Source: an uncultured bacterium (GTDB lineage Bacteria > Krumholzibacteriota > Krumholzibacteriia > LZORAL124-64-63). From it: DNA of 64,000 nt. A program made the translations under genes and the position numbers. Below are positions 1 through 64,000 of the stretch, in pieces. A model generated the notes under the pieces. It saw only the letters and a list, made by a program, of their open reading frames with translations. It ran no database searches and had not been told where the DNA came from. Positions within the stretch are counted from its first letter, which is position 1; each line of letters starts with the position of its first letter. The stretch is taken from assembly GCA_963727525.1 (NCBI GenBank), contig CAVSGO010000006.1, positions 224,001 to 288,000 of the forward strand, written 5' to 3'.

Positions 1-2027
1 GCCTGGCCCGGGAAAAGTCACCGTATCTGCTCCAGCATCAGCACAATCCGGTGGATTGGTATCCGTGGGGCGAGGAGGCCTTCGCCAGGGCTCGCCAGGA
101 TGGCAAGCCCATCTTCCTCAGCATCGGGTACTCGACGTGCCACTGGTGTCACGTCATGGAACGGGAGTCGTTCGAGGATTCGACGGTGGCGGCGTTTCTC
201 AACACGCACTTCGTTGCCATCAAGGTCGATCGTGAGGAACGACCGGACGTCGACGAGATCTACATGACCTTCGTGCAGGCGACGGCAGGACAGGGCGGGT
301 GGCCGCTGAACGTGTTCCTCACACCGGACCTGAAGCCGTTCTTCGGCGGCACCTACTGGCCGCCCGCGGATCGGTACGGCCGCGCCGGGTTCCTGACCGT
401 GCTCCAACAGATTCGGCAGGCCTGGCAGATCCGGCGCGACGAGGTTACCGCGTCGGCAGACGATATCCATCGCCACCTCGAACAGGCCGTGCAGCCGCAC
501 GACGCCGGCCGCGACTCGCTCGTGGCTGCCGTCGTCGAGCGGGCCGGCTTGCAAATGAAGGACGGATTCGACGCCGCGAACGGCGGCTGGGGCCACGCGC
601 CCAAATTTCCCTCGCCGAGCTACCCTGCGTTCCTGTTGATGTACGGCACGGAGTACGAGGATCGCGAGGCCGTGGACATGGTCCTGCGCACGGCCAACGC
701 GATGGCGGCCGGCGGCATCCACGATCAGCTCGGGGGCGGCTTCCATCGCTACGCGGTCGATGAGAAGTGGCTCGTCCCACACTTCGAGAAGATGCTCTAT
801 GACAATGCCCAGCTACTGAATCTCTATCTGGATTGTTACCAGGTCAGCGGCGACGTCCGGTACGCCGAGGTGGCCCGCGGTATCGTCGCGTACGTGCGGC
901 GCGACATGACGCATCCCGGCGGCGGCTTCTATTCCGCCGAGGATGCCGACAGCGAGGGCAAGGAAGGCAAGTTCTTCTGCTGGACGCAAGACGAGCTGGG
1001 TCGCCTTCTGACGGACGACGAACGCGAGGTCGTCGTCCGGTACTACGGTGTGACCGCCGGCGGCAACTTCGTCGATCACAGCGATCCCGAGCCGCTGCCA
1101 GGTCTCAATGTCCTGAGTGTCGTGGATACGACCCTGACGATCGACGACCGCGCGCGACTCGCCTCCGGCAAGGCGAAGCTGCTCCGCGCGCGAAGCCAGC
1201 GCGTGCGGCCGTATCGAGACGACAAGATCCTCACCTCGTGGAACGGCCTGATGCTGGGCGCGCTGGCGCGCGCATCGGTGGTTCTCGATGACGCGGCGTC
1301 CCGGGAGGCGGCCGAGCGGAACCTGACGTTCCTGCAAGACCATCTCTGGGACGAATCGACGCACACCCTGCACCACCGCTGGCGCGACGGCGCCTGCGAT
1401 TCCGTGCAACTGCTCGACGACTACGCCTTTCTCCTGGCAGGCACCCTGGAGCTGTACCAGGCGACGCTCCAGCCGGCGCCGCTCGCCTTCGCCGTCGAGC
1501 TGGCGGACGCCTTGATGCTGCGATTCACCGATGGTGATCACGGTGGATTCTGGCAGAGCGGATCGCAGGGCGGAGATCTCATCCTGCGGGTGAAGATCGA
1601 CCGCGACGGGGTGGAGCCCTCCGGGAATTCCGTGGCCGCCCGCGCCCTGCTGAAGCTCGCGGCCATCACCGCGCGTCCGGACTATCGCGCAGCCGCCGAT
1701 GCCTGCCTCCAGGCACTTGCCCCGCGACTCGTGCAGACGCCGCGGGCGGTGCCGTACCTGCTGGCCGCTCTGGACTTCGCCGTTACCGAGCCCCGCCGCG
1801 TGGTGCTCGCCGGCGACCCCGCGACGGCCGCCGCCGCCGCCCTGATCCAGGCTGCTCATGCGGTCTACCAGCCGCGCAAAGTGGTGCTGGGGACGACTGG
1901 TCCCGTCGACGCTTTCGCGCGGACCCTGCCGGCCCGGGACGGCCAGCCGACGGTCTACCTCTGTACGGGCCAGGCCTGTCAGCCGCCCACCCACGAGCCC
2001 GGGCAGGTTACGACGCTGCTGCGCTGA
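1..2027 (+). CDS. Thioredoxin-domain (DUF255) YyaL/SSP411 family protein, 5' partial
   Basis: Frame is open upstream of 51 ([23 protein letters not shown]). Motifs [40 protein letters not shown] and [12 protein letters not shown]. Confidence 0.92.
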
Positions 2028-2082
2028 CACCCGGGACATCCGCGGTAGCGGCATCGATCACCCCGGGGTTACCATCCCTGTC

Positions 2083-2484
2083 ATGGAACCACGTGAGCAC
2101 ACCAGCCCCGGAATCGACGCCACGCCGGTAGGGCGTGCGACATCGCGCCGGCACGCCGCCGAAGATGTCTGGTTCTCGGAGCGATGGTTCGACGTCTCCG
2201 TGAATCGCCTCGTCGACGGCCAGTACCACCTGACCATCGCTTACCACTGCCACCCGCGCTGGGAAAACGAGCGCGACCGTCCGCACCTGGCAGCCTTCGT
2301 TTGCCGCTCCCCGCGCGACGTGCACCGCATCCTCAACGACTACGACTACCGCGGCCACATCCAGGTCGACTTCGTCCCCGAGGGCAGGCTCGACTTCGTC
2401 GAGCGCACGGTGGCGTACACCGATCGCCTCGTGTTCGATGTACGTACCGCGGTGCGCGGCCTCCTGCCGGCGCTGCGCGGCTGA
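2083..2484 (+). CDS. Hypothetical protein (~133 aa), possibly leaderless
   Basis: GC3-biased codons from ATG 2083; TACCAT -10-like hexamer ends 7 nt upstream; no SD sequence. Confidence 0.6.
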   Translation: MEPREHTSPGIDATPVGRATSRRHAAEDVWFSERWFDVSVNRLVDGQYHLTIAYHCHPRWENERDRPHLAAFVCRSPRDVHRILNDYDYRGHIQVDFVPEGRLDFVERTVAYTDRLVFDVRTAVRGLLPALRG

Positions 2485-2544
2485 AGCAGCCGCGAGCATC
2501 CTCGTCTACCTCGAGTCGACCACCGAGAAAGGACCGATTCGACC

Positions 2545-3726
2545 ATGGCCGAACCGTATGTCCAGTCCCCGGCACCCGACGCTCCCATCCGCAAGGTCAT
2601 CGACCCGATCACGCGATTCATGCACGTGGAGGCTGCCAGCGGCGTGGTTCTGCTCGCTTGCGCCGTCATCGCCTTCGCGCTCGCCAACTCGCCCTGGCAC
2701 GAGGCGTTCCTCGGTTTCTGGAAGCATGAGGTGGGCTTCAGGCTGGGCGGGTTCGCCATGCACCACTCGCTGAAACACTGGATCAACGACGGGCTCATGG
2801 CCGTGTTCTTCTTCGTCGTGGGTCTCGAAGTGAAGCGGGAACTCGTGGCCGGCGAGCTGCGCGACCCGCGCCGGGCCGTGCTGCCGGTGGCCGCAGCGTT
2901 CGGCGGCATGGTGGTGCCGGCGGCGATCTACTTCGCACTGCAGTCGGGCACGGAGCACGCCCATGGCTGGGCCGTGCCCATGGCCACCGACATCGCGTTC
3001 GTGGTGGGCTGCCTCGCCTTGCTCGGCGACCGCGTGCCGCGCGTACTGCGCGCGACGCTCCTGTCGCTGGCCATCGTCGACGACATCGGCGCCATCCTCG
3101 TGATCGCGTTCGTCTTCACATCAGGGCTGAACCTCACCGCGTTGCTGCTCGGCCTGGCCGGGCTAGGTGCGGTGGTGGGGCTGCGGAAGCTGGGTGTACG
3201 CCACTTCAGCGTGTACACGGTGGCCGGTGTGCTCGTGTGGGTGGCGTTCCACGAGTCGGGTATTCACGCGACCATAGCCGGCGTGGTGCTGGGGCTGCTC
3301 ACGCCGCTGGAGCCGCTCGAGCACCTGGAGGAGAAGCTGCACCCGTGGACGAGCTTCGTCGTCATGCCCGTTTTCGCCCTCGCCAATGCGGGGGTGCCGT
3401 TCCAGGTGGCCGACCTGGGCGATCCCGTGGCCCTGGCTGTGGCGGCGGGCCTGGTGCTGGGCAAGCCCCTGGGCGTGCTGTTGGCGGCATTCGTGGTGGT
3501 GAAGCTCGTGACGCGGACGTTGCCCGAGGGACTGACGTGGCGCATCATGCTGGGGGCCGGCGCCCTGGCGGGCATCGGTTTCACCATGTCGCTCTTCATC
3601 GCCAACCTCGCGCTCGACGAGCCGGGGCTGGGCGCGGCCAAGGTAGGCGTGCTGGGCGCCTCGGTCCTGGCGGCGACGCTGGGCATGCTCACGCTGCGCG
3701 CAGTGCTGCCCGGTCGGTCTGGCTAG
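2545..3726 (+). CDS. nhaA: Na+/H+ antiporter NhaA
   Basis: [51 protein letters not shown]. Confidence 0.95.
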
Positions 3727-5753
3727 GGCACGTTGCGCCGCAGCTCCTCGAGCCAGGGCGCCGCGGTGGCATCGCTGGGCGCTCGCCAGTCGCCACGCGG
3801 GGAGAGCGACCCGCCGGACGTGAGCTTCGGTCCGTTGGGGATGGCCGACCGCTTGAACTGACTCTGCGCGAAGAACCGGGTGAGGAATACCTCGAGCCAG
3901 TGCTTGATCGTGGGCAGGTCGTGGGCGTGGCGATCGGCCGCCGCGATGCCGGGCGGCCAGGTGCCGCGCGCGATGTCCTCCCAGGCCTCGAGCGCGAGGT
4001 ACGCCACCTTGCTCGGACGCAGACCGTAACGTGTGAGGTAATAGAGGTTGAAGTCCTGCAGCTCGTAGGGCCCTACCACCGACTGCGTGCTCTGCAGGGC
4101 GGCGCCCGGCACCAGTTCCGGCGACACCTCCGTGGCCAGCACGCGGTCGAGCACGTCGCTCACCTCGGGGCCGAAGATATCCTGCGCACTCACCCAGCGG
4201 ATGAGGTGCTGGATCAGCGTCTTGGCCACGGACGCGTTCACCGCGTAGTGCGACATCTGGTCGCCCACGCCATACGTGCACCAGCCCAGGGCCAGCTCCG
4301 ACAGGTCTCCGGTGCCCACCACCAGGCCGCCTTCCTGATTCGCCAGACGAAAGAGCAGGTCGGTCCGCGCGCCGGCCTGCACGTTCTCGAAGGTGACGTC
4401 GTACACCGCTTCGCCACGGGCGAAGGGATGGTCGATATCGGCCAGGAGCTGGCGGGCCAGCGGCGTGATGTCGATCTCGCGCGCGTCGATGCCCAGCTCG
4501 CGCATCAGCTCCCAGGCGTTTGCTTTCGTCTCGTCGCTGGTGGCGAAGCCGGGCAAGGTGACGCCGATGATATCGGCGCGGTCGCGTCCCATGAGATCGA
4601 AGGCGCGGCAGGTCACGAGCAGGGCCTGGGTGGAATCGAGTCCGCCGGAGACGCCGATCACGGCCCTGGCGATGCTGGCCGACTGCAACCGCGTCATCAG
4701 CGCGGCCACCTGGATGTTGGTGGCCTCGTAACAGTCACGTTCCAGGCGGGTGGGATCGTGGGGCACGAAGGGGAAGCGGTCGATCGCGCGCGCCAGACGC
4801 ACCTCGGCCGCGGGCGGATCCAGCCGGAACGGGATGCGGCGCACGGTGCGCACATCGTCGCGTTGCAGGGCGGCGTCACGGAAGGTGCCGAAGCGCACCC
4901 GTTCCTGTACGAGCCGCTCCACGTCGATGTCGGCGGTGATGAACGTGCTCTCGAGCGGGAAGCGGCGCGACTCGGCCAGCTTCTCGCCCATCTCGAACAC
5001 TGCGAGATGCCCGTCCCACGCCAGGTCGGTGGTGCTCTCGCCATGACCGGCGGCGGAGTAGAGATACGCGGCCACGCAGCGGCGCGACTGCCCATCGCAC
5101 AGCGCATTGCGATCGTCGGCCTTGCCGATCACGATGTTGCTGGCCGAAAGATTCGCCAGCACCGTGGCGCCGGCCAGCGCCAGCCGCGTGGACGGCGGCG
5201 TGGGCGCCCACACGTCCTCGCAAATCTCCACGCCGAGGGTGTAGCCGGGGTAGTCGTCGGCCACGAAAATCAGGTCGGCCCCAAAGGGCACGTCCTGGCC
5301 GAGCAGCGTGATCGCGTCTCGCGTGGCGTGCGCGGCCGTGGCGAAGTGCCGCTTCTCGTAGAACTCCCGGTAATTGGGCAGGAAGCTCTTGGGCACCGCG
5401 CCGAGCACGTGCCCGCGATGGATGATGACGGCGGTGTTGTATAGCGCGCCGTCCACGCGCAGGGGCGCGCCCACGATGAGCGTGGGAAAGAGCGTCGCGC
5501 TGGCCGCGATCAGCGACGCCAGGCCCTCCAGCACCGCGTCATGCAACGCATCCTGCATGAGCAGATCGTCGATGGCGTACCCGCTCAAACCCAGCTCCGG
5601 AAACAACACCAGCGCGGCGCGCTGCTCGTGGGCGCGCCGGGCGAGCGCGAGCGTCTCGGCCGCATTGGTCGCCGGATCGGCGGGCGCGATGGTGGGCGCG
5701 CAGGCGGTTACGCGGACGAAGCCGTGGGCATAGAGGGAGCGGAAGGGGGCCAT
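3723..5753 (-). CDS. nadE: Glutamine-dependent NAD+ synthetase
   Basis: Nitrilase domain ([25 protein letters not shown]) plus synthetase domain ([30 protein letters not shown]). Start at MAPFRSLY. Confidence 0.95.
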
Positions 5754-5910
5754 GGCGATCCTGTCGGTCGAGGGGGCCGTGGTCTCGTTGCTCTCCAAGT
5801 TGAGCGCGAAAGGGCACGCGTCAAGGGCGCAAGCCATGGTGCCGGCACCACGATGGAATCTTGCCCCGGCTGGGTCGATATGTCGTCACCCCTGCCCGAG
5901 CCGGTGTCGG

Positions 5911-6657
5911 TCACCGCAGCAGCAACCGCACCGCGAACACCACGATCACCACCAGCACGAGGCGGCGCAACCACGCGTGGCCCTTGGCGATGGCCAGGCG
6001 CGTGCCCAGCCAGCCGCCCAGCGCGTTGCCGGCAGCCAGCGCAATGCCGAGGTGCCAGTTCACCTCGTGGTGCACGATGAACACGATCAAGGCCGTGACG
6101 GTGAACGCGCCGACCACGAACACCTTGATGGCATTGATACGCACCAGGTCGAGACCGTGCACGAGCAAACCCGTGATGACCAGGAAGCCCACGCCGGCCT
6201 GGATGAACCCCCCGTACATGCCGATGGCGAAGAACGAGACCACGAGCACCGCCGTCCTCGCGGTACCCAGCCGCGCCACGTCGACGCGTAGCCGCTTCGC
6301 TGGATCGATCACCATCACCACGCACACGCCCAGCATCACGGCGGCGAGGATGCGCTTGAAGAGCTGATCGTCGATATCCACGGCCAGGCGCGCTCCCAGC
6401 GCTCCGCCCACCAGCGCGGGCGCCGTGCACAACAATGCCAGACGCCACGGCAAAAGCCCGCGCTGCTGGAAGCCCCGCACCGCGACGATATTCTGCGCGA
6501 GGATGGCGACGCGATTGGTGCCATTGGCCACGGCCGCCGGCAGGCCTACCCAGATCAGCACCGGCAGTACGAGCAACGAACCCCCACCGGCCAGCACGTT
6601 GAGGATGCCGGCCACGAGTCCGACCGCGAACAGGAGCAGAGCGTGGAGGGGATTCAC
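5911..6657 (-). CDS. Sulfite exporter TauE/SafE family membrane protein
   Basis: AGILNVLAGGGSLL, ANGTNR, GMYGGFIQAGVG; multiple TM segments. GTG start at 6657 is inferred. Confidence 0.88.
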   Translation of the reverse strand: MNPLHALLLFAVGLVAGILNVLAGGGSLLVLPVLIWVGLPAAVANGTNRVAILAQNIVAVRGFQQRGLLPWRLALLCTAPALVGGALGARLAVDIDDQLFKRILAAVMLGVCVVMVIDPAKRLRVDVARLGTARTAVLVVSFFAIGMYGGFIQAGVGFLVITGLLVHGLDLVRINAIKVFVVGAFTVTALIVFIVHHEVNWHLGIALAAGNALGGWLGTRLAIAKGHAWLRRLVLVVIVVFAVRLLLR

Positions 6658-6972
6658 GAAGATGTCCTCGCTGGTGTCCGCGCCGTACGACCCGTCCCGA
6701 GGTCGCGCCATCATCGTACAGCGCAGCGCCGCAAAGGCAACCCCCGGTCGGCTGGCGAGACCGCCGCAGCCACCATACGTTCTCGATGACGCACGCCGAA
6801 GGTGATTCCGCCGTGCGCGTCCTCATCGTGGACGTCGGGAGACCTCGTCGATGCCGGCGCCAATCTGTTCTCCTGGGCGGGTCGCTGTGTACGAGTTCCT
6901 GAGCTCTGACATTGGATCTGACCCGGTTTTCCGGACACTGTGTTACTTTCGTAGCGAAGGGAGCCACCGACC

Positions 6973-7671
6973 ATGACACCGCATCTCGCCGCCAAGCCCG
7001 GTGACATCGCCGACCGCGTGCTGCTGCCCGGAGATCCGCTGCGCGCCCGCCACATCGCCGAGACCTATCTGAACGACGCCGTCTGCTACAACGAGGTCCG
7101 TGGCATGCTGGGCTTCACCGGCACCTACAAGGGCAAGCGCGTTTCGGTGCAGGGAACGGGCATGGGCGTGCCGTCCCTCTCCATCTATGTCCACGAGCTC
7201 ATGGCCGACTACGGGGTGAAGCGCGCGATCCGTGTCGGCACCTGCGGGTCGCTGCAGGAGCACGTGGGCCTGCGCGATGTGATCCTGGCCATGAGCGCGT
7301 CCACAGACTCCGCGATCAACCGGATCCGCTTCGCGGGGAAGGACTACGCCCCCACGGCCGACGCCGACCTGCTGTTCGCGGCCCGGGATGCCGCCAAAGC
7401 CATGAACCTGACCATCCACGCCGGGGCCGTGCTGACATCGGACACGTTCTATGACGACGATCCCGACAGCTGGCGCATCTGGGCCAGATTCGGCGTGCTG
7501 GCCGTGGAGATGGAGACCGCGGCACTGTACACGCTGGCGGCCGGGTTCGGTGCCCAGGCGCTTTCGGTGTTGACGGTGAGCGACCATCTCGTTCGGGGCG
7601 AAGGGGCGACGCCGCTGGAGCGGCAACAGGCGTTCGGGAGCATGATGGAGCTGGCGCTGGAGACGATTTGA
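6973..7671 (+). CDS. deoD: Purine-nucleoside phosphorylase (DeoD type)
   Basis: [54 protein letters not shown]. Confidence 0.96.
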
Positions 7672-7678
7672 AGCCGAG

Positions 7679-8906
7679 GGTTGTACCTGCGAAATTGTGC
7701 ATGGCCCGGTGCTTGCCTGACCCGAGGCCATGTGCCCGTCGACCTCACCCGCAACTCAACCCTGGTCCCCTCCTCACTGCCCCAACCCCAACTGCCACCA
7801 CCACCACCACATGCACGGCCCCTGGCCCTTCCTCAGGCGCGGATACTTCCGACGACTCAACCCGCCCCACCTCGTCCCCCGCTTCCAGTGCCGACACTGC
7901 GGCCGATCCTTCTCCAAGCAGACCTTCTCCACCACCTACTGGCTCAAGAAGCCGCTTCTGCTGCCCCTGATCCTCGATCTCTCCGTCAACGCCATGGCCA
8001 ACCGCCAGGCGGCCCGGACGCTCAAATGTGCTCCCGCGACCGCCGATCTCCAGCTCGCCCGCCTCGGCCGCCACTGCCTGCTCTTTCAGCGACACATGCT
8101 CACCGGGGCGTCTCCCCCCGCTGACATCGCCATCGATGGCTTCGTCACCTTCGAGTACAGCCAGGACTACCCGTTCGAGTTCCTGGTCGCCGTCAACCGG
8201 GACAACAGCTTCGTCGAGCACTTCACCGAGGCGCCGCAGCGGCGTAGCGGCCGGATGACCGGGGCCCAGAAGAGGCGCCGAGCGGCGCTCGAAGCCGCGT
8301 TCGGGACGCCTGACCCGAAAGCTGTCGAGCAAGGGATGCGCGAGGTGCTCGAGGTCACCCTGGCGGGGGCCACCGTGGCGACGGTGCATAGCGACGAGCA
8401 TCAGGCCTATCCGCGGGCGATGCGGGGACTGGCCGTTGAAATCGACCACCAGACGATCAGTTCGCGGGCGAAGCGGGATGCTCGCAATCCGCTGTTCGAG
8501 ATCAATGCGCTGGATGCATTCATCCGGCACAGTCGGGCGGATCATCGGCGGGAGACGATCGCGTTCGCACGGCGCCGCCAGGCTGCGGCGGAGCGATTCG
8601 CGGTGTTCGTGGTGTGGAAGAACTTCGTGAAGAAGCGCTGGGAGAAGCGGTGCTTGTCGACGCCGGCGATGTTGCGGGGGCTTGTGGCGCGGCGGTTGAC
8701 GGTGGCAGACATCCTGGAGACGCGGTTGTTTCCGGGGCGGATCGGGTTGCCTGAGAGATGGCGGGAGTACTACTGGGGTCTGGTGGAGACACCGGTGGTG
8801 GGGGTGAATCGGCGGCACGAGCTGAAGTACGCGTTCTAGAAGCGGGTGCGGCGGTCGGTGAATTCCGGCCGCGGAACCCGGCATGCACAATTTCGCAGGT
8901 ACAACC
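7679..8906. mobile_element. Insertion sequence, IS1/IS1595-like, single ORF, ~1.23 kb
   Basis: Perfect inverted repeats GGGTTGTACCTGCGAAATTGTGCATG at 7678-7703 and 8882-8907. Flanking direct repeat CGAG (7675-7678 / 8907-8910), or CCGAGG if the ends are trimmed 1 bp. Encloses a transposase-like ORF. Confidence 0.85.
7730..8839 (+). CDS. Putative DDE transposase (Zn ribbon + HTH + catalytic domain), IS1-like
   Basis: CPNPNC...RFQCRHCGRSFS zinc ribbon; HTH-like NRQAARTLKC; IAIDG and VHSDEHQAY acidic motifs; TPAMLRGL near the C-terminus; bounded by IRs. Confidence 0.8.
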   Translation: MCPSTSPATQPWSPPHCPNPNCHHHHHMHGPWPFLRRGYFRRLNPPHLVPRFQCRHCGRSFSKQTFSTTYWLKKPLLLPLILDLSVNAMANRQAARTLKCAPATADLQLARLGRHCLLFQRHMLTGASPPADIAIDGFVTFEYSQDYPFEFLVAVNRDNSFVEHFTEAPQRRSGRMTGAQKRRRAALEAAFGTPDPKAVEQGMREVLEVTLAGATVATVHSDEHQAYPRAMRGLAVEIDHQTISSRAKRDARNPLFEINALDAFIRHSRADHRRETIAFARRRQAAAERFAVFVVWKNFVKKRWEKRCLSTPAMLRGLVARRLTVADILETRLFPGRIGLPERWREYYWGLVETPVVGVNRRHELKYAF

Positions 8907-9091
8907 CGAGGCTCGAATAACTCGCGTAGGCCGCCGGGTCGACACTTGTTCTGCTGGCGTGTGGGATATCTGGCGGGTGCCGAACACGCCCAGTCTTGTG
9001 ACCCACACGCAGGCCATAAGCGCTCCGATTCGCGCTGACGCTGTGGTATACCTATTCTTGACGAAATGGATTATCCCGAGGAGGTGACGCC

Positions 9092-10327
9092 TTGTCGTTC
9101 CGGTACGTCTTCATCGCCGTGCTCGTCAGCACGGCGATCATTGCTGCCGCTCTGATCGTCAATGCGCGCCGCCCTTCGGTGGAGACGGCGCAGCCGACGG
9201 CCGGGCTCGTCAAGGCGAGCGGCAAATGCGCGGAGTGCCATCGGCGCGAGACCGAGGCCATGGTGGTGGAATACGAGCAGAGCGTGCATGCGACGCGCGG
9301 CGTCAACTGCCTGGATTGCCACCGGCCCATGGACGGACAGGAGTCCTTGGACCATCGGGGCTTCACGATCGCGAAGACGCTGACAGCGAAGAACTGCGCG
9401 CAGTGCCACCAGAACCAGTACGATCAGTTCCTGCGCAGCCGCCATGCGGCGCCGGCGTACGCCGCGGTTCTCGGCGATACCGTGTTCACGCCGCAGCAGA
9501 TCGCTGACGCGGAGCGGTATCATCCCGGCGCGGTCAAGCGCGCCGGCAACCCGCTGGTGGGCCTCGAGGGCGATGCCGCCGCGGTGAAGGGTTGTCTCTC
9601 CTGCCACTCGGTAGGCAAACCCAACGCCGACGGGTCGATCGGCTCGTGCACTGTGTGCCATGGCCGGCACCTGGCCTCGGTACGTCTCGCCCGTCTGCCG
9701 CGCACCTGTGGCCAGTGCCACATGGGTCCGGACCACAGCCAGATCGAGATCTACGACGAGTCGAAACACGGGGTGATCTTCAACGACCTCGCGTCGAAGA
9801 TGAATCTGGATGCGCCACCGCGTACGCTCACGCCGCGCGACATGCCGGTGCCCACCTGCGCCACATGCCACATGAGCGGCATGGGGGGCCAGAAGGTGAC
9901 CCACGACACTTCGGAACGCCTGTCGTACTGGCTCTTCGCCGCCGAGTCCAAGCGGCGACCGGATTACCTCCAGGCGCAGAACGACATGAAGGACCTGTGC
10001 AACACCTGCCACGTTGCAAGCCATACCGACCGCTTCTACGCCGAGGCCGAGTCGGTGGTCACGGCAACGAACAGGAAGATTGCGCAGGGACTGGCCATCA
10101 TCGACAGTCTGCGCCAAGATGGGCTCCTGACGCCGGCCCCGTTCGACGAGCCGATCGAGTTCACCGCCTTCGATTTCTGGCACTACTACGGTCGCACGGC
10201 CAAGCACGGCGCTTTCATGGGCGGCGCGGACTTCGTGCAGTGGCACGGCAATTACGAGTTGCTCAAGCATACGGTCGATCTAAGGGCGGAGGCTGCCGAG
10301 CTGAGGCGCGAGCATGGGCGTCCGTGA
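9092..10327 (+). CDS. Octaheme c-type cytochrome, HAO/epsilon-HAO family
   Basis: Eight CxxCH motifs (CAECH, CLDCH, CAQCH, CLSCH, CTVCH, CGQCH, CATCH, CNTCH); HAO-family CGQCHMGPDHSQIEIYDESKHG and PTCATCHM; N-terminal TM/signal; TTG start with GAGGAGG SD. Confidence 0.88.
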   Translation: MSFRYVFIAVLVSTAIIAAALIVNARRPSVETAQPTAGLVKASGKCAECHRRETEAMVVEYEQSVHATRGVNCLDCHRPMDGQESLDHRGFTIAKTLTAKNCAQCHQNQYDQFLRSRHAAPAYAAVLGDTVFTPQQIADAERYHPGAVKRAGNPLVGLEGDAAAVKGCLSCHSVGKPNADGSIGSCTVCHGRHLASVRLARLPRTCGQCHMGPDHSQIEIYDESKHGVIFNDLASKMNLDAPPRTLTPRDMPVPTCATCHMSGMGGQKVTHDTSERLSYWLFAAESKRRPDYLQAQNDMKDLCNTCHVASHTDRFYAEAESVVTATNRKIAQGLAIIDSLRQDGLLTPAPFDEPIEFTAFDFWHYYGRTAKHGAFMGGADFVQWHGNYELLKHTVDLRAEAAELRREHGRP

Positions 10328-11132
10328 GCGTGTGCGAGGTTGGTCGCGGCCGCTGCTGGTCGAGCTGTTCGCCATCGGCAACCTTGCGTTCCTGACCCTC
10401 GACGTGTTCATCGCCCACTCGATCAACGCCTTCGGTTACCCGATCGAGCGCATCCCCGTGGGCTTCGGCGTGGTTGGCGCCGTGGTGCTGGCGGTGGGCC
10501 TGGTGGCCGACGCTTTCGATCTACGCCGGGCCGCCGCGCGCTGGGCGGGCTACCTGGTGGGGCCGGCGGCGATCCTCGTCGGCGTGGTCGGCCTGTTTCT
10601 GCACCTGAAGAGCAGCTTCTTCGACGCGCAGACGCTCAAGAGCCTCGTCTATACGGCGCCGTTCGCCGCGCCACTCGCGTTCGCGGGCCTCGGCTTCCTC
10701 GTGCTCGCCAACCGCATGGTGCCGCGCGGCTCGCGCGAGTGGGCGCGGTGGGTGCTCTTCCTCGCCTGGGGCGGCTTCGTGGGCAATCTCGCGCTCTCGC
10801 TCGCCGACCACGCACAGAACGGCTTCTTCGACGTGCTCGAGTGGATCCCGGTGTTTGCCGCCGCCCTCGCCGTGGGGTTCCTGCTGGTGGTGCTGGTGCG
10901 CAGCGACGACCGCGTGCTGCTGCGCGCGAGCCTGGGAATCATGGCCCTGCAGGTGGTCGTGGGATGTGTCGGGTTCGTCCTGCACGTTCACGCTGACCTG
11001 CACCAGCCTGCCCCCGGGATCGTCCAGGCCATCCTCTTCGGCGCTCCGCCGTTCGCTCCGCTCCTGTTCGCCGACCTGGCGGCCCTGGCGGCGATCGCCC
11101 TGTGGGATCTCCTCGAAGCGCCGGCCGACTGA
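10314..11132 (+). CDS. Integral membrane protein with internal duplication and conserved His; partner of the octaheme cytochrome
   Basis: Overlaps the octaheme stop; about 8 TM segments; two similar halves. Confidence 0.8.
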   Translation: MGVRERVRGWSRPLLVELFAIGNLAFLTLDVFIAHSINAFGYPIERIPVGFGVVGAVVLAVGLVADAFDLRRAAARWAGYLVGPAAILVGVVGLFLHLKSSFFDAQTLKSLVYTAPFAAPLAFAGLGFLVLANRMVPRGSREWARWVLFLAWGGFVGNLALSLADHAQNGFFDVLEWIPVFAAALAVGFLLVVLVRSDDRVLLRASLGIMALQVVVGCVGFVLHVHADLHQPAPGIVQAILFGAPPFAPLLFADLAALAAIALWDLLEAPAD

Positions 11133-11170
11133 GGACGACTCGGGGGACCGGCGTCACCCTACCGCCGATA

Positions 11171-11199
11171 TGGACTTGTCCCGGCCCCCTGTCTACCTT
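11171..11199 (+). promoter_or_regulatory. Putative sigma70 promoter of the homoaconitase operon
   Basis: TGGACT-17 nt-TACCTT about 50 nt upstream of ATG 11251. Confidence 0.45.
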
Positions 11200-11250
11200 G
11201 GAGGCACACGGCAGGCCTTGTACCCCTTCTTTCGGGAGTGTGCGGACGTC

Positions 11251-13188
11251 ATGGGTCAGACGATGGTGGAAAAGATCTGTCAACAGCATCTCGCCGAGGG
11301 GCCCGACCGGCCCCTGCGCGCGGGTGACGTGATCTCGCTGCGGCCGCGGCACGTGATGACGCACGACAACACGGCGCCGGTGCTCAAGAAGTTCAAGGCG
11401 ATCGGCGCCACCCGGATCCACGATCCGCGTCAGGTGGTGTTCACCCTCGACCACGAGATCCAGAACACGACGCCCGAGAATCTCGCGAAGTACACGCAGA
11501 TCGAGGACTTCGCGAAGGAACACGGCATCGACTTCTACCCGGCCGGCACGGGGATCGGACACCAGATCATGGTGTCGCACGGCTACGTGGTGCCCGGGTC
11601 GCTCGTGGTGGCCTCCGACTCGCACTCCAACATGTATGGCGCACTCGGCGCCTGTGGCACGCCCGTGGTGCGCACCGACGCCGCCGCGATCTGGGCAACC
11701 GGCGAGTTCTGGTGGCAGATTCCGCGTTCGATCCAGGTGACGCTCAGCGGCAAGCTCCAGGGCGGCGCCACCGGCAAGGACGTCATCGTCTCGCTGTGCG
11801 GCCTGTACAACCAGGGCGAGGTGCTCAACGCCGCCATCGAGTTCACCGGGCCGGGCGTGGCCACGCTGAGCATGGATGAGCGCATGGCCATCAGCAACAT
11901 GACCACCGAGTGGGGCGCCCTCGTCGGCTGGTTCCCCGCCGACGACGTCACCCTCGCCTACCTGCGCGAGCGCAAGGCGAAGCTCGATCTGACGCGCTAC
12001 AGCGATGCCGATCTCGAGCACTGGGCGCAGCAGCCGCTCCAGCCTGATCCCGACGCCGTGTATGCCGGCACCATCGCCCTCGATCTGGGCGACGTGAGCC
12101 CGCACGTGTCGGGCCCCGATTCCGTGCAGGTGATGCGTTCGGTAGCCGACATTGCGCGCGAGAAGGTGCGCATACAGAAGGCCTATCTCGTGTCGTGCGT
12201 GAACAGCCGGCTCTCGGACCTCGATGCGGCGGCGGCCGTGATCAAGGACCGCCACGTGGCCGACGGCGTGGCGTTCTACGTGGCCGCGGCGAGTGCCGAG
12301 GTGCAGCAGGACGCCGAGGCCTCGGGCGCCTGGGGCGCGCTGCTTGCCGCGGGCGCGAAGCCGCTCCCTTCTGGCTGCGGGCCGTGCATCGGGTTGGGCA
12401 CCGGGCTGCTGGAACCGGGGGAGGTGGGCATCTCGGCCACCAACCGCAACTTCAAGGGCCGCATGGGCTCGCGCGAGGCGAAGGCCTATCTGGCCAGCCC
12501 GCAGGTGGTGGCCGCATCGGCTGTGGCCGGCTACATCACGGCGCCCGCCGCGGTGGTCGACTGCGCGCCGGCCTACGCCTTCACGGTGGGCGCGGTGAAG
12601 GCCAGCGGCGGCGGCGAGCACATCGCCATCCTCGAGGGTTTTCCGCCGCGCATCGAGGGGCGCCTGGTCTTCCTGCCGCAGGACAACCTGAACACCGACG
12701 GCATCTACGGCAAGGACTACACCTACCGTGAGTTGACGCGCGAGGAGATGGCGAAGGTCGTCATGCAGAACTACGACCCCGCCTTCGTCCAGAAGGTACA
12801 CGCGGGCGACATCCTCGTGGGCGGGGCCAACTTCGGTACGGGATCCAGCCGCGAGCAGGCGGCTACCGCGTTGCTGGCCGCGGGCTTGCCGCTGGTGATT
12901 GCGAGCAGCTTCTCGCAGACCTACCTGCGCAACGCATACAACAACGGCTTCGTGTGCATCGAGTGCCCCGAGCTGGTGGCTGACCTGCGGCAAACGCTCG
13001 CCGACCGCGTGCAGGGCGGCGAGGCGACCATCATCCCCGGCGACGTCATCACCATCGATTTCACCCGCGGTTCAGCCGCCTACGCTGGCCGCGACTACGC
13101 TTTCCCCGCGCTCGGCTCGGTGCCGCAGTCGCTCTACGTGGCCGGTGGCATCGAGAACCTCGTGCGCAAGAAGCTGAGACTCGCGTGA
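11251..13188 (+). CDS. lysF: Homoaconitase, single-chain (fused large and small subunit, fungal Lys4-like)
   Basis: [60 protein letters not shown]-terminal swivel domain DNLNTDGIY and [11 protein letters not shown]. Confidence 0.85.
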
Positions 13189-15050
13189 CTGCATCCCGTG
13201 ACCGCAACGTCGCGAACTTCCTGCCGCGAAGCCGCGCGGAGATGGCGGCCCTGGGGTGGGACCGTTGCGACGTGGTCCTGGTCACGGGCGACGCGTACGT
13301 CGACCATCCCTCCTACGGCGTGGCCCTCATCGCGCGCCTGCTCGAGAGCCGGGGTCTGCGCGTCGGCGTGATCGCCCAGCCCGACTGGCGCGGCACCGCC
13401 GACTTCGCGCAGCTCGGCGAACCGCGGCTGTGCTTCGGCGTCACGGGTGGCAATGTCGACTCGATGGTCGCCAACACCACTGCCGGCAAGCGCCGCCGCA
13501 AGTTCGACGATTACGCGCCCGGCGACCGCGCCGGCCTGCGCCCCGACCGGGCCGTGATCGTCTACGCGAATCGACTGCGCGAGGCATTCGGCTCTGTGCC
13601 CATCATGCTCGGTGGCCTCGAGGCCAGCCTGCGTCGCCTCGCGCACTACGACTACTGGGAGGATCGGGTGCGCCGCGGGGTGCTCGTCGACGCGCGCGCC
13701 GATATCCTGGTCTACGGCATGGGCGAGCGGCAGATCGCGGAGATCATGGAACGCCTCGAGCGCGGCGCGACGCTCGACGGCATCCGCGGCACCGTGGTGG
13801 TGCGCGGCGCCGATGCGGTGCCGGCCGACGCCGTGACGCTACCTTCTTACGAGGAGGCGGCCGCCGATCGCGACGCCTTCGGTGCGGCCTTCAAGCTGGC
13901 CTACCGCGAGATGGATCCCGGCGTGGGGCGCGCCGTCGTCCAGCCGCACGGCGATCGCGTGGTGATCCAGTATCCGCCCGCACTGCCGCTGACCACCGCC
14001 GAGCTGGACGCGCTCTACGCCCTGCCCTACGCGCGGGCGTGGCACCCCGACTACGACGCCGCGGGCGGCATCCGCGCCTTCGAGACGGTGCGCCACTCCA
14101 TCACCTCGCACCGGGGTTGCAGCGGCGAGTGCGCGTTCTGCGCGATCTACTTCCATCAAGGACGCATCGTGCAATCGCGCAGCGAGGCGTCGATCCTCGC
14201 CGAGGGGCGCGCGCTGGCAGCGCGGCAGGACTTCAACGGCACGATCACCGACGTCGGCGGTCCCACCGCCAACATGTATGCTTGCTCCTGCGCGCGCTGG
14301 AAGAAGCACCGCTTCTGCTCTGACAAGCACTGCCTCGTGCCCGACAAATGCTTATCGTTCAAGCGCGGCTACAGCGCCTGCATCCAGCTCTACCGCAAGC
14401 TCGCCGCTATTCCGGGCGTGAAGCACGTGTTCATCGGCAGCGGCCTGCGCCACGATCTGCTGGCCGACGACGAGGCGCGCCCCTACCTCGAGCAGATCTG
14501 CCGATACCAGGTGAGCGGTCTGCTGAAGGTGGCGCCCGAGCATTGTGACGACGGCGTGCTCGGCCTGATGCGCAAGCCCCGCTTCGCCGTCTACGAGGAG
14601 TTCGTGAAGCGTTTCAAGGCGGCCGCACGCGCGGTGGGCAAGGAGATCTACATCGTCAACTATTTCATCACGTCGCATCCCGGCGCCACGTTGCGCGAGA
14701 ACCTGAAGCTGGCGCTCTACCTTGCGAAGAGGCGGATCAAACCGGAGCAGATCCAGGACTTCATCCCCTCGCCGATGACGCTGTCCACCTGCATCTATCA
14801 CACCGGCCGCGATCCGTTCACGGGCAAGGCCGTGCCAGTGGCTCGTGGTGAGCGCGAGCGCCGTCTGCAACGCGCCATGGTCCAGTACGACAAGCCGGGC
14901 AACCGCGCACTCCTGGCAGAAGCGCTCGATACGATCGATAGTCGCCACGTGCTTCCCAAGTTCGACGCCGCCATCGCGGCCACGCAGACCAGCAAGCGCG
15001 GCCGACGACCGCTACGTCGCTCCGCACCGCCCCGGAGGCGCCGCTCATGA
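13185..15050 (+). CDS. YgiQ/UPF0313 family radical SAM protein
   Basis: [58 protein letters not shown]. Confidence 0.93.
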
Positions 15051-16429
15051 CCAATCCGCATGCCCGCCCTGAAGCCCCGGCCATCTACGATGACCCGCGC
15101 GTGCCGGAGCACACGTTCCACCTGTGGACCCGCTACGTGACGGCCGATATCGGCACGGCCCTCGATCGCTGGCTCTCGCGCGAACTCGGGGCCCTCGTCG
15201 GACTGCGGCGGCAGCAGCGGCTGTGGATCGGCGAGCAGCTCACCGACGCCGTGCGCTTCGCGCCACTGGCCCTCTTCTGCGACCACCTCTGCGCGCATCC
15301 GCCCACGAGTCTTGATCCCGATGGCCTCGATGCGGCCCTCGATCCCTGGGCCGCGGCCGAGCCGGACCCGGTGGCCATGGGCCAGTGGCTGCGCGCACTG
15401 CCGGCGTCGGCCGCGTTCTTCTGGGTGTTCCTGCGCAAGCGGCAGGCGGGCGCGACGATGCCGAAGGTCACCTTGCCGCATCCCGACGCGATGAGCGTCT
15501 GGCGCGCCGCGCGCGAGTGGTGCGTGGCTTCGCCGCGCCTGGAGGTGCAGCTCCTCTGGGCCGGCTTGCCGCCATGGTTGGCACCGACGCTCGCGCGCCG
15601 GGCCGCGTCGTCAGGCTGGACCGACTGGCAGACTCATCAGTTCCTCACGTTGCTGGCCACGCGGCCGCCGCTGTGGTTGCGGCTGAACGATCCCGACCAT
15701 CGCGACGCCGTCCTCGCCGAGCTTGAGGAATTCCACTTCACCCTGGTGACCAGCGACGGCGACGCCCTCGCCGTGAAGGGCCCGCGCGGCATCGTCGAGC
15801 GCGCCTGCATCCGCGAGGGACACGTGGCCATCCAGGACATGGCGAGCCAGCGCATCGGCCTGGCCGTGGGCGTGGAGCCGGGCCACTTCGTCTGGGACGC
15901 CTGTGCCGGCGGCGGCGGCAAGAGCCTGCAACTCGCCGCCCTCATGCGCGGCCGCGGCGCCATCTACGCCACCGATATCAACCCGCGCCGCCTCCAGGAT
16001 CTGCGCTTGCGGGCGCAGCGCGCGGGCTTCACTTCGATCCGCGCCCACGAGTGGGACGGCCAGGCCCTGCCCCCCTTCGGCAACGCGGTGGCCAAGCACG
16101 GCGGCTTCGACCGCGTGCTCGTGGACGCGCCGTGTTCGGGCTCCGGTACCTGGCGCCGCAACGTGGAGGGCCGCCTCATGGTACGCCGCGACGAGATCGC
16201 CGGCCTCACCGCGCGCCAGGGGCGCCTGCTCGACGTGGCCGCGGGGGCCGTGAAATCCGGCGGCCGCCTCGTCTACGCCACCTGCTCGTTCCGCTGCGAG
16301 GAGAACGAGGACGTGGTCGCCGCCTTCCTCGGCGGACATCCCGAGTTCACGCTGGTGGAGCGGCGCGTGCACGGCAGTCCTGACGAGGACGCCGACACGA
16401 CGTTCACGGCGGTGTGCGAGCGGCAATGA
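15047..16429 (+). CDS. RsmB/NOP family RNA m5C methyltransferase
   Basis: [42 protein letters not shown]. Confidence 0.9.
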
Positions 16430-16539
16430 CCACGCGTTCGCGATGCGGAAGAATCGGAACATCGTACCGGCGTCATTTCCGTGGAGCGGAGCCGACCCGG
16501 ATCTCGAACGAAGCCGTCGCCAACCCGAGGTGAAACGAC

Positions 16540-18087
16540 GTGAAGGTGCTGTACATCGCGGCGGAGTGCAAGCCGTTCTCGAAGACGGGGGGTGTGGGGG
16601 ACGTGGCCGGGGAGCTGCCGGGAGCGATCCGGGAGTGTGGTGTGGACATCGAGATCGTGACGCCGCTTTATGGGCGGGCGAAGGTCGATGAGCGCGAGCT
16701 CGAATCGGTCGCGAGCTACGAGGTAATATTCCAGGGCCAGCGGGAGCGCGTCGAGGTGCTGCGGACCAGGCACGACGGGGTGGCGGTCAACTTCGTCAGG
16801 AATGCGACCTACTTCGCGGTCGACTACTCGACGGGGGTGCATGCCGTGCCCTTCCTCAACCCACACCTGTTCAAGAAAGACTACGCCACGCCGTACGTCG
16901 ACAGCGCGCCGGAGCCCATCGCCTTCTACGACGACGCATTGCGGTTCTCGTTCTTCAGCGCGGCCTGCCTGCCCTTCATCGAGAAGCTACGGCCCGACAT
17001 CGTGCACGCGAACGACTGGGTACTCGGCTACCTCTTCGGGTGGATGGCGATGAAGGGGCTGCCGCCGAAGCGGGTGCTGACCATTCACAACATCGGCTAC
17101 CAGGGGAACATCGGACGCGACACGATCACGGGCTGGGACATCGAGACGATCGCGAACGATCGCGCGCTCGGGCCGTTGTTCGCCGATCCCCGCGTCGACT
17201 GGGAAAGCGTCAACGCGCTGCGGCTGGCCATGGAACTGGCCCACCAGGTGAACGCCGTCAGCCCCACGTACGCGCGCGAGATCACCGAGTCCGAGGACGG
17301 GAGCCGATACTTCGAGGGCGGCAAGGGGCTCGATGAGGTGGCGCGCCGGCTGGCGGGCCCGCCGCAGCGGTTGCACGGAATCCTGAACGGGTTCGCCTAC
17401 GCCCAGGCGCCGGACCGAGCCTGCTTCGAAGCCATCCTCGCCGAGAAGTCCCGCATGAAGCGCGCGCTGGCCCGCGACTACGGCGCTGCGGACGCCATGC
17501 TCATCGGGTTCGTCGGGCGGGCCGTGGAGCAGAAATTCCGACTTCTGACCGAAACGCTCGATGGCAGGAGCGTCCTCGCGCACATCCTCGACATCCCGGA
17601 CGTCAACGTGGCCGTGCTGGCGACGGGCCAGCGGGAGTACGAAACCTTCCTGAGGAGCGACGAGCTGGCGGCGCGGCCCAACTTCCACGCGACGATCGCG
17701 TACGACCGAACGAAGGCCGGACAGATCAGCCTCGGCAGCGATGTGTTCCTGATGCCGAGCCTGTTCGAACCCTGCGGGATCACGCAGATGGAGTCGATGA
17801 ACTGCGCGACACCGCCCCTCGTGCGCTGGACGGGCGGTCTCGTGGATACCGTCCAGCCGCCGACGCACCCGTCGGGCGGCACCGGCTTCGGCTTCGACGG
17901 GCGGACGCGGGACGAGGTGCTACACAACCTCGTCGCGGCGGTGCGCGACGCGCACGCGCTGTATCACGGCAACCGGGCAGCCTTCCGCGAGATGCAGTGG
18001 CGCGGCTTCCAGCAGCGGTTCCTTTGGGCGGACGCCGCGGCGGATTACGTCGCCAAGCTCTACGAGCCGGCGCTCGGCTCGCGGTGA
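16540..18087 (+). CDS. glgA: Glycogen/starch synthase (GT5)
   Basis: KPFSKTGGVGDVA, VHANDW, LTIHNIGYQG, AVSPTYAREI, GILNG, PSLFEPCGITQM, TGGLVDTV. Confidence 0.85.
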   Translation: MKVLYIAAECKPFSKTGGVGDVAGELPGAIRECGVDIEIVTPLYGRAKVDERELESVASYEVIFQGQRERVEVLRTRHDGVAVNFVRNATYFAVDYSTGVHAVPFLNPHLFKKDYATPYVDSAPEPIAFYDDALRFSFFSAACLPFIEKLRPDIVHANDWVLGYLFGWMAMKGLPPKRVLTIHNIGYQGNIGRDTITGWDIETIANDRALGPLFADPRVDWESVNALRLAMELAHQVNAVSPTYAREITESEDGSRYFEGGKGLDEVARRLAGPPQRLHGILNGFAYAQAPDRACFEAILAEKSRMKRALARDYGAADAMLIGFVGRAVEQKFRLLTETLDGRSVLAHILDIPDVNVAVLATGQREYETFLRSDELAARPNFHATIAYDRTKAGQISLGSDVFLMPSLFEPCGITQMESMNCATPPLVRWTGGLVDTVQPPTHPSGGTGFGFDGRTRDEVLHNLVAAVRDAHALYHGNRAAFREMQWRGFQQRFLWADAAADYVAKLYEPALGSR

Positions 18088-18328
18088 ACGCAAGTGAAGG
18101 ACCGGTGCGCGTGAGAGGTGCGTGAGCCGTTGCGCGACTCACGGCCACAGGATGTGCAGATAGGGAGATCACCACGCCGCGCGCGGCGGCGTGATGGCGG
18201 AAACCGCGGTTCGATTAGACCGTCAATTCTTACGATACGCCTTCTTGCAATCCGGCAGCGACCCGACCTTCCGCGACGTGGGCTCATACCTGCGGTCGGG
18301 ACGAACTGACGCGCAGGCATTGCGCTGA

Positions 18329-20578
18329 CTAGTAGTCCAGCCACTCGATCGGCGACTCAAGCCGCGCGCCCTTGATACGCTCGATCAGTTCGGTGAACAC
18401 AGGGATATTGTTGTCGAAGGAGCCGTGGGTCGCCGGCACCTGGGCGCCGGTACGGGTGCAGGTCACGGTGGGGCTGGTGATCGGCCTCGCCAGCAGTTGC
18501 GTGTCCACGATCGGCTTCCACCGCTTCTGCCAGGTCTGCACGAAGGGCAGCTCGCTCGCTTGCCACTGGTCGGAGTCGTCCGCGTAGCCAGGCTGCAATG
18601 CACGTTCCATGCCCAGCAATGGCATCTTGCGCTGGTCATCGAGTGCGCGCGAGACGAGGTACAGCAGCGACTTGCCGTAGGCCGCGGTCGTGGGGCAAGG
18701 CAAACCGTCGCGTTTCTCGTTGGCATCCGACAGGTAGTAGAGCCACAGGCGGTCGAGCGACAGCAGCTTCTTGCTGGCGGCGGCGAGGTAGCGTTCGACC
18801 GCGAAGCGCAGTGAACACGCGGCCGCGAGCAGAGTACAGGTGCTCACCCGAGGCGACGCCTGGCGCAGATCGGAGCGCAGACAGCGTTCGAGGTAGTGCC
18901 CGAGCAGGATCGACCCCGCCGAATGGCCGGCAAGGTGCAATTCGAGGCTGCGCTGCTTCTTCTGCAGCGACGCATCGACGTCGGCGAGGTTGCGGGCCAG
19001 AAGGTCGAGGCCGCGCCCCGCCTGCGTACCGAAACTGGCGTTCTCACACATCTCGCTCCAGATGCCCCTGCCCAGGACGTGGGCAACTGCCTCGCAGGCG
19101 CGATCGCGCGCGTCTTCGAACTTCTCCTTGAGCTGATCGAGGACGCCTGCCGTCAGACCATCGTCGCCGCCGCCAATGCGCTTCAGCCAGTCGGTGACCA
19201 TGTCGGCGATCGTCTCGCCGGCGCCCGTCTGCCAGGTCAAGAACAGCGGGTAGATGCCGTTGGCGTGGAAGCAGGGCCCGAGCACGCGGTTGCGCGCAAT
19301 CGCCTGCTCCTGGGAATTCAGGCCCCCATGCGCGTAGAGGGCGAGCTTGACCGGACCCTTGGGTTGTTTGAGCGCCCATCTGAGGATGCTGTCGTGCACG
19401 ATGCCCTTCGCGTAGGCCTCGTGGTCATCGGTGTCGCTGGTCAGATCGCAGACGATCAGTTCGCCGTCGTTGCCCGTGACTAGGGAGTGCTGGTACGCCT
19501 CGCCAGTCGACCAGGGCTGGTAGTCCGGATTCGCGAAGTCGTGGTCGAAGGGCCATGGGTCGTGCGGCGGATTGCCCACCGCGCTTGCCGCGCGATCCCG
19601 AGAGACGAGATGCCGACCCGTGGGCACGGGCCAGTGCGAGGAGATCCGCGCGGAGTCCGCCAGGTCTGCCGGCACGCCGAGGGCGCAGGCCCAGGCGTCG
19701 GTGCCATGCAAGATCCAGTCGTCGTAGGGTAGAAGCGCGAATCCCGAGGCACCCCAGCTCGTCCCCCACGAATTCTGCACGACGAAGCCGCGCTCATTGA
19801 AGCCCACCAGCGCGAAGGCGTGGCCGCCCATGCTCTTGCGATCAGTGACCGGCGCGATGACTGGCAGGTCGTCGTGCGAGCGCGGCGAGCGCAAGGGCGT
19901 GTCCAGAAGCAACGCGTCCCAGCCGTCGTGAGCCTGGCCGGAGACGTAGACGGCGCCGATTTCCGCGATCGCTGCTTGCAAGTCGACGACCGCGTCCTTC
20001 TTGACGCGGTAATATACGCCGATCGTGCGTTTGCCCGCATCCGTGTCCCAGCCCTTGCGTGGTGAGACGAACGCCGCCTTGCCGCTCTTGAGGATCCGGT
20101 ACGGCCACAGCGACTCGCCACAGACGCCATGCTTATGCCAGCCTTTCAAGGCACCGCGACAGCTCGAGCCCTCGTAGTTCTGCCCCGGCCATTCGTCATA
20201 ACGTTTGGCGAGCTGGTAAAACATCTGCGGACTGACGGATTCGAAGACCTCGTCGGCAACGGTCTCGATGTGCCGGATCCACAGCAAGTAGTTTGCAACG
20301 CAGGCCAGACCGAAGCCCGTACATGCGCCCTCGGTACCCTGGTCGCGGATCAAGCCAGCTTTGACGTAGGCAGCCAGGTGCTTGCGGATGAACCCGTCGG
20401 AAGGAAAGCGGACGGGCAACGAGCGCAGCGGTGGTCGGTAGAGGAGGTCGCGGAAGTCGAGTCGGTCGGGGCGGGCATCGAAGACGCGACCGCGGAGGCC
20501 GGCGACCTTGCTCCCGGCGGTCGTGACGGGCTGCGTCGGCTTGGCGACGGGTTTCCGGCTGCGTGTACGTTTTGCCAT
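18329..20578 (-). CDS. C1 (papain) family peptidase fused to a C-terminal alpha/beta-hydrolase
   Basis: DQGTEGACTGFG, GGHAFALVG and QNSWG (papain triad); YAHGGLN, LAGHSAGS and HGSFDN (hydrolase). Confidence 0.85.
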   Translation of the reverse strand: MAKRTRSRKPVAKPTQPVTTAGSKVAGLRGRVFDARPDRLDFRDLLYRPPLRSLPVRFPSDGFIRKHLAAYVKAGLIRDQGTEGACTGFGLACVANYLLWIRHIETVADEVFESVSPQMFYQLAKRYDEWPGQNYEGSSCRGALKGWHKHGVCGESLWPYRILKSGKAAFVSPRKGWDTDAGKRTIGVYYRVKKDAVVDLQAAIAEIGAVYVSGQAHDGWDALLLDTPLRSPRSHDDLPVIAPVTDRKSMGGHAFALVGFNERGFVVQNSWGTSWGASGFALLPYDDWILHGTDAWACALGVPADLADSARISSHWPVPTGRHLVSRDRAASAVGNPPHDPWPFDHDFANPDYQPWSTGEAYQHSLVTGNDGELIVCDLTSDTDDHEAYAKGIVHDSILRWALKQPKGPVKLALYAHGGLNSQEQAIARNRVLGPCFHANGIYPLFLTWQTGAGETIADMVTDWLKRIGGGDDGLTAGVLDQLKEKFEDARDRACEAVAHVLGRGIWSEMCENASFGTQAGRGLDLLARNLADVDASLQKKQRSLELHLAGHSAGSILLGHYLERCLRSDLRQASPRVSTCTLLAAACSLRFAVERYLAAASKKLLSLDRLWLYYLSDANEKRDGLPCPTTAAYGKSLLYLVSRALDDQRKMPLLGMERALQPGYADDSDQWQASELPFVQTWQKRWKPIVDTQLLARPITSPTVTCTRTGAQVPATHGSFDNNIPVFTELIERIKGARLESPIEWLDY

Positions 20579-21081
20579 GAGTCCGCGCTCCCTGTTCGGG
20601 CGAATGCGGGTGGAGGACATGCCCATCAGACTAGCCCAGGCGCAGCCGGAGTCAATCAGTCTTGTTGAGGCGAACGGGCGCGCTCGGCGGCGTGCCGAAG
20701 GGGGTGGACGACCAGTTCGGTCGGATTGTAGTGGAGATCCACCGGCAACCCATCTTGACACACACCAGCGACATGGTGCGCGGCGACATCATCGGACAGC
20801 GGCCCCGCAAAGATCACGTCGTCCTGTTAGATCCCGCTCTCGTAAAGCTCCTGCAGGAACGCCAGGTATTCGGAATCCGCCGCGATCTGTGCGGCGGAGT
20901 CGGTCTTCATCTCTGAATTCACCGATGCCCGACGACTTGTATGGAATACAGGGTGCAGCTGGTCGACCCGATCCAGGAATCGCAAGGCGATGGATTGCCC
21001 TGAGTCCCGATCTCTGGCCAAAGGGAGATTGATATGGTATGAATGCCCCACCCGTGCCCAGCCATTGATCCGGAGAACCGC

Positions 21082-23685
21082 ATGCAGCCAGGCCAGACTA
21101 TCGCCCAGTACCAGATCAAGGCCCGGATCGGCGCCGGCGGCATGGGCGAGGTGTTCGAGGCCCGTGACACCAACCTCGATCGCGACGTCGCGGTGAAGGT
21201 GCTGCCCCGCGAGTTGGCCGACAACGCGTCCCGCCTCGCGCGTCTCGAGCGGGAAGCCAAGGCCATCGCGGCCCTCTCCCATCCCAACATTCTGGCGATC
21301 TACGACTTCGGCACGGCCGACGGTACCGCCTATGTCGTGACCGAACTGCTCAAGGGCGAGACCCTGCGCGAACGGCTGACCCACGGCGCCATGTCCCACC
21401 GCAAGGCGACAGACTACGGCCGCCAGATCGCCCGCGGCCTGGCCGCAGCCCACGATAAGGGCATCGTCCACCGCGATCTCAAGCCGGAGAACATCTTCCT
21501 GACCCACGAGGGTCGGGTGAAGATCCTCGATTTCGGCCTGGCCACGGCGGCCGGCCCGGATGTGGACAGCGATCCGCAAGAGGGCGCCACGATCGACATG
21601 TCCGCCGACACCAGGCTGACCGAGCCCGGCACCGTGCTGGGCACCGTCGACTACATGTCGCCCGAGCAGGTGCGTGGCCTGCCGACCGACGCGCGTTCGG
21701 ATCTGTTCTCGTTCGGTTCGGTGATGTACGAGCTCGTCGGCGGCCAGAAGCCTTTCTCGCGCGAGACGGCGGCCGAGACCATGACGGCCATCCTGCGCGA
21801 AGAGCCCGCCGACCTGGCGACCCTGGCTCTGGAACTGCCGCCCGCCCTGGCGGCGATCATCAGGCGCTGCCTGGAAAAGCGCCCCGGCGAACGTTTCCAC
21901 TCGGCCCACGATCTGGCCTTCAGTCTCGAGGCTCTTTCGGGGTCATCCGTGTCCACCGGCACGGCGGCTGCTCTGGCCGGTATCGACAGCCCAGGGCGCC
22001 GATCGGGCGCCGGCATCGTGGTCGGGTTGCTCCTGGTTGGATTGGTCGTGGGCGCGGCGGCCGCGTGGTTCCTGCGCCCGACCCCACCAAACGGCTCCCA
22101 GGTGCGCTTCACGGCGTTGAGTTCCCGGCGCGGCACGGTGACCAACGCGCGCTTCACCGGCGGCGACGAGACAGGCATCTACAGCGCCGCCTGGGCCGAC
22201 GAGCCGCTGCGCCTGTTCCCGGCCTCGGTCGGCACGCGCACGTCGCCTCCGCTGAACATCGGCGATTGCGACCTGCTCAGCGTGTCGTCGGAAGGCGAAC
22301 TCGCGATTTCCCTGGACCGGCACCAAGCCCTGGGCTGGGAGGCCTACGGCACCCTGTCCGTGGCGCAGCCGGGCGGCGCCGCACCGCGCCCTGTCCTGGA
22401 GAACGTGGGCGTGGCCGACTGGTCTCCCGACGGCAAGGCTCTTGCGGTCTCCCACGAGGTGGACGGCGAGGTACGCCTGGAATACCCCATCGGCACCGTG
22501 CTCTACGAGTCGCCCGGCTGGATCAGCGAGATCCGGGTGCATCCGGACGGCGATCGCGTGCTCATCGCAGACAACCCACTGCGGGGCGACAACATTGCTC
22601 AGGCCCGGATCATCCACAGGGACGGTCGGGTCGAGGATCTCGGCCTTGGCTGTGCCTGGGGCGTGTTGTGGGACAAGGATGGCAAGTCCGTACTGGCCGC
22701 GAACGGCCTCGGCGTGACGCGCACCCACCCCGGACACGACCCGGTACAGATATTGTCCACTCCCGTTTCCATGCGACTCCTGGATATCGCCCCCTCGGGA
22801 CGGATGCTGGTGGCCATCGCTTCGGTCCGGCGCGAGATTTTTGGCCGGGAACCCGGCGCGAACGACGAGAAGAACCTCAGCTGGCAGGACTGGTCGACTC
22901 CCCAGGCCATCAGCGACGATGGGCTCGCGACCATCTTCGAAGAGGGCAACGACTTCAATGCGGACGGCTACGCCATCTATCTGCGTCGAACCGACGGCTC
23001 TGCCCCGCTGCAGGTGGGTTATGGCTCGACGGTTGCCTTGTCTCCCGACAAGAAGTGGCTGGCGGTCATACGGCGACCGACCGCCGACGACCGGACCCTC
23101 GAACTGCTGCCCACCGGAGCCGGTGAACCGCGGAGCGTGGACCTCCATGGCCTGCGCATATCGGATGTGAACTCCCGCTGGCTCCACGATCCGGACGGCC
23201 GCGACGTCATCGTCACACCGGCCAGCCGGGCCGGTGAAGCCCGGCGCATCTACCGCATCTCGCTGGACGGCGCGCCGCCGCAGACCATCACGCCGGAGGG
23301 CTTCCAGATCGCCCTGCTGGGCCATGTCGTGTCGCCCGACGGCCAACTGATCGTCGTCACGCCGCTCGAAGGCGCGGCGGTTTCATTCACCAGCGATGGC
23401 GATGGCCCACATCCCCTGGCTGGCGTGCTGCCCTCCGACCTGCCGCTGGCCCTGGAACGGGACAACCGGCACCTCTACGTGCAGGCGGCTCGCACCATCC
23501 CCTCGCCCATCTACCGCGTCGACACCGTCACCGGCGAACGCACCCTGCACACCGAACTCTCGCCCCGCGACCAGGCAGGTGTGTCGGTCATCGACCGGGT
23601 GAAGATATCCGCGGATGGCAGGGCCTACGTCTATTCGATTCGGCGCGTACTGTCGGACCTGAATATCGTGGATGGGCTGCGTTAG
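21082..23685 (+). CDS. Hanks-type Ser/Thr protein kinase with TM segment and TolB/PD40-like beta-propeller
   Basis: [35 protein letters not shown] segment; WSPDG/SPDG/SADG repeats. Confidence 0.93.
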
Positions 23686-23711
23686 GCGCGTCCGTCCTGG
23701 TGTGATACGGG

Positions 23712-23751
23712 TTGATGGAAAGTACGCCCAAGCGTACAATAAAGAGTACGC
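23712..23751 (+). promoter_or_regulatory. Toxin-antitoxin promoter with overlapping operator
   Basis: TTGATG-17 nt-TACAAT. Three GTACGC/GCGTAC half-sites (23722, 23732, 23746) form two inverted repeats over the -10. Confidence 0.65.
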
Positions 23752-23764
23752 ATGGAGGTGCAAT

Positions 23765-24046
23765 ATGAGTAAAATCCCCGATATGGTCCCCGTCAGCGAC
23801 TTTCGGCAGGATGCCGCCGCTGTGCTCAAGAGGCTGCAGTCTGGCGCGGGCCCGTTGGTCGTCACCCAACGCGGTCGGGCAGTAGCCGTCATGCAGAGCG
23901 TCGAAGCATACGAAAAGCGTGAACGCGAGCGGGAGTTGCTGCGGCTTCTCGCGGCGGGAGAGCACGAGATCGCAGTCGGCGAGGGGCATTCACTGGCTAG
24001 CGTGATGAAGGAGGCCGACGCACTGCTCGGAGATGACGAGTCGTGA
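23765..24046 (+). CDS. Phd/YefM family antitoxin
   Basis: PVSDFRQDAAAVLKRL...PLVVTQRGRAVAVMQSVEAYE; GGAGG SD. Confidence 0.9.
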   Translation: MSKIPDMVPVSDFRQDAAAVLKRLQSGAGPLVVTQRGRAVAVMQSVEAYEKRERERELLRLLAAGEHEIAVGEGHSLASVMKEADALLGDDES

Positions 24047-24335
24047 AGATCAAGTTCACTCCATCGGCGCGGCGGCAGTTTCTCGAAGGCCTGGAGTACA
24101 TCCGCCAAGATAGTCCGACGGTAGCTCGTCAGTTTCGGCTCAAGGCAGAAGCAGTGCTAAAAGCCGGTTGAGTGAGTTCCCGGATTCGGGTCGAGCGATC
24201 CCGGAATTCCCGGAACTGCCACATCGAGAGGTCATCGTTCGGCCGTACCGGTTCTTCTATCGCGTCATCGGAAAGACAGTGTGGATCGTTGCCGTTTGGC
24301 ATTCGGCTCAGTTGCCGGCTGGTCCGAGTAATTGA
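24043..24335 (+). pseudogene. RelE/ParE family toxin, frameshifted
   Basis: GTG overlaps the antitoxin stop. MKIKFTPSARRQFLEGLEYIRQDSP...AVL, then a frame change at CTAAAAGC (~24160), then RLSEFPDSGRAIPEFPELPHREVIVRPYRFFYRV...WIVAVWHSAQ. Confidence 0.85.
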
Positions 24336-24378
24336 GGTCCGCATAACAGGATCGTCGCTGGAATACTTGCAGGCAGCG

Positions 24379-24525
24379 GCGCGCTTCGACGAGGAGAGCC
24401 ACATCGGCTGGGCGCGGATGCTTGAACGCGAGGGCGTGCACGTCATCTACGGCCTGATCGGCCTGCTGACCCACGCCAAGCTCCTGCTCGTCTTGCGCCG
24501 CGACAAGGACTGCGGGCAACACTGA
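24379..24525 (+). pseudogene. ppk1: Internal fragment of polyphosphate kinase 1
   Basis: ARFDEESHIGWARMLEREGVHVIYGLIGLLTHAKLLLVLRRD matches the Ppk1 signature ARFDEExNIxWAxxLExxGVHVxYG...KxHAK; no start and no flanking domains. Confidence 0.75.
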
Positions 24526-24801
24526 CTTGAGCGTAGTGCGATCACCTGACGCGATGGACTCCGTTTCAAGAGGCAACCTAAAGATCTCCCCGGATTGACA
24601 GACACCGGGGTTCATCTCAAACTGTACCGGCAGTCTCTTATATCCGATCGCGACGTCATATCGACGGAGACAACATTTCGACGAACATACACGACTATCG
24701 CCCACTCCTCGGTACTTTGGCCGATACGCACCGCAAAGCCTCTTGGGCCTGAACGTCGCGATCCTCACTCGGGGCTGCTTTTTTCGACCATCATGGGAGG
24801 T

Positions 24802-25968
24802 ATGATCATGCGAATTCGTTTCATGTTGCTATTGATCGCAACCTTCGGGTTGTTGGCGATGACGGCGTACGCCGGCAAACCCGGTGACAGCGCCGTGACC
24901 TCGGTACCTTCGGACTACCCCTGCAACCAGCAAGGCGACGCGGGGCTGTGTCTACCACTCGACGCGAGCTGGGAAGTCGTCCAGTTCACCAATGGCGTCG
25001 CGGACTGCTACGAGAACGACGATGGTTCGTCCGTCATGTTGACGTTGCCGTTCTCTTTCGACCTCTTCGGTACGCCGCAGACCGACTTCTGGATCAACAA
25101 CAACGGCAACATCTCGTTCGATGGGCCCTACTTCACCTACACGCCGGAGGGATTCCCGGTCGCGAGCTTCCCCATGGTCGCACCGTTCTGGGGCGACGTG
25201 GATACGCGCTCACTACTCGATGGGGCTGGTGTGGTGTGGATGAAGATGGGTGCCAATTATCTGGCGGTCACCTGGGACCATGTCGGCTACTTCAGTTCAC
25301 ATACCGATCTGCAGAGCACGTTTCAGCTCATCATAAGCGACGGAACGTATGGGGGCATCGGGATTGGCAACAACGTATGCTTCTGCTACGCGGACATGCA
25401 GTGGACGACTGGCGATGCATCGGGTGGTGCCGGCGGCTTCGGCGGCTCACCGGCCACCGTCGGCGTGAACAAGGGTGACGGCGTAAACTACTTCAACGTG
25501 GGACGCTTCGATCACAGCGGCGGCGACTACGCCGGCCCCGATGGGATCAGCGGTGTCGACTGGCTCGACTTCCAGCAGATTTGCTTCAACGTCGGCGGCG
25601 ATATCAACCAGTGCCCGGTGGCCATCAACTTCCCGGCCGGCAACACGATCGTGATGACGGACGCCAACCCGACGTTGAATCTCAGCGTGGGCTTCATCGG
25701 ACCGGAAGCCGGCCAGACCGTGCACACGGTGGTCACCACCGGTGGCCTCGCCAACTTCGCCTACGTCAGCGTGGACGGCAACCCGTCGACGGTCACGATG
25801 ACGTTCACGCCAACCGCTGCTGAGATCGGCACTCACGTGATCCACTTCGCCGCGACGGACGATTATGATCCGCCGTGCACGACCGAGGTGGACCTGACGA
25901 TCATCGTCGAACAGAGTGTGCCGGCCGAGCAGAGATCCTGGGGCGACTTGAAGAGCATCTACCGCTAG
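24802..25968 (+). CDS. Secreted nidogen-like (NIDO) domain protein with Ig-like domain and C-terminal SWGDLKSIYR tag
   Basis: Signal peptide; NDDGSS, WINNNGNISF, MVAPFWGDVDTR, VTWDHVGYF, TFQLII, MQWTTGDASGG; GGAGG SD. Confidence 0.85.
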   Translation: MIMRIRFMLLLIATFGLLAMTAYAGKPGDSAVTSVPSDYPCNQQGDAGLCLPLDASWEVVQFTNGVADCYENDDGSSVMLTLPFSFDLFGTPQTDFWINNNGNISFDGPYFTYTPEGFPVASFPMVAPFWGDVDTRSLLDGAGVVWMKMGANYLAVTWDHVGYFSSHTDLQSTFQLIISDGTYGGIGIGNNVCFCYADMQWTTGDASGGAGGFGGSPATVGVNKGDGVNYFNVGRFDHSGGDYAGPDGISGVDWLDFQQICFNVGGDINQCPVAINFPAGNTIVMTDANPTLNLSVGFIGPEAGQTVHTVVTTGGLANFAYVSVDGNPSTVTMTFTPTAAEIGTHVIHFAATDDYDPPCTTEVDLTIIVEQSVPAEQRSWGDLKSIYR

Positions 25969-26000
25969 GCCGCAATTCCAGGTAATCGCCGCGGACCGAC

Positions 26001-26034
26001 GGCCGACCGAGGAGATGGGCGACCTCGGTCGGCC
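26001..26034. terminator. Hairpin between convergent genes
   Basis: GGCCGACCGAGG-10 nt loop-CCTCGGTCGGCC, 12-bp perfect stem; no U-tract. Confidence 0.5.
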
Positions 26035-26136
26035 CGCGCGGTGACCTGGCCTTCCCGAGCACCGACCCCGTGCGCGACGGCACCGACCCTGAGCCGCCGG
26101 GTCGAGGTGGGCTGCCGGGACTGACGGATCCTGCAA

Positions 26137-26652
26137 TCAGGATTTCGCGCACTTCCGCACCGTGTCCCAGGTGCGCGTCGTCTGATCCTTGCCGAACGTC
26201 GCGGCGATCATCTTCATGAACACGGGTCCGCGGGGGCTCTTCACGTAGGCGGTGAAGATCTCGCATCCTTCCACCGCGAGGATGCGGGCGCCGTCTTTCT
26301 CGCCAGGCAGGCGCGGCGTGGGGCTCACGGGCTTGCGCGTGAACGTCACCACTCTCTTCGCGTCCGGCGGTAGGTCGAAGCGCGCGAACGGATCGGCGGC
26401 GATGAGGCGCGTCAACATGTTGATCGAGCGCACGATCGTGAAGAACGACCGGCCCGCTTCCCGCGTGAGCGCGGTCTCGATCACGCTCTCGATTTTTGCA
26501 AGCGAGCGCATCGACGTCGAGAAGGCGACGTTGCCTGTCGCGAGCACCGTCTTGACGTCGGTGAAGCCCTCCGCCTCGATCCATCGTTTGAGATCCGGCA
26601 TCGCGAGATTGGTCGGACTCACCCCCCGCAGCAATGCCACGTAGCGTACCAT
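26137..26652 (-). CDS. DUF1697 domain protein
   Basis: RYVALLRGV, MPDLK, GFTDVKTVLATGNVAF, TTRTWDTVRK. Confidence 0.9.
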   Translation of the reverse strand: MVRYVALLRGVSPTNLAMPDLKRWIEAEGFTDVKTVLATGNVAFSTSMRSLAKIESVIETALTREAGRSFFTIVRSINMLTRLIAADPFARFDLPPDAKRVVTFTRKPVSPTPRLPGEKDGARILAVEGCEIFTAYVKSPRGPVFMKMIAATFGKDQTTRTWDTVRKCAKS

Positions 26653-26667
26653 GGATCAGCTCCCGGT

Positions 26668-27399
26668 CTAGAAACGTCCTTTGAGGACCAGTAAGGGTAG
26701 AGGCATGGCTTCGCGATTGCCGGCTCCGCCGGCGACGGCGCCCTCGCGTGCCACCGTGCGGCCAACGATCCAGCCGATCGTGGCGCCGGCGAGGACGTCG
26801 CTCAACCAATGCCGGGAAACCTCGATTCGCCCCATGCTCGTCACGCCCGCCAGCACGAGAGACAGGGCGGCCAGCCCATCGCCGCGACGACGTGTCAGCA
26901 CTGCGGCGGTCGCGAACGCCACGGCCGTGTGCCCCGAGGGAAACGCATAGGCGTCGCCATCGGGCCGCTCGCGGCGGACTGCGACCTTCAGCAAGCCCAC
27001 GGTGGTGGCGGTGAGGAGCTGCGCACGCGCCAGTGCGTAGCCGTCGCCGGCCAGTCGCGCGTCATTGCGGCTATTGCCGAGCGCCCACAGCGAGAGCGAC
27101 AGCGGCACCTGCACTCGTCCGTCGCCCCAGAGATTGCCCACGCGGGCCAGCGTCGGCCAGGGCCCGCCAGCACGAGCCAGGGTATCGCGCGCCTGGGCGT
27201 CGAGAAGGGAGCCGCCAAACGTCATGGCGGTACCGCCAAGCAGCCACAGGGCGTTCGCCGTGGTGGGCAAGGCCTGGATATCGTCGACCACGTCCGCCGG
27301 CATGTCGCCGGGATGCGGCAGGTCCGCGCCACGGGTCGGCGGCGCGAACGTTGCGATCGCGAGCAGCGCGATGAGTCCGGGAATCTGCGAGGTGCGCAT
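26668..27399 (-). CDS. PAP2 family phosphatase
   Basis: LKVAVRRERP, FPSGHT, GRIEVSRHWLSDV; N-terminal signal peptide. Confidence 0.88.
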   Translation of the reverse strand: MRTSQIPGLIALLAIATFAPPTRGADLPHPGDMPADVVDDIQALPTTANALWLLGGTAMTFGGSLLDAQARDTLARAGGPWPTLARVGNLWGDGRVQVPLSLSLWALGNSRNDARLAGDGYALARAQLLTATTVGLLKVAVRRERPDGDAYAFPSGHTAVAFATAAVLTRRRGDGLAALSLVLAGVTSMGRIEVSRHWLSDVLAGATIGWIVGRTVAREGAVAGGAGNREAMPLPLLVLKGRF

Positions 27400-27514
27400 G
27401 CCGGAAGTCTCGGCGCGCATCGGCGCGCGCGCCAGGGAAATCTGGCGTGGTTTCGGCACGGTGAGAACGAGCATACCTTCTTCCAGTGCGTCGTCACGAC
27501 CCGGAGGCAGTCCT

Positions 27515-27907
27515 GTGAATGAGATTTCCGTCTCGACCAGATCCCACGACCAGCTCGTGAACATCACGGCCGAAATCAATGCCGCCGTCGCCGATCTCGG
27601 CGTGCGCGATGGGGCGGTGCTGGTGCACGTGCCGCACACCACGGCCGCCGTCACCATCAATGAGGGCGCCGACCCGGATGTGCCACGCGACCTCTTGCGC
27701 CGCCTCGATGCCCTGGTGCCGTGGGACGATCCCGACGACCGCCACGGGGAGGGCAACAGCGCCGCGCATCTCAAGTCGTCGCTGGTCGGCTGCAACCAGC
27801 TGGTGCCTGTCGCCGCGGGCAAGCTCGAGCTGGGCACCTGGCAGGCCGTGTGGTTCTGCGAGTTCGACGGGCCGCGGCAGCGGCGGGTGCAGGTGTTGGC
27901 GATCTAG
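27515..27907 (+). CDS. YjbQ/UPF0047 family protein
   Basis: HVPHTTAAVTINEGADPDV, HGEGNSAAHLKS, LGTWQAVWFCEFDGPR; GGAGG SD and GTG start. Confidence 0.92.
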   Translation: MNEISVSTRSHDQLVNITAEINAAVADLGVRDGAVLVHVPHTTAAVTINEGADPDVPRDLLRRLDALVPWDDPDDRHGEGNSAAHLKSSLVGCNQLVPVAAGKLELGTWQAVWFCEFDGPRQRRVQVLAI

Positions 27908-28017
27908 CTGGGTGTTGGTCGAGGGACCGCTGTTCCGGGGGGTTCCCCAGCGAGGCCATCTCATGATATCCTCTTGCCTGCGAATCTCGTTCCCGCCCAC
28001 AGCCCCGAGGACCTCCC

Positions 28018-29817
28018 ATGCCCATCCCCATGCATCGCCGGACGACGTTCGTCATCGCTCTCGTGTCTGTTGTGATTCTCGCCGCCGCCGCCCGGGCCGA
28101 TCTGGCGCCCATCGAGCTGGACGGTTTCTTCGACGACTGGGCGGCCGTGGCGCCGGTCGCGGTCGACGCCATCGGTGATGGCGGCACGGTCGACTTCGGC
28201 GCGGTCTCGGTGGCCAACGACCAGGACTATCTCACCATCCGGTTCGCCGTGACCGGCAACGTGCAGCCCGACGAGCAGGAAGACATGCGGCTGTACCTCG
28301 ACACCGACATGAATGCGTCCACCGGCATCGCGTACGGCGATCTCGGGGCGGAGCTGGTGTGGCAGTTCGGGAACCGTGTCGGCACGTTCACGCGAGGGGG
28401 GACGGCCACGATCCACCATGCCGACATCGGCCTCATGATGGGACCGACGGTGAGCAACGACGAGTTCGAGATCGCCCTGCGTCGCGACGCTGTGCCGGCC
28501 AACGGGCAGGCCCTGTTCCCGGGCGACACCGTGCGCTTCCTGCTGCGAGACATGACGTCCGGGGACCGCGTGCCCGACGTGGGCAGCCTCACCTACACCT
28601 TCGCCGCCGGCAACGACGCCGCGCCCACACTCGCGCTGGGACGCGCGAGCGCGTCGCACCTGCGCCTGGCGAGCTGGAACGTGCAGAACGACGGGCTCTT
28701 CGCCGGCGGCGCCGCCGAGGCGGCTCAGGGGCGGCTGCTCGGCGTCATCGACCCCGACATGCTCATCATCTGCGAGGTGTGGAACCACTCGGCAGCGCAG
28801 GTGGCCGCCAGGGTCGAGCAGCATCTGCCCAGCGGTCCGGGAGAGCAGTGGTACGCCCTGGGCATCGACGGCGGCAACGTGATCTGCAGCCGGTTCCCCA
28901 TCCTGCAGACCTGGGCTGTGAACCCCGGCTACCGGATCACCGCTGCGCTCATCGACCTGCCAGACACCGACACCGATCTGCTGCTCTTCGCCTGTCACTG
29001 GCGCTGCTGCACGGCCGACGCCGATCGGCAGAAGGAGGCGGATTCGATCATCGGCTTCCTGCGCGACGCGCGCTCGCCCGGCGGTCTCATCGATCTGGCG
29101 CCGGATACCCCCTTCCTCCTGGCCGGCGATCTGAACCTGGTGGGGTGGCGCCAGCAGCTCGACACCATTCTCACGGGCGACATCATCAACGAGGGGCTCT
29201 ACGGGCCCGACTCGCCTCCCGACTGGGACGGCAGCGACTTCGCCATCGTCCACTCCCGCCAGCTCGACGGCCGCGCCAGTTACACGTGGCGCGACGACGG
29301 CAGCTCCTACTATCCCGGCATGCTCGACTGGATGCTCTACTCCGGCAGCGTCCTCGACGTGCACAACAACTTCATCCTCGAGACCCGCACGATGACCGCC
29401 GCGACGCTCGCGGCTACCGGCCTGCAGGCCACCGACAGCCCCACCGCGAGCGACCACGACCCGCGCGTCGCCGATTTCTCGCTCAGGAACGCCGGCACCG
29501 GCGTACCCGACGTCGGGATGACGACCGCCCTCGCCCACCTGCGTCCCGCGGCGCCGAACCCGTTCAACCCCTCCACGGACCTGCGCTTCACCCTCGACCG
29601 CGCCGGACGCGTGGAGCTGTCGATATTCGACGCGCGCGGCCGCCGGGTCCGGAGCTTCCCGGACACCCACTACGCCGCCGGCGATCATGCCCGGCGCTGG
29701 AACGGCCGCGACGACACCGGACGCAAGGTCGCTTCGGGCGTCTACGAGGTACGCATGGTGGCACATCTCGGCCGACGAACCGAAACAGGATCGGCATCGA
29801 TCACGCTCGTGCAGTAG
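28018..29817 (+). CDS. Secreted endonuclease/exonuclease/phosphatase family protein with FlgD-Ig C-terminal domain
   Basis: SWNV, ICE, LAGDLN, LDWMLY, ASDHDP; C-terminal PNPFNPST...WNGRDDTGRKVASGVY. Confidence 0.85.
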   Translation: MPIPMHRRTTFVIALVSVVILAAAARADLAPIELDGFFDDWAAVAPVAVDAIGDGGTVDFGAVSVANDQDYLTIRFAVTGNVQPDEQEDMRLYLDTDMNASTGIAYGDLGAELVWQFGNRVGTFTRGGTATIHHADIGLMMGPTVSNDEFEIALRRDAVPANGQALFPGDTVRFLLRDMTSGDRVPDVGSLTYTFAAGNDAAPTLALGRASASHLRLASWNVQNDGLFAGGAAEAAQGRLLGVIDPDMLIICEVWNHSAAQVAARVEQHLPSGPGEQWYALGIDGGNVICSRFPILQTWAVNPGYRITAALIDLPDTDTDLLLFACHWRCCTADADRQKEADSIIGFLRDARSPGGLIDLAPDTPFLLAGDLNLVGWRQQLDTILTGDIINEGLYGPDSPPDWDGSDFAIVHSRQLDGRASYTWRDDGSSYYPGMLDWMLYSGSVLDVHNNFILETRTMTAATLAATGLQATDSPTASDHDPRVADFSLRNAGTGVPDVGMTTALAHLRPAAPNPFNPSTDLRFTLDRAGRVELSIFDARGRRVRSFPDTHYAAGDHARRWNGRDDTGRKVASGVYEVRMVAHLGRRTETGSASITLVQ

Positions 29818-29881
29818 AGAGGCGCCCCTCGACACGCATCTCGGGAGATGTCGACCTGGCGAACCTGCGGACCACCGTGCG

Positions 29882-31456
29882 TCACCGCATGAGCACGAGC
29901 CTCGCCACGCCACGCTGCTGGCCGACCAGCGCTCGTGCCAGGTAGATGCCGCTGGGGACCGTGCGGCCGGTGTCGTCGCAGCCGTCCCAGACGAGGTCCT
30001 GGCGTCCGGCCGCCAGATCGCCGGTGAAGAGATTGCGCACGAGACGCCCATCGGCGCCATAGAGCGACACCTGCGCGTGCCCGGTGCGCGGCAACGCGAG
30101 CGAGAGAGTGCACTGCGGATTGAACGGGTTCGGGAAGGCGTTCAGCGCGAGGGCGCCGGCGGACGGCGCGGCGTCGATCGCCGTCGCCACGTCCATCTCG
30201 GCGTAGTAGAGATCGCCGCCGTTGCCGAACTGGTTCGCATGCACATGCTTGCCGCAGGCCGCCAGGCGCCGCGTACCCGCGGGGCCGACGGTGGTGAGAT
30301 CGACGTCGTAGATGGAGCCGACGGTGTTGACCGCGAAGTACGGGTGCGGATCGGAGGCCTGGAAGACGTTCACCTCGGCGTTGACGTCGGCCTCGTCCCC
30401 CCAGCTACCCACGACCGCGAACGCGCCGTCATTGGCGCTGGCCACGGGCAGATCCTGATAGCTCCCGGCCGACACCGGGAAGAGGTACGTCCAGGTCGTC
30501 GCGCCGCTCACGCAGTCGTACCACTCGATGCGGTTGTGATCGTAGCTCGTGGTGTACCAGCCGGTGATCAGGCCGCCGTTGTCGGCGACCGCGCACGTGC
30601 CCAGGTACCAGCCGGAGCCCGCCACGGTGAAGCGCGGGCGATAGGTCTGGCCGTCGCCTTCCCACACGTAGAGCGTCGACCAACCCGAGGCGAGCCAGTG
30701 GCCGTCCGGCGAGATGGACAGGGGATCGGCGCTCGCGCCCACGCCGCCCGACCATAGCGGCACCCCGGTCGCCGTGGTGAGAACCATGACGGTGGCGCCG
30801 AGGCGCACCGCGATGAGGCCGCCGTCGGCGGTCAGGCGCAGCCCGCGCGCGAAGAGATTGGTCGCCGTCTGATAGCTCGACAGTGGTGTGCCCGTCGCGG
30901 CGGCGAAGCCGCGGATCGTGCAATCGGTGGTCGTGTTGACGGCGAGGGCCACGACGCTGCCGTCGTCCGAGACCCGCAAGCAACCCGCCGGCGCCGTGCA
31001 ATTGTCGTAGTCTTTACGCCAGAGCTCGGTCTGCGACGCCGCGTCGTAAGCGTGGAGCCGGACACCCTGCGTGGACGGGATCGTCTCCACGATCGCCATC
31101 ACGCCGGCGCGGCCGTGGGCCTGGTTCTCGCCGCCGGTGAAGGTCCAGGTGGGCACACCGCCGGACCCTGCCTCGAAGTAGTTGGCCACGCACGCCGCGC
31201 CTTGAATGCTCCCGGCAACGACCTGCCCGTCCCACGCCGCGCAGCTCACGTAGATATTGCCCGGGATGGTCTGCTGCCACAGGACCCCGTCGCGCGTGGT
31301 TGCCGGTACGGCTTGACCATCGCCCGCGATGGCGTCGCGCACGACCTGCGTTCCCGCATCATCCTGGACGAATATCTGGCGACTGAGCTGGGGTGGATCG
31401 GCCGAGACCGAGAGAGCGACGAGCGAGACGAGAACGACGATCGCGCTGATCCTCAT
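29882..31456 (-). CDS. Secreted WD40/PQQ-like beta-propeller protein with FlgD-Ig C-terminal domain
   Basis: Signal peptide; SDDG/TADG/SPDG repeats; C-terminal FPNPFNP...WDGCDDTGRTVPSGIY. Confidence 0.8.
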   Translation of the reverse strand: MRISAIVVLVSLVALSVSADPPQLSRQIFVQDDAGTQVVRDAIAGDGQAVPATTRDGVLWQQTIPGNIYVSCAAWDGQVVAGSIQGAACVANYFEAGSGGVPTWTFTGGENQAHGRAGVMAIVETIPSTQGVRLHAYDAASQTELWRKDYDNCTAPAGCLRVSDDGSVVALAVNTTTDCTIRGFAAATGTPLSSYQTATNLFARGLRLTADGGLIAVRLGATVMVLTTATGVPLWSGGVGASADPLSISPDGHWLASGWSTLYVWEGDGQTYRPRFTVAGSGWYLGTCAVADNGGLITGWYTTSYDHNRIEWYDCVSGATTWTYLFPVSAGSYQDLPVASANDGAFAVVGSWGDEADVNAEVNVFQASDPHPYFAVNTVGSIYDVDLTTVGPAGTRRLAACGKHVHANQFGNGGDLYYAEMDVATAIDAAPSAGALALNAFPNPFNPQCTLSLALPRTGHAQVSLYGADGRLVRNLFTGDLAAGRQDLVWDGCDDTGRTVPSGIYLARALVGQQRGVARLVLMR

Positions 31457-31762
31457 CGTGAACTCCCTTGAATGATGAACTTCTAGCACACCGGGCGGCA
31501 GAGGAGCCCGAGCGGTCGCGATGCGGCCGATCCTACCACCGAAGCGCCCGGGATTCCAGAGCCGTCCCATCGCCTGGTTGCGGGCGGACATCGATCCCGA
31601 AGCCCAGGACCACAGCCGCCCTCCGATGCCATGCGACCGATACCTGGAGCTGGAATGACCAGCGCATGATGATGCCTTACGTTCACCCCCTCGGAATCTC
31701 GCCTGACATGAGTTCTGGAATATTCCATTGCCTTTTCGTCTCAATTATGGTCAAATTGTAGG

Positions 31763-33481
31763 ATGAATGACTTCAAAAGATTTCGACGAATTGCGCTACC
31801 CTGCGCGCTTGCCTTGCTCCCCTTGGTCTCGTTCCCCGTAGCCGCGAAGGATCGGGACCAGGTCCCGGCGAGGTTTCAGAACGAGGTCCCTGACGACCCC
31901 TACATTGCATCTCCCCTTGCGGAACATCCGAGGTCTCCCGCCACGCGATTCTCCCGAGATTCATTCTTCGTCGTCCAGGTGAACGTCGATGCTCTCGGGC
32001 AGAACATCGTGGGCGACGCCGCCAATGAGCCGTCCCTTGCCGTGGATCCCACCGATCCGGACAAGATGGTGATCGGCTGGCGGCAGTTTGACACCGTCGC
32101 GAGCAATTTCCGCCAGGCAGGGAACGCTTATAGCACGGACGGAGGCCAGACCTGGACATTCCCCGGGGTGATCGAGCCGGGGGTCTTTCGCTCCGATCCC
32201 GTCCTGGATTCGGACTCGGAGGGAAGGATCTACTACAACAGCCTCACCCTCGAGGGCAGCGACTACCTCTGCGACGTCTTCCGTTCCACTGAAGCCGGCA
32301 TGCCCTGGGATTCCGGAACTTCGGCCCACGGAGGCGACAAGCAGTGGATGGTGATCGACAAGACCGGTGGCGTCGGCGATGGTAATATCTACGCTTTCTG
32401 GACCAGCTTCTACAGCAGTTGCATCCCCGGCTTTTTCACGCGGTCCACGGATGGCGGCGACTCGTACGAATCCTGCACCCAGATTCCCGATGAGCCATAC
32501 TGGGGTTCGCTCGCGGTGGCGCCCGGTAGCGGATTTAATCCGAGCGGCACGCTCTACGTCGTCGGAGCGTACAATAACGATTTCGTCGTGGCGCGCTCCA
32601 CCAACGCCCGCTATGCCGGGCAAGCGATCGTGTGGGACCTGTCGACCGTCGTCAGTCTCGGCGGCTACGCCGATTCATTTGGCGGCCCCAATCCCGAGGG
32701 CCTGCTCGGACAGGCAGGCATCGCCACCATTCCCAGCGCGAGTCCCCAGGGCCACGCGGTCTGCGTGCTGTGCTCGGTGAACCCGCCGGGGTCCGACCCA
32801 CTGGACGTGATGTTCACTCGCAGCACCGATGGCGGGGCCACCTGGAGTACACCGGTCCGCGTGAACGACGATTCGGGCAACGCATGGCAGTGGCTCGGGA
32901 CGATGTCGACCAGCCCCTCCGGGCGGATCGATGCCGTCTGGCTCGACACGCGCGACAATCCGGGCACCTATCTGTCTTCCCTCTACTACTCCTATTCTAC
33001 TGACAGTGGGGTGACCTGGTCCGCGAACGAGCGGCTGTCGGATGCGTTCAATCCGCAGATCGGATATCCGAACCAGGACAAGATGGGCGACTACTTCCAG
33101 ATGGTTTCCGACGACGCGGGTTTTCGTCTGGCCTGGGCTGCGACTTTCAACGGCGAAGAGGACGTCTACTTCGGCCACAAGACCCTGGGAGTCACCGCGG
33201 CCGGTGAGACGCGCCCCGCGTCGCTCGTCCTCATGGAGGCCGACCCGAACCCGTTCAACTCGAGCACCACGATCCGCTACGACATTCCCCGCGACGCCTT
33301 CGTCACCCTGTCGGTCTACGACATGCGCGGGCGGAAGATCGCCGCGCTGGTATCGAGCGAACAGCCGGCGGGATCACACGAGGCGCGTTTCGACGATCGA
33401 GCCCTCGCCAGCGGTGTCTACTTCTGCCGCCTGAGCGCGGGCGAGTCCCACGGCGCGAAGAAGCTCCTGATCGTGAAGTAG
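31763..33481 (+). CDS. Secreted BNR/Asp-box (sialidase-like) protein with T9SS-type C-terminal domain
   Basis: Repeats YSTDGGQTW, RSTDGGDSY, RSTDGGATW, YSTDSGVTW; GDKQW; GDY; C-terminal PNPFNSSTTIRY...LASGVYFCRL...KKLLIVK. Confidence 0.85.
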   Translation: MNDFKRFRRIALPCALALLPLVSFPVAAKDRDQVPARFQNEVPDDPYIASPLAEHPRSPATRFSRDSFFVVQVNVDALGQNIVGDAANEPSLAVDPTDPDKMVIGWRQFDTVASNFRQAGNAYSTDGGQTWTFPGVIEPGVFRSDPVLDSDSEGRIYYNSLTLEGSDYLCDVFRSTEAGMPWDSGTSAHGGDKQWMVIDKTGGVGDGNIYAFWTSFYSSCIPGFFTRSTDGGDSYESCTQIPDEPYWGSLAVAPGSGFNPSGTLYVVGAYNNDFVVARSTNARYAGQAIVWDLSTVVSLGGYADSFGGPNPEGLLGQAGIATIPSASPQGHAVCVLCSVNPPGSDPLDVMFTRSTDGGATWSTPVRVNDDSGNAWQWLGTMSTSPSGRIDAVWLDTRDNPGTYLSSLYYSYSTDSGVTWSANERLSDAFNPQIGYPNQDKMGDYFQMVSDDAGFRLAWAATFNGEEDVYFGHKTLGVTAAGETRPASLVLMEADPNPFNSSTTIRYDIPRDAFVTLSVYDMRGRKIAALVSSEQPAGSHEARFDDRALASGVYFCRLSAGESHGAKKLLIVK

Positions 33482-33577
33482 TCGCGGGCGCAGGTGCTGA
33501 CGGTAGGGCAGGTGATCCGTCCTTCCAGCACGAAGGATGGGTCATAGACGCCGCAGTGGCGACTCGGGAGGCGGCCA

Positions 33578-34909
33578 CTAGCGAGAAGGTGCGTTGCCGA
33601 TCGCCAGGACCGCGAGTTCTTCCTCGAGGCGGTCACTGAGTTCGCCATACGACTTCGCGCCGTGGTACAGCTTGCCGTTGAAGAAGATCCCCGGAGTGGC
33701 CGTGACGCCGAGATCGATGCCCCGCATCTTCTCGGCGCGAATCCGGTCAAGCAGCGTCTTATCGGCGAGATCAGCTGTGAAACGCCGCGCGTCGAGCGGG
33801 ATCGTCTTGGCCAGCTTGGTGATCTCCTTCTTGAACAGCCTGTTCTGGTTGGCGAAGAGCAAGTCGTGCATCTCCCAGAACTTGCCCTGGCGAGCGGCGG
33901 CCAGCGCCGCGGTGGCCGCCGTGATGGCCTGCGCGTGCGTCTTGATCGGGAAGTTCTCGAAGTAGACCACGACCTTGCCCGGCATCTCGGCAACGAGGCG
34001 CTCGAGGGCCTTGTCGGCGACCCTGCAGTACGGACACTGGAAATCGGCGAAGACCACGACGCGCACGGGCGCGGCCGGATCGCCGAGCGGATCGAGTCCG
34101 CTCGTGTCGATCGTCTTCACCTCGGGCGGGAAAGCGGAGATCTTCCGCTCGTGCAACCCTTCACTGATCTTCTCGGTCGAGTCGCCGGACAGGAGGCGGC
34201 GCACGATGAACGCGGCCAAGCGGAGCGGGCCATCATTCGTCGGCGCCTTCTTCAGGCAGTCGGTGATCGTCCCCTCGCAGCCGTAGTAACACTGCGTGGT
34301 GTCGAAGAACGCGGTCGCGATCTTTTTCTGCGAATCGGACAGGGACCCGCCCATGGGAATCTGCCGCCACGGGATTCCGCCCGCCCGCGCCGGCGCGCTG
34401 GCCAGGGCCATCCCGAGCAGCACGAGGACGACCGGCGCACCTCGCCGCGCGGCGCCGAGAACCCGGTCGAGCCCCAGCCGACCGCGATCGCGCCAGGCGA
34501 CGAGCAACGCACCGACGAGCCAGGCACCGTCGCGCAGCAGGGTTCGAGTCCCGATCTCGGCCGCGGCCTGCTGCGACGAGAAGCAGCCGCACGACATCTG
34601 GAACCCCCGCGCGATGGCCGATCCGATCGCCCCGGTGAAGACGACGAGCAGCCCGGCCACTACCAGGGCCGCGGCCCGGGTCCACACGCCGAGCACGAGA
34701 GCCAGACCCACGACGATCTCGATCCACGGCAACACGATCGCCAGTGCATTGACCGCCCCCAGCGGCAGGATCCGGTAGGTCGCGACCGAGAGCGCGAATG
34801 CGTAGGGCTGGAGGATCTTGAACCAGGCCGCCGCGACGAACACGAGACCGAGATAGACCCGCACGGCGGCGAGCAGGACCTGCACGCTACGATCATCCCC
34901 GCGCGTCAT
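33578..34909 (-). CDS. MauE/DoxX membrane domain fused to a DsbA-like thioredoxin domain
   Basis: RVYLGLVFVAAAWFKI, LPWIEIVVG, SCGCF; then CYYGCEGTITDC; FADFQCPYC and GVTATP. Confidence 0.82.
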   Translation of the reverse strand: MTRGDDRSVQVLLAAVRVYLGLVFVAAAWFKILQPYAFALSVATYRILPLGAVNALAIVLPWIEIVVGLALVLGVWTRAAALVVAGLLVVFTGAIGSAIARGFQMSCGCFSSQQAAAEIGTRTLLRDGAWLVGALLVAWRDRGRLGLDRVLGAARRGAPVVLVLLGMALASAPARAGGIPWRQIPMGGSLSDSQKKIATAFFDTTQCYYGCEGTITDCLKKAPTNDGPLRLAAFIVRRLLSGDSTEKISEGLHERKISAFPPEVKTIDTSGLDPLGDPAAPVRVVVFADFQCPYCRVADKALERLVAEMPGKVVVYFENFPIKTHAQAITAATAALAAARQGKFWEMHDLLFANQNRLFKKEITKLAKTIPLDARRFTADLADKTLLDRIRAEKMRGIDLGVTATPGIFFNGKLYHGAKSYGELSDRLEEELAVLAIGNAPSR

Positions 34910-35421
34910 GGCGTGCTTCCTTCCAGGGCGATGCTCGCGCCAGCATCGCGCAAAGCGGTGAGGTCGCCCTCGACCCAGAGGACACCCACCACATCGTGGG
35001 TGGCCAGCTCGTCCGCGAGCGCATGTCCGGTTCCTTCGGCCCCGTAGACGAGGATCCGGCTCGCGTGGGTGGCCCGGATGGCCGCCAGCGAGGTGTCGGT
35101 CACCGACAGCAATGGATCGAACGGGACGTTGAGGGCACCCCTGACGTGGGCGCGCTCGAAGGCGGCGGTCGCACTGGCATCGACGAACACGGACTGGCCT
35201 GACCGGAGCAGGGCCGCGCTCGCCGTGATCACACCGGCGGTGGCCGTCGTCTCGGGACAGTCGTGCAGGATCGCGTAAGGCTCCCGCGCGGTCCACGGCA
35301 ACGGACCAGGGCGCAGCGCGTTGAACACCAGACCGATCAGTGCCGGCAACGCGACGAGCAACCCGACTCGCCATCCGAGCGGCACCTGGCGTCGGCCTGC
35401 CGCGGCTCGAAGTTCAGACAT
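34906..35421 (-). CDS. Membrane-anchored rhodanese-like domain protein
   Basis: GLVFNALRP, FVDAS...FERAHVRGALNVP, VLWVEGDL; active-site loop reads VYG, with no Cys. Confidence 0.78.
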   Translation of the reverse strand: MSELRAAAGRRQVPLGWRVGLLVALPALIGLVFNALRPGPLPWTAREPYAILHDCPETTATAGVITASAALLRSGQSVFVDASATAAFERAHVRGALNVPFDPLLSVTDTSLAAIRATHASRILVYGAEGTGHALADELATHDVVGVLWVEGDLTALRDAGASIALEGSTP

Positions 35422-35578
35422 GCAAGGCTCCTTGCCGGAATCCCTTCACGACCGGCCACCACCGCGAAGATATGCACTGATGGACCGCTCGACAATGCAA
35501 GGTCACGGCCTGGGCGGACCTGTTGCCTGGACATCTTTGCAAGTGTTGTTGAATACGACGTTGTCGAATATCCGCCGG

Positions 35579-37408
35579 CTACCGCCGATCCACCTGCGCC
35601 AGCGCGCGGAATGCCGGGCTTGCGGCAAGCAGGTCGTCGTAGCGCCCGTGGGCCACGATCCGGCCGCGGTCCAGCACATAGATCACGTCGCAGCCGCGGA
35701 CCGTCGTCAGGCGGTGCGCGATCATGATCACGGTCTTGCTTCGGGCGATGCGGTGGACGGCGTCGAAGATCGCGTCCTCGGTGACGCCGTCGAGCGCGCT
35801 GGTGGCCTCGTCGAGCACGAGGACGGCGGGGTCTTCGTAGAGGGCGCGGGCGATGCCGAGCCTTTGACGCTGGCCACCCGAGAGGCGTAGGCCGCGCTCG
35901 CCGATCACCGTGTCGTACCCCGCGGGCAGCTCGTCGACCACGAAGTCGTGGATGTTGGCGAGCTGCGCTGCGCGCTCGACCGCGGCGAGATCCATGTCGG
36001 CCGGGCGCACGCCGAGGGCGATGTTCGCGGCCACCGTATCGTCCGCGAGGAAGATCTGTTGCGGCACGTAGCCGATGTTCATCTGCCACCGGGGAACCGT
36101 GGCCCCATCGACGGTGACGCCGTCGACGGTCAGCGTGCCGCGGGTCGGTGCGAGCAGGCCGAGCAGGATGTCGACCGTGGTCGTCTTGCCCGAGCCCGTC
36201 GGCCCCACGAACGCGACCGTTGCGCCCGCCTCGATCGCGAGGTCGAATCCCTCGAGGACAGGATGCGAGCCGGTGGGGTAGTGAAAGGCGACGTCGTGCA
36301 GCTCGATGCGATCCTGGAAGGGGAGCGGATCGAGGCGGCTACGGTCGGTCACGTGCCGGCTGCGCCGATCCGCCAGGTCGGCGTAGACCTGCGCGAGCGC
36401 CGGCCCGTTGAACCGGATCGTGGCCATGGCGCCGAACACCGACTGCAACGCCGGCAGCAGGCGGTAGATCGCGAATCCGTAAAGGCCCAGCACCGGCAGG
36501 ACCTTCGAGAGGTTCTCGCCTCGCGCGAGCAGGAATATCACCAGGAAGAGCAAGCCACCGAATGCCACCGTCTCGAGCGCGTAGCGCGGCAACTGCGCCA
36601 CGACCTGCTGCGTGGCCAGCGCCCGCGAGTACCGGTGCGATCCTCGCGTGTAACGGCGTAGGAAGAGCTGTTCGCGGCCGAGCAGCTTGATGTCCTTGAC
36701 CCCGGTGAGCACCTCGTTCGCGGCCTTGAACATGGCGCCCTGCGCGGCGGCGCGGTCCTCCCCAAGCCGTTTGAGGCGGCGGCGGATGACGACGAAGATC
36801 ACGAGGTAAGCGCCCGACAGCAGCACGAGCACGGTGCCAGCGAGCAGAGGATTGGCCGCGACCAGCAGGCCGAGGATGAACGCGACCACGGTCGAGCGGG
36901 ACACGAGCTCCATCATCGGCAGGATGTAGCCCGTGACCGCCTGTCGGACCTCGGAGAATATCGTCTTGACCAGCGTCGACGTGTTGTGGTCGAGGAAAAA
37001 CGCGTATGGCCGCGCGAGGTACTGCTCGAGCAGCCTCAGGCCGAGCACGTGGTTGAGCCGCCACGAGAAGCGCAGCATCAGCCAATCCGAGAGCGCGCTG
37101 AGCGTGTTGGTGACCACGAGCACCACCAGCGCGAGGATGCCGGTGAAGATGAGGAACCGCGTGTGGGTGGTGAACCCGAACGTCTGGTAGGCCCAGTGCA
37201 ACCAGCGATTGCGTTCGATGATGTCCGGGTTGGCGACCAGGGTGAGGAAGGGTAGCACAGAGGCGATGCCGGCCACCTGCAGGATCGCCGTCACCGTGAA
37301 CGCAGGCAAGAGCATCAGCACGATGCGGCGCTCACGCCGGTCGAAGAGCGACCAGGCCATCCGCAGGTGGGACGGCGACTGTGCGACGGAACGATCGGAC
37401 CCGGCCAT
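35579..37408 (-). CDS. ABC exporter, fused permease/ATPase (PglK-like glycan flippase type)
   Basis: GPTGSGKTT, LSGGQRQRLGIARAL, LVLDEATSALD, IAHRL; N-terminal GIASVLPFL plus external helix. Confidence 0.9.
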   Translation of the reverse strand: MAGSDRSVAQSPSHLRMAWSLFDRRERRIVLMLLPAFTVTAILQVAGIASVLPFLTLVANPDIIERNRWLHWAYQTFGFTTHTRFLIFTGILALVVLVVTNTLSALSDWLMLRFSWRLNHVLGLRLLEQYLARPYAFFLDHNTSTLVKTIFSEVRQAVTGYILPMMELVSRSTVVAFILGLLVAANPLLAGTVLVLLSGAYLVIFVVIRRRLKRLGEDRAAAQGAMFKAANEVLTGVKDIKLLGREQLFLRRYTRGSHRYSRALATQQVVAQLPRYALETVAFGGLLFLVIFLLARGENLSKVLPVLGLYGFAIYRLLPALQSVFGAMATIRFNGPALAQVYADLADRRSRHVTDRSRLDPLPFQDRIELHDVAFHYPTGSHPVLEGFDLAIEAGATVAFVGPTGSGKTTTVDILLGLLAPTRGTLTVDGVTVDGATVPRWQMNIGYVPQQIFLADDTVAANIALGVRPADMDLAAVERAAQLANIHDFVVDELPAGYDTVIGERGLRLSGGQRQRLGIARALYEDPAVLVLDEATSALDGVTEDAIFDAVHRIARSKTVIMIAHRLTTVRGCDVIYVLDRGRIVAHGRYDDLLAASPAFRALAQVDRR

Positions 37409-37546
37409 GGTCGCGAAACCCTCTCGCCGACGCGGAGAATTCCGCCACGCGCGTTCGCGCGCGGCGGGCATTCAGCCTAAGCGCGGACGATCGATTCGGC
37501 CAGTGGAGGCGCGCCCGCCACCCGTCGAGGCCGGCCAATCGTCGAG

Positions 37547-37960
37547 CTAGTCGCGCAGTTTCCACACGTCCAGCACGATGACCCACATTCGCGTTTTCAC
37601 GCGGTCCAGGTTCCTCGCCCGGGGACGCGTGGCCCTGTCGTGGCGCACCTGTACCGCGCCTGCGATCTGGTCCACGCGCGGCTGTAGGCGAGGTCCAGCG
37701 ACCACCCGGCGGTGACCCGACGCCCGCATGCCGCACCCGTTCCCAGATATCCGGGCTGCAGACCGGCTCTCCCTGCTCATTTGTGTATCACAAGTTGCTC
37801 ATGTCCCGATACGTGTCGAGTGGCGACCAGCCGTACTGCAGACCGATACCACCGTACGCGACGGTCAACTCGCGAGCGTCAAGGAAGATGTCGTTTGCGA
37901 GACCGACGGCGAGCTGGCTATGGAAGTCGTGATAGCCGACGCCGGTCGGCGAGGTTGTCG
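37547..37960 (-). pseudogene. Degraded outer-membrane beta-barrel gene remnant, possibly PorV/PorQ-like
   Basis: HSQLAVGLANDIFL...YGGIGLQYG...DMSNL*YTNEQGEPV...WER..AGVG with in-frame stop and frameshifts; resemblance from memory only. Confidence 0.35.
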
Positions 37961-38142
37961 ACGTTGCCGCCGGTCGATAGGCTCGTATGCAGGCCGCGCC
38001 GCGGGGCCAAGGCGACGATGCGTGCATCATGGGCATGTTGTCACGGATGTCTCCGCGTGGATACGAGTGGCCGACCCCGGCGACCTTGCGTAGGAGTGTT
38101 GTTTGAGAGACCGACCCTGCCGCCGCCACCAGGAGACCGCTC

Positions 38143-39210
38143 ATGAGCCTTTCCACCGATCAGATCCGGGAGTTGCTGGGCGATCAGGCCGATGCCCTGC
38201 TGAACTTCGCCGAGCCGAAGATCGACCACGCCCTGCTCCACCAGCCCGGTCCGGATTTCATCGACCGAGTCTGGCGCGACTCCGATCGAACCGTGCCCGT
38301 GCTGCGCAGCCTGCAGGGACTGTGGGACCATGGCCGGCTCGGGGGGACGGGCTACCTCTCGATCCTGCCGGTGGATCAGGGTATCGAGCATTCGGCCGGC
38401 GCGAGCTTCGCACCCAATCCCATCTACTTCGACCCGGCGAAGATCGTGGAACTGGCGCTCGAGGCGGGGTGCAACGCCGTGGCCTCCACGCTCGGCGTGC
38501 TCGGCGCGGTTGCGCGACGCTACGCGCATCGCATCCCGTTCATCGTGAAGCTCAACCACAACGAGCTGCTGACGTACCCAAATACCTACGATCAGATCCC
38601 CTTCGCACGGGTCGAGCAGGCGTTCGACATGGGAGCGGTCGCCGTGGGTGCAACGATCTATTTCGGCAGCGAGGAATCGGGGCGGCAGATCCAGGAGGTC
38701 AGCGAGGCCTTCGAGCACGCGCACGAGCTGGGTCTGGCGACCGTCCTGTGGTGCTACACGCGCAACGCGGACTTCAAGAAAGGCGGTGTCGACTACCACG
38801 CCGCCACCGATCTGACAGGTCAGGCGAACCACCTGGGCGTGACGATCCAGGCCGATATCATCAAGCAGAAGCTCCCCGCGCATAACAAGCCGGGCTTCAA
38901 GAATATCGGCTTCGGCAAGACCGATGACCGCATCTACCGGGACCTCGCGAGCGACCACCCGATCGACATGTGCCGTTACCAGGTTGCCAACTGCTACATG
39001 GGCCGCTGTGGCCTGATCAACTCCGGCGGCGCCAGTAGCGGCGCCAGCGACACCGCCGACGCCGTCCTCACGGCCGTGGTCAACAAGCGAGCCGGCGGCA
39101 TGGGACTGATCATGGGCCGCAAGGCATTCCAACGTCCCATGCCGGACGGCGTGGCGATCATCCAGGCCGTGCAGGATGTCTATCGCGACGGGAATATTAC
39201 CGTGGCGTGA
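38143..39210 (+). CDS. fbaB: Class I fructose-bisphosphate aldolase (FbaB/DhnA)
   Basis: [62 protein letters not shown]. Confidence 0.96.
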
Positions 39211-39285
39211 TGGCGAGTCGTGTGGTTGAGATTCAAGGGGTGGAGCATCGACGGACTCGCCATCCCGATCACCTTCACTCGCCGA

Positions 39286-39758
39286 CTAGGGCTTCTCGTC
39301 GGAAATATTAGGCTCGTCGTTGCTCTTGTAGCGGTGGACGATCGTGAATTCGCCGTCGCTCTGGTCCGAGATGACGTCGCCGTTCGCGAAGACGGTCGTG
39401 ACTTGCACGTAGCAGTGCTCATCCGTCCAGTTTCCCGGGTCGATCGTCACATGGAGGAAGCCATTCCCGTTCGCTTCGACGGATGCGCCGGCCTCGAGCA
39501 CCCATAGTACGCCATCGGACAAGAGGTAGACGTTCGACGTGCTCAGGTCCACGTCGGTACCCGCCACGTGCCAGAGTATGTTGAAGCCGGTCGGATTGGT
39601 GTAGGACTCGCCGCCGTTCGGGGTGACGACCGTCACACCGTTCCCGGTGAGCGGAAGCGCGTTCGCGCCATCGTCGCTCGCGACGGATGCCGCCAGGGCT
39701 GTACTTGCGACGTCAACATGGCGAGCATGGACACAAGGATCGTTGCGGATCGCTTCAT
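39286..39758 (-). pseudogene. Secreted Ig-like protein (PNGGE motif) with a 1-nt frameshift in the signal peptide
   Basis: AAGGAG SD, then MKRSATILVSMLAMLT, frame change ~39710, then ASTALAAS...VTVVTPNGGE...ISDQSDGEFTI. Confidence 0.65.
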
Positions 39759-39933
39759 CGATGGTTGCTCCTTGAAGGAGGTGGGAAGTGGACAGCGACA
39801 CCTCCAGAACGTCAGGGGTGGCGTGGATTCAAGGCGGAAACGGCGGACTCCGTCTCGGGCCATCTTCTCCCTGTCGCGCCGCCCGACTTTGGCTATGTTT
39901 GGCCGCAACCGGGACGAGCCCAAGGAGATGAGC

Positions 39934-40797
39934 ATGAGCGCGACGCTGTCCGACCTCACGGGTGTGAGTTACGCCGACCTGACGACTGCTTTCAACCAGA
40001 TCTTCGCCGACTACAGCCTCACGTCCGAACGCAAGGACGAGACCTGGCTGCGCAACCGATTGATCAAGAATGCCTACTCGGCGGAGTGCAGTGTCGGTGC
40101 CTATATCGAGGGGCGACTCGTCGGGTACATGCTCAATGGGGTGGCCGACTGGCGCGGTGATCGCATCGGCTTCGCGGCGGCCGTGGGCATCGTGCCGCGG
40201 TACCGGGGCCAGGGCATCGCCGGGCAGATGTTCGCGTTCGTGGAGCCGCACCTGCGGGAGCATTCGGTGCAGCACCACCTGCTCGAGGTGGTCGCCACGA
40301 ATCAGCCGGCCGTCGACGCCTACGAGAAGGCGGGCTTTGCGATCAGCCGCGAATTCGCGTGCTTCGAGCTGGCGCTGCCGCGCGAGCGGCCGGGCGGCCC
40401 GTCCGATCCGGGACTCTTCGTCATGGGCAAGGAGGCGCTCGAGCCCTTCGAGGATCAACGGAGCTGGGTGCCGTCCTGGGAGAACAGTTTCGCCTCGATC
40501 CGGCGCATCCCCGATCAGGTCTTCATCATGGCGGCCATCGAGGACAACCGGCCTGCCGGTCTGCTCGTGTACTATCCCACCCTCAACTGGTTGATGAGCA
40601 TCATCGTACGCCGCGAGTACCGGGGGCGAGGCGTGGGCAACCGGCTCATGCAGGAACTGCTACGCCGCCTGCCGGCGTCTCACGAGCGGATCCGGGCGCT
40701 CAACTGCCCACGCGACGATAAGGGTCTGATCGGGTTCTTCGAGCGGCTGGGGTTCGTGGAGTTCGCCAGCCAGTACGAGATGACGCGCGCGCTCTAG
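39934..40797 (+). CDS. Tandem GNAT family N-acetyltransferase
   Basis: AFNQIFADY; two acetyl-CoA motifs (PRYRGQGIA, REYRGRGVG); LEVVATNQPA, YEKAGF; AAGGAG SD. Confidence 0.9.
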   Translation: MSATLSDLTGVSYADLTTAFNQIFADYSLTSERKDETWLRNRLIKNAYSAECSVGAYIEGRLVGYMLNGVADWRGDRIGFAAAVGIVPRYRGQGIAGQMFAFVEPHLREHSVQHHLLEVVATNQPAVDAYEKAGFAISREFACFELALPRERPGGPSDPGLFVMGKEALEPFEDQRSWVPSWENSFASIRRIPDQVFIMAAIEDNRPAGLLVYYPTLNWLMSIIVRREYRGRGVGNRLMQELLRRLPASHERIRALNCPRDDKGLIGFFERLGFVEFASQYEMTRAL

Positions 40798-40890
40798 GCC
40801 GGCTACGCTTTTTCAGCTAAGTGATACCACGCGTTCTGCCGATCCTCCCGGGGAATCCTGAACCGCCCGGGGACGGACAAGGAGCGTGGT

Positions 40891-43800
40891 GTGCGTATTG
40901 CCCGAGTGCTATCGAGACATGTTATTGCCTGTATGGCAATAAGTTATATCATTATCGCGACGCCCGGACTGGCGCTCGACCCCGAGCGCGACGTCCGCCA
41001 GTACGGTGTCGATGTCTGGACGTCTCTCGACGGGCTGCCCCAGAACTCCATCCAGGCCATCTGCCAGACTGCCGACGGCTATCTGTGGCTGGGCACGCAG
41101 GAGGGACTGGTTCGGTTCGACGGCGTCCGCTTCCTGGTCTTCGACGAGCGCAACACGCCGGCCATCAGCCACAACGATATCCAGTCCCTGGCCAAGACGG
41201 CCGACGGCAGCCTCTGGATCGCCACCTACGGTGGCGGTCTCGTACGTCGCCAGGGCGATACGTTCACCGCAATCGACGTGCCGCACTCGCTCGATGCCAC
41301 CGCTCACGTCATGACGGTGCGCACGGATGCGGACGACCACCTGTGGATCGGCACGCTCGACGAGGGGCTCTTCCTCTGGGACCACGGCCGCTGCGTGCCG
41401 ATCGACATGCCCGCCGAGTACGCCGACTCCGGTATCCTCGCGGAGGCCACGTCGTCCGACGGCACGCTGTGGGTGGGAACCAATCGCGGCCTCGTACGGC
41501 GCACGCCGCGCGGCTGGGATACCGTGACCCTGCCCGGGTACCAGTACCAGGGCGCTGTGTACGCCCTACACGCCGATGCCGACGGGACGATCTGGATCGG
41601 CACCATGGGGCCACTGCTGGCATGGCGCGATGGCACCTTCACCGCCTACCGGCCGGGCGACGACCGCAGCTGGGACTACGTGCGCGTGATCCGGCGCGAC
41701 AGAGAGGGCACGCTCTGGGTCGGCACGTATGGCGGGGGCCTCCTGCGCCTCCAGGGTGGCAAGCTCGCCGGTATCTCCAGCCACGACCTCCTGAACGATG
41801 ACTCGGTCCACGCGCTGATCGAGGATCGCGAGGGCTCGCTCTGGGTGGGCACCTTCCACGGCGGCGTGACGCGACTGCACGACACTCCCTTCGCTGCCCT
41901 CGACACCACGACGGGCCTGCCCACGGATCACGTCCGCGTGGTATGCCGGGCTCGCGACGGATCGCTCTGGCTCGGACTCGATTCGGCCGGACTCGCCCAT
42001 GTCACCGGCGACACCATCGGCATCTACACGACGGAAGACGGCCTTCCCGGCAGCACCGTGCATGCCATCTGCGAGAGCCGCGACGGCAGTCTGTGGCTGG
42101 GGACCGATCGTGGCATCAGCCATCTGGAGCACGGCGTCTTCACCAACACGAGTACCGAGAACGGCCTCGCGCACGACGCGGTGCGCGCTGTCTATGAGGA
42201 TAGCCGCGGCTGGCTCTGGGTCGGGACCAAGGGCGGCGGCGTGACCCGTATGATCGACGGCCGCCTCGAGACCTTCGACGTGGAGCACGGCCTGCCATCG
42301 AACATCGTGCGCTGGATCCACGAGGATCGATCCGGTGACCTGTGGTTCGCGACCGAGTCGGGACTCGTGGTGTGGCGCGACGGCCGTTTCATCACCGTCG
42401 GCGCCGACCAGGGCCTCGCGCAGAGCTATGTCATGCATACCACAGTGGACCCGGACGGTACGCAATGGATCGCCACCTACGGCGACGGCCTCGTACGCTG
42501 GCGTGACGGCGTCGCCACCTATTTGGGGGCGGAGGCGGGCCTGTACGAGACAACCCTCTACTCCGTCACCAGCGATCGGCACGGAAGACTCTGGTTGCCC
42601 TGCAATCGCGGCATCTTCGGCATCGCGAGGCAAGACATCGATCGCTACCTGAAGGGCGAGATCCCGCGGATCCCGACCATCGTCTTCGGGCCGGAGAACG
42701 GCTTCCCCGGAACCGAGTGCAATGGCGGCTCGCAGCCCTCCACGTGGACGCAGCCCGACGGCCGGATCTGGTACACGAGCAACGGCGGCGCGGTGCTCTT
42801 CGATCCGAGCGAGGTGCAGCCCGACCCCATCGCGCCGACCGTGGTGATCGAGGACGTGATCATCGACCGCGTGCCGCGCAGCGCGGTCCAGCTGACGCAC
42901 GTGCCGCCCGGGCGCCGCGATGTCGAGATTCGTTACACGGGTCTCAGCTTCCGCAATCCCCGCGGCGTCCGTTTCCGGTACAAGCTCGAGGGGTTCGATA
43001 CCGACTGGTTCGAGGCCGGTACGCGTCGCGCCGCGTACTACACGAACCTGCCCCCGGGCGACTTCGCATTCCGCGTCTTGGCTTGCAACGCCGACGGCAT
43101 GTGGAACGACATCGGGGCTACCCTGCACTTCGAGCTTGAACCGCGCCTTTACGAGACGGCGCTGTTCAAGAGCCTTTGCCTCGCCGTCGTCGTGATCGGC
43201 TTCATCATGACGTGGCGCTGGCGCGACCGTCAGCTCCAGGTGCGCCAGGACCAGCTCCAGGTGCTGGTGCACGACAAGACGCGGGAGCTCAACGCCGCGA
43301 AGCAGGCGGCCGACATGGCGAACGCCGCCAAGAGCGTGTTCCTGGCGAACATGAGTCACGAGATCCGCACACCCATGAACGCCGTCATCGGCATGACGGA
43401 GCTGATGCGCACGACGGAGCTGGCGCCCGATCAGCGCGAATCGCTGGATATCGTGAGCAGCTCGGCCCGCGCCCTGCTCGATTTGCTGAACGATATTCTT
43501 GATTTCACCAAGATCGAAGCCGAGAAGCTGGAACTCGCGCCGCACGTGTTCGAGGTGCGCGACTTCCTCGACGAGGTCATCCGCACCGTGGCCCTGCGCG
43601 CCGAGGAGAAGGGCCTCGACCTCACCTGCGCCATCGCGCACGACGTGCCGGTACTCCTGATGGGCGACTCCCTACGCCTGCGCCAGATCGTCATGAACCT
43701 CGTGGGCAATGCGATCAAGTTCACCGAGCAAGGAAGCGTGACGGTCACGGTGCGCAATGCCGCGCGCGAGGGCGACGGCGTGCTGCTCGAGTGCCAGGTG

Positions 43801-44892
43801 GTCGACACCGGCGTGGGCCTCTCGCCGGCCGCGCAGGCGCGCATCTTCCATCCTTTCACCCAGGCCGACGCCTCCGTCACGCGCCGACACGGCGGCACCG
43901 GGCTCGGTCTCGCCATCTGCGCCCGGCTGGTCGAACTGTTCGGCGGCACGATCGGCGTGACCAGCGAGGCTGGGCGAGGGTCGTGTTTCACCTTCACCGC
44001 CCGTTTCGCGGTGGCCACGGAGGGCGCCGTCGTGGCCGAGCCCGCAGACCCCGACGAACTGGTCGGCCATCGGGTACTCGTCGTCGATAGCAGCGCGAAC
44101 CATCGACGCCGCGTCACCAAGATTTGCGAGCGCTGGGGAATGGCCGTCGCCGCGGCGCCGACGCCACAGGATGCCCCGAACATGGCCGAGGCGGCCGCGC
44201 TCGTGGGTGAGCCGTACTCGATGGTCATCTTCGAGTATGCGCCGCCTGACCACGACCTGGCGGCCATCTGCCACGAGTGGAGCGGCGGCGACTCGCGGCC
44301 CGACGCCATTCCCGTGCTGGTGACGGCCCGCATGAGCCTGATCGGCCAGGCCCATGGCTGTGCCCACGCCGCGATCCGCGGGCACCTCGTGCGACCCGTC
44401 CGCCAGAAGGACCTGCTCGACGCCGTACGCTCCGTCCTCGGGTCCGATCCGAGTGAAGTCGAGGCGCCTGGCCTGCCGTTGCCGCGGATCAGCCGCGGAC
44501 TCTCGATTCTCGTGGCCGAGGACAACCCGGTGAACCAGCTCGTGGCGCGGCGCCTGCTCGAGCGCGACGGGCACGCCGTGACCATGGTCGCCAACGGACG
44601 CGAGGCCCTGACCGCCCTCGAGAACACGCACTTCGATCTCGTGTTCATGGACGTGCAGATGCCCGAGCTGGACGGCCTCGAGGCGATCCGTATCTGGCGA
44701 GACCGCGAGCAGCAGCGAGATGTCGCGCACCCGGCGCCCATCGTCGCGCTCACGGCCCACGCCATGACGGGCGACCGCGATCGCTGCCTCGCAGCCGGCG
44801 CCGACGACTACCTCACCAAGCCGATCGACGCGGCCGCCCTCAAGGCCATCATCGACCGCCAAGCCTCCGTGCTTCTCGACGGTTCTGCCTAG
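40891..44892 (+). CDS. Hybrid sensor histidine kinase/response regulator with Reg_prop beta-propellers and Y_Y_Y domain
   Basis: Many DxxGxLWxGT repeats; YKLEGFD...[38 protein letters not shown]; degenerate first receiver and intact second receiver (FMDVQMP...KP). Confidence 0.95.
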
Positions 44893-45174
44893 AAGAATGT
44901 TGATGGCACCGGATAGCTGACAATTCCGATACAGATCACATGGAACATCGTAATTTATGGGCCGTCTTCCTCGACATGTGGCCATTTTCCAACCTTCACG
45001 GCCCCATCAACAATCTTCGAGGCACAATACAGAGTTCATTAATTTTACAAAAAGAGTATAATCATGATAATTTCTTGTTGCTGAACCATTCGATGCGTGA
45101 TAATATTGGTGCTGATTTTGACGCAAGACTCCCTCGCCACGGCGCGGGATAGAGACAACTCGGAGGAACACCCC

Positions 45175-45372
45175 ATGGACACCAAGCAGACGTACAACAG
45201 TCCTCAGATCACGACCGTGCCCCTGCATGTCGGCATTTTCGGCGACTACGGCAATGGCGGCGGTGGCGGTGGCGGTGGCGGCGGCCACCATCACGGCGGT
45301 GGCGGTCACCACGGCGGTGGCTGGCACGGGATCGGTGGCGGCTCGGGTCTGTTCGACGGATCGTCGGACTGA
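45175..45372 (+). CDS. Small Gly/His-rich peptide (65 aa) with YxxP leader-like motif
   Basis: GGAGGA SD; MDTKQTYNSPQITTVPLHVGIFGDYGNG10HHHGGGGHHGGGWHGIGGGSGLFDGSSD; downstream hairpin. Confidence 0.72.
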   Translation: MDTKQTYNSPQITTVPLHVGIFGDYGNGGGGGGGGGGHHHGGGGHHGGGWHGIGGGSGLFDGSSD

Positions 45373-45396
45373 GCCTCGCAAGAACCACGCGGTAGG

Positions 45397-45425
45397 AGGC
45401 GGTCGATCACGCCGATCGACCGCCT
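45397..45425 (+). terminator. Stem-loop after the small peptide gene
   Basis: AGGCGGTCGATC-ACGCC-GATCGACCGCCT, 12-bp perfect stem. Confidence 0.65.
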
Positions 45426-45451
45426 TCGCATGTGTGTGGTAGGATGAGACG

Positions 45452-46003
45452 GTGGCTATCGTTCTCAGTATCCTGCTCGGCATTGGACTCGCGGCGGCGG
45501 TGGGGTTGCGGGTGTTCGTGCCGTTCCTGCTGGTCGCCCTCGTGGCCCACGGCGGGCACGTTCCCCTCGCCCCGCATTTCGCCTGGCTGGCCACACGCCC
45601 GGCGCTCGTGATGCTCGCCGTCGCCACGGTGGCGGAGGTCGCCGCTTACCACGTGCCCGGACTCGATCATGCGCTCGACGTGATCGCGGGCCCGGCGGCG
45701 GTCATCGGCGGTATACTGCTCGTGGCGGCCACCGCGGTCCCCCTTGATCCGGCCATCCGCTGGACGCTCGCCATCATCGCGGGCGGCGGGGTGGCGGGCC
45801 TGGTGCAGACCGGGACGGCTGGCCTGCGCGTGGGCTCCACGATCACCACGGGCGGTTTCGCCAACCCGTTGCTGGCGACCGCGGAAACCGGTGGCGCGGT
45901 GGTGCTCACGGGCCTGGCGCTGGTGATGCCGGTGCTGGTTCTGGTGGCGGTGGTGCCGATCGTGGTGCTCGTGCGCCGCCGACGTCACCGGCGGCCGGCG
46001 TGA
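45452..46003 (+). CDS. DUF4126 domain membrane protein
   Basis: GIGLAAAVGLRVFVP, EVAAYHVPGLDHALD, IIAGGG, TGGFANPLLATAE. Confidence 0.88.
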   Translation: MAIVLSILLGIGLAAAVGLRVFVPFLLVALVAHGGHVPLAPHFAWLATRPALVMLAVATVAEVAAYHVPGLDHALDVIAGPAAVIGGILLVAATAVPLDPAIRWTLAIIAGGGVAGLVQTGTAGLRVGSTITTGGFANPLLATAETGGAVVLTGLALVMPVLVLVAVVPIVVLVRRRRHRRPA

Positions 46004-46091
46004 GTTTGAATAGCGAAACCGGTCATATTTGCTTTTGTATGCAGTCACCGCCGCACTTTCAATCCAAGGATTGATTCCTGGGAGGTTCACC

Positions 46092-46616
46092 ATGGTCACT
46101 TGGTCACGAACTCTGATTTTCGTTCTCGTCGTGCTGGCTTTCGCCGCGCCGGCTCTGGCGGACGGCACCCCGATTCCCGAGGAATGGCTCGGAATCTGGG
46201 AGCAGACGGTCAACATCTACGACTGCGACACCAACGATCTCCTCTTCACGACCACACAGCTCGATACCTTATGCCCCGGAGCCGTCTTCGAGGATCCGGA
46301 CGGCGGGGGCACCACGCTCAACTGCACGACGACCGCCGATGGCTCGTCCTACACGACCCACTGCGAAGGCTCGTCCGAGGTTTTCCCGGGCTGCACCTCG
46401 TCCTTCGTCTACGACGTGACGGGTACCCTTTCGGGCGACTCCTATTCGGCGACCTCGGTCACCAACATCAGTTTCACCGGCGACTGCCAGGATCTGCCCG
46501 ATCAGTGCCAGCGCACCGAACTGAGCGGCACCCGACTGGGCCCGGCGCCGGAGCCGTGCGGGAGTTCCCCGGTGGAACACCAGTCCTGGGGTTCCATCAA
46601 GTCCCTGTATCGCTGA
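46092..46616 (+). CDS. Secreted 8-Cys beta-rich protein with C-terminal SWGSIKSLYR tag
   Basis: GGAGG SD; signal peptide ending APALA; 8 Cys; terminal motif shared with 24802-25968. Confidence 0.8.
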   Translation: MVTWSRTLIFVLVVLAFAAPALADGTPIPEEWLGIWEQTVNIYDCDTNDLLFTTTQLDTLCPGAVFEDPDGGGTTLNCTTTADGSSYTTHCEGSSEVFPGCTSSFVYDVTGTLSGDSYSATSVTNISFTGDCQDLPDQCQRTELSGTRLGPAPEPCGSSPVEHQSWGSIKSLYR

Positions 46617-46776
46617 TGATGACGTAGTCCGATGCGAGGGCCGTCTCTTCCCTTGAGGCGGCCCCGTCCCACCCGTCGCCTCCTGTCTTGCCGGCGTCCC
46701 TGATCAGGTCGATTGTCCCCACGGCCAGCCGTGTGTTAATGTAGGCCCGTGGGGGAGCGAGCCAAGGAGAACCGCC

Positions 46777-48510
46777 ATGCGTTGCCTTACGTTGCGGCGA
46801 ACCATCATTCAGGCTTCGACGCTTGTCCTTCTGGGGCTGGCGCTGAGCCGGGTGCAGACCGCGAGGGCCATCGACCTTCCATCGGATGCGCGCGCACTCG
46901 TGCCGGCGTCGGCGGTGCTGGTCGCTGCGGGTACGTCGCTCGACGACGTCGACCGGGTCTGGGCCAAGCTCGACGGCGCCGAAGCGGGCCCCGACGGACC
47001 GGAGGACGACGAGCCCTCGGTGCGCGAGATGATCACGCGGTTCGCCCCCGACGTGGCACCATATGTGCGAGGCGATCAGCCGCTGGCAGTGGCTCTGGTT
47101 CTCGACGTCGGCGGCGGTCCTCGCCCCTATGCGGTGACCCTCGTATTGCCGGTGAAGCCGGAGGTGCTCAACCCCCCGTTCCTGCGCACGATCACGGGAA
47201 CGCTGACGTCGCGGGTCCGGGGCGGCTACCTGGGACTGTCCATGGAGCCGGGCTATGCGAACCAGGCCACGGGCAACGCCCTGATCGACCATCTGGCCGC
47301 GGGCGTGGTGGCCGTCAGCGTGGACATGCAGACGATCCTGAGCACGCTGCAGCCATTCGTGGAGATGGGCCTGTCCGCGATGGAGCAGCAGGCGCAGGCC
47401 CCGGCCGATTCGACGGGGTCGTCTCAATCCCGGATGACGCCCGAGCAGATCGCCGCGACCCAGACCATGATCCGCGAGCTGATGGCCGGGATGCAGCGCC
47501 TCGATGCGAACGTCGACGATCAGGCCGCCATTCCGCGCTGCGCCGTGACGCTGGCGGGCAAGCCGGGCAGCATCTTCGATCTCGGCCCCCAGCCCGATTT
47601 CCAGCAGGCCGTGGCGCTGGGGCGCTTCCTGCCGGCCGACCTGCCGCTGGCCGAGATCGGGTGCGTGGATGCGACCACGGTGATCGGCCGCTTCCAGCCG
47701 ATGATCGACTCGATGTGCGAGTCCGCCGCGGCGACCATGCCGGACGCCGTGCGCGAAGGCTATACACAGTGGCTGAAGCAGAGCACACAGTTCACCGATC
47801 TATGGTCGCGGCCCTTCGCGTGCGCGTTCGACCTCGGCCCCGACGGCCTGCGCATTGCCGGCGTGGTCGCCATGGATGACGCGCCCACCCAGCTCGAGCG
47901 GATCCTCGCGTTCTACGAGGGCATCGACGCGGCGGGCATGGGCCTCGCGCTCGAGGCGCTCCCGGCGCGCGACATGGCAGGGGTGCACGTGCGCGGGTAC
48001 CGCGTGGTCGTGGACAAGGAGCGCCTCGCCGCGGCCGTGGCAGAGGGTGACGGCAAGGACGCTGAGAAAGCGTTCGAGACCATGGCGCGCCTCTACCCCG
48101 CCATCTGGGCGGCGGCGTTGCCCGGATCGATCGTGTATTGCGCCGACCCCGATCCGGGGGCGATGGGCGATCTCCTGCAGGCCGTGCAGCGCAACCAGGG
48201 CGTACCGAGGCGCGATCTCGCGAGCGCGGTGGACAACGCGGCCCCGCACACGCAGGCGCTCGTGGTGGGCGATCTGCGTCGCTTCCTGCATCATGCCTTC
48301 GCCTGGACGGCGAAGATCGAGGCCGGTCCCCACGCGGCCTTGCCGGAAATCCAGGCAGGCAATCCCGTCCCCTTCGTGGCCGCCTACACCGTCGCGGGTG
48401 CCGAAGCCGGCATGACCATCGACGTCGATCTCGATGCCCTGCACGAGCTGATCTACTCGTTCGAGAAGGCGAAGCAGGAATCGCAGACCGACGACCGCGA
48501 CGCACACTGA
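46777..48510 (+). CDS. Exported hypothetical protein
   Basis: AAGGAG SD, signal peptide, 577-aa ORF with GC3 bias. Confidence 0.7.
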   Translation: MRCLTLRRTIIQASTLVLLGLALSRVQTARAIDLPSDARALVPASAVLVAAGTSLDDVDRVWAKLDGAEAGPDGPEDDEPSVREMITRFAPDVAPYVRGDQPLAVALVLDVGGGPRPYAVTLVLPVKPEVLNPPFLRTITGTLTSRVRGGYLGLSMEPGYANQATGNALIDHLAAGVVAVSVDMQTILSTLQPFVEMGLSAMEQQAQAPADSTGSSQSRMTPEQIAATQTMIRELMAGMQRLDANVDDQAAIPRCAVTLAGKPGSIFDLGPQPDFQQAVALGRFLPADLPLAEIGCVDATTVIGRFQPMIDSMCESAAATMPDAVREGYTQWLKQSTQFTDLWSRPFACAFDLGPDGLRIAGVVAMDDAPTQLERILAFYEGIDAAGMGLALEALPARDMAGVHVRGYRVVVDKERLAAAVAEGDGKDAEKAFETMARLYPAIWAAALPGSIVYCADPDPGAMGDLLQAVQRNQGVPRRDLASAVDNAAPHTQALVVGDLRRFLHHAFAWTAKIEAGPHAALPEIQAGNPVPFVAAYTVAGAEAGMTIDVDLDALHELIYSFEKAKQESQTDDRDAH

Positions 48511-48532
48511 ACCTGGAGCGAAACCTTACCTC

Positions 48533-49630
48533 ATGCCCGATCCCGTGACCGGAGTTCTCGATCCGTCACCGCGCGGTGGCGGCCATCTACGCGATGCCGT
48601 GCGTTCCTTCCAGCCCAATCCGGGCGACCCGTTCGTGACGCCGGCGCTGGTGAAGCAGCACGGCCTCGTGGCGGGTGCGGTGGTGACCGGCCCGGTGACC
48701 GGTGGGCCCAAGGGGGCTCAGCTCACCGCCGTGACGTCGGTGTGCGGCCTCGCGCCAGAGGCGTTCCGCGCGCGCACCCCGCTGACCCAGCGCACGGCCA
48801 TCAATCCCGACCGGCGTTTCCGGCTCGGCGATGGCGGCAATCCCTCGATGCGGGTGATCGAGCTTTTCGCGCCCATCGCACGGGGGACGCGCGCACTCAT
48901 CGTGTCGCCCCCGAAGGCCGGCAAGACCCAGCTTCTCGAGGATCTGGCGGTGGCCATCTCGGCCGATGACCCGCATACCCGCATCGTCGTGCTGCTCATC
49001 GACGAGCGCCCCGAGGAGGTGACACACTTCCGCCGAAGCGTACCCGCGGAGGTGCTGGCGAGCAGCAGCGATCAGAGCGTCGACTCGCACGTACGCGTGG
49101 CCGAGATGTGCGTGGCGCAGGTGCGGTGCGAGGTGGAGTGCGGGCATGACGTTGTGGTACTGATGGACAGCATCACTCGCATGGGCCGCGCCTACAACCA
49201 GCACGGCACCGGCTCGCGTCGCACCCTGAGCGGCGGGCTCGACTCGCGTGCCCTCGAGATCCCGCGCAAGTTCTTCGGCATGGCGCGCAACGTGGAGGGC
49301 GGCGGTTCGGTGACGATCGTCGCCACCGCGCTCGTCGACACGGGATCGCGCATGGACGAGCTGATCTTCGAGGAGTTCAAGGGCACGGGGAACTGCGAGG
49401 TGGTCCTCGATCGCCAGCTCGCCGAGAGTCGCGTGTTCCCGGCCATCGACCTGGCCCGCAGCGGAACCCGCCGCGACGAGCTGCTCTATGGCGAGGACGA
49501 GCTGCAAGCCCTGAATCTGCTGCGGCGCCGCGCCGTGGCCGTGCCGCCGCGCCAGGGCATGGAGGGACTGCTCAAGTTGCTGGACCAGCACGCGTCCAAC
49601 GCCGAGCTGCTGGCGTCGATCCGCGACTGA
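48533..49630 (+). CDS. rho: Transcription termination factor Rho, short form
   Basis: [74 protein letters not shown]. Confidence 0.92.
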
Positions 49631-49680
49631 GCCCCGCGCCAGGCTTTACTCCGCTGCGCGCTCGCAGTACCATGGTGGCG

Positions 49681-50277
49681 ATGAAACTCGTAGGTGTCGT
49701 GCTGGCTGGGGGGAACTCGCGGCGAGCCGGAGTCTTGAAGCCGGCTCACGTGCATGCCGGGAAGTCCTTGCTGGCCCACGCCGTCGATGGGATGGCGCCT
49801 TGGTGTGAGCGTGTGGTCGTGGTCGTCGGCTACCGTGCCGACGAGGTGGCGACGCTCGTGCGCGGACACGATGGGGTGACGACGATCCTGAATCCCATGT
49901 ACACGGCCGGAATGTTCACGTCCGTGCAGACCGGTGTCCAGGCGCTGGACGCCGGCGCGGACGGGTTCTTCGTGCTCCCTGTCGATTGCCCGCTAGTAAG
50001 GGCGAGCACGTATGAGACGCTCGTGGCGTCGTTCGAGCAGGCAGGCGGCAACGTGGCGATCCTGCCGGAGTGCGACGGACGCGGTGGCCATCCCGTGTTG
50101 CTGCCGATGGCGGCGCGCGATACGGTCCTGGCCGAACCTGCAACGAGCCGTTTGCGCGATGTGATGCGCCGGCTGCACCCACGTCGGGTCGCGGTATCGG
50201 ACAGGGGGATCTTGATGGACATCGACACGGCGGCCGACCTCGAGGCCCTTTCCGCGATCGAGGAGGGGACACGATGA
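49681..50277 (+). CDS. MocA/MobA-like nucleotidyltransferase (NTP_transf_3)
   Basis: VVLAGGNSRR, GMFTSVQTG, LPVDCP, GRGGHPVL, DIDTAAD; heads the xdh operon. Confidence 0.85.
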   Translation: MKLVGVVLAGGNSRRAGVLKPAHVHAGKSLLAHAVDGMAPWCERVVVVVGYRADEVATLVRGHDGVTTILNPMYTAGMFTSVQTGVQALDAGADGFFVLPVDCPLVRASTYETLVASFEQAGGNVAILPECDGRGGHPVLLPMAARDTVLAEPATSRLRDVMRRLHPRRVAVSDRGILMDIDTAADLEALSAIEEGTR

Positions 50278-50939
50278 ACGTGGTGCGGTTGGGACGGCGC
50301 ATGGTGCTTGCGGGAGTCTTCTGGGGCGCGATCTGGGGCCTCTATGAGGCCACCGTGGGATTCGCGGTCCACGCCTTCGCGCACATCCCCGGTGCGTCGA
50401 GCACCGTGATGGTGCCGTTCGCGCTGTTCTGCATGTTCAACGCCCTGCGCGCCGGTGGCTCGATCCGCAGCGTGGGCGTGGCGGCAGTCACGGCCGCGTC
50501 CATCAAGCTCATCGATTTTCTCATGGGACCGGTCTCGGCCCTGACGGTCGTGAATCCGGCGGTGGCGATCCTGCTGGAGACTCTCGCGTTCGTGCTCCTG
50601 GCCACGGTCCTCGAGTTGCCGAACCGACGACCTGGGCTGCTGGCGGGAATCGCGGCTCTGCTGGCGTTCAACGTCGGCTGGCGCATCTGTTTCCTCGTGT
50701 ATTACGGCGTGATCGGACTGGTCTGGTCGGTGGGGACGATGGCCGGCGGGTTGCGGGTGCCCCTCGGGTTCCTCATGCGCGACTCGTTGTTGAATACGGC
50801 GGTCGTGGTCGCGCTGGTGGCGCTGGGGCGCCACCGCCAGCGGGAGGTATGGCGGACGCTGCCCCTGCCGCAGCCACGCGGTGTCGTTCTCGTCGTCGCG
50901 CTTGCCGTCCTGTCCGAGGCGGCGAGCCGTTTGCTCTAG
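50274..50939 (+). CDS. Membrane protein of unknown function (about 6 TM)
   Basis: Start coupled to the upstream stop (ATGA) with SD; FWGAIWGLYEATVG, NPAVAILLE. Confidence 0.7.
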   Translation: MNVVRLGRRMVLAGVFWGAIWGLYEATVGFAVHAFAHIPGASSTVMVPFALFCMFNALRAGGSIRSVGVAAVTAASIKLIDFLMGPVSALTVVNPAVAILLETLAFVLLATVLELPNRRPGLLAGIAALLAFNVGWRICFLVYYGVIGLVWSVGTMAGGLRVPLGFLMRDSLLNTAVVVALVALGRHRQREVWRTLPLPQPRGVVLVVALAVLSEAASRLL

Positions 50940-50957
50940 CGCGCCGGGCGGTGCGAC

Positions 50958-51791
50958 GTGACGGATCTCTACAAGACGATCGAGGCCTTGCGCCGGGACG
51001 GGCAGGCCGCCGTCCTGGTGACTGTGGTGGCGAGCCAGGGCCACGTACCCACCGATGTGGCCAGCAAGATGCTCGTGGACGCGTCGGGACGACGGGTCGG
51101 AACCGTGGGCGGCGGGGCCATCGAGCAACGGGCCCTGTTCGACGCGCAGGACGTGCTGCGGCAGCGGCAGCCCCGCCTGCAGGAGTACGTGCTTGACGAC
51201 GCCGAGGCCGTGCACGGCGCGCAGACCGTGCCGATGATCTGCGGCGGCCGCATGACGCTCTTCTTCGACTTCCTCGGGGCGGCCATGCATGCTTATCTCG
51301 TCGGTGCCGGGCACTGCAACCGGGCGCTGGCGCAATACCTCCTGCCGCTCGACTTCGCCGTGACCTTCGTCGACAGCCGTCCCGACCAGCTCGCCGGTCT
51401 CGCCGCGCCCACGTTGCAGGCGGGGGACGACTACGCCACGCTGCCTCTTCTTTCGCAGATCGCGACGAGTCACGTCGTCATCGCTACCCACTCGCACGTG
51501 TGCGACGAGCGTGTGCTCGAGCAGATCCTCGCCGGCGGGGTACGGCCCCCGTACCTGGGTGTGGTCGCCTCGCGGCGCAAGCGTGACGCGATGTTCGCCG
51601 GATTGCGCGAGCGTCTCGGCGCCGATCTGGATCTCGACTGGATCTCCATGCCAGTCGGTCTGCACCTGGGGGGTAATGCGCCGGCGGCCGTGGCCCTGTC
51701 CATCGCCGCCGAGATGCAGGCCTGCCGCCACGGCATCACCGGCCACCGGCACCTGCGCGACCGCGGCGGCGCCGGGCGGGCGACGTCGTGA
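50958..51791 (+). CDS. xdhC: XdhC/CoxI family Moco chaperone
   Basis: GTVGGGAIE, MICGG, GAGHC, VDSRP, THSHVCD, YLGVVAS, PVGL, ALSIAAEM. Confidence 0.9.
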   Translation: MTDLYKTIEALRRDGQAAVLVTVVASQGHVPTDVASKMLVDASGRRVGTVGGGAIEQRALFDAQDVLRQRQPRLQEYVLDDAEAVHGAQTVPMICGGRMTLFFDFLGAAMHAYLVGAGHCNRALAQYLLPLDFAVTFVDSRPDQLAGLAAPTLQAGDDYATLPLLSQIATSHVVIATHSHVCDERVLEQILAGGVRPPYLGVVASRRKRDAMFAGLRERLGADLDLDWISMPVGLHLGGNAPAAVALSIAAEMQACRHGITGHRHLRDRGGAGRATS

Positions 51792-53206
51792 GCGCTTCCA
51801 GCGTGCTGCTCAACGACAGACTCTGCCCGTTGAGCGGCGCCCCGGCCCGCACCGTCCTCGACTGGCTGCGCCTGGAACAGGGAATCCGCGGCACCAAGGA
51901 GGCGTGCGGCGAGGGCGAGTGCGGAGCTTGCACCGTGCTGCTCGGTGATGGCGCGTCCTATCGCACGGTGGCCTCTTGCCTGTTGCCCGTGGGCGAGCTG
52001 GCGGGGCGGCATCTCGTGACGATCGAGGGTCTCGATCCCGCGGCGGGCCTCAGTCCCATCCAGCAAGCGCTGGTGGATGAGGGCGCGCCGCAGTGCGGGT
52101 TCTGCTTTCCGGGTATCGTCGTGGCGCTCACCGGGTTCTTTCTCACCAGCCGCGATCTGAGCGAACGCGACGCCATCGACGCCATCGACGGCAACATCTG
52201 CCGCTGCACCGGCTACACCTCGATCCGGCGCGCGGTGACGGGGTTGTGCCAGGCCTTCGCGCCGCGCCTCGATCCCGCAGCCGACCGCGTGGCCCAGCTC
52301 GTGGCCTGGGGCATCGTGCCGCCGTATTTCGCCCAGGCAGGCGCGATACTGGGCGCCATCGTCACGGACACGACGGCGGCCCCTGGAGATGCGTGCCCCG
52401 AGGACGCCCTTTTCGTGAGTGGTGGCACCGACCTGCTCGTGCAGCAGCCGCCGGCGTTGCGGACGCGCGAGCTGAGCTTCCTGTCGCGCCGCCCGTCGCT
52501 GCGGCGCGTCGCGCGGGACGGCGACCACCTCGTGATCGGTGGTGGCGTGACGGTGGAGGACCTGCGGCACCTGCCCGAGCTGCGAGCGCTGGTGCCGGAT
52601 ATCGACATGGTCGTCACGCTCTTCGCGTCCACCATCATCCGCAACCGGGCGACGGTAGCCGGCAACCTGGTGAACGCGTCGCCCATCGGCGATGTGACGG
52701 TGTTGCTGCTCGCGCTCGGCTCGGTGCTGCAGCTCACCGCGGGCACGCAGACACGGCTGCTGCCGCTGAGCGCCTTCTACCGCGGCTACAAGACGCTCGA
52801 CCTCGGGCCCGGCGAGATCGTGACGAGCGTCCACCTTCCGCTGAGCGTGGCCGATGCGTGTGTGCACTTCGAGAAGGTGTCGCAGCGACGCCACCTGGAC
52901 ATCGCGGCGGTGAACAGCGCCCTGTGCGCGCGTTGCGTGGATGGCGTGCTGTACGACGTCCGCCTCGCCGTGGGTGGCGTGGCGCCGGTGCCGCTGCTCG
53001 CGAATGCGACGATGGCCTATCTCGAGAGGCGCGCGGTCACGGCCGCCGGAGCCCGTGACGCGGCGGACGTCCTGGTCGGCGAGATCGCGCCGATCAGCGA
53101 CGTGCGCGGCAGCGCCGACTACAAGCGTGCACTGGCATGCCGCCTGCTGTACGCGCACCTGCTCGCGGTGGCGCCCGACCGCCTGCGCGTGGAGGAACTG
53201 GTATGA
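51788..53206 (+). CDS. xdhA: Xanthine dehydrogenase 2Fe-2S/FAD subunit
   Basis: GTKEACGEGECGACTV, QCGFCFPG, GNICRCTGY, SGGTDL, IRNRATVAGN, NASPIGD, PISDVRGSADY. Confidence 0.92.
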   Translation: MSASSVLLNDRLCPLSGAPARTVLDWLRLEQGIRGTKEACGEGECGACTVLLGDGASYRTVASCLLPVGELAGRHLVTIEGLDPAAGLSPIQQALVDEGAPQCGFCFPGIVVALTGFFLTSRDLSERDAIDAIDGNICRCTGYTSIRRAVTGLCQAFAPRLDPAADRVAQLVAWGIVPPYFAQAGAILGAIVTDTTAAPGDACPEDALFVSGGTDLLVQQPPALRTRELSFLSRRPSLRRVARDGDHLVIGGGVTVEDLRHLPELRALVPDIDMVVTLFASTIIRNRATVAGNLVNASPIGDVTVLLLALGSVLQLTAGTQTRLLPLSAFYRGYKTLDLGPGEIVTSVHLPLSVADACVHFEKVSQRRHLDIAAVNSALCARCVDGVLYDVRLAVGGVAPVPLLANATMAYLERRAVTAAGARDAADVLVGEIAPISDVRGSADYKRALACRLLYAHLLAVAPDRLRVEELV

Positions 53207-55476
53207 CGAGCGACCTGCACCGGCACGTGCGAGGGGAATCGATCTACATCGACGACCTCGTGCTCCCGGCGGGGACGCTCCATGCGGCCGTGGTCTCCTC
53301 ACCGGTGGCTCACGGCACGTTGCAGGGGATCGACGCCGCGGCCGCGCAGCGCCGTGACGGTGTGGTGCGGGTGCTCACGGCGTCGGACATCCCGGGCGAG
53401 AATCAGATCGGCACCATCTTGTCCGATGAGCCGCTGCTGGCGGCGGATACCGTGCACTTCGTGGGCGAGCCGGTGGCCGTGGTGCTGGCCGAGACGGCCG
53501 TGGCCGCGCGCCAGGCCGCGCGCGAGGTGACGCTCGCGATCGCGCCCCTGCCGCCGGTGCTCGACGCGCGCGAGGCGGCAGCCCGCGGCCAACTCCTGCA
53601 ACCGGCCCGCACCTTCGCAATCGGCGACGTGGATGCGGCCTGGGGCCGGTGCGCGCACATCGTGAAGGGGTGCGTCGCGTCGGGCGGACAGGAACACTTC
53701 TACCTCGAAACGCAGGGCGCCCTCGCCGAGCCGAGGGAGCGCGGCCAGGTGCGTATCGTCTCGGCCACGCAGGCGCCCACCGCGGTGCAACGCCAGGCCG
53801 CGCGTGTACTGGGGCTGCCGATGCACGCGATCGAGGTGGACGTGCGGCGACTGGGCGGCGCCTTCGGCGGCAAGGAAGATCAGGCCACGCCCTGGGCCGT
53901 GATCTGCGCACTGGGCGTCGTACTCACGGGGCGGCCGGTGCGCCTCGTGCTCGATCGCCGCGAGGATCTCTTGCTGACAGGCAAGCGGCATCCGTACTCG
54001 TCGGATTACTGCCTCGGCATCGACGCGGACGGCCGGATTCTCGCGTACGAGGTGACGTTCTACCAGAACGCCGGCGCCACGGCCGACCTGTCCACCAGCG
54101 TGCTCGAGCGCTCACTCTTCCACGCCACTGGCAGCTACCACGTGCCGAATGTGAGGGCCACCGGACTCAGTTGCCGCACGAATCTGCCGCCGTTCACGGC
54201 GTTTCGCGGCTTCGGTGGTCCGCAGGCGATGATCGTGATGGAGGCCGCGATCGAGGCGGCGGCGCGCGCCGCCGGCCTGTCGGTGTCCGCGGTGCAACGA
54301 TGCAACCTGGTGGCCGACGGCGACACTCTACCCTATGGCATGACCATGGAGCGATGCCACGCCGCGCGGTGCTGGGACGACGCCGCGCATCGCCACAACC
54401 TGCCGGCCATCATCGCGCGCTGCGAGGCGCACAACCGGGCGCATGCCGCCACGAAGAAGGGCGTGGCCGTGATGCCCGTCTGCTTCGGCATCTCCTTCAC
54501 GAACATCGGACTGAATCAAGCCGGCGCCCTCGTACACGTGTACCAGGACGGTAGCGTCGGGGTGAGCACCGGTGCGGTGGAGATGGGACAGGGCGTCAAT
54601 CTGAAGATCCAGACGATCGTGGCGACGACCCTCGGAGTGGACAGTGCGCGGGTCTCGCTGGAGAGTACGAACACCAGCCGCGTGGCCAACACCTCGCCGA
54701 CGGCTGCGAGTTCCGGCGCGGATCTGAATGGCGAGGCGGCGCATCTGGCCTGCTTGCAGATCCTGGCGCGGCTGCGCGACGTGGCGGCGCGCGAGCTGCC
54801 GGATGCGGGGCCGTCGCGCTGCACGATCGTCGGCGAGCGGGTGCACCTGGACGACGTGCCCACCACTCTCGATTGGACCACGCTGGTGCAGAAAGCCTAC
54901 TGGTCGCGCACCGACCTGTCGGCCCATGCGCACCATGCCACGCCCGATCTGCACTTCGACCGCACCACCGAGACGGGACGCCCGTTCGCGTACCATGTCC
55001 ACGGCACGGCCATCACCGAGGTCACGCTAGACGTCCTGCGCGGCACGGCCGTCGTCGATGCGGTGAAGATCGTTCACGATGGCGGCCGCAGCCTCGACGT
55101 GGCCACCGACCGCGGGCAGGTCGAGGGCGGGCTCGTCCAGGGCCTCGGCTGGCTGCTCCTAGAGGAGGTGGAATACGACGCGCAGGGCCGCCTGCGTCAT
55201 GACACGTCGAGCAAGCTCAAGATCCCCGACCTCCACTTCGCGCCGGCGACGATCGACGTCACCTTCCTCGCCGACGCCGACAACCCGCACGCCGTGATGC
55301 AATCCAAGGCCGTGGGCGAACCCCCGCTCATGTACGGGATCGGTGGCCTCTTCGCCCTGCGCGCGGCGATCCGGGCGGCGCGCCCCGACCTCGAACCGCC
55401 CGTGGAGACGCCGCTCACGCCCGAGCGCACGCTGCTGCTGCTGGCGTCGCGGCCGGCGGTGCAGGCGCCGGCGTGA
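53203..55476 (+). CDS. xdhB: Xanthine dehydrogenase molybdopterin-binding subunit
   Basis: QEHFYLETQ, RRLGGAFGGKE, TGKRH, AFRGFGGPQ, FGISF, EMGQG, TSPTAASSGADLNG, SKAVGEPP. Confidence 0.95.
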   Translation: MTSDLHRHVRGESIYIDDLVLPAGTLHAAVVSSPVAHGTLQGIDAAAAQRRDGVVRVLTASDIPGENQIGTILSDEPLLAADTVHFVGEPVAVVLAETAVAARQAAREVTLAIAPLPPVLDAREAAARGQLLQPARTFAIGDVDAAWGRCAHIVKGCVASGGQEHFYLETQGALAEPRERGQVRIVSATQAPTAVQRQAARVLGLPMHAIEVDVRRLGGAFGGKEDQATPWAVICALGVVLTGRPVRLVLDRREDLLLTGKRHPYSSDYCLGIDADGRILAYEVTFYQNAGATADLSTSVLERSLFHATGSYHVPNVRATGLSCRTNLPPFTAFRGFGGPQAMIVMEAAIEAAARAAGLSVSAVQRCNLVADGDTLPYGMTMERCHAARCWDDAAHRHNLPAIIARCEAHNRAHAATKKGVAVMPVCFGISFTNIGLNQAGALVHVYQDGSVGVSTGAVEMGQGVNLKIQTIVATTLGVDSARVSLESTNTSRVANTSPTAASSGADLNGEAAHLACLQILARLRDVAARELPDAGPSRCTIVGERVHLDDVPTTLDWTTLVQKAYWSRTDLSAHAHHATPDLHFDRTTETGRPFAYHVHGTAITEVTLDVLRGTAVVDAVKIVHDGGRSLDVATDRGQVEGGLVQGLGWLLLEEVEYDAQGRLRHDTSSKLKIPDLHFAPATIDVTFLADADNPHAVMQSKAVGEPPLMYGIGGLFALRAAIRAARPDLEPPVETPLTPERTLLLLASRPAVQAPA

Positions 55477-55615
55477 GGGCAGCCAGCACCCTTGTGTTCC
55501 GCAACGCACGCGCATCGGCGGGGTGGCATCGTGCCAGACAGCCACGTGTCCGGCTGCCCGGTGGCGGCGCGTCGCTTCCCGTTGCTTGCGCACGGAACCT
55601 GCAATGGTCGCGCCC

Positions 55616-56761
55616 ATGGCGAACGACGACCGCATCTACGTCATCGAACCGGACGACACCGATCCGGGACTGATCCAGCAGGTCGTGCCGCTGGGCGACG
55701 CGATCCGACCGCCGGCGCCGCCACCGGCTCCGCGCGCACCGCGTGCGCCCCATGCCGCCACCGCGACGGCTTCACGCGGGCAACCCCCGGCCCACCCGCT
55801 GCGCCTGCTCGTGGGCGCCTACGCCCTCGGCCCTCTCGCGCCGCTGGCCGTCGGCCATCCTGGCCGTGGGCGCCGCGGTCTGGTCGTGTCCGCCTGGGTC
55901 ATCATGGGGCTCGCGACCGGCGTGTTCGCGGTCGCGCCGCGCGCACTCGGCGCCGACGACCGCGCGGCGGTCGTGCAGGCGGCGGCAGCGGCCGTTGCCC
56001 TGGTGGTGGGGCTAACGGCGTGGACCGTGGGGCTCACCCTGGCTGACCGCCGGTGCCGCGCAGGCTCGTGGTCTCGACCGGCCGGCCACCGGCCCGCGGT
56101 TGCCGCGCTGCTCGGACTCCTCGCCCCGGGCCTGGGCTTCTACCTGGGGGGCCGCACCGCGCGCGCGATCGCCACGCTCGTCGCCGTCGTGCCCGGGCTC
56201 GCCGCGGGGGCGTTGCTCCAGCGCGCGCCGCGCTGGTGGAGCTGGCGCGCAGGAGATGCGTACCGGCTGATCAGCGATCGCCAACTGGAGGCAGGTTTGC
56301 TCGGCCTGGTGGTGCTGGCCGCACTCGGTGTCCTGGTCTGGCTCGTCTCCGCCATCGAGGCTGCCCGACTCGCCGCGGGATCCGGCGCGTTGCGCCGCAC
56401 GGAGGCGGCCAACCGCGCCCCCGCGGCGCTCCTGCTGGCTCTCGTGGCGATGGCCGTCTTCTTTCGACCGGCGAACCTGGCGGGAGAGCTGGACCGGCTG
56501 ACAGGCCGGCTGGAGGACGCGGAGCTGCGTCTCGCTCCGCTCATGACGGCCGAAGCTGCGGTATGCCTGGCGCCCGGCGAACCGGTCTACCAGTGCCGGC
56601 TGGCGGAGGTCCAGGCCGACCTCGGCCACCATGCCGCCGCCGCGCGTATCCGGAGCCGTCTCGTCGCGCGCTGGGCTGCGGTGGCCGCGCTGGCGAAGGC
56701 GCCGGGGAGCGCCGGCCGCGCACCAACCGGGGTCCGGAACCTCGGCTGCCACTTGCCATGA
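55616..56761 (+). CDS. Hypothetical multi-TM membrane protein with C-terminal TPR-like helix pair
   Basis: Hydrophobic segments, APGLG motif, terminal LAPGEPVYQCRLAEV; start uncertain. Confidence 0.6.
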   Translation: MANDDRIYVIEPDDTDPGLIQQVVPLGDAIRPPAPPPAPRAPRAPHAATATASRGQPPAHPLRLLVGAYALGPLAPLAVGHPGRGRRGLVVSAWVIMGLATGVFAVAPRALGADDRAAVVQAAAAAVALVVGLTAWTVGLTLADRRCRAGSWSRPAGHRPAVAALLGLLAPGLGFYLGGRTARAIATLVAVVPGLAAGALLQRAPRWWSWRAGDAYRLISDRQLEAGLLGLVVLAALGVLVWLVSAIEAARLAAGSGALRRTEAANRAPAALLLALVAMAVFFRPANLAGELDRLTGRLEDAELRLAPLMTAEAAVCLAPGEPVYQCRLAEVQADLGHHAAAARIRSRLVARWAAVAALAKAPGSAGRAPTGVRNLGCHLP

Positions 56762-56955
56762 GATCGAACGAAGCCACCACTGCAAAAATCCGTCTTTCAA
56801 CTGATCACCCTCGATCGTTCCTGGAGTGATGATTCGTCGCGAGGTGTCGGGGGATGCCAAGTGGACGAACTGGGCGGGCCGACCGAGGGGGCGGCCCGCT
56901 TCTTCATGTCCGGCTGTCGGCTCGCGCGGTGCGGAGCCAGACTCGCAACCGTGCC

Positions 56956-56983
56956 TTGACTCCCGCCGTGCGGCTCCTATGCT
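56956..56983 (+). promoter_or_regulatory. Putative sigma70 promoter of sulP
   Basis: TTGACT-16 nt-TATGCT. Confidence 0.5.
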
Positions 56984-57093
56984 TCCGCCGCTCTGGCCGC
57001 AGCCCGCGGCCGGCACGCAGCCCGCGGCAGACGGGTGGCGTCGGCGTGAAAGGGCGGCGGCGCATGGCGAAGGTATGGGGTGGGCCGGGCGAG

Positions 57094-58752
57094 ATGCTCG
57101 AGCCCAAGCTGGTGACGGTGCTGCGCGAGGGGTACTCGCGCGGGCAGCTTGGTCGGGATGTGTTGGCGGGGGTCATCGTGGGCGTGGTGGCGCTGCCGCT
57201 GGCCATCGCCTTCGGTATCGCCTCGGGCGTGACGCCCCAGCAGGGCCTCGTCACCGCCATCATCGCCGGTTTCCTCATCTCCGCCCTCGGCGGCAGCCGC
57301 GTGCAGATCGGCGGGCCCACCGGCGCGTTCATCGTCATCGTGTACGGCGTGGTGCAGCGCCATGGCGTGGACGGCCTTGCGCTGGCCACGATCATGGCCG
57401 GCGTACTCCTGATGATCATGGGCTTCGCGCGGCTGGGGTCGGTGATCAAGTTCGTGCCGTTTCCCGTGACGCTGGGCTTCACCTCCGGCATCGCCATCAT
57501 CATCGCCGTGTCGCAACTGCGCGACGTGCTTGGGCTCACCATCACCGATCTGCCGGCCGCACTGCCGGAGAAGGTGATGGTGCTGTCGCGGCATCTCGAC
57601 AGCGTGAATCCCGCGGCGCTGGGCCTCGGTACGTTCACCGTGGTCGTCGTGGCCGTGTGGTCGCGTGTCTCGCGGCGGGTGCCGGGGTCGCTTGTGGCGA
57701 TCGTGATCGCGACGGTCTTCGTGCACCTGGCGCACCTGGACGTGGAGACCATCGGCTCGCGCTTCGGCGCCTTCTCGGCGGCGCTGCCGTCACCGCGCAT
57801 CCCGGTGGTGACCTGGGAGACGTTGCGCGCGCTGTCGTCGCCGGCGCTGAGTATCGCGCTGCTGGCGGCGATCGAATCGCTGCTGTCAGCCGTGGTCGCC
57901 GACGGCATGCTGGGCACGCAGCACCGCTCGAACACCGAACTGGTGGCCCTGGGGCTGGCGAACCTGGTGGCCCCGCTCTTCGGCGGTATCCCGGCCACGG
58001 GGGCCATCGCGCGCACGGCCACCAACGTGAAGAACGGCGGGCGCTCGCCCATCGCCGGCATGGTGCACGCCGTCACGCTGCTGATCATCGTCCTGTTCTT
58101 CGGCCGCTGGGCGGCGCTCATCCCCATCGCAGCGCTGGGCGGCATCCTGCTGTACGTCGCCTGGTCGATGAGCGAGTGGCGCGCCTTCATGGGTATGTTC
58201 CGCGCGCCCCGCGGCGACCTGATCGTGATGCTCGCCACGTTCCTGCTGACCATCTTCATCGACCTGACCGTGGCGATCCAGGTGGGCGTGGTGCTGGCGG
58301 CCTTCCTGTTCATGCGCCGCATGGCGGCCGTGGCCGAGATCGGCTACGTGACGTCGGCGTTGCGCGAGAGCAGCGACGCCGATCCCATGGCCATCGCCGC
58401 CCGCGTGGTGCCCGAGGGCGTGGAGGTCTTCGAGATCTACGGCGCCTTCTTCTTCGGCGCGGCGAGCAAGTTCCGCGCGGCGCTGCGGCGGGTGGAGAAG
58501 GCCCCCCGGGTGTTCATTCTGCGCCTGCGCGAGGTCCCCACGATCGACGCTACCGGTCTGCAGGCCCTCGAGGAATTGCGGCGGCGCAACGCCGCGTCGG
58601 GGACCGTGATGCTCCTCTCGGGTGTGGGGCCACAGCTTCGCGCGACGTTGCAGCGCGCGGGTTTCGTGGCGCTCGTGGGCGAGGACAACATCCTGCCGGA
58701 GATCGATGCGGCGCTGGCGCGCGCCCGGGTCCTGCTCGCGGATGCACCCTGA
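57094..58752 (+). CDS. SulP/SLC26 anion transporter with STAS domain
   Basis: DVLAGVIVGVVALPLAIAF, QIGGPTGAF, IESLLSAVVAD, ATGAIART, FFGAA, IDATG. Confidence 0.95.
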   Translation: MLEPKLVTVLREGYSRGQLGRDVLAGVIVGVVALPLAIAFGIASGVTPQQGLVTAIIAGFLISALGGSRVQIGGPTGAFIVIVYGVVQRHGVDGLALATIMAGVLLMIMGFARLGSVIKFVPFPVTLGFTSGIAIIIAVSQLRDVLGLTITDLPAALPEKVMVLSRHLDSVNPAALGLGTFTVVVVAVWSRVSRRVPGSLVAIVIATVFVHLAHLDVETIGSRFGAFSAALPSPRIPVVTWETLRALSSPALSIALLAAIESLLSAVVADGMLGTQHRSNTELVALGLANLVAPLFGGIPATGAIARTATNVKNGGRSPIAGMVHAVTLLIIVLFFGRWAALIPIAALGGILLYVAWSMSEWRAFMGMFRAPRGDLIVMLATFLLTIFIDLTVAIQVGVVLAAFLFMRRMAAVAEIGYVTSALRESSDADPMAIAARVVPEGVEVFEIYGAFFFGAASKFRAALRRVEKAPRVFILRLREVPTIDATGLQALEELRRRNAASGTVMLLSGVGPQLRATLQRAGFVALVGEDNILPEIDAALARARVLLADAP

Positions 58753-58840
58753 GGCCGCGGCTTTCCCCGTGTTCGCTCCAGGCGTCCGTGCTACGATCGT
58801 ACCGATCGCTTGCCGAGATGCCGGACGAGAGGGACTCCCG

Positions 58841-60679
58841 TTGGTCGACCGCGAGACGACACCCCGGGCTGCACTGCCGATCGCGCTCGCCGGCGCGGCG
58901 GCCTGCGCCGTGCCCCTTGCCGTCTACCTGCTCACGCTGGCGCGCGACGTCACCTTCGTCGACAGCGGCGAGCTGGCCACGGCCGCGATCACGCTGGGTA
59001 TCGCGCATCCGCCGGGCTATCCGCTCTTCACGCTGCTGGGGCACATTCTTTCGTGGCTACCCGTCGGTCTGCCCGTGGCGCGTGTGGCTGTGCTGAGCGC
59101 CCTCGCCACCGCCGCCGCGAGCTGGTTCGTGTGGCGCACGGCGCGCGCGCTCGTCGATCCCGAGGGCCGCAGCGGCGTGGTGGCGTGGGCGGCGCTCGCG
59201 GGCGCCCTGCTCTTCGCGTTCGCGCGTACGGTGTGGTCGCAGGCCGTGATCGTGGAGGTGTACGCGCTGCAGGCCGCGCTCACGGCCGCGTGCCTGGCGG
59301 CGATGCTGGCGGCTGTGGGTGCGACTGGCTGGCCTCGCAGCGGATTGCGCGGGGCCGGCCTCCTGTTCGGGCTATGCCTGGCGAATCACCTCACCGGCGC
59401 GCTTCTGCTCCCGTCGTTGCTCGTGGCGGTGGCGTGTGTGATCCGCGATCGACGCCGCGCCGGCCAGGCCGTGGCGGGTCCGGTGCTGCGGGCGCTGGCC
59501 TGGACGCCGCTGCCACTGCTGCTCTACGCCCTGCTGCCACTGCGGTCGCGGATGGACCCGCTCGTGAACTGGGACTACCCCGACACCTTGCCGCGGCTGC
59601 TGATCCACGTCTCGGCGCGGCAGTACCAGGGCAATCTGGGGCGCGAGGGGCTCAGGCTGGGCGAACTGCAGCGTTTCGCGTTGAATCAGCTCCCGACCGA
59701 GGCCACGCTCGTGTTGCCGCTGCTGGCGATTGTCGGCCTCGTGCTATTGCTACGGCGACGGCCACGGGCCGTGGCCGTGACCGCGCCGCTCCTGGTTGCG
59801 CAGATCCTCTACAACATGGCGTATCCCATCCACGACATCGCCGTGTACTACATCCCCGTGGTCCTCGTGCTCGGTCTCTGGGCCGGCGTGGGGGCGGCCG
59901 GGCTCGCGCGCTGGGCCGCATCGCGTGCCGCCTGGCCCCGGCAGGTGGCGGGGGTGACGGCGGCGGCGGTGCTGGCGGCGCTGGGCGTTCTGCCGATCGC
60001 GCGCAACTTCGCCGCCAGCGACATGCACCACTTCCACCTGGCGCGTTACTACGTGCACGACGCGCTCGCCTATGCGGATCCCGGCGCGGTGATCGTGAGC
60101 GGGCAGTGGGATCGCTTCACGGCACCTGCACTCTATCTGCGCACCGTCGAGAACCTGCGGCCGGACGTGGTGATCCTCGACGTGGGGCGACTGGGCAGTC
60201 CCATGCTGGCGCGTGACCTCGCGCACACGTTTCCGGAGCTGGCCACGGCGTGTGCGCCCGAGCTGGCGGCGATGCGGGAGATTGCATTCAAGGCCGAGCG
60301 CGGCGAGGCCTACGACGTGGCGCGCAGTCGCCAGCTCTACCAGGCTCTCCAGTACGCCCTCGTGCACGAGTCGCAGAAGCAGCGACCCACCTACGCCCTG
60401 GGCGGCGTGTTCCGACATCCCATGTTCGCGGGCCTGCGCCAACACCCCGAGGGGTTGCTCGTGCGCATGACGTCGGATGCGGACTATCGCCCGTTCGCGG
60501 TGCCCGCGTTCGAGGGGCCGGGAGTGGCGCCCGCTGGGCTGCGCACGCACCTGGAGCGCGACACCTACGCCGAGTACCTGCGACTCCTCGACGGGCGCAT
60601 CAAGTACCTGCAGGCCCATGGGCAGACGGAGCAGGTGCCCGCGTTGCAGGCGCTGGTGGCGAATCTCGGGGGCAGCTAG
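58841..60679 (+). CDS. DUF2723 (TMEM260-like) membrane glycosyltransferase
   Basis: DSGELATAA...LGIAHPPGYPLF, WSQAVIVEVY, ANH; TTG start inferred. Confidence 0.85.
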   Translation: MVDRETTPRAALPIALAGAAACAVPLAVYLLTLARDVTFVDSGELATAAITLGIAHPPGYPLFTLLGHILSWLPVGLPVARVAVLSALATAAASWFVWRTARALVDPEGRSGVVAWAALAGALLFAFARTVWSQAVIVEVYALQAALTAACLAAMLAAVGATGWPRSGLRGAGLLFGLCLANHLTGALLLPSLLVAVACVIRDRRRAGQAVAGPVLRALAWTPLPLLLYALLPLRSRMDPLVNWDYPDTLPRLLIHVSARQYQGNLGREGLRLGELQRFALNQLPTEATLVLPLLAIVGLVLLLRRRPRAVAVTAPLLVAQILYNMAYPIHDIAVYYIPVVLVLGLWAGVGAAGLARWAASRAAWPRQVAGVTAAAVLAALGVLPIARNFAASDMHHFHLARYYVHDALAYADPGAVIVSGQWDRFTAPALYLRTVENLRPDVVILDVGRLGSPMLARDLAHTFPELATACAPELAAMREIAFKAERGEAYDVARSRQLYQALQYALVHESQKQRPTYALGGVFRHPMFAGLRQHPEGLLVRMTSDADYRPFAVPAFEGPGVAPAGLRTHLERDTYAEYLRLLDGRIKYLQAHGQTEQVPALQALVANLGGS

Positions 60680-62190
60680 CGCCGGGCGAGCATCTCCCAG
60701 TCGATCATGCGCTCGATGGGGGCGCGGTCGTCGGTGAGAGGCCGCGTGGGGTCGCTGGCGACGTCGTCGCGGAAGGTGGCGGCGCTGAAGGCGGCGGCCG
60801 GGGCCAGCAGGGCGCTCGCCGTCTCGGGGTCGACGGCGAAGTCGACGACGCGGTTGCTCGCCACCACCACGTTGTCGAACGAGTTCGGCAGCTTCATCAG
60901 GTACACATGCCCGAACACCGTGCGCAGCGTGCCGCAGATCGCGCGCATGAGCGGTGAGTCGTCATGGGCCGACGACACGTTCATGGCCACCAGTCCGTCG
61001 GCGGCCAGGCGCGCCTTCACCTGCCGGAAGAACTCCTGCGTCGTCAGGTGGAACGGGATGTACACCTGCTGCGTGTAGGCGTCGATCACGATCACGTCGT
61101 AGGTGCCGCGGTCGCGGCTCACGAAGATGCGACCGTCCTGGTTCACCACCCGCGTGGTCGGGTTGAGCGCGAAGTAGCGCCGTGCGACGTCGATCACCTG
61201 GGGATCGATCTCCACGCCGGTGACGGCGAGGTCGGGATGGAAGAACCGGAGCTGGTTGGCGATGACGCCGCCGCCGAGGCCGATGATCAGGGCGCTGCGC
61301 GCGGGTCGTCCTAGGTACCACGGTAGCAGCGAGTAGTAGTCGTAGTACAGACCGGTGAGTGGGCCGGCCTTGTTCGCCACGGTCTGCGACCCCACCGCGT
61401 CGTTGTACGCGAGGAAGCGGAAGGTGCCGCGGTCGTAGACCTCGATGTACTCGTAGGCCGACTCGCCCGCCCACACCAGGCCCGGCGTGTGCCGCGGCGC
61501 GGGGACGGGTAGCAAGCAGGTCGCCAGCGCGAGCGCGCCGAGGCCCGCGTGGCGCCAGCGCCGGAATCCCAGGGCCACCACCGCCAGCAGCACGGCCGCG
61601 AAGACGACGATCGTCTTGCCTGTGCCCACGCGAGGGATGAAGATGAGCACGGGCAGGAACGTGCCGATCACGCTGCCGAGGGTGGACAGACCGAAGATGC
61701 GACCGGCGGCGTCGCCCACGTGGCGTTGCTGGGCGAGCACGCGGATGAGAAACGGACTCGTCATGCCGAGCACGAGGATCGGCGGCAGAAAGAGCAGGAG
61801 GATCGCCACGAGCGATCCCACGAAGATGAAGCTGAATGACGACTGCAGCGTCACCAGCGCGCCCGAGAGCGTGCGCAACACGGCGGGGGCCACGAACGGC
61901 AGCACGAGCAGGTACGCGCACGCGGCCAGGAGCAGGCGCAGCAGCACGGGGAGCTGGGGCCGGCGGTCGGCCAGCCGGCCGCCCACCACGTAACCCACCG
62001 CGAGCGCGATCATGATCACGCCGATGATGTTGGTCCACACGAACGTCGATGTGCCAAAGAACGGCGCCACGAGCCGCGACGCACACAGTTCGATCGCCAT
62101 GATCGCCATGCCGGTGCAGAAGGCGAGCACGTGCACGTAGCCGGATGGCGCCGAGGCGGTGGCGCGGGTTTGGTCCTGTCGCGTGGCCAA
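60676..62190 (-). CDS. Fused membrane domain / spermidine-synthase-like methyltransferase
   Basis: IELCASRLVAPFFGTS, STLGSVIGTF, IIGLGGG, VEIDP, DGR, IDAY, PFHLTTQEFF, LTDDRAP. Confidence 0.9.
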   Translation of the reverse strand: MATRQDQTRATASAPSGYVHVLAFCTGMAIMAIELCASRLVAPFFGTSTFVWTNIIGVIMIALAVGYVVGGRLADRRPQLPVLLRLLLAACAYLLVLPFVAPAVLRTLSGALVTLQSSFSFIFVGSLVAILLLFLPPILVLGMTSPFLIRVLAQQRHVGDAAGRIFGLSTLGSVIGTFLPVLIFIPRVGTGKTIVVFAAVLLAVVALGFRRWRHAGLGALALATCLLPVPAPRHTPGLVWAGESAYEYIEVYDRGTFRFLAYNDAVGSQTVANKAGPLTGLYYDYYSLLPWYLGRPARSALIIGLGGGVIANQLRFFHPDLAVTGVEIDPQVIDVARRYFALNPTTRVVNQDGRIFVSRDRGTYDVIVIDAYTQQVYIPFHLTTQEFFRQVKARLAADGLVAMNVSSAHDDSPLMRAICGTLRTVFGHVYLMKLPNSFDNVVVASNRVVDFAVDPETASALLAPAAAFSAATFRDDVASDPTRPLTDDRAPIERMIDWEMLARR

Positions 62191-62324
62191 GGTGGGCCTT
62201 TCCCTGGAGGTGAGGGGCGCCGGTCCGCGAAATATAACGGGCGCGGTCGCCTTCTCCTAGTCGCAGATCGGGGTGGCAATCTCGGCGCCGCCGAGCAATG
62301 CTAGATGAGCGAGGAGGTCTCACC

Positions 62325-63521
62325 ATGACAGTGGCAGCGCAGATCCGCGCACTGGCCGCGCAGTATCGCGCCGATACCGCTGCGGGCCTCGGCCGCCTGA
62401 TTCGCCACCGGTCGGTCAGCGGGCAAGAGCGGGACGTCATTCAGGAGCTGGCGCGCCAGATGGAGGCGGCCGGCTTCGACGAGGTGCGGATCGACGGACT
62501 GGGCAACGTGATCGGGCGTATCGGGTCGGGGCCGCGGGTGCTGGCCATCGACGCGCACATGGACACCGTCGACGTTGGCAACCCCGCCAACTGGCACTTC
62601 GACCCGTTCATCGGTGACGTTCACGAGGACCATGTCCGGGGCCGCGGCAGCGTGGACCAGGAGGGCGGGGCGGCGGCCATGGTCGCGGCCGGGCGCATTC
62701 TCCGCGACATCGGCGTGCCCGCGGACCTCACGCTCCTATGCACCGGCACCGTGATGGAGGAAGATTGCGACGGCCTCTGCTGGAAATACCTCATCGAGGA
62801 GGAGGGGCTGAAACCGGATGTCGTGATCAGCACCGAGCCTACCAACCTCGGCGTGTACCGCGGCCAGCGCGGTCGCATGGAGATCGAGGTGACGTTTCGT
62901 GGGCGCTCGGCGCACGGTTCCGCGCCGGAGCGCGGGATCAACGCGATCTACGCCGCGTCCCGGGCCTGCCTCGAGATCGAGAAGCTCGACGCGCGTCTCG
63001 CGCACGATCCGTTCCTGGGCAAGGGAACCTGCACCGTCACCCAGATGGTGACGGGATCGCCGTCGCTCTGCGCCGTGGCCGATATGGCCCGCATCCACGT
63101 GGATCGGCGTCTCACAGCGGGGGAGACGCGCGAGTCGGCGGTGGCCGAGATCGCGGCGCTGGTGGAGGGGCTCGAGGCCACGGTCGAGGTGCTGCACTAC
63201 GAGGGCCAGGCTTACACCGGCGCGCGCTACGGCATGGAGATGTACTTCCCCACCTGGGTGATGCCCGCCGATCATCCGGCGGTGATGACCGGAGTTGCCG
63301 TGGCCACCGAGCTTTTCGGCGCGCCGCCGGTGGTGGACAAATGGACCTTTTCCACCAACGGCGTCACCATCAACGGGATCCACGGCATCCCCGTGATCGG
63401 TTACGGCCCCGGCGACGAGCGCTTCGCCCATGCGCCCGACGAGCAGGTGCCGGTCGACGACCTCGTGAAGGCTTCGGCCTTCTATGCGCTCTACGCGCTG
63501 AGGCATGCGCAGCCGGCGTGA
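62325..63521 (+). CDS. ygeY: YgeY family M20 hydrolase
   Basis: DAHMDTV, GRGSVDQEGG, TVMEEDCDG, TEPT, YRGQRGRMEI, SAHGSAPERG, KWTFSTNGV, AHAPDE. Confidence 0.92.
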   Translation: MTVAAQIRALAAQYRADTAAGLGRLIRHRSVSGQERDVIQELARQMEAAGFDEVRIDGLGNVIGRIGSGPRVLAIDAHMDTVDVGNPANWHFDPFIGDVHEDHVRGRGSVDQEGGAAAMVAAGRILRDIGVPADLTLLCTGTVMEEDCDGLCWKYLIEEEGLKPDVVISTEPTNLGVYRGQRGRMEIEVTFRGRSAHGSAPERGINAIYAASRACLEIEKLDARLAHDPFLGKGTCTVTQMVTGSPSLCAVADMARIHVDRRLTAGETRESAVAEIAALVEGLEATVEVLHYEGQAYTGARYGMEMYFPTWVMPADHPAVMTGVAVATELFGAPPVVDKWTFSTNGVTINGIHGIPVIGYGPGDERFAHAPDEQVPVDDLVKASAFYALYALRHAQPA

Positions 63522-63539
63522 GCGCTCGCGCCACGCCAA

Positions 63540-63587
63540 GAACCAGACGACACGAACCAGACGACACGAACCGACGACAAGAACCAG
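63540..63587 (+). repeat. Short tandem repeat GAACCAGACGACAC (~3.5 copies)
   Basis: Two perfect 14-mers (63540-63553, 63554-63567), one 13-nt variant, and a partial GAACCAG. Confidence 0.85.
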
Positions 63588-63602
63588 GGATCGTACCACA
63601 CC

Positions 63603-64000
63603 ATGGACACCGAGCTGACCCGCCTCGTCGATCGCATCGCCGCCCGCCCGGTCGAGCTGTACGGCCAGGATATGCTCCTGACCTGGGAGAAGAGCCTCGA
63701 CGCGCTGCGCACTCTGCTCGATGTGGCCGAGGCGCTGCGGCGCCTGCGCGCCGCCGGTGTGAGTCCACGCTGCTTCGACACGGGGCTGGCCGTATCGCAG
63801 TTCCGCGACAACTCCACGCGCACACGCTTCTCCTTCGCGTCGGCGGCCAACCTGCTCGGGCTGACGGTGCAGGACCTGGACGAGGGCAAGTCGCAGATCG
63901 CGCACGGGGAGACGGTGCGCGAAACGTCGGTCATGATCTCGTTCCTCAGCGACGTGATCGGTATCCGCGACGATATGTACCTGGGCGCGGGCCACGCGTA
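63603..64000 (+). CDS. ygeW: YgeW knotted carbamoyltransferase, 3' partial
   Basis: DMLLTWEKS, FRDNSTRTRFSF, QDLDEGKSQIAHGETVRET, IGIRDDMYLGAG; absent from the ORF track because it has no stop in the window. Confidence 0.92.
   Translation, partial: MDTELTRLVDRIAARPVELYGQDMLLTWEKSLDALRTLLDVAEALRRLRAAGVSPRCFDTGLAVSQFRDNSTRTRFSFASAANLLGLTVQDLDEGKSQIAHGETVRETSVMISFLSDVIGIRDDMYLGAGHA

Follow-up and report, generated by a model that had tools for sequence, protein, structure and literature searches.

Two unrelated secreted proteins encoded in the window, the stretch of 64,000 nucleotides analysed here, finish in almost the same residues, which raises the question of whether this ending is peculiar to two genes or is a signal carried by many proteins, and, if it is a signal, what might read it. 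A reading made from the sequence alone had noted a nearly identical 10-mer at the stop of both proteins, and the match is indeed in frame in each (SWGDLKSIYR, 25936-25965, and SWGSIKSLYR, 46584-46613). The 10-mer stands, but the conserved unit is longer, since it begins about 7 residues earlier (SVPAEQR- and SSPVEHQ-) and thus comes to ~17 residues (Table 1). The open frame of the first gene runs from 24595, upstream of the ATG chosen at 24793, and its product matches Pfam NIDO (E 5.2e-24). The second gene has another possible ATG at 46092, and its product gave no family in searches of Pfam and NCBIfam.

Table 1. Features of the window that bear on the tag, in window coordinates
Feature	Positions	Strand	Remarks
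Gene for NIDO-domain secreted protein	24793..25968	+	start is the ATG ahead of the signal peptide (MGGMIMRIRF...)
C-terminal tag of NIDO protein, SVPAEQRSWGDLKSIYR	25915..25965	+	stop 25966-25968; tag profile 27.2 bits, match ends at C-terminus
Gene with product ending in FlgD-like / T9SS type-A CTD	29882..31744	-	own CTD profile; context
Second neighbour gene, product ending in T9SS type-A CTD	31763..33481	+	own CTD profile; context
Gene for small Cys-rich secreted protein	46071..46616	+	signal peptide ...LIFVLVVLAFAAPALA
C-terminal tag of Cys-rich protein, SSPVEHQSWGSIKSLYR	46563..46613	+	stop 46614-46616; tag profile 32.5 bits, match ends at C-terminus

Recurrence of the tag within and across genomes

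The tag recurs at protein C-termini far beyond chance. Its consensus is V-[AP]-[VT]-E-[PA]-x-[TS]-[WF]-[GS]-x-[VI]-K-[SA]-[LM]-[FY]-(R)-stop (~17 residues), and regular-expression and profile matches together identify 86 tagged reading frames in the whole genome (counting both of two identical copies at contig ends); the tag is thus no curiosity of two proteins. Translation of the 4.66-Mb genome in all six frames gives 74 matches to the expression WG.[ILVMF][KR]..[YFW], 56 of them at most 3 residues before a stop (2 of these 56 span a stop and are spurious). A tag profile run against the gene set, a crude call of 3330 genes, gave 74 best matches of 36.0 to 5.8 bits, each with its end no more than 5 residues from the C-terminus; the first internal match scored 5.4 bits. 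When tag and stop codon were written as a DNA pattern, 41 matches were found in this genome, while the reversed pattern, used as a control, had none here and 2 in all 208 genomes of the phylum. Because synonymous positions differ between copies of the tag, it is the peptide that is conserved and not a DNA element. The lysine is kept in 54 of 55 tags, and 0 to 5 residues follow the tag aromatic.

The pattern of tag and stop is present in 201 of the 208 genomes of the organism's own phylum, probably Krumholzibacteriota, and the pattern without the stop in 120 of 120 sampled genomes. Genomes of the phylum that seemed to lack the tag carry copies ending directly at [FY]-stop. G016 (listed as G223) has just 2 matches to the stop-less pattern genome-wide, yet three tagged genes at the C25 peptidase locus described below. 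A second phylum has the tag in 8 of 8 genomes, with 23-51 matches each against 0-1 for the reversed-pattern controls. Among the matches listed from a scan of 185,579 species, none of 80 tag loci was labelled Bacteroidota, a count to be read with the depositor labels, which proved unreliable.

Tagged cargo and known C-terminal signals

The tag is found on proteins of many kinds. Pfam places 25 of 55 tagged proteins in at least 10 different kinds of family (Beta_helix 10, CHRD 3, LTD 2, PPC 2, and also NIDO, Calx-beta, DUF7450, Temptin_C and others) and has no match for the other 30, and in all 55 scanned proteins the cargo family matches stop short of the tag. By a crude rule, a start resembling a signal peptide was called in 59 of 75 tagged proteins but in 891 of 3056 others (odds ratio 9, p 3e-18), and the 16 tagged proteins that escaped the call are mostly frames begun too far upstream by the gene caller. 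None of the 75 has a lipobox or a membrane helix at its C-terminus; their last 30 residues are not hydrophobic (median of the best 15-residue hydropathy, 0.59). The range of cargo, the enrichment for Sec signal peptides and the non-hydrophobic ends all agree with the sequence-only reading, which had proposed a C-terminal tag, itself without a transmembrane segment, on unrelated signal-peptide proteins. We infer that tagged proteins may be exported, attached to the surface or docked.

No family in Pfam or NCBIfam covers the tag in the 55 tagged proteins, a search with the 31 C-terminal residues of 8 such proteins returned no family at E up to 10, and a literature search found no description. 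Absent from these sources, as had been surmised, the tag looks like an undescribed cell-surface sorting signal.

The nearest known counterpart is the T9SS type-A C-terminal domain, or CTD (TIGR04183 / PF18962, FlgD_ig-like), with its sortase PorU (NF033707; PDB 6za2), which is likewise a C-terminal signal on diverse Sec-exported cargo. The genome has this system, with SprA at 480 bits, PorU at 436.5 bits and an adjoining PorV-like gene, and it encodes several PorV/FadL-like barrels. With our own CTD profile, 199 proteins (median 760 aa) end in a CTD, 75 (median 258 aa) end in the tag, and none has both; nor did any of the 55 tagged proteins searched have a CTD family at its end. Either signal is used by the same families of cargo within this one genome: of 30 untagged paralogues of tagged cargo, whose endings we judged by eye from the C-terminal sequences, 18 end in a CTD and 6 in dockerin-like repeats. 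Thus the idea that the tag replaces the CTD is supported, in that the two alternate on homologous cargo.

The two signals differ in size and form. The CTD has 70-90 residues and the tag 17; a beta-sandwich or three-stranded sheet of at least 40 residues does not fit into the tag, which is modelled as a loose linker and a helix, and neither motifs B and D nor a match to a CTD model is found in it. A rare ending, L-hydrophobic-basic-stop, which recalls the basic/hydrophobic last strand of the CTD (motif E), is shared in part: in the form [LMIV][FYVLIW][KRQ]-stop it is found in 162 of 199 CTD proteins and 43 of 75 tagged proteins, but in only 37 of 3056 others. This ending is not universal, since many relatives' tags end at the aromatic without a basic residue. 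The linker ahead of the tag had also been likened to the linkers ahead of CTDs; the likeness is real but weak, as [VI][ED][DEP] occurs 9-22 residues ahead of PNPFNP in 28 of 157 CTD proteins, compared with 7 and 2 of 157 in the two stretches used as controls.

PEP-CTERM/exosortase, LPXTG, GlyGly-CTERM and MYXO-CTERM resemble the tag in that dozens of unrelated exported proteins share one short C-terminal signature. Spondin-like (NF038123), LTD, CHRD and NIDO proteins are typical cargo of such systems, and the acidic-proline motif V-x-x-E-P of the tag is reminiscent of VPEP in PEP-CTERM. However, PEP-CTERM has a membrane helix and a basic cluster after its motif and the tag has neither, and the exosortase family PF09721 has no match in the genome that contains the window (96.7 % complete). 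On both counts the tag differs from a PEP-CTERM/exosortase signal.

The C25 peptidase and cohesin-fold proteins beside tagged genes

Tagged genes are linked to a gene for a Peptidase_C25 protein. In the organism's own phylum, 1-4 tandem tagged genes with products of ~180-240 aa immediately precede, on the same strand, a gene for a C25 protein of 1360-1470 aa in 11 of 12 assessable genomes (G000, G030, G071, G187, G144, G016, G017, G023, G053, G208 and G212); the remaining one, G005, has no tagged gene within 12 kb of its C25 gene, and in G008, the thirteenth genome surveyed, the contig ends at the locus. In the second phylum the linkage is looser, with 1-2 small tagged genes 4.7-10 kb upstream of the C25 gene on the same strand in 5 of 5 assessable genomes. 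Each phylum shows one inherited arrangement, whose genomes are not independent cases, and because the C25 protein and the tag both occur in every genome checked, their pairing offers no contrast of presence and absence. In an alignment of 20 proteins of the operon, nothing beyond the signal peptide was invariant except the W and K of the short, amphipathic tag.

The cluster enzyme is a member of Pfam Peptidase_C25 (PF01364; E 1e-45, 157 bits, cut-off 23). It is a paralogue of PorU that scores 157.9 bits against NCBIfam PorU (NF033707, cut-off 420) and 63.2 bits against 'PorU2' (NF052324, cut-off 450), while the genome's true PorU is encoded elsewhere and reaches 436.5 bits. Because both scores fall below the cut-offs, we call the enzyme sortase-like from its homology and its catalytic residues. 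His981 and Cys1023, which from clan CD peptidases we take to be the catalytic pair, are unchanged in 12 of 12 orthologues and fall, in the alignment, on the His and Cys of the genome's own PorU; PorU (6za2) is also the only solved relative that we found. The enzyme carries a type-A CTD at its own end. As with PorU, an enzyme of the C25 family that has a His/Cys pair is thus encoded next to presumed clients, and this PorU-like peptidase is the most likely candidate for a reader of the tag. Overall, the sequence-only reading is supported in part: it holds for the modular tag, its alternation with the CTD and its absence from the sources searched; its scale of two proteins is corrected, and a candidate reader is added.

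The cluster is surrounded by peptidoglycan genes (SpoIID/LytB, NagZ-like GH3 and MltG), and among the open reading frames near it in relatives are gene starts that we take to be AnmK-like and MurQ-like; such a setting might indicate another role. The neighbours that recur beside tagged genes are CTD proteins, TolB-like proteins, an insertion sequence and kinases.

The small tagged proteins of the cluster have a cohesin jelly-roll fold, as judged from a model and by fold only. In the model (pLDDT 87.9), the core of residues 24-186 matches cohesins and the tag lies outside the fold; the best 19 of 48,161 chains compared are all cohesins (Z 8.0-11.7, 115-138 residues aligned, rmsd mostly 2.3-3.9 A, with one match at 6.5 A), and Foldseek agrees. 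Neither cluster protein of G000 matched any Pfam family, Cohesin included, at E 0.01, and 18 homologues had no Pfam domain. After a loose linker, the model places a short helix at residues 198-204 with modest confidence (pLDDT ~57-61), consistent with the mini-helix that had been proposed. When the C-termini of 5 orthologues of the first cluster gene's product were compared with Dockerin_1 (PF00404), 1 exceeded the cut-off (29.3 bits against 22.9), and the G000 protein gave E 0.8.

The combination of a cohesin fold and a short, presumably anchoring C-terminal signal, with a sortase-type enzyme and proteins with dockerin-like ends encoded alongside, recalls the sortase-anchored cohesin scaffoldins of Gram-positive cellulosomes. 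ScaE of Ruminococcus flavefaciens is such a scaffoldin, and its cohesin, 2zf9, is one of the fold matches. Here, however, the setting is Gram-negative, the signal differs from LPXTG, and a C25 peptidase is encoded instead of a sortase.

How the tag may act

We see an even chance that the tag serves as a modular signal of ~17 residues for sorting or anchoring, read by a second sortase-like enzyme, the PorU-like C25 protein. Tagged proteins would first be exported to the periplasm by the Sec pathway, and the tag, mostly on small proteins, would be used in place of the 70-90-residue CTD. The reader would be the second PorU-like Peptidase_C25 protein, which its own T9SS CTD would be expected to bring to the cell surface. 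If it works as PorU does, it would cleave inside the tag or ahead of it, after which the cargo would be released or joined to a surface glycolipid. Its core clients would be the cohesin-fold proteins encoded beside it, and these, once anchored, could hold proteins with the dockerin-like ends present in the genome. Cleavage, attachment, an outer-membrane route and cohesin-dockerin docking are the steps that we infer. A more far-reaching version, which we consider unlikely, is a second type IX-like branch of surface display without a CTD, in which a tail of 17 residues would suffice both to take a protein across and to let a dedicated PorU-like transpeptidase anchor it covalently, with anchored cohesins as the core clients, holding dockerin-bearing proteins in cellulosome style on the Gram-negative outer membrane of at least two uncultured phyla.

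The tag might instead be a minimal T9SS signal for the ordinary PorV shuttle, SprA translocon and canonical PorU, that is, a CTD cut to its sortase site and a mimic of its last strand, with the neighbouring C25 gene unrelated. The T9SS of the genome is complete enough for this, the rare ending and the enriched linker motif are in keeping with it, and short CTDs are reported to work: PMC11969387 describes functional ones of only 40-55 residues and cites a study of one cargo for which its final 22 residues were enough. However, the tag lacks motifs B and D, matches no CTD model even at E 10 and is modelled as linker and helix, not strands. Moreover, tagged genes cluster with the PorU-like paralogue and not with the PorU-PorV pair, and no Bacteroidota label, unreliable as the labels are, appears among the 80 loci listed. 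We judge this explanation, too, to be unlikely.

Less likely again is a non-covalent docking peptide that is left uncut and binds a receptor (a surface scaffold, an outer-membrane barrel or an S-layer-like protein) as an amphipathic helix or an added strand. No receptor candidate occurs among the recurring neighbours of tagged genes, and the single neighbour that is conserved is no binding module but an enzyme that has kept its catalytic pair, although the tag is short, amphipathic, invariant in its W and K and flexible in the model, several barrels are encoded, and dockerin-like ends on the same cargo families indicate that docking is in use in the organism. There is only a slight chance that the tag acts in the periplasm, either by attachment to peptidoglycan through its lysine or as a mark for a tail-specific protease or quality control. 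The near-invariance of this lysine and the peptidoglycan genes around the cluster fit such a role, and Braun's lipoprotein is joined to peptidoglycan by a C-terminal lysine; the lysine of the tag, however, lies 4-5 residues from the end, the variable number of residues after the aromatic is a poor fit to a PDZ protease that reads a free end, and the cargo (beta-helix, CHRD, LTD, NIDO, cohesin) is of the surface-protein kind, with paralogues that carry a T9SS CTD.

Pairs of C-terminal signal and enzyme, such as LPXTG/sortase, PEP-CTERM/exosortase and CTD/PorU, set how bacteria dress their surface, and each of those described in the past opened a field and yielded tools for protein display. The tag described here, which is unannotated, is carried by ~2 % of the proteome in phyla known only from metagenomes, and once it is recognised, many proteins now called hypothetical would be re-annotated as secreted or surface proteins. 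Its small size suits it to reporter tests, with a concrete enzyme candidate at hand, and it gives a hint of cohesin-dockerin assemblies in Gram-negative bacteria.

The tail and its cargo

Two proteins of the window, which spans C6:224001-288000 of the source genome, had been read as ending in nearly the same peptide. Indeed, both tails are in frame and end at the stop, one on a NIDO-domain protein and the other on a small Cys-rich protein. In six-frame translation, the source genome (G000; 4.66 Mb, 8 contigs, 65-67 % G+C) holds 74 matches to WG.[ILVMF][KR]..[YFW], of which 56 lie within three residues of a stop, including two spurious matches that run across it. The motif ends 55 open frames of at least 60 aa, with the consensus V39-[A22/P16]-[V21/T18]-E37-[P19/A14/S9]-x-[T25/S16]-W-G-[A/S]-[V36/I13/L6]-K54-[S29/A19]-L41-[F32/Y21] (n = 55); an extra residue follows the aromatic in 43 of the tags and is R in 29 of these. 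A profile built from these frames and run against a crude set of 3330 genes gave 74 best matches, all ending within five residues of the C-terminus, and its first internal match scored 5.4 bits; W-S and F-G variants were also recovered. United, the motif and profile lists comprise 86 tagged reading frames, including one exact duplicate pair of beta-helix genes at the ends of contigs C7 and C8 that is probably an assembly repeat. Elsewhere on C7, three short frames without signal peptides, near a large protein with a type IX secretion (T9SS) C-terminal domain (CTD), bear near-identical tagged tails (...GVIGAWPV.CGVV.VETT.WGA.KAMF.), which suggests fragmented genes or a repeated cassette.

Positions of features on the contigs (C4-C8) of the source genome, or in the window where stated
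Feature	Position	Strand	Remark
NIDO-domain protein, C-terminus ...SVPAEQRSWGDLKSIYR	stop 25966-25968 (window)		read from frame
Small Cys-rich protein, C-terminus ...SSPVEHQSWGSIKSLYR	stop 46614-46616 (window)		read from frame
Identical tagged beta-helix genes	C7:5925-7094 and C8:263359-264528		near contig ends
Three short tagged frames	C7:2315950-2329488		114, 83, 55 aa
C25 cluster	C7:1681884-1689336	minus	dockerin-like gene, two tagged genes, C25 gene, SpoIID/LytB, NagZ-like GH3
First cluster gene, 209-aa protein with dockerin-like end	C7:1688707-1689336	minus	outside window
Two tagged cluster proteins, 216 and 231 aa	after dockerin-like gene, before C25 gene	minus	
Other dockerin-like ends	C5:248620-249378, C7:114194-115516, C7:2278008-2278664, C4:16539-16916		outside window
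Insertion-sequence-like copies, examples	C4:80839-81963, C6:128523-129647, C5:672088-673212		
Insertion-sequence-like copy in window	7790-8833 (C6:231790-232833)		only 52 % identical

The cargo is as diverse as the sequence-only reading had proposed. Pfam families are found in 25 of the 55 tagged frames (Beta_helix 10, CHRD 3, LTD 2, PPC 2, NIDO, Calx-beta, DUF7450, Temptin_C, some below cut-off) and in none of the other 30, and NCBIfam adds a spondin-like domain. The tail itself is reached by no Pfam match and no NCBIfam model in these frames, and the last 31 residues of eight tagged proteins returned nothing from either library at E values up to 10; with no matching model in Pfam or NCBIfam, the tag does not appear to be an already described domain. 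The 'basic terminal domain' of Fibrobacter was ruled out, as it spans ~80 residues in the accessible parts of its descriptions (PMC4704652, PMC3079729), whereas the tag has ~17. A search of the accessible literature on the tag motif, PorU paralogues and T9SS in these phyla returned nothing relevant; the shortest CTDs in print measure 40-55 residues (PMC11969387, in its accessible part). The expected enrichment for export was observed: a crude rule assigns a signal-peptide-like start to 59 of 75 tagged proteins, compared to 891 of 3056 others, and most of the misses, including the NIDO protein, are frames begun too far upstream in the crude gene set. None of the 75 has a lipobox, and their tails are not hydrophobic.

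The tag alternates with other C-terminal modules. In G000, 199 proteins (median 760 aa) end in a FlgD-like T9SS type-A CTD (…PNPFNP…GVY.YRL…RKM.LVK), the median length of tagged proteins is 258 aa, no protein carries both modules, and the profile detected no internal tag copies before CTDs. Among 30 untagged paralogues of tagged cargo, classed by eye from their C-termini, 18 end in a CTD and 6 in dockerin-like repeats. Because most paralogues of tagged cargo carry CTD or dockerin-like ends, and tag and CTD never occur together, we consider the tag to be one of several exchangeable C-terminal modules, and it is best read as a putative sorting or anchoring signal that replaces the CTD. Of the 199 CTD proteins, 162 end in [LMIV][FYVLIW][KRQ]-stop, as do 43 of the 75 tagged proteins and 37 of the remaining 3056; some of these 37, which have neither tag nor CTD, may bear other unrecognised end signals. 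The linker before the tag had been likened to those before CTDs. This likeness is borne out faintly, by the common ending and by an enrichment of [VI][ED][DEP] at 9-22 residues before PNPFNP (28 of 157 CTD proteins; two control stretches gave 7 and 2 of 157); ending and linker motif together lend weak support to a reading step shared by tag and CTD.

Distribution in two phyla

The tag is found throughout the phylum of the window, Krumholzibacteriota. Of 208 genomes in the phylum, 201 match a stop-containing DNA pattern of the tag, with 41 matches in G000 and up to 68 in others, while the reversed pattern gives 2 matches in total over the 208 genomes; a stop-less pattern matches all 120 sampled genomes. 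At NCBI, three among the relatives listed for one gene are named Candidatus Krumholzibacteria or Krumholzibacteriia. We could not use a contrast of presence and absence within the phylum, since genomes with no stop-pattern match still have PorU and many CTD proteins; these genomes have tags in which [FY] is the last residue before the stop, a form that the pattern overlooks.

A scan of bacteria and archaea with one genome per species gave at least 135 stretches with the tag pattern, and all 80 loci inspected among the matches listed are in-frame tails. A spread over many phyla, based on depositors' labels, was dropped, as the labels (loci L056-L135, genomes G208-G212) contradict the phylum grouping; two phyla were verified. 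The phylum of genome G208 is the window's own, with places common to G001, G003, G005 and G016, and includes G212; Fibrobacteraceae- and Latescibacterota-labelled records therefore fall in the window's phylum. A Gemmatimonadetes-labelled record groups with an Eisenbacteria-labelled genome. All 8 genomes of the second phylum have the tag, with 23-51 matches each. A Zixibacteria-labelled genome has 2 tag matches, and the C25 protein described below was not matched in it at E 1e-20.

A conserved cluster with a PorU-like C25 protein

G000 encodes SprA (480 bits) and PorU (436.5 bits, above cut-off), with a PorV-like gene after PorU, as well as additional PorV/FadL-like barrels. Each of the 12 genomes of a test panel has PorU and numerous CTD proteins, regardless of tag count; exosortase (PF09721) has no match in G000, which is 96.7 % complete. 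The recurring neighbours of tagged genes include no receptor or enzyme apart from those of one cluster. Separately, ~35 places in G000 carry an insertion-sequence-like gene that encodes a 375-aa zinc-ribbon protein, ~25 of the copies being 95-99 % identical; 8 of the 35 have a tagged gene no more than 2 kb away, a modest excess over chance.

The cluster encodes a 1458-aa protein with a Peptidase_C25 match (E 1e-45) and a type-A CTD at its end. It scores 157.9 bits with the PorU model, below the cut-off of 420, and was ruled out as NCBIfam 'PorU2' (63.2 bits versus 450). In all 12 orthologues, which share 20-42 % identity with the protein, His981 and Cys1023 are unchanged; the two residues align with their counterparts in G000's own PorU. 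The best tag-like segment inside 12 C25 proteins reached only 2.0 bits. A complex prediction of the C25 core (571-1370) with a tag peptide (163-206) scored 0.00, was run without controls and is uninformative either way. Directly upstream of the C25 gene are 1-4 tandem tagged genes in 11 of the 13 genomes examined in the window's phylum. In G005, no tagged gene was found within 12 kb of the C25 gene, and in G008 the contig ends at the C25 locus. G016 has almost no other tags in its genome, yet three tagged genes at this locus. In the second phylum, all 8 genomes have a C25 orthologue, and each of the 5 assessable ones has 1-2 small tagged genes on the same strand 4.7-10 kb upstream of it, with TPR-like genes in between. 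At four second-phylum loci (L212, L215, L216, L218) the intervening stretch holds conserved genes of ~400-850 aa, of which some are TPR-like, as well as a divergent FG-GAP-like gene; these are candidates for additional system components. The arrangements in the two phyla are inherited rather than independent events. Even so, gene order kept at such divergence argues for a functional tie between the tag and the C25 protein, which is likely the processing enzyme of the tag.

The cluster is set among the cell-wall genes SpoIID/LytB, NagZ-like GH3 and MltG (locus L209, C7:1676001-1693000; matching stretches L200, L201, L202, L208 and L210), with MltG in G000 on the opposite side, upstream of the dockerin-like gene. 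Relatives also have genes there whose starts look AnmK-like and MurQ-like.

Other roles for the tag deserve consideration. That the ordinary T9SS reads it as a minimal signal is unlikely. Rather improbably, it could be a non-covalent docking peptide. A periplasmic role, for which the invariant lysine of the tag and the peptidoglycan genes adjoining the cluster speak, seems very improbable.

Cohesin-like clients and dockerin-like ends

Twenty of the small tagged cluster proteins are ~20 % identical and, outside the signal peptide, only W and K of the tag are invariant. A structure model from the 20 sequences was too poor (pLDDT 59.8), and a 42-row alignment was used instead (pLDDT 87.9, pTM 0.80), giving a beta core (24-186), a loose linker and a helix (198-204). 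By structural comparison with 48,161 chains, the core has a cohesin fold, with cohesins taking the first 19 ranks (Z 8.0-11.7), and Foldseek agrees. Small tagged proteins from the second phylum resemble this family in the tag alone (18-23 aligned columns). Contigs of four RNA libraries (X1-X4), at 95-99 % likeness, cover L209 only at positions 11460-12256, where the cohesin-like tagged gene lies; this hints at its expression, with DNA carry-over possible.

A third kind of C-terminal module consists of a pair of dockerin-like repeats (D.DGD..VNL.DL..F), in many cases with Cys-Pro at the end. It occurs on small secreted proteins, at least five of them in G000, and some proteins with this end are paralogues of tagged cargo. 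Dockerin_1 (Pfam) is reached by the end of the first cluster gene in 1 of 5 orthologues. The dockerin-like ends and the cohesin-fold proteins suggest a cohesin-dockerin system in the window's phylum, and anchored cohesins are predicted as a likely core function of the tag.
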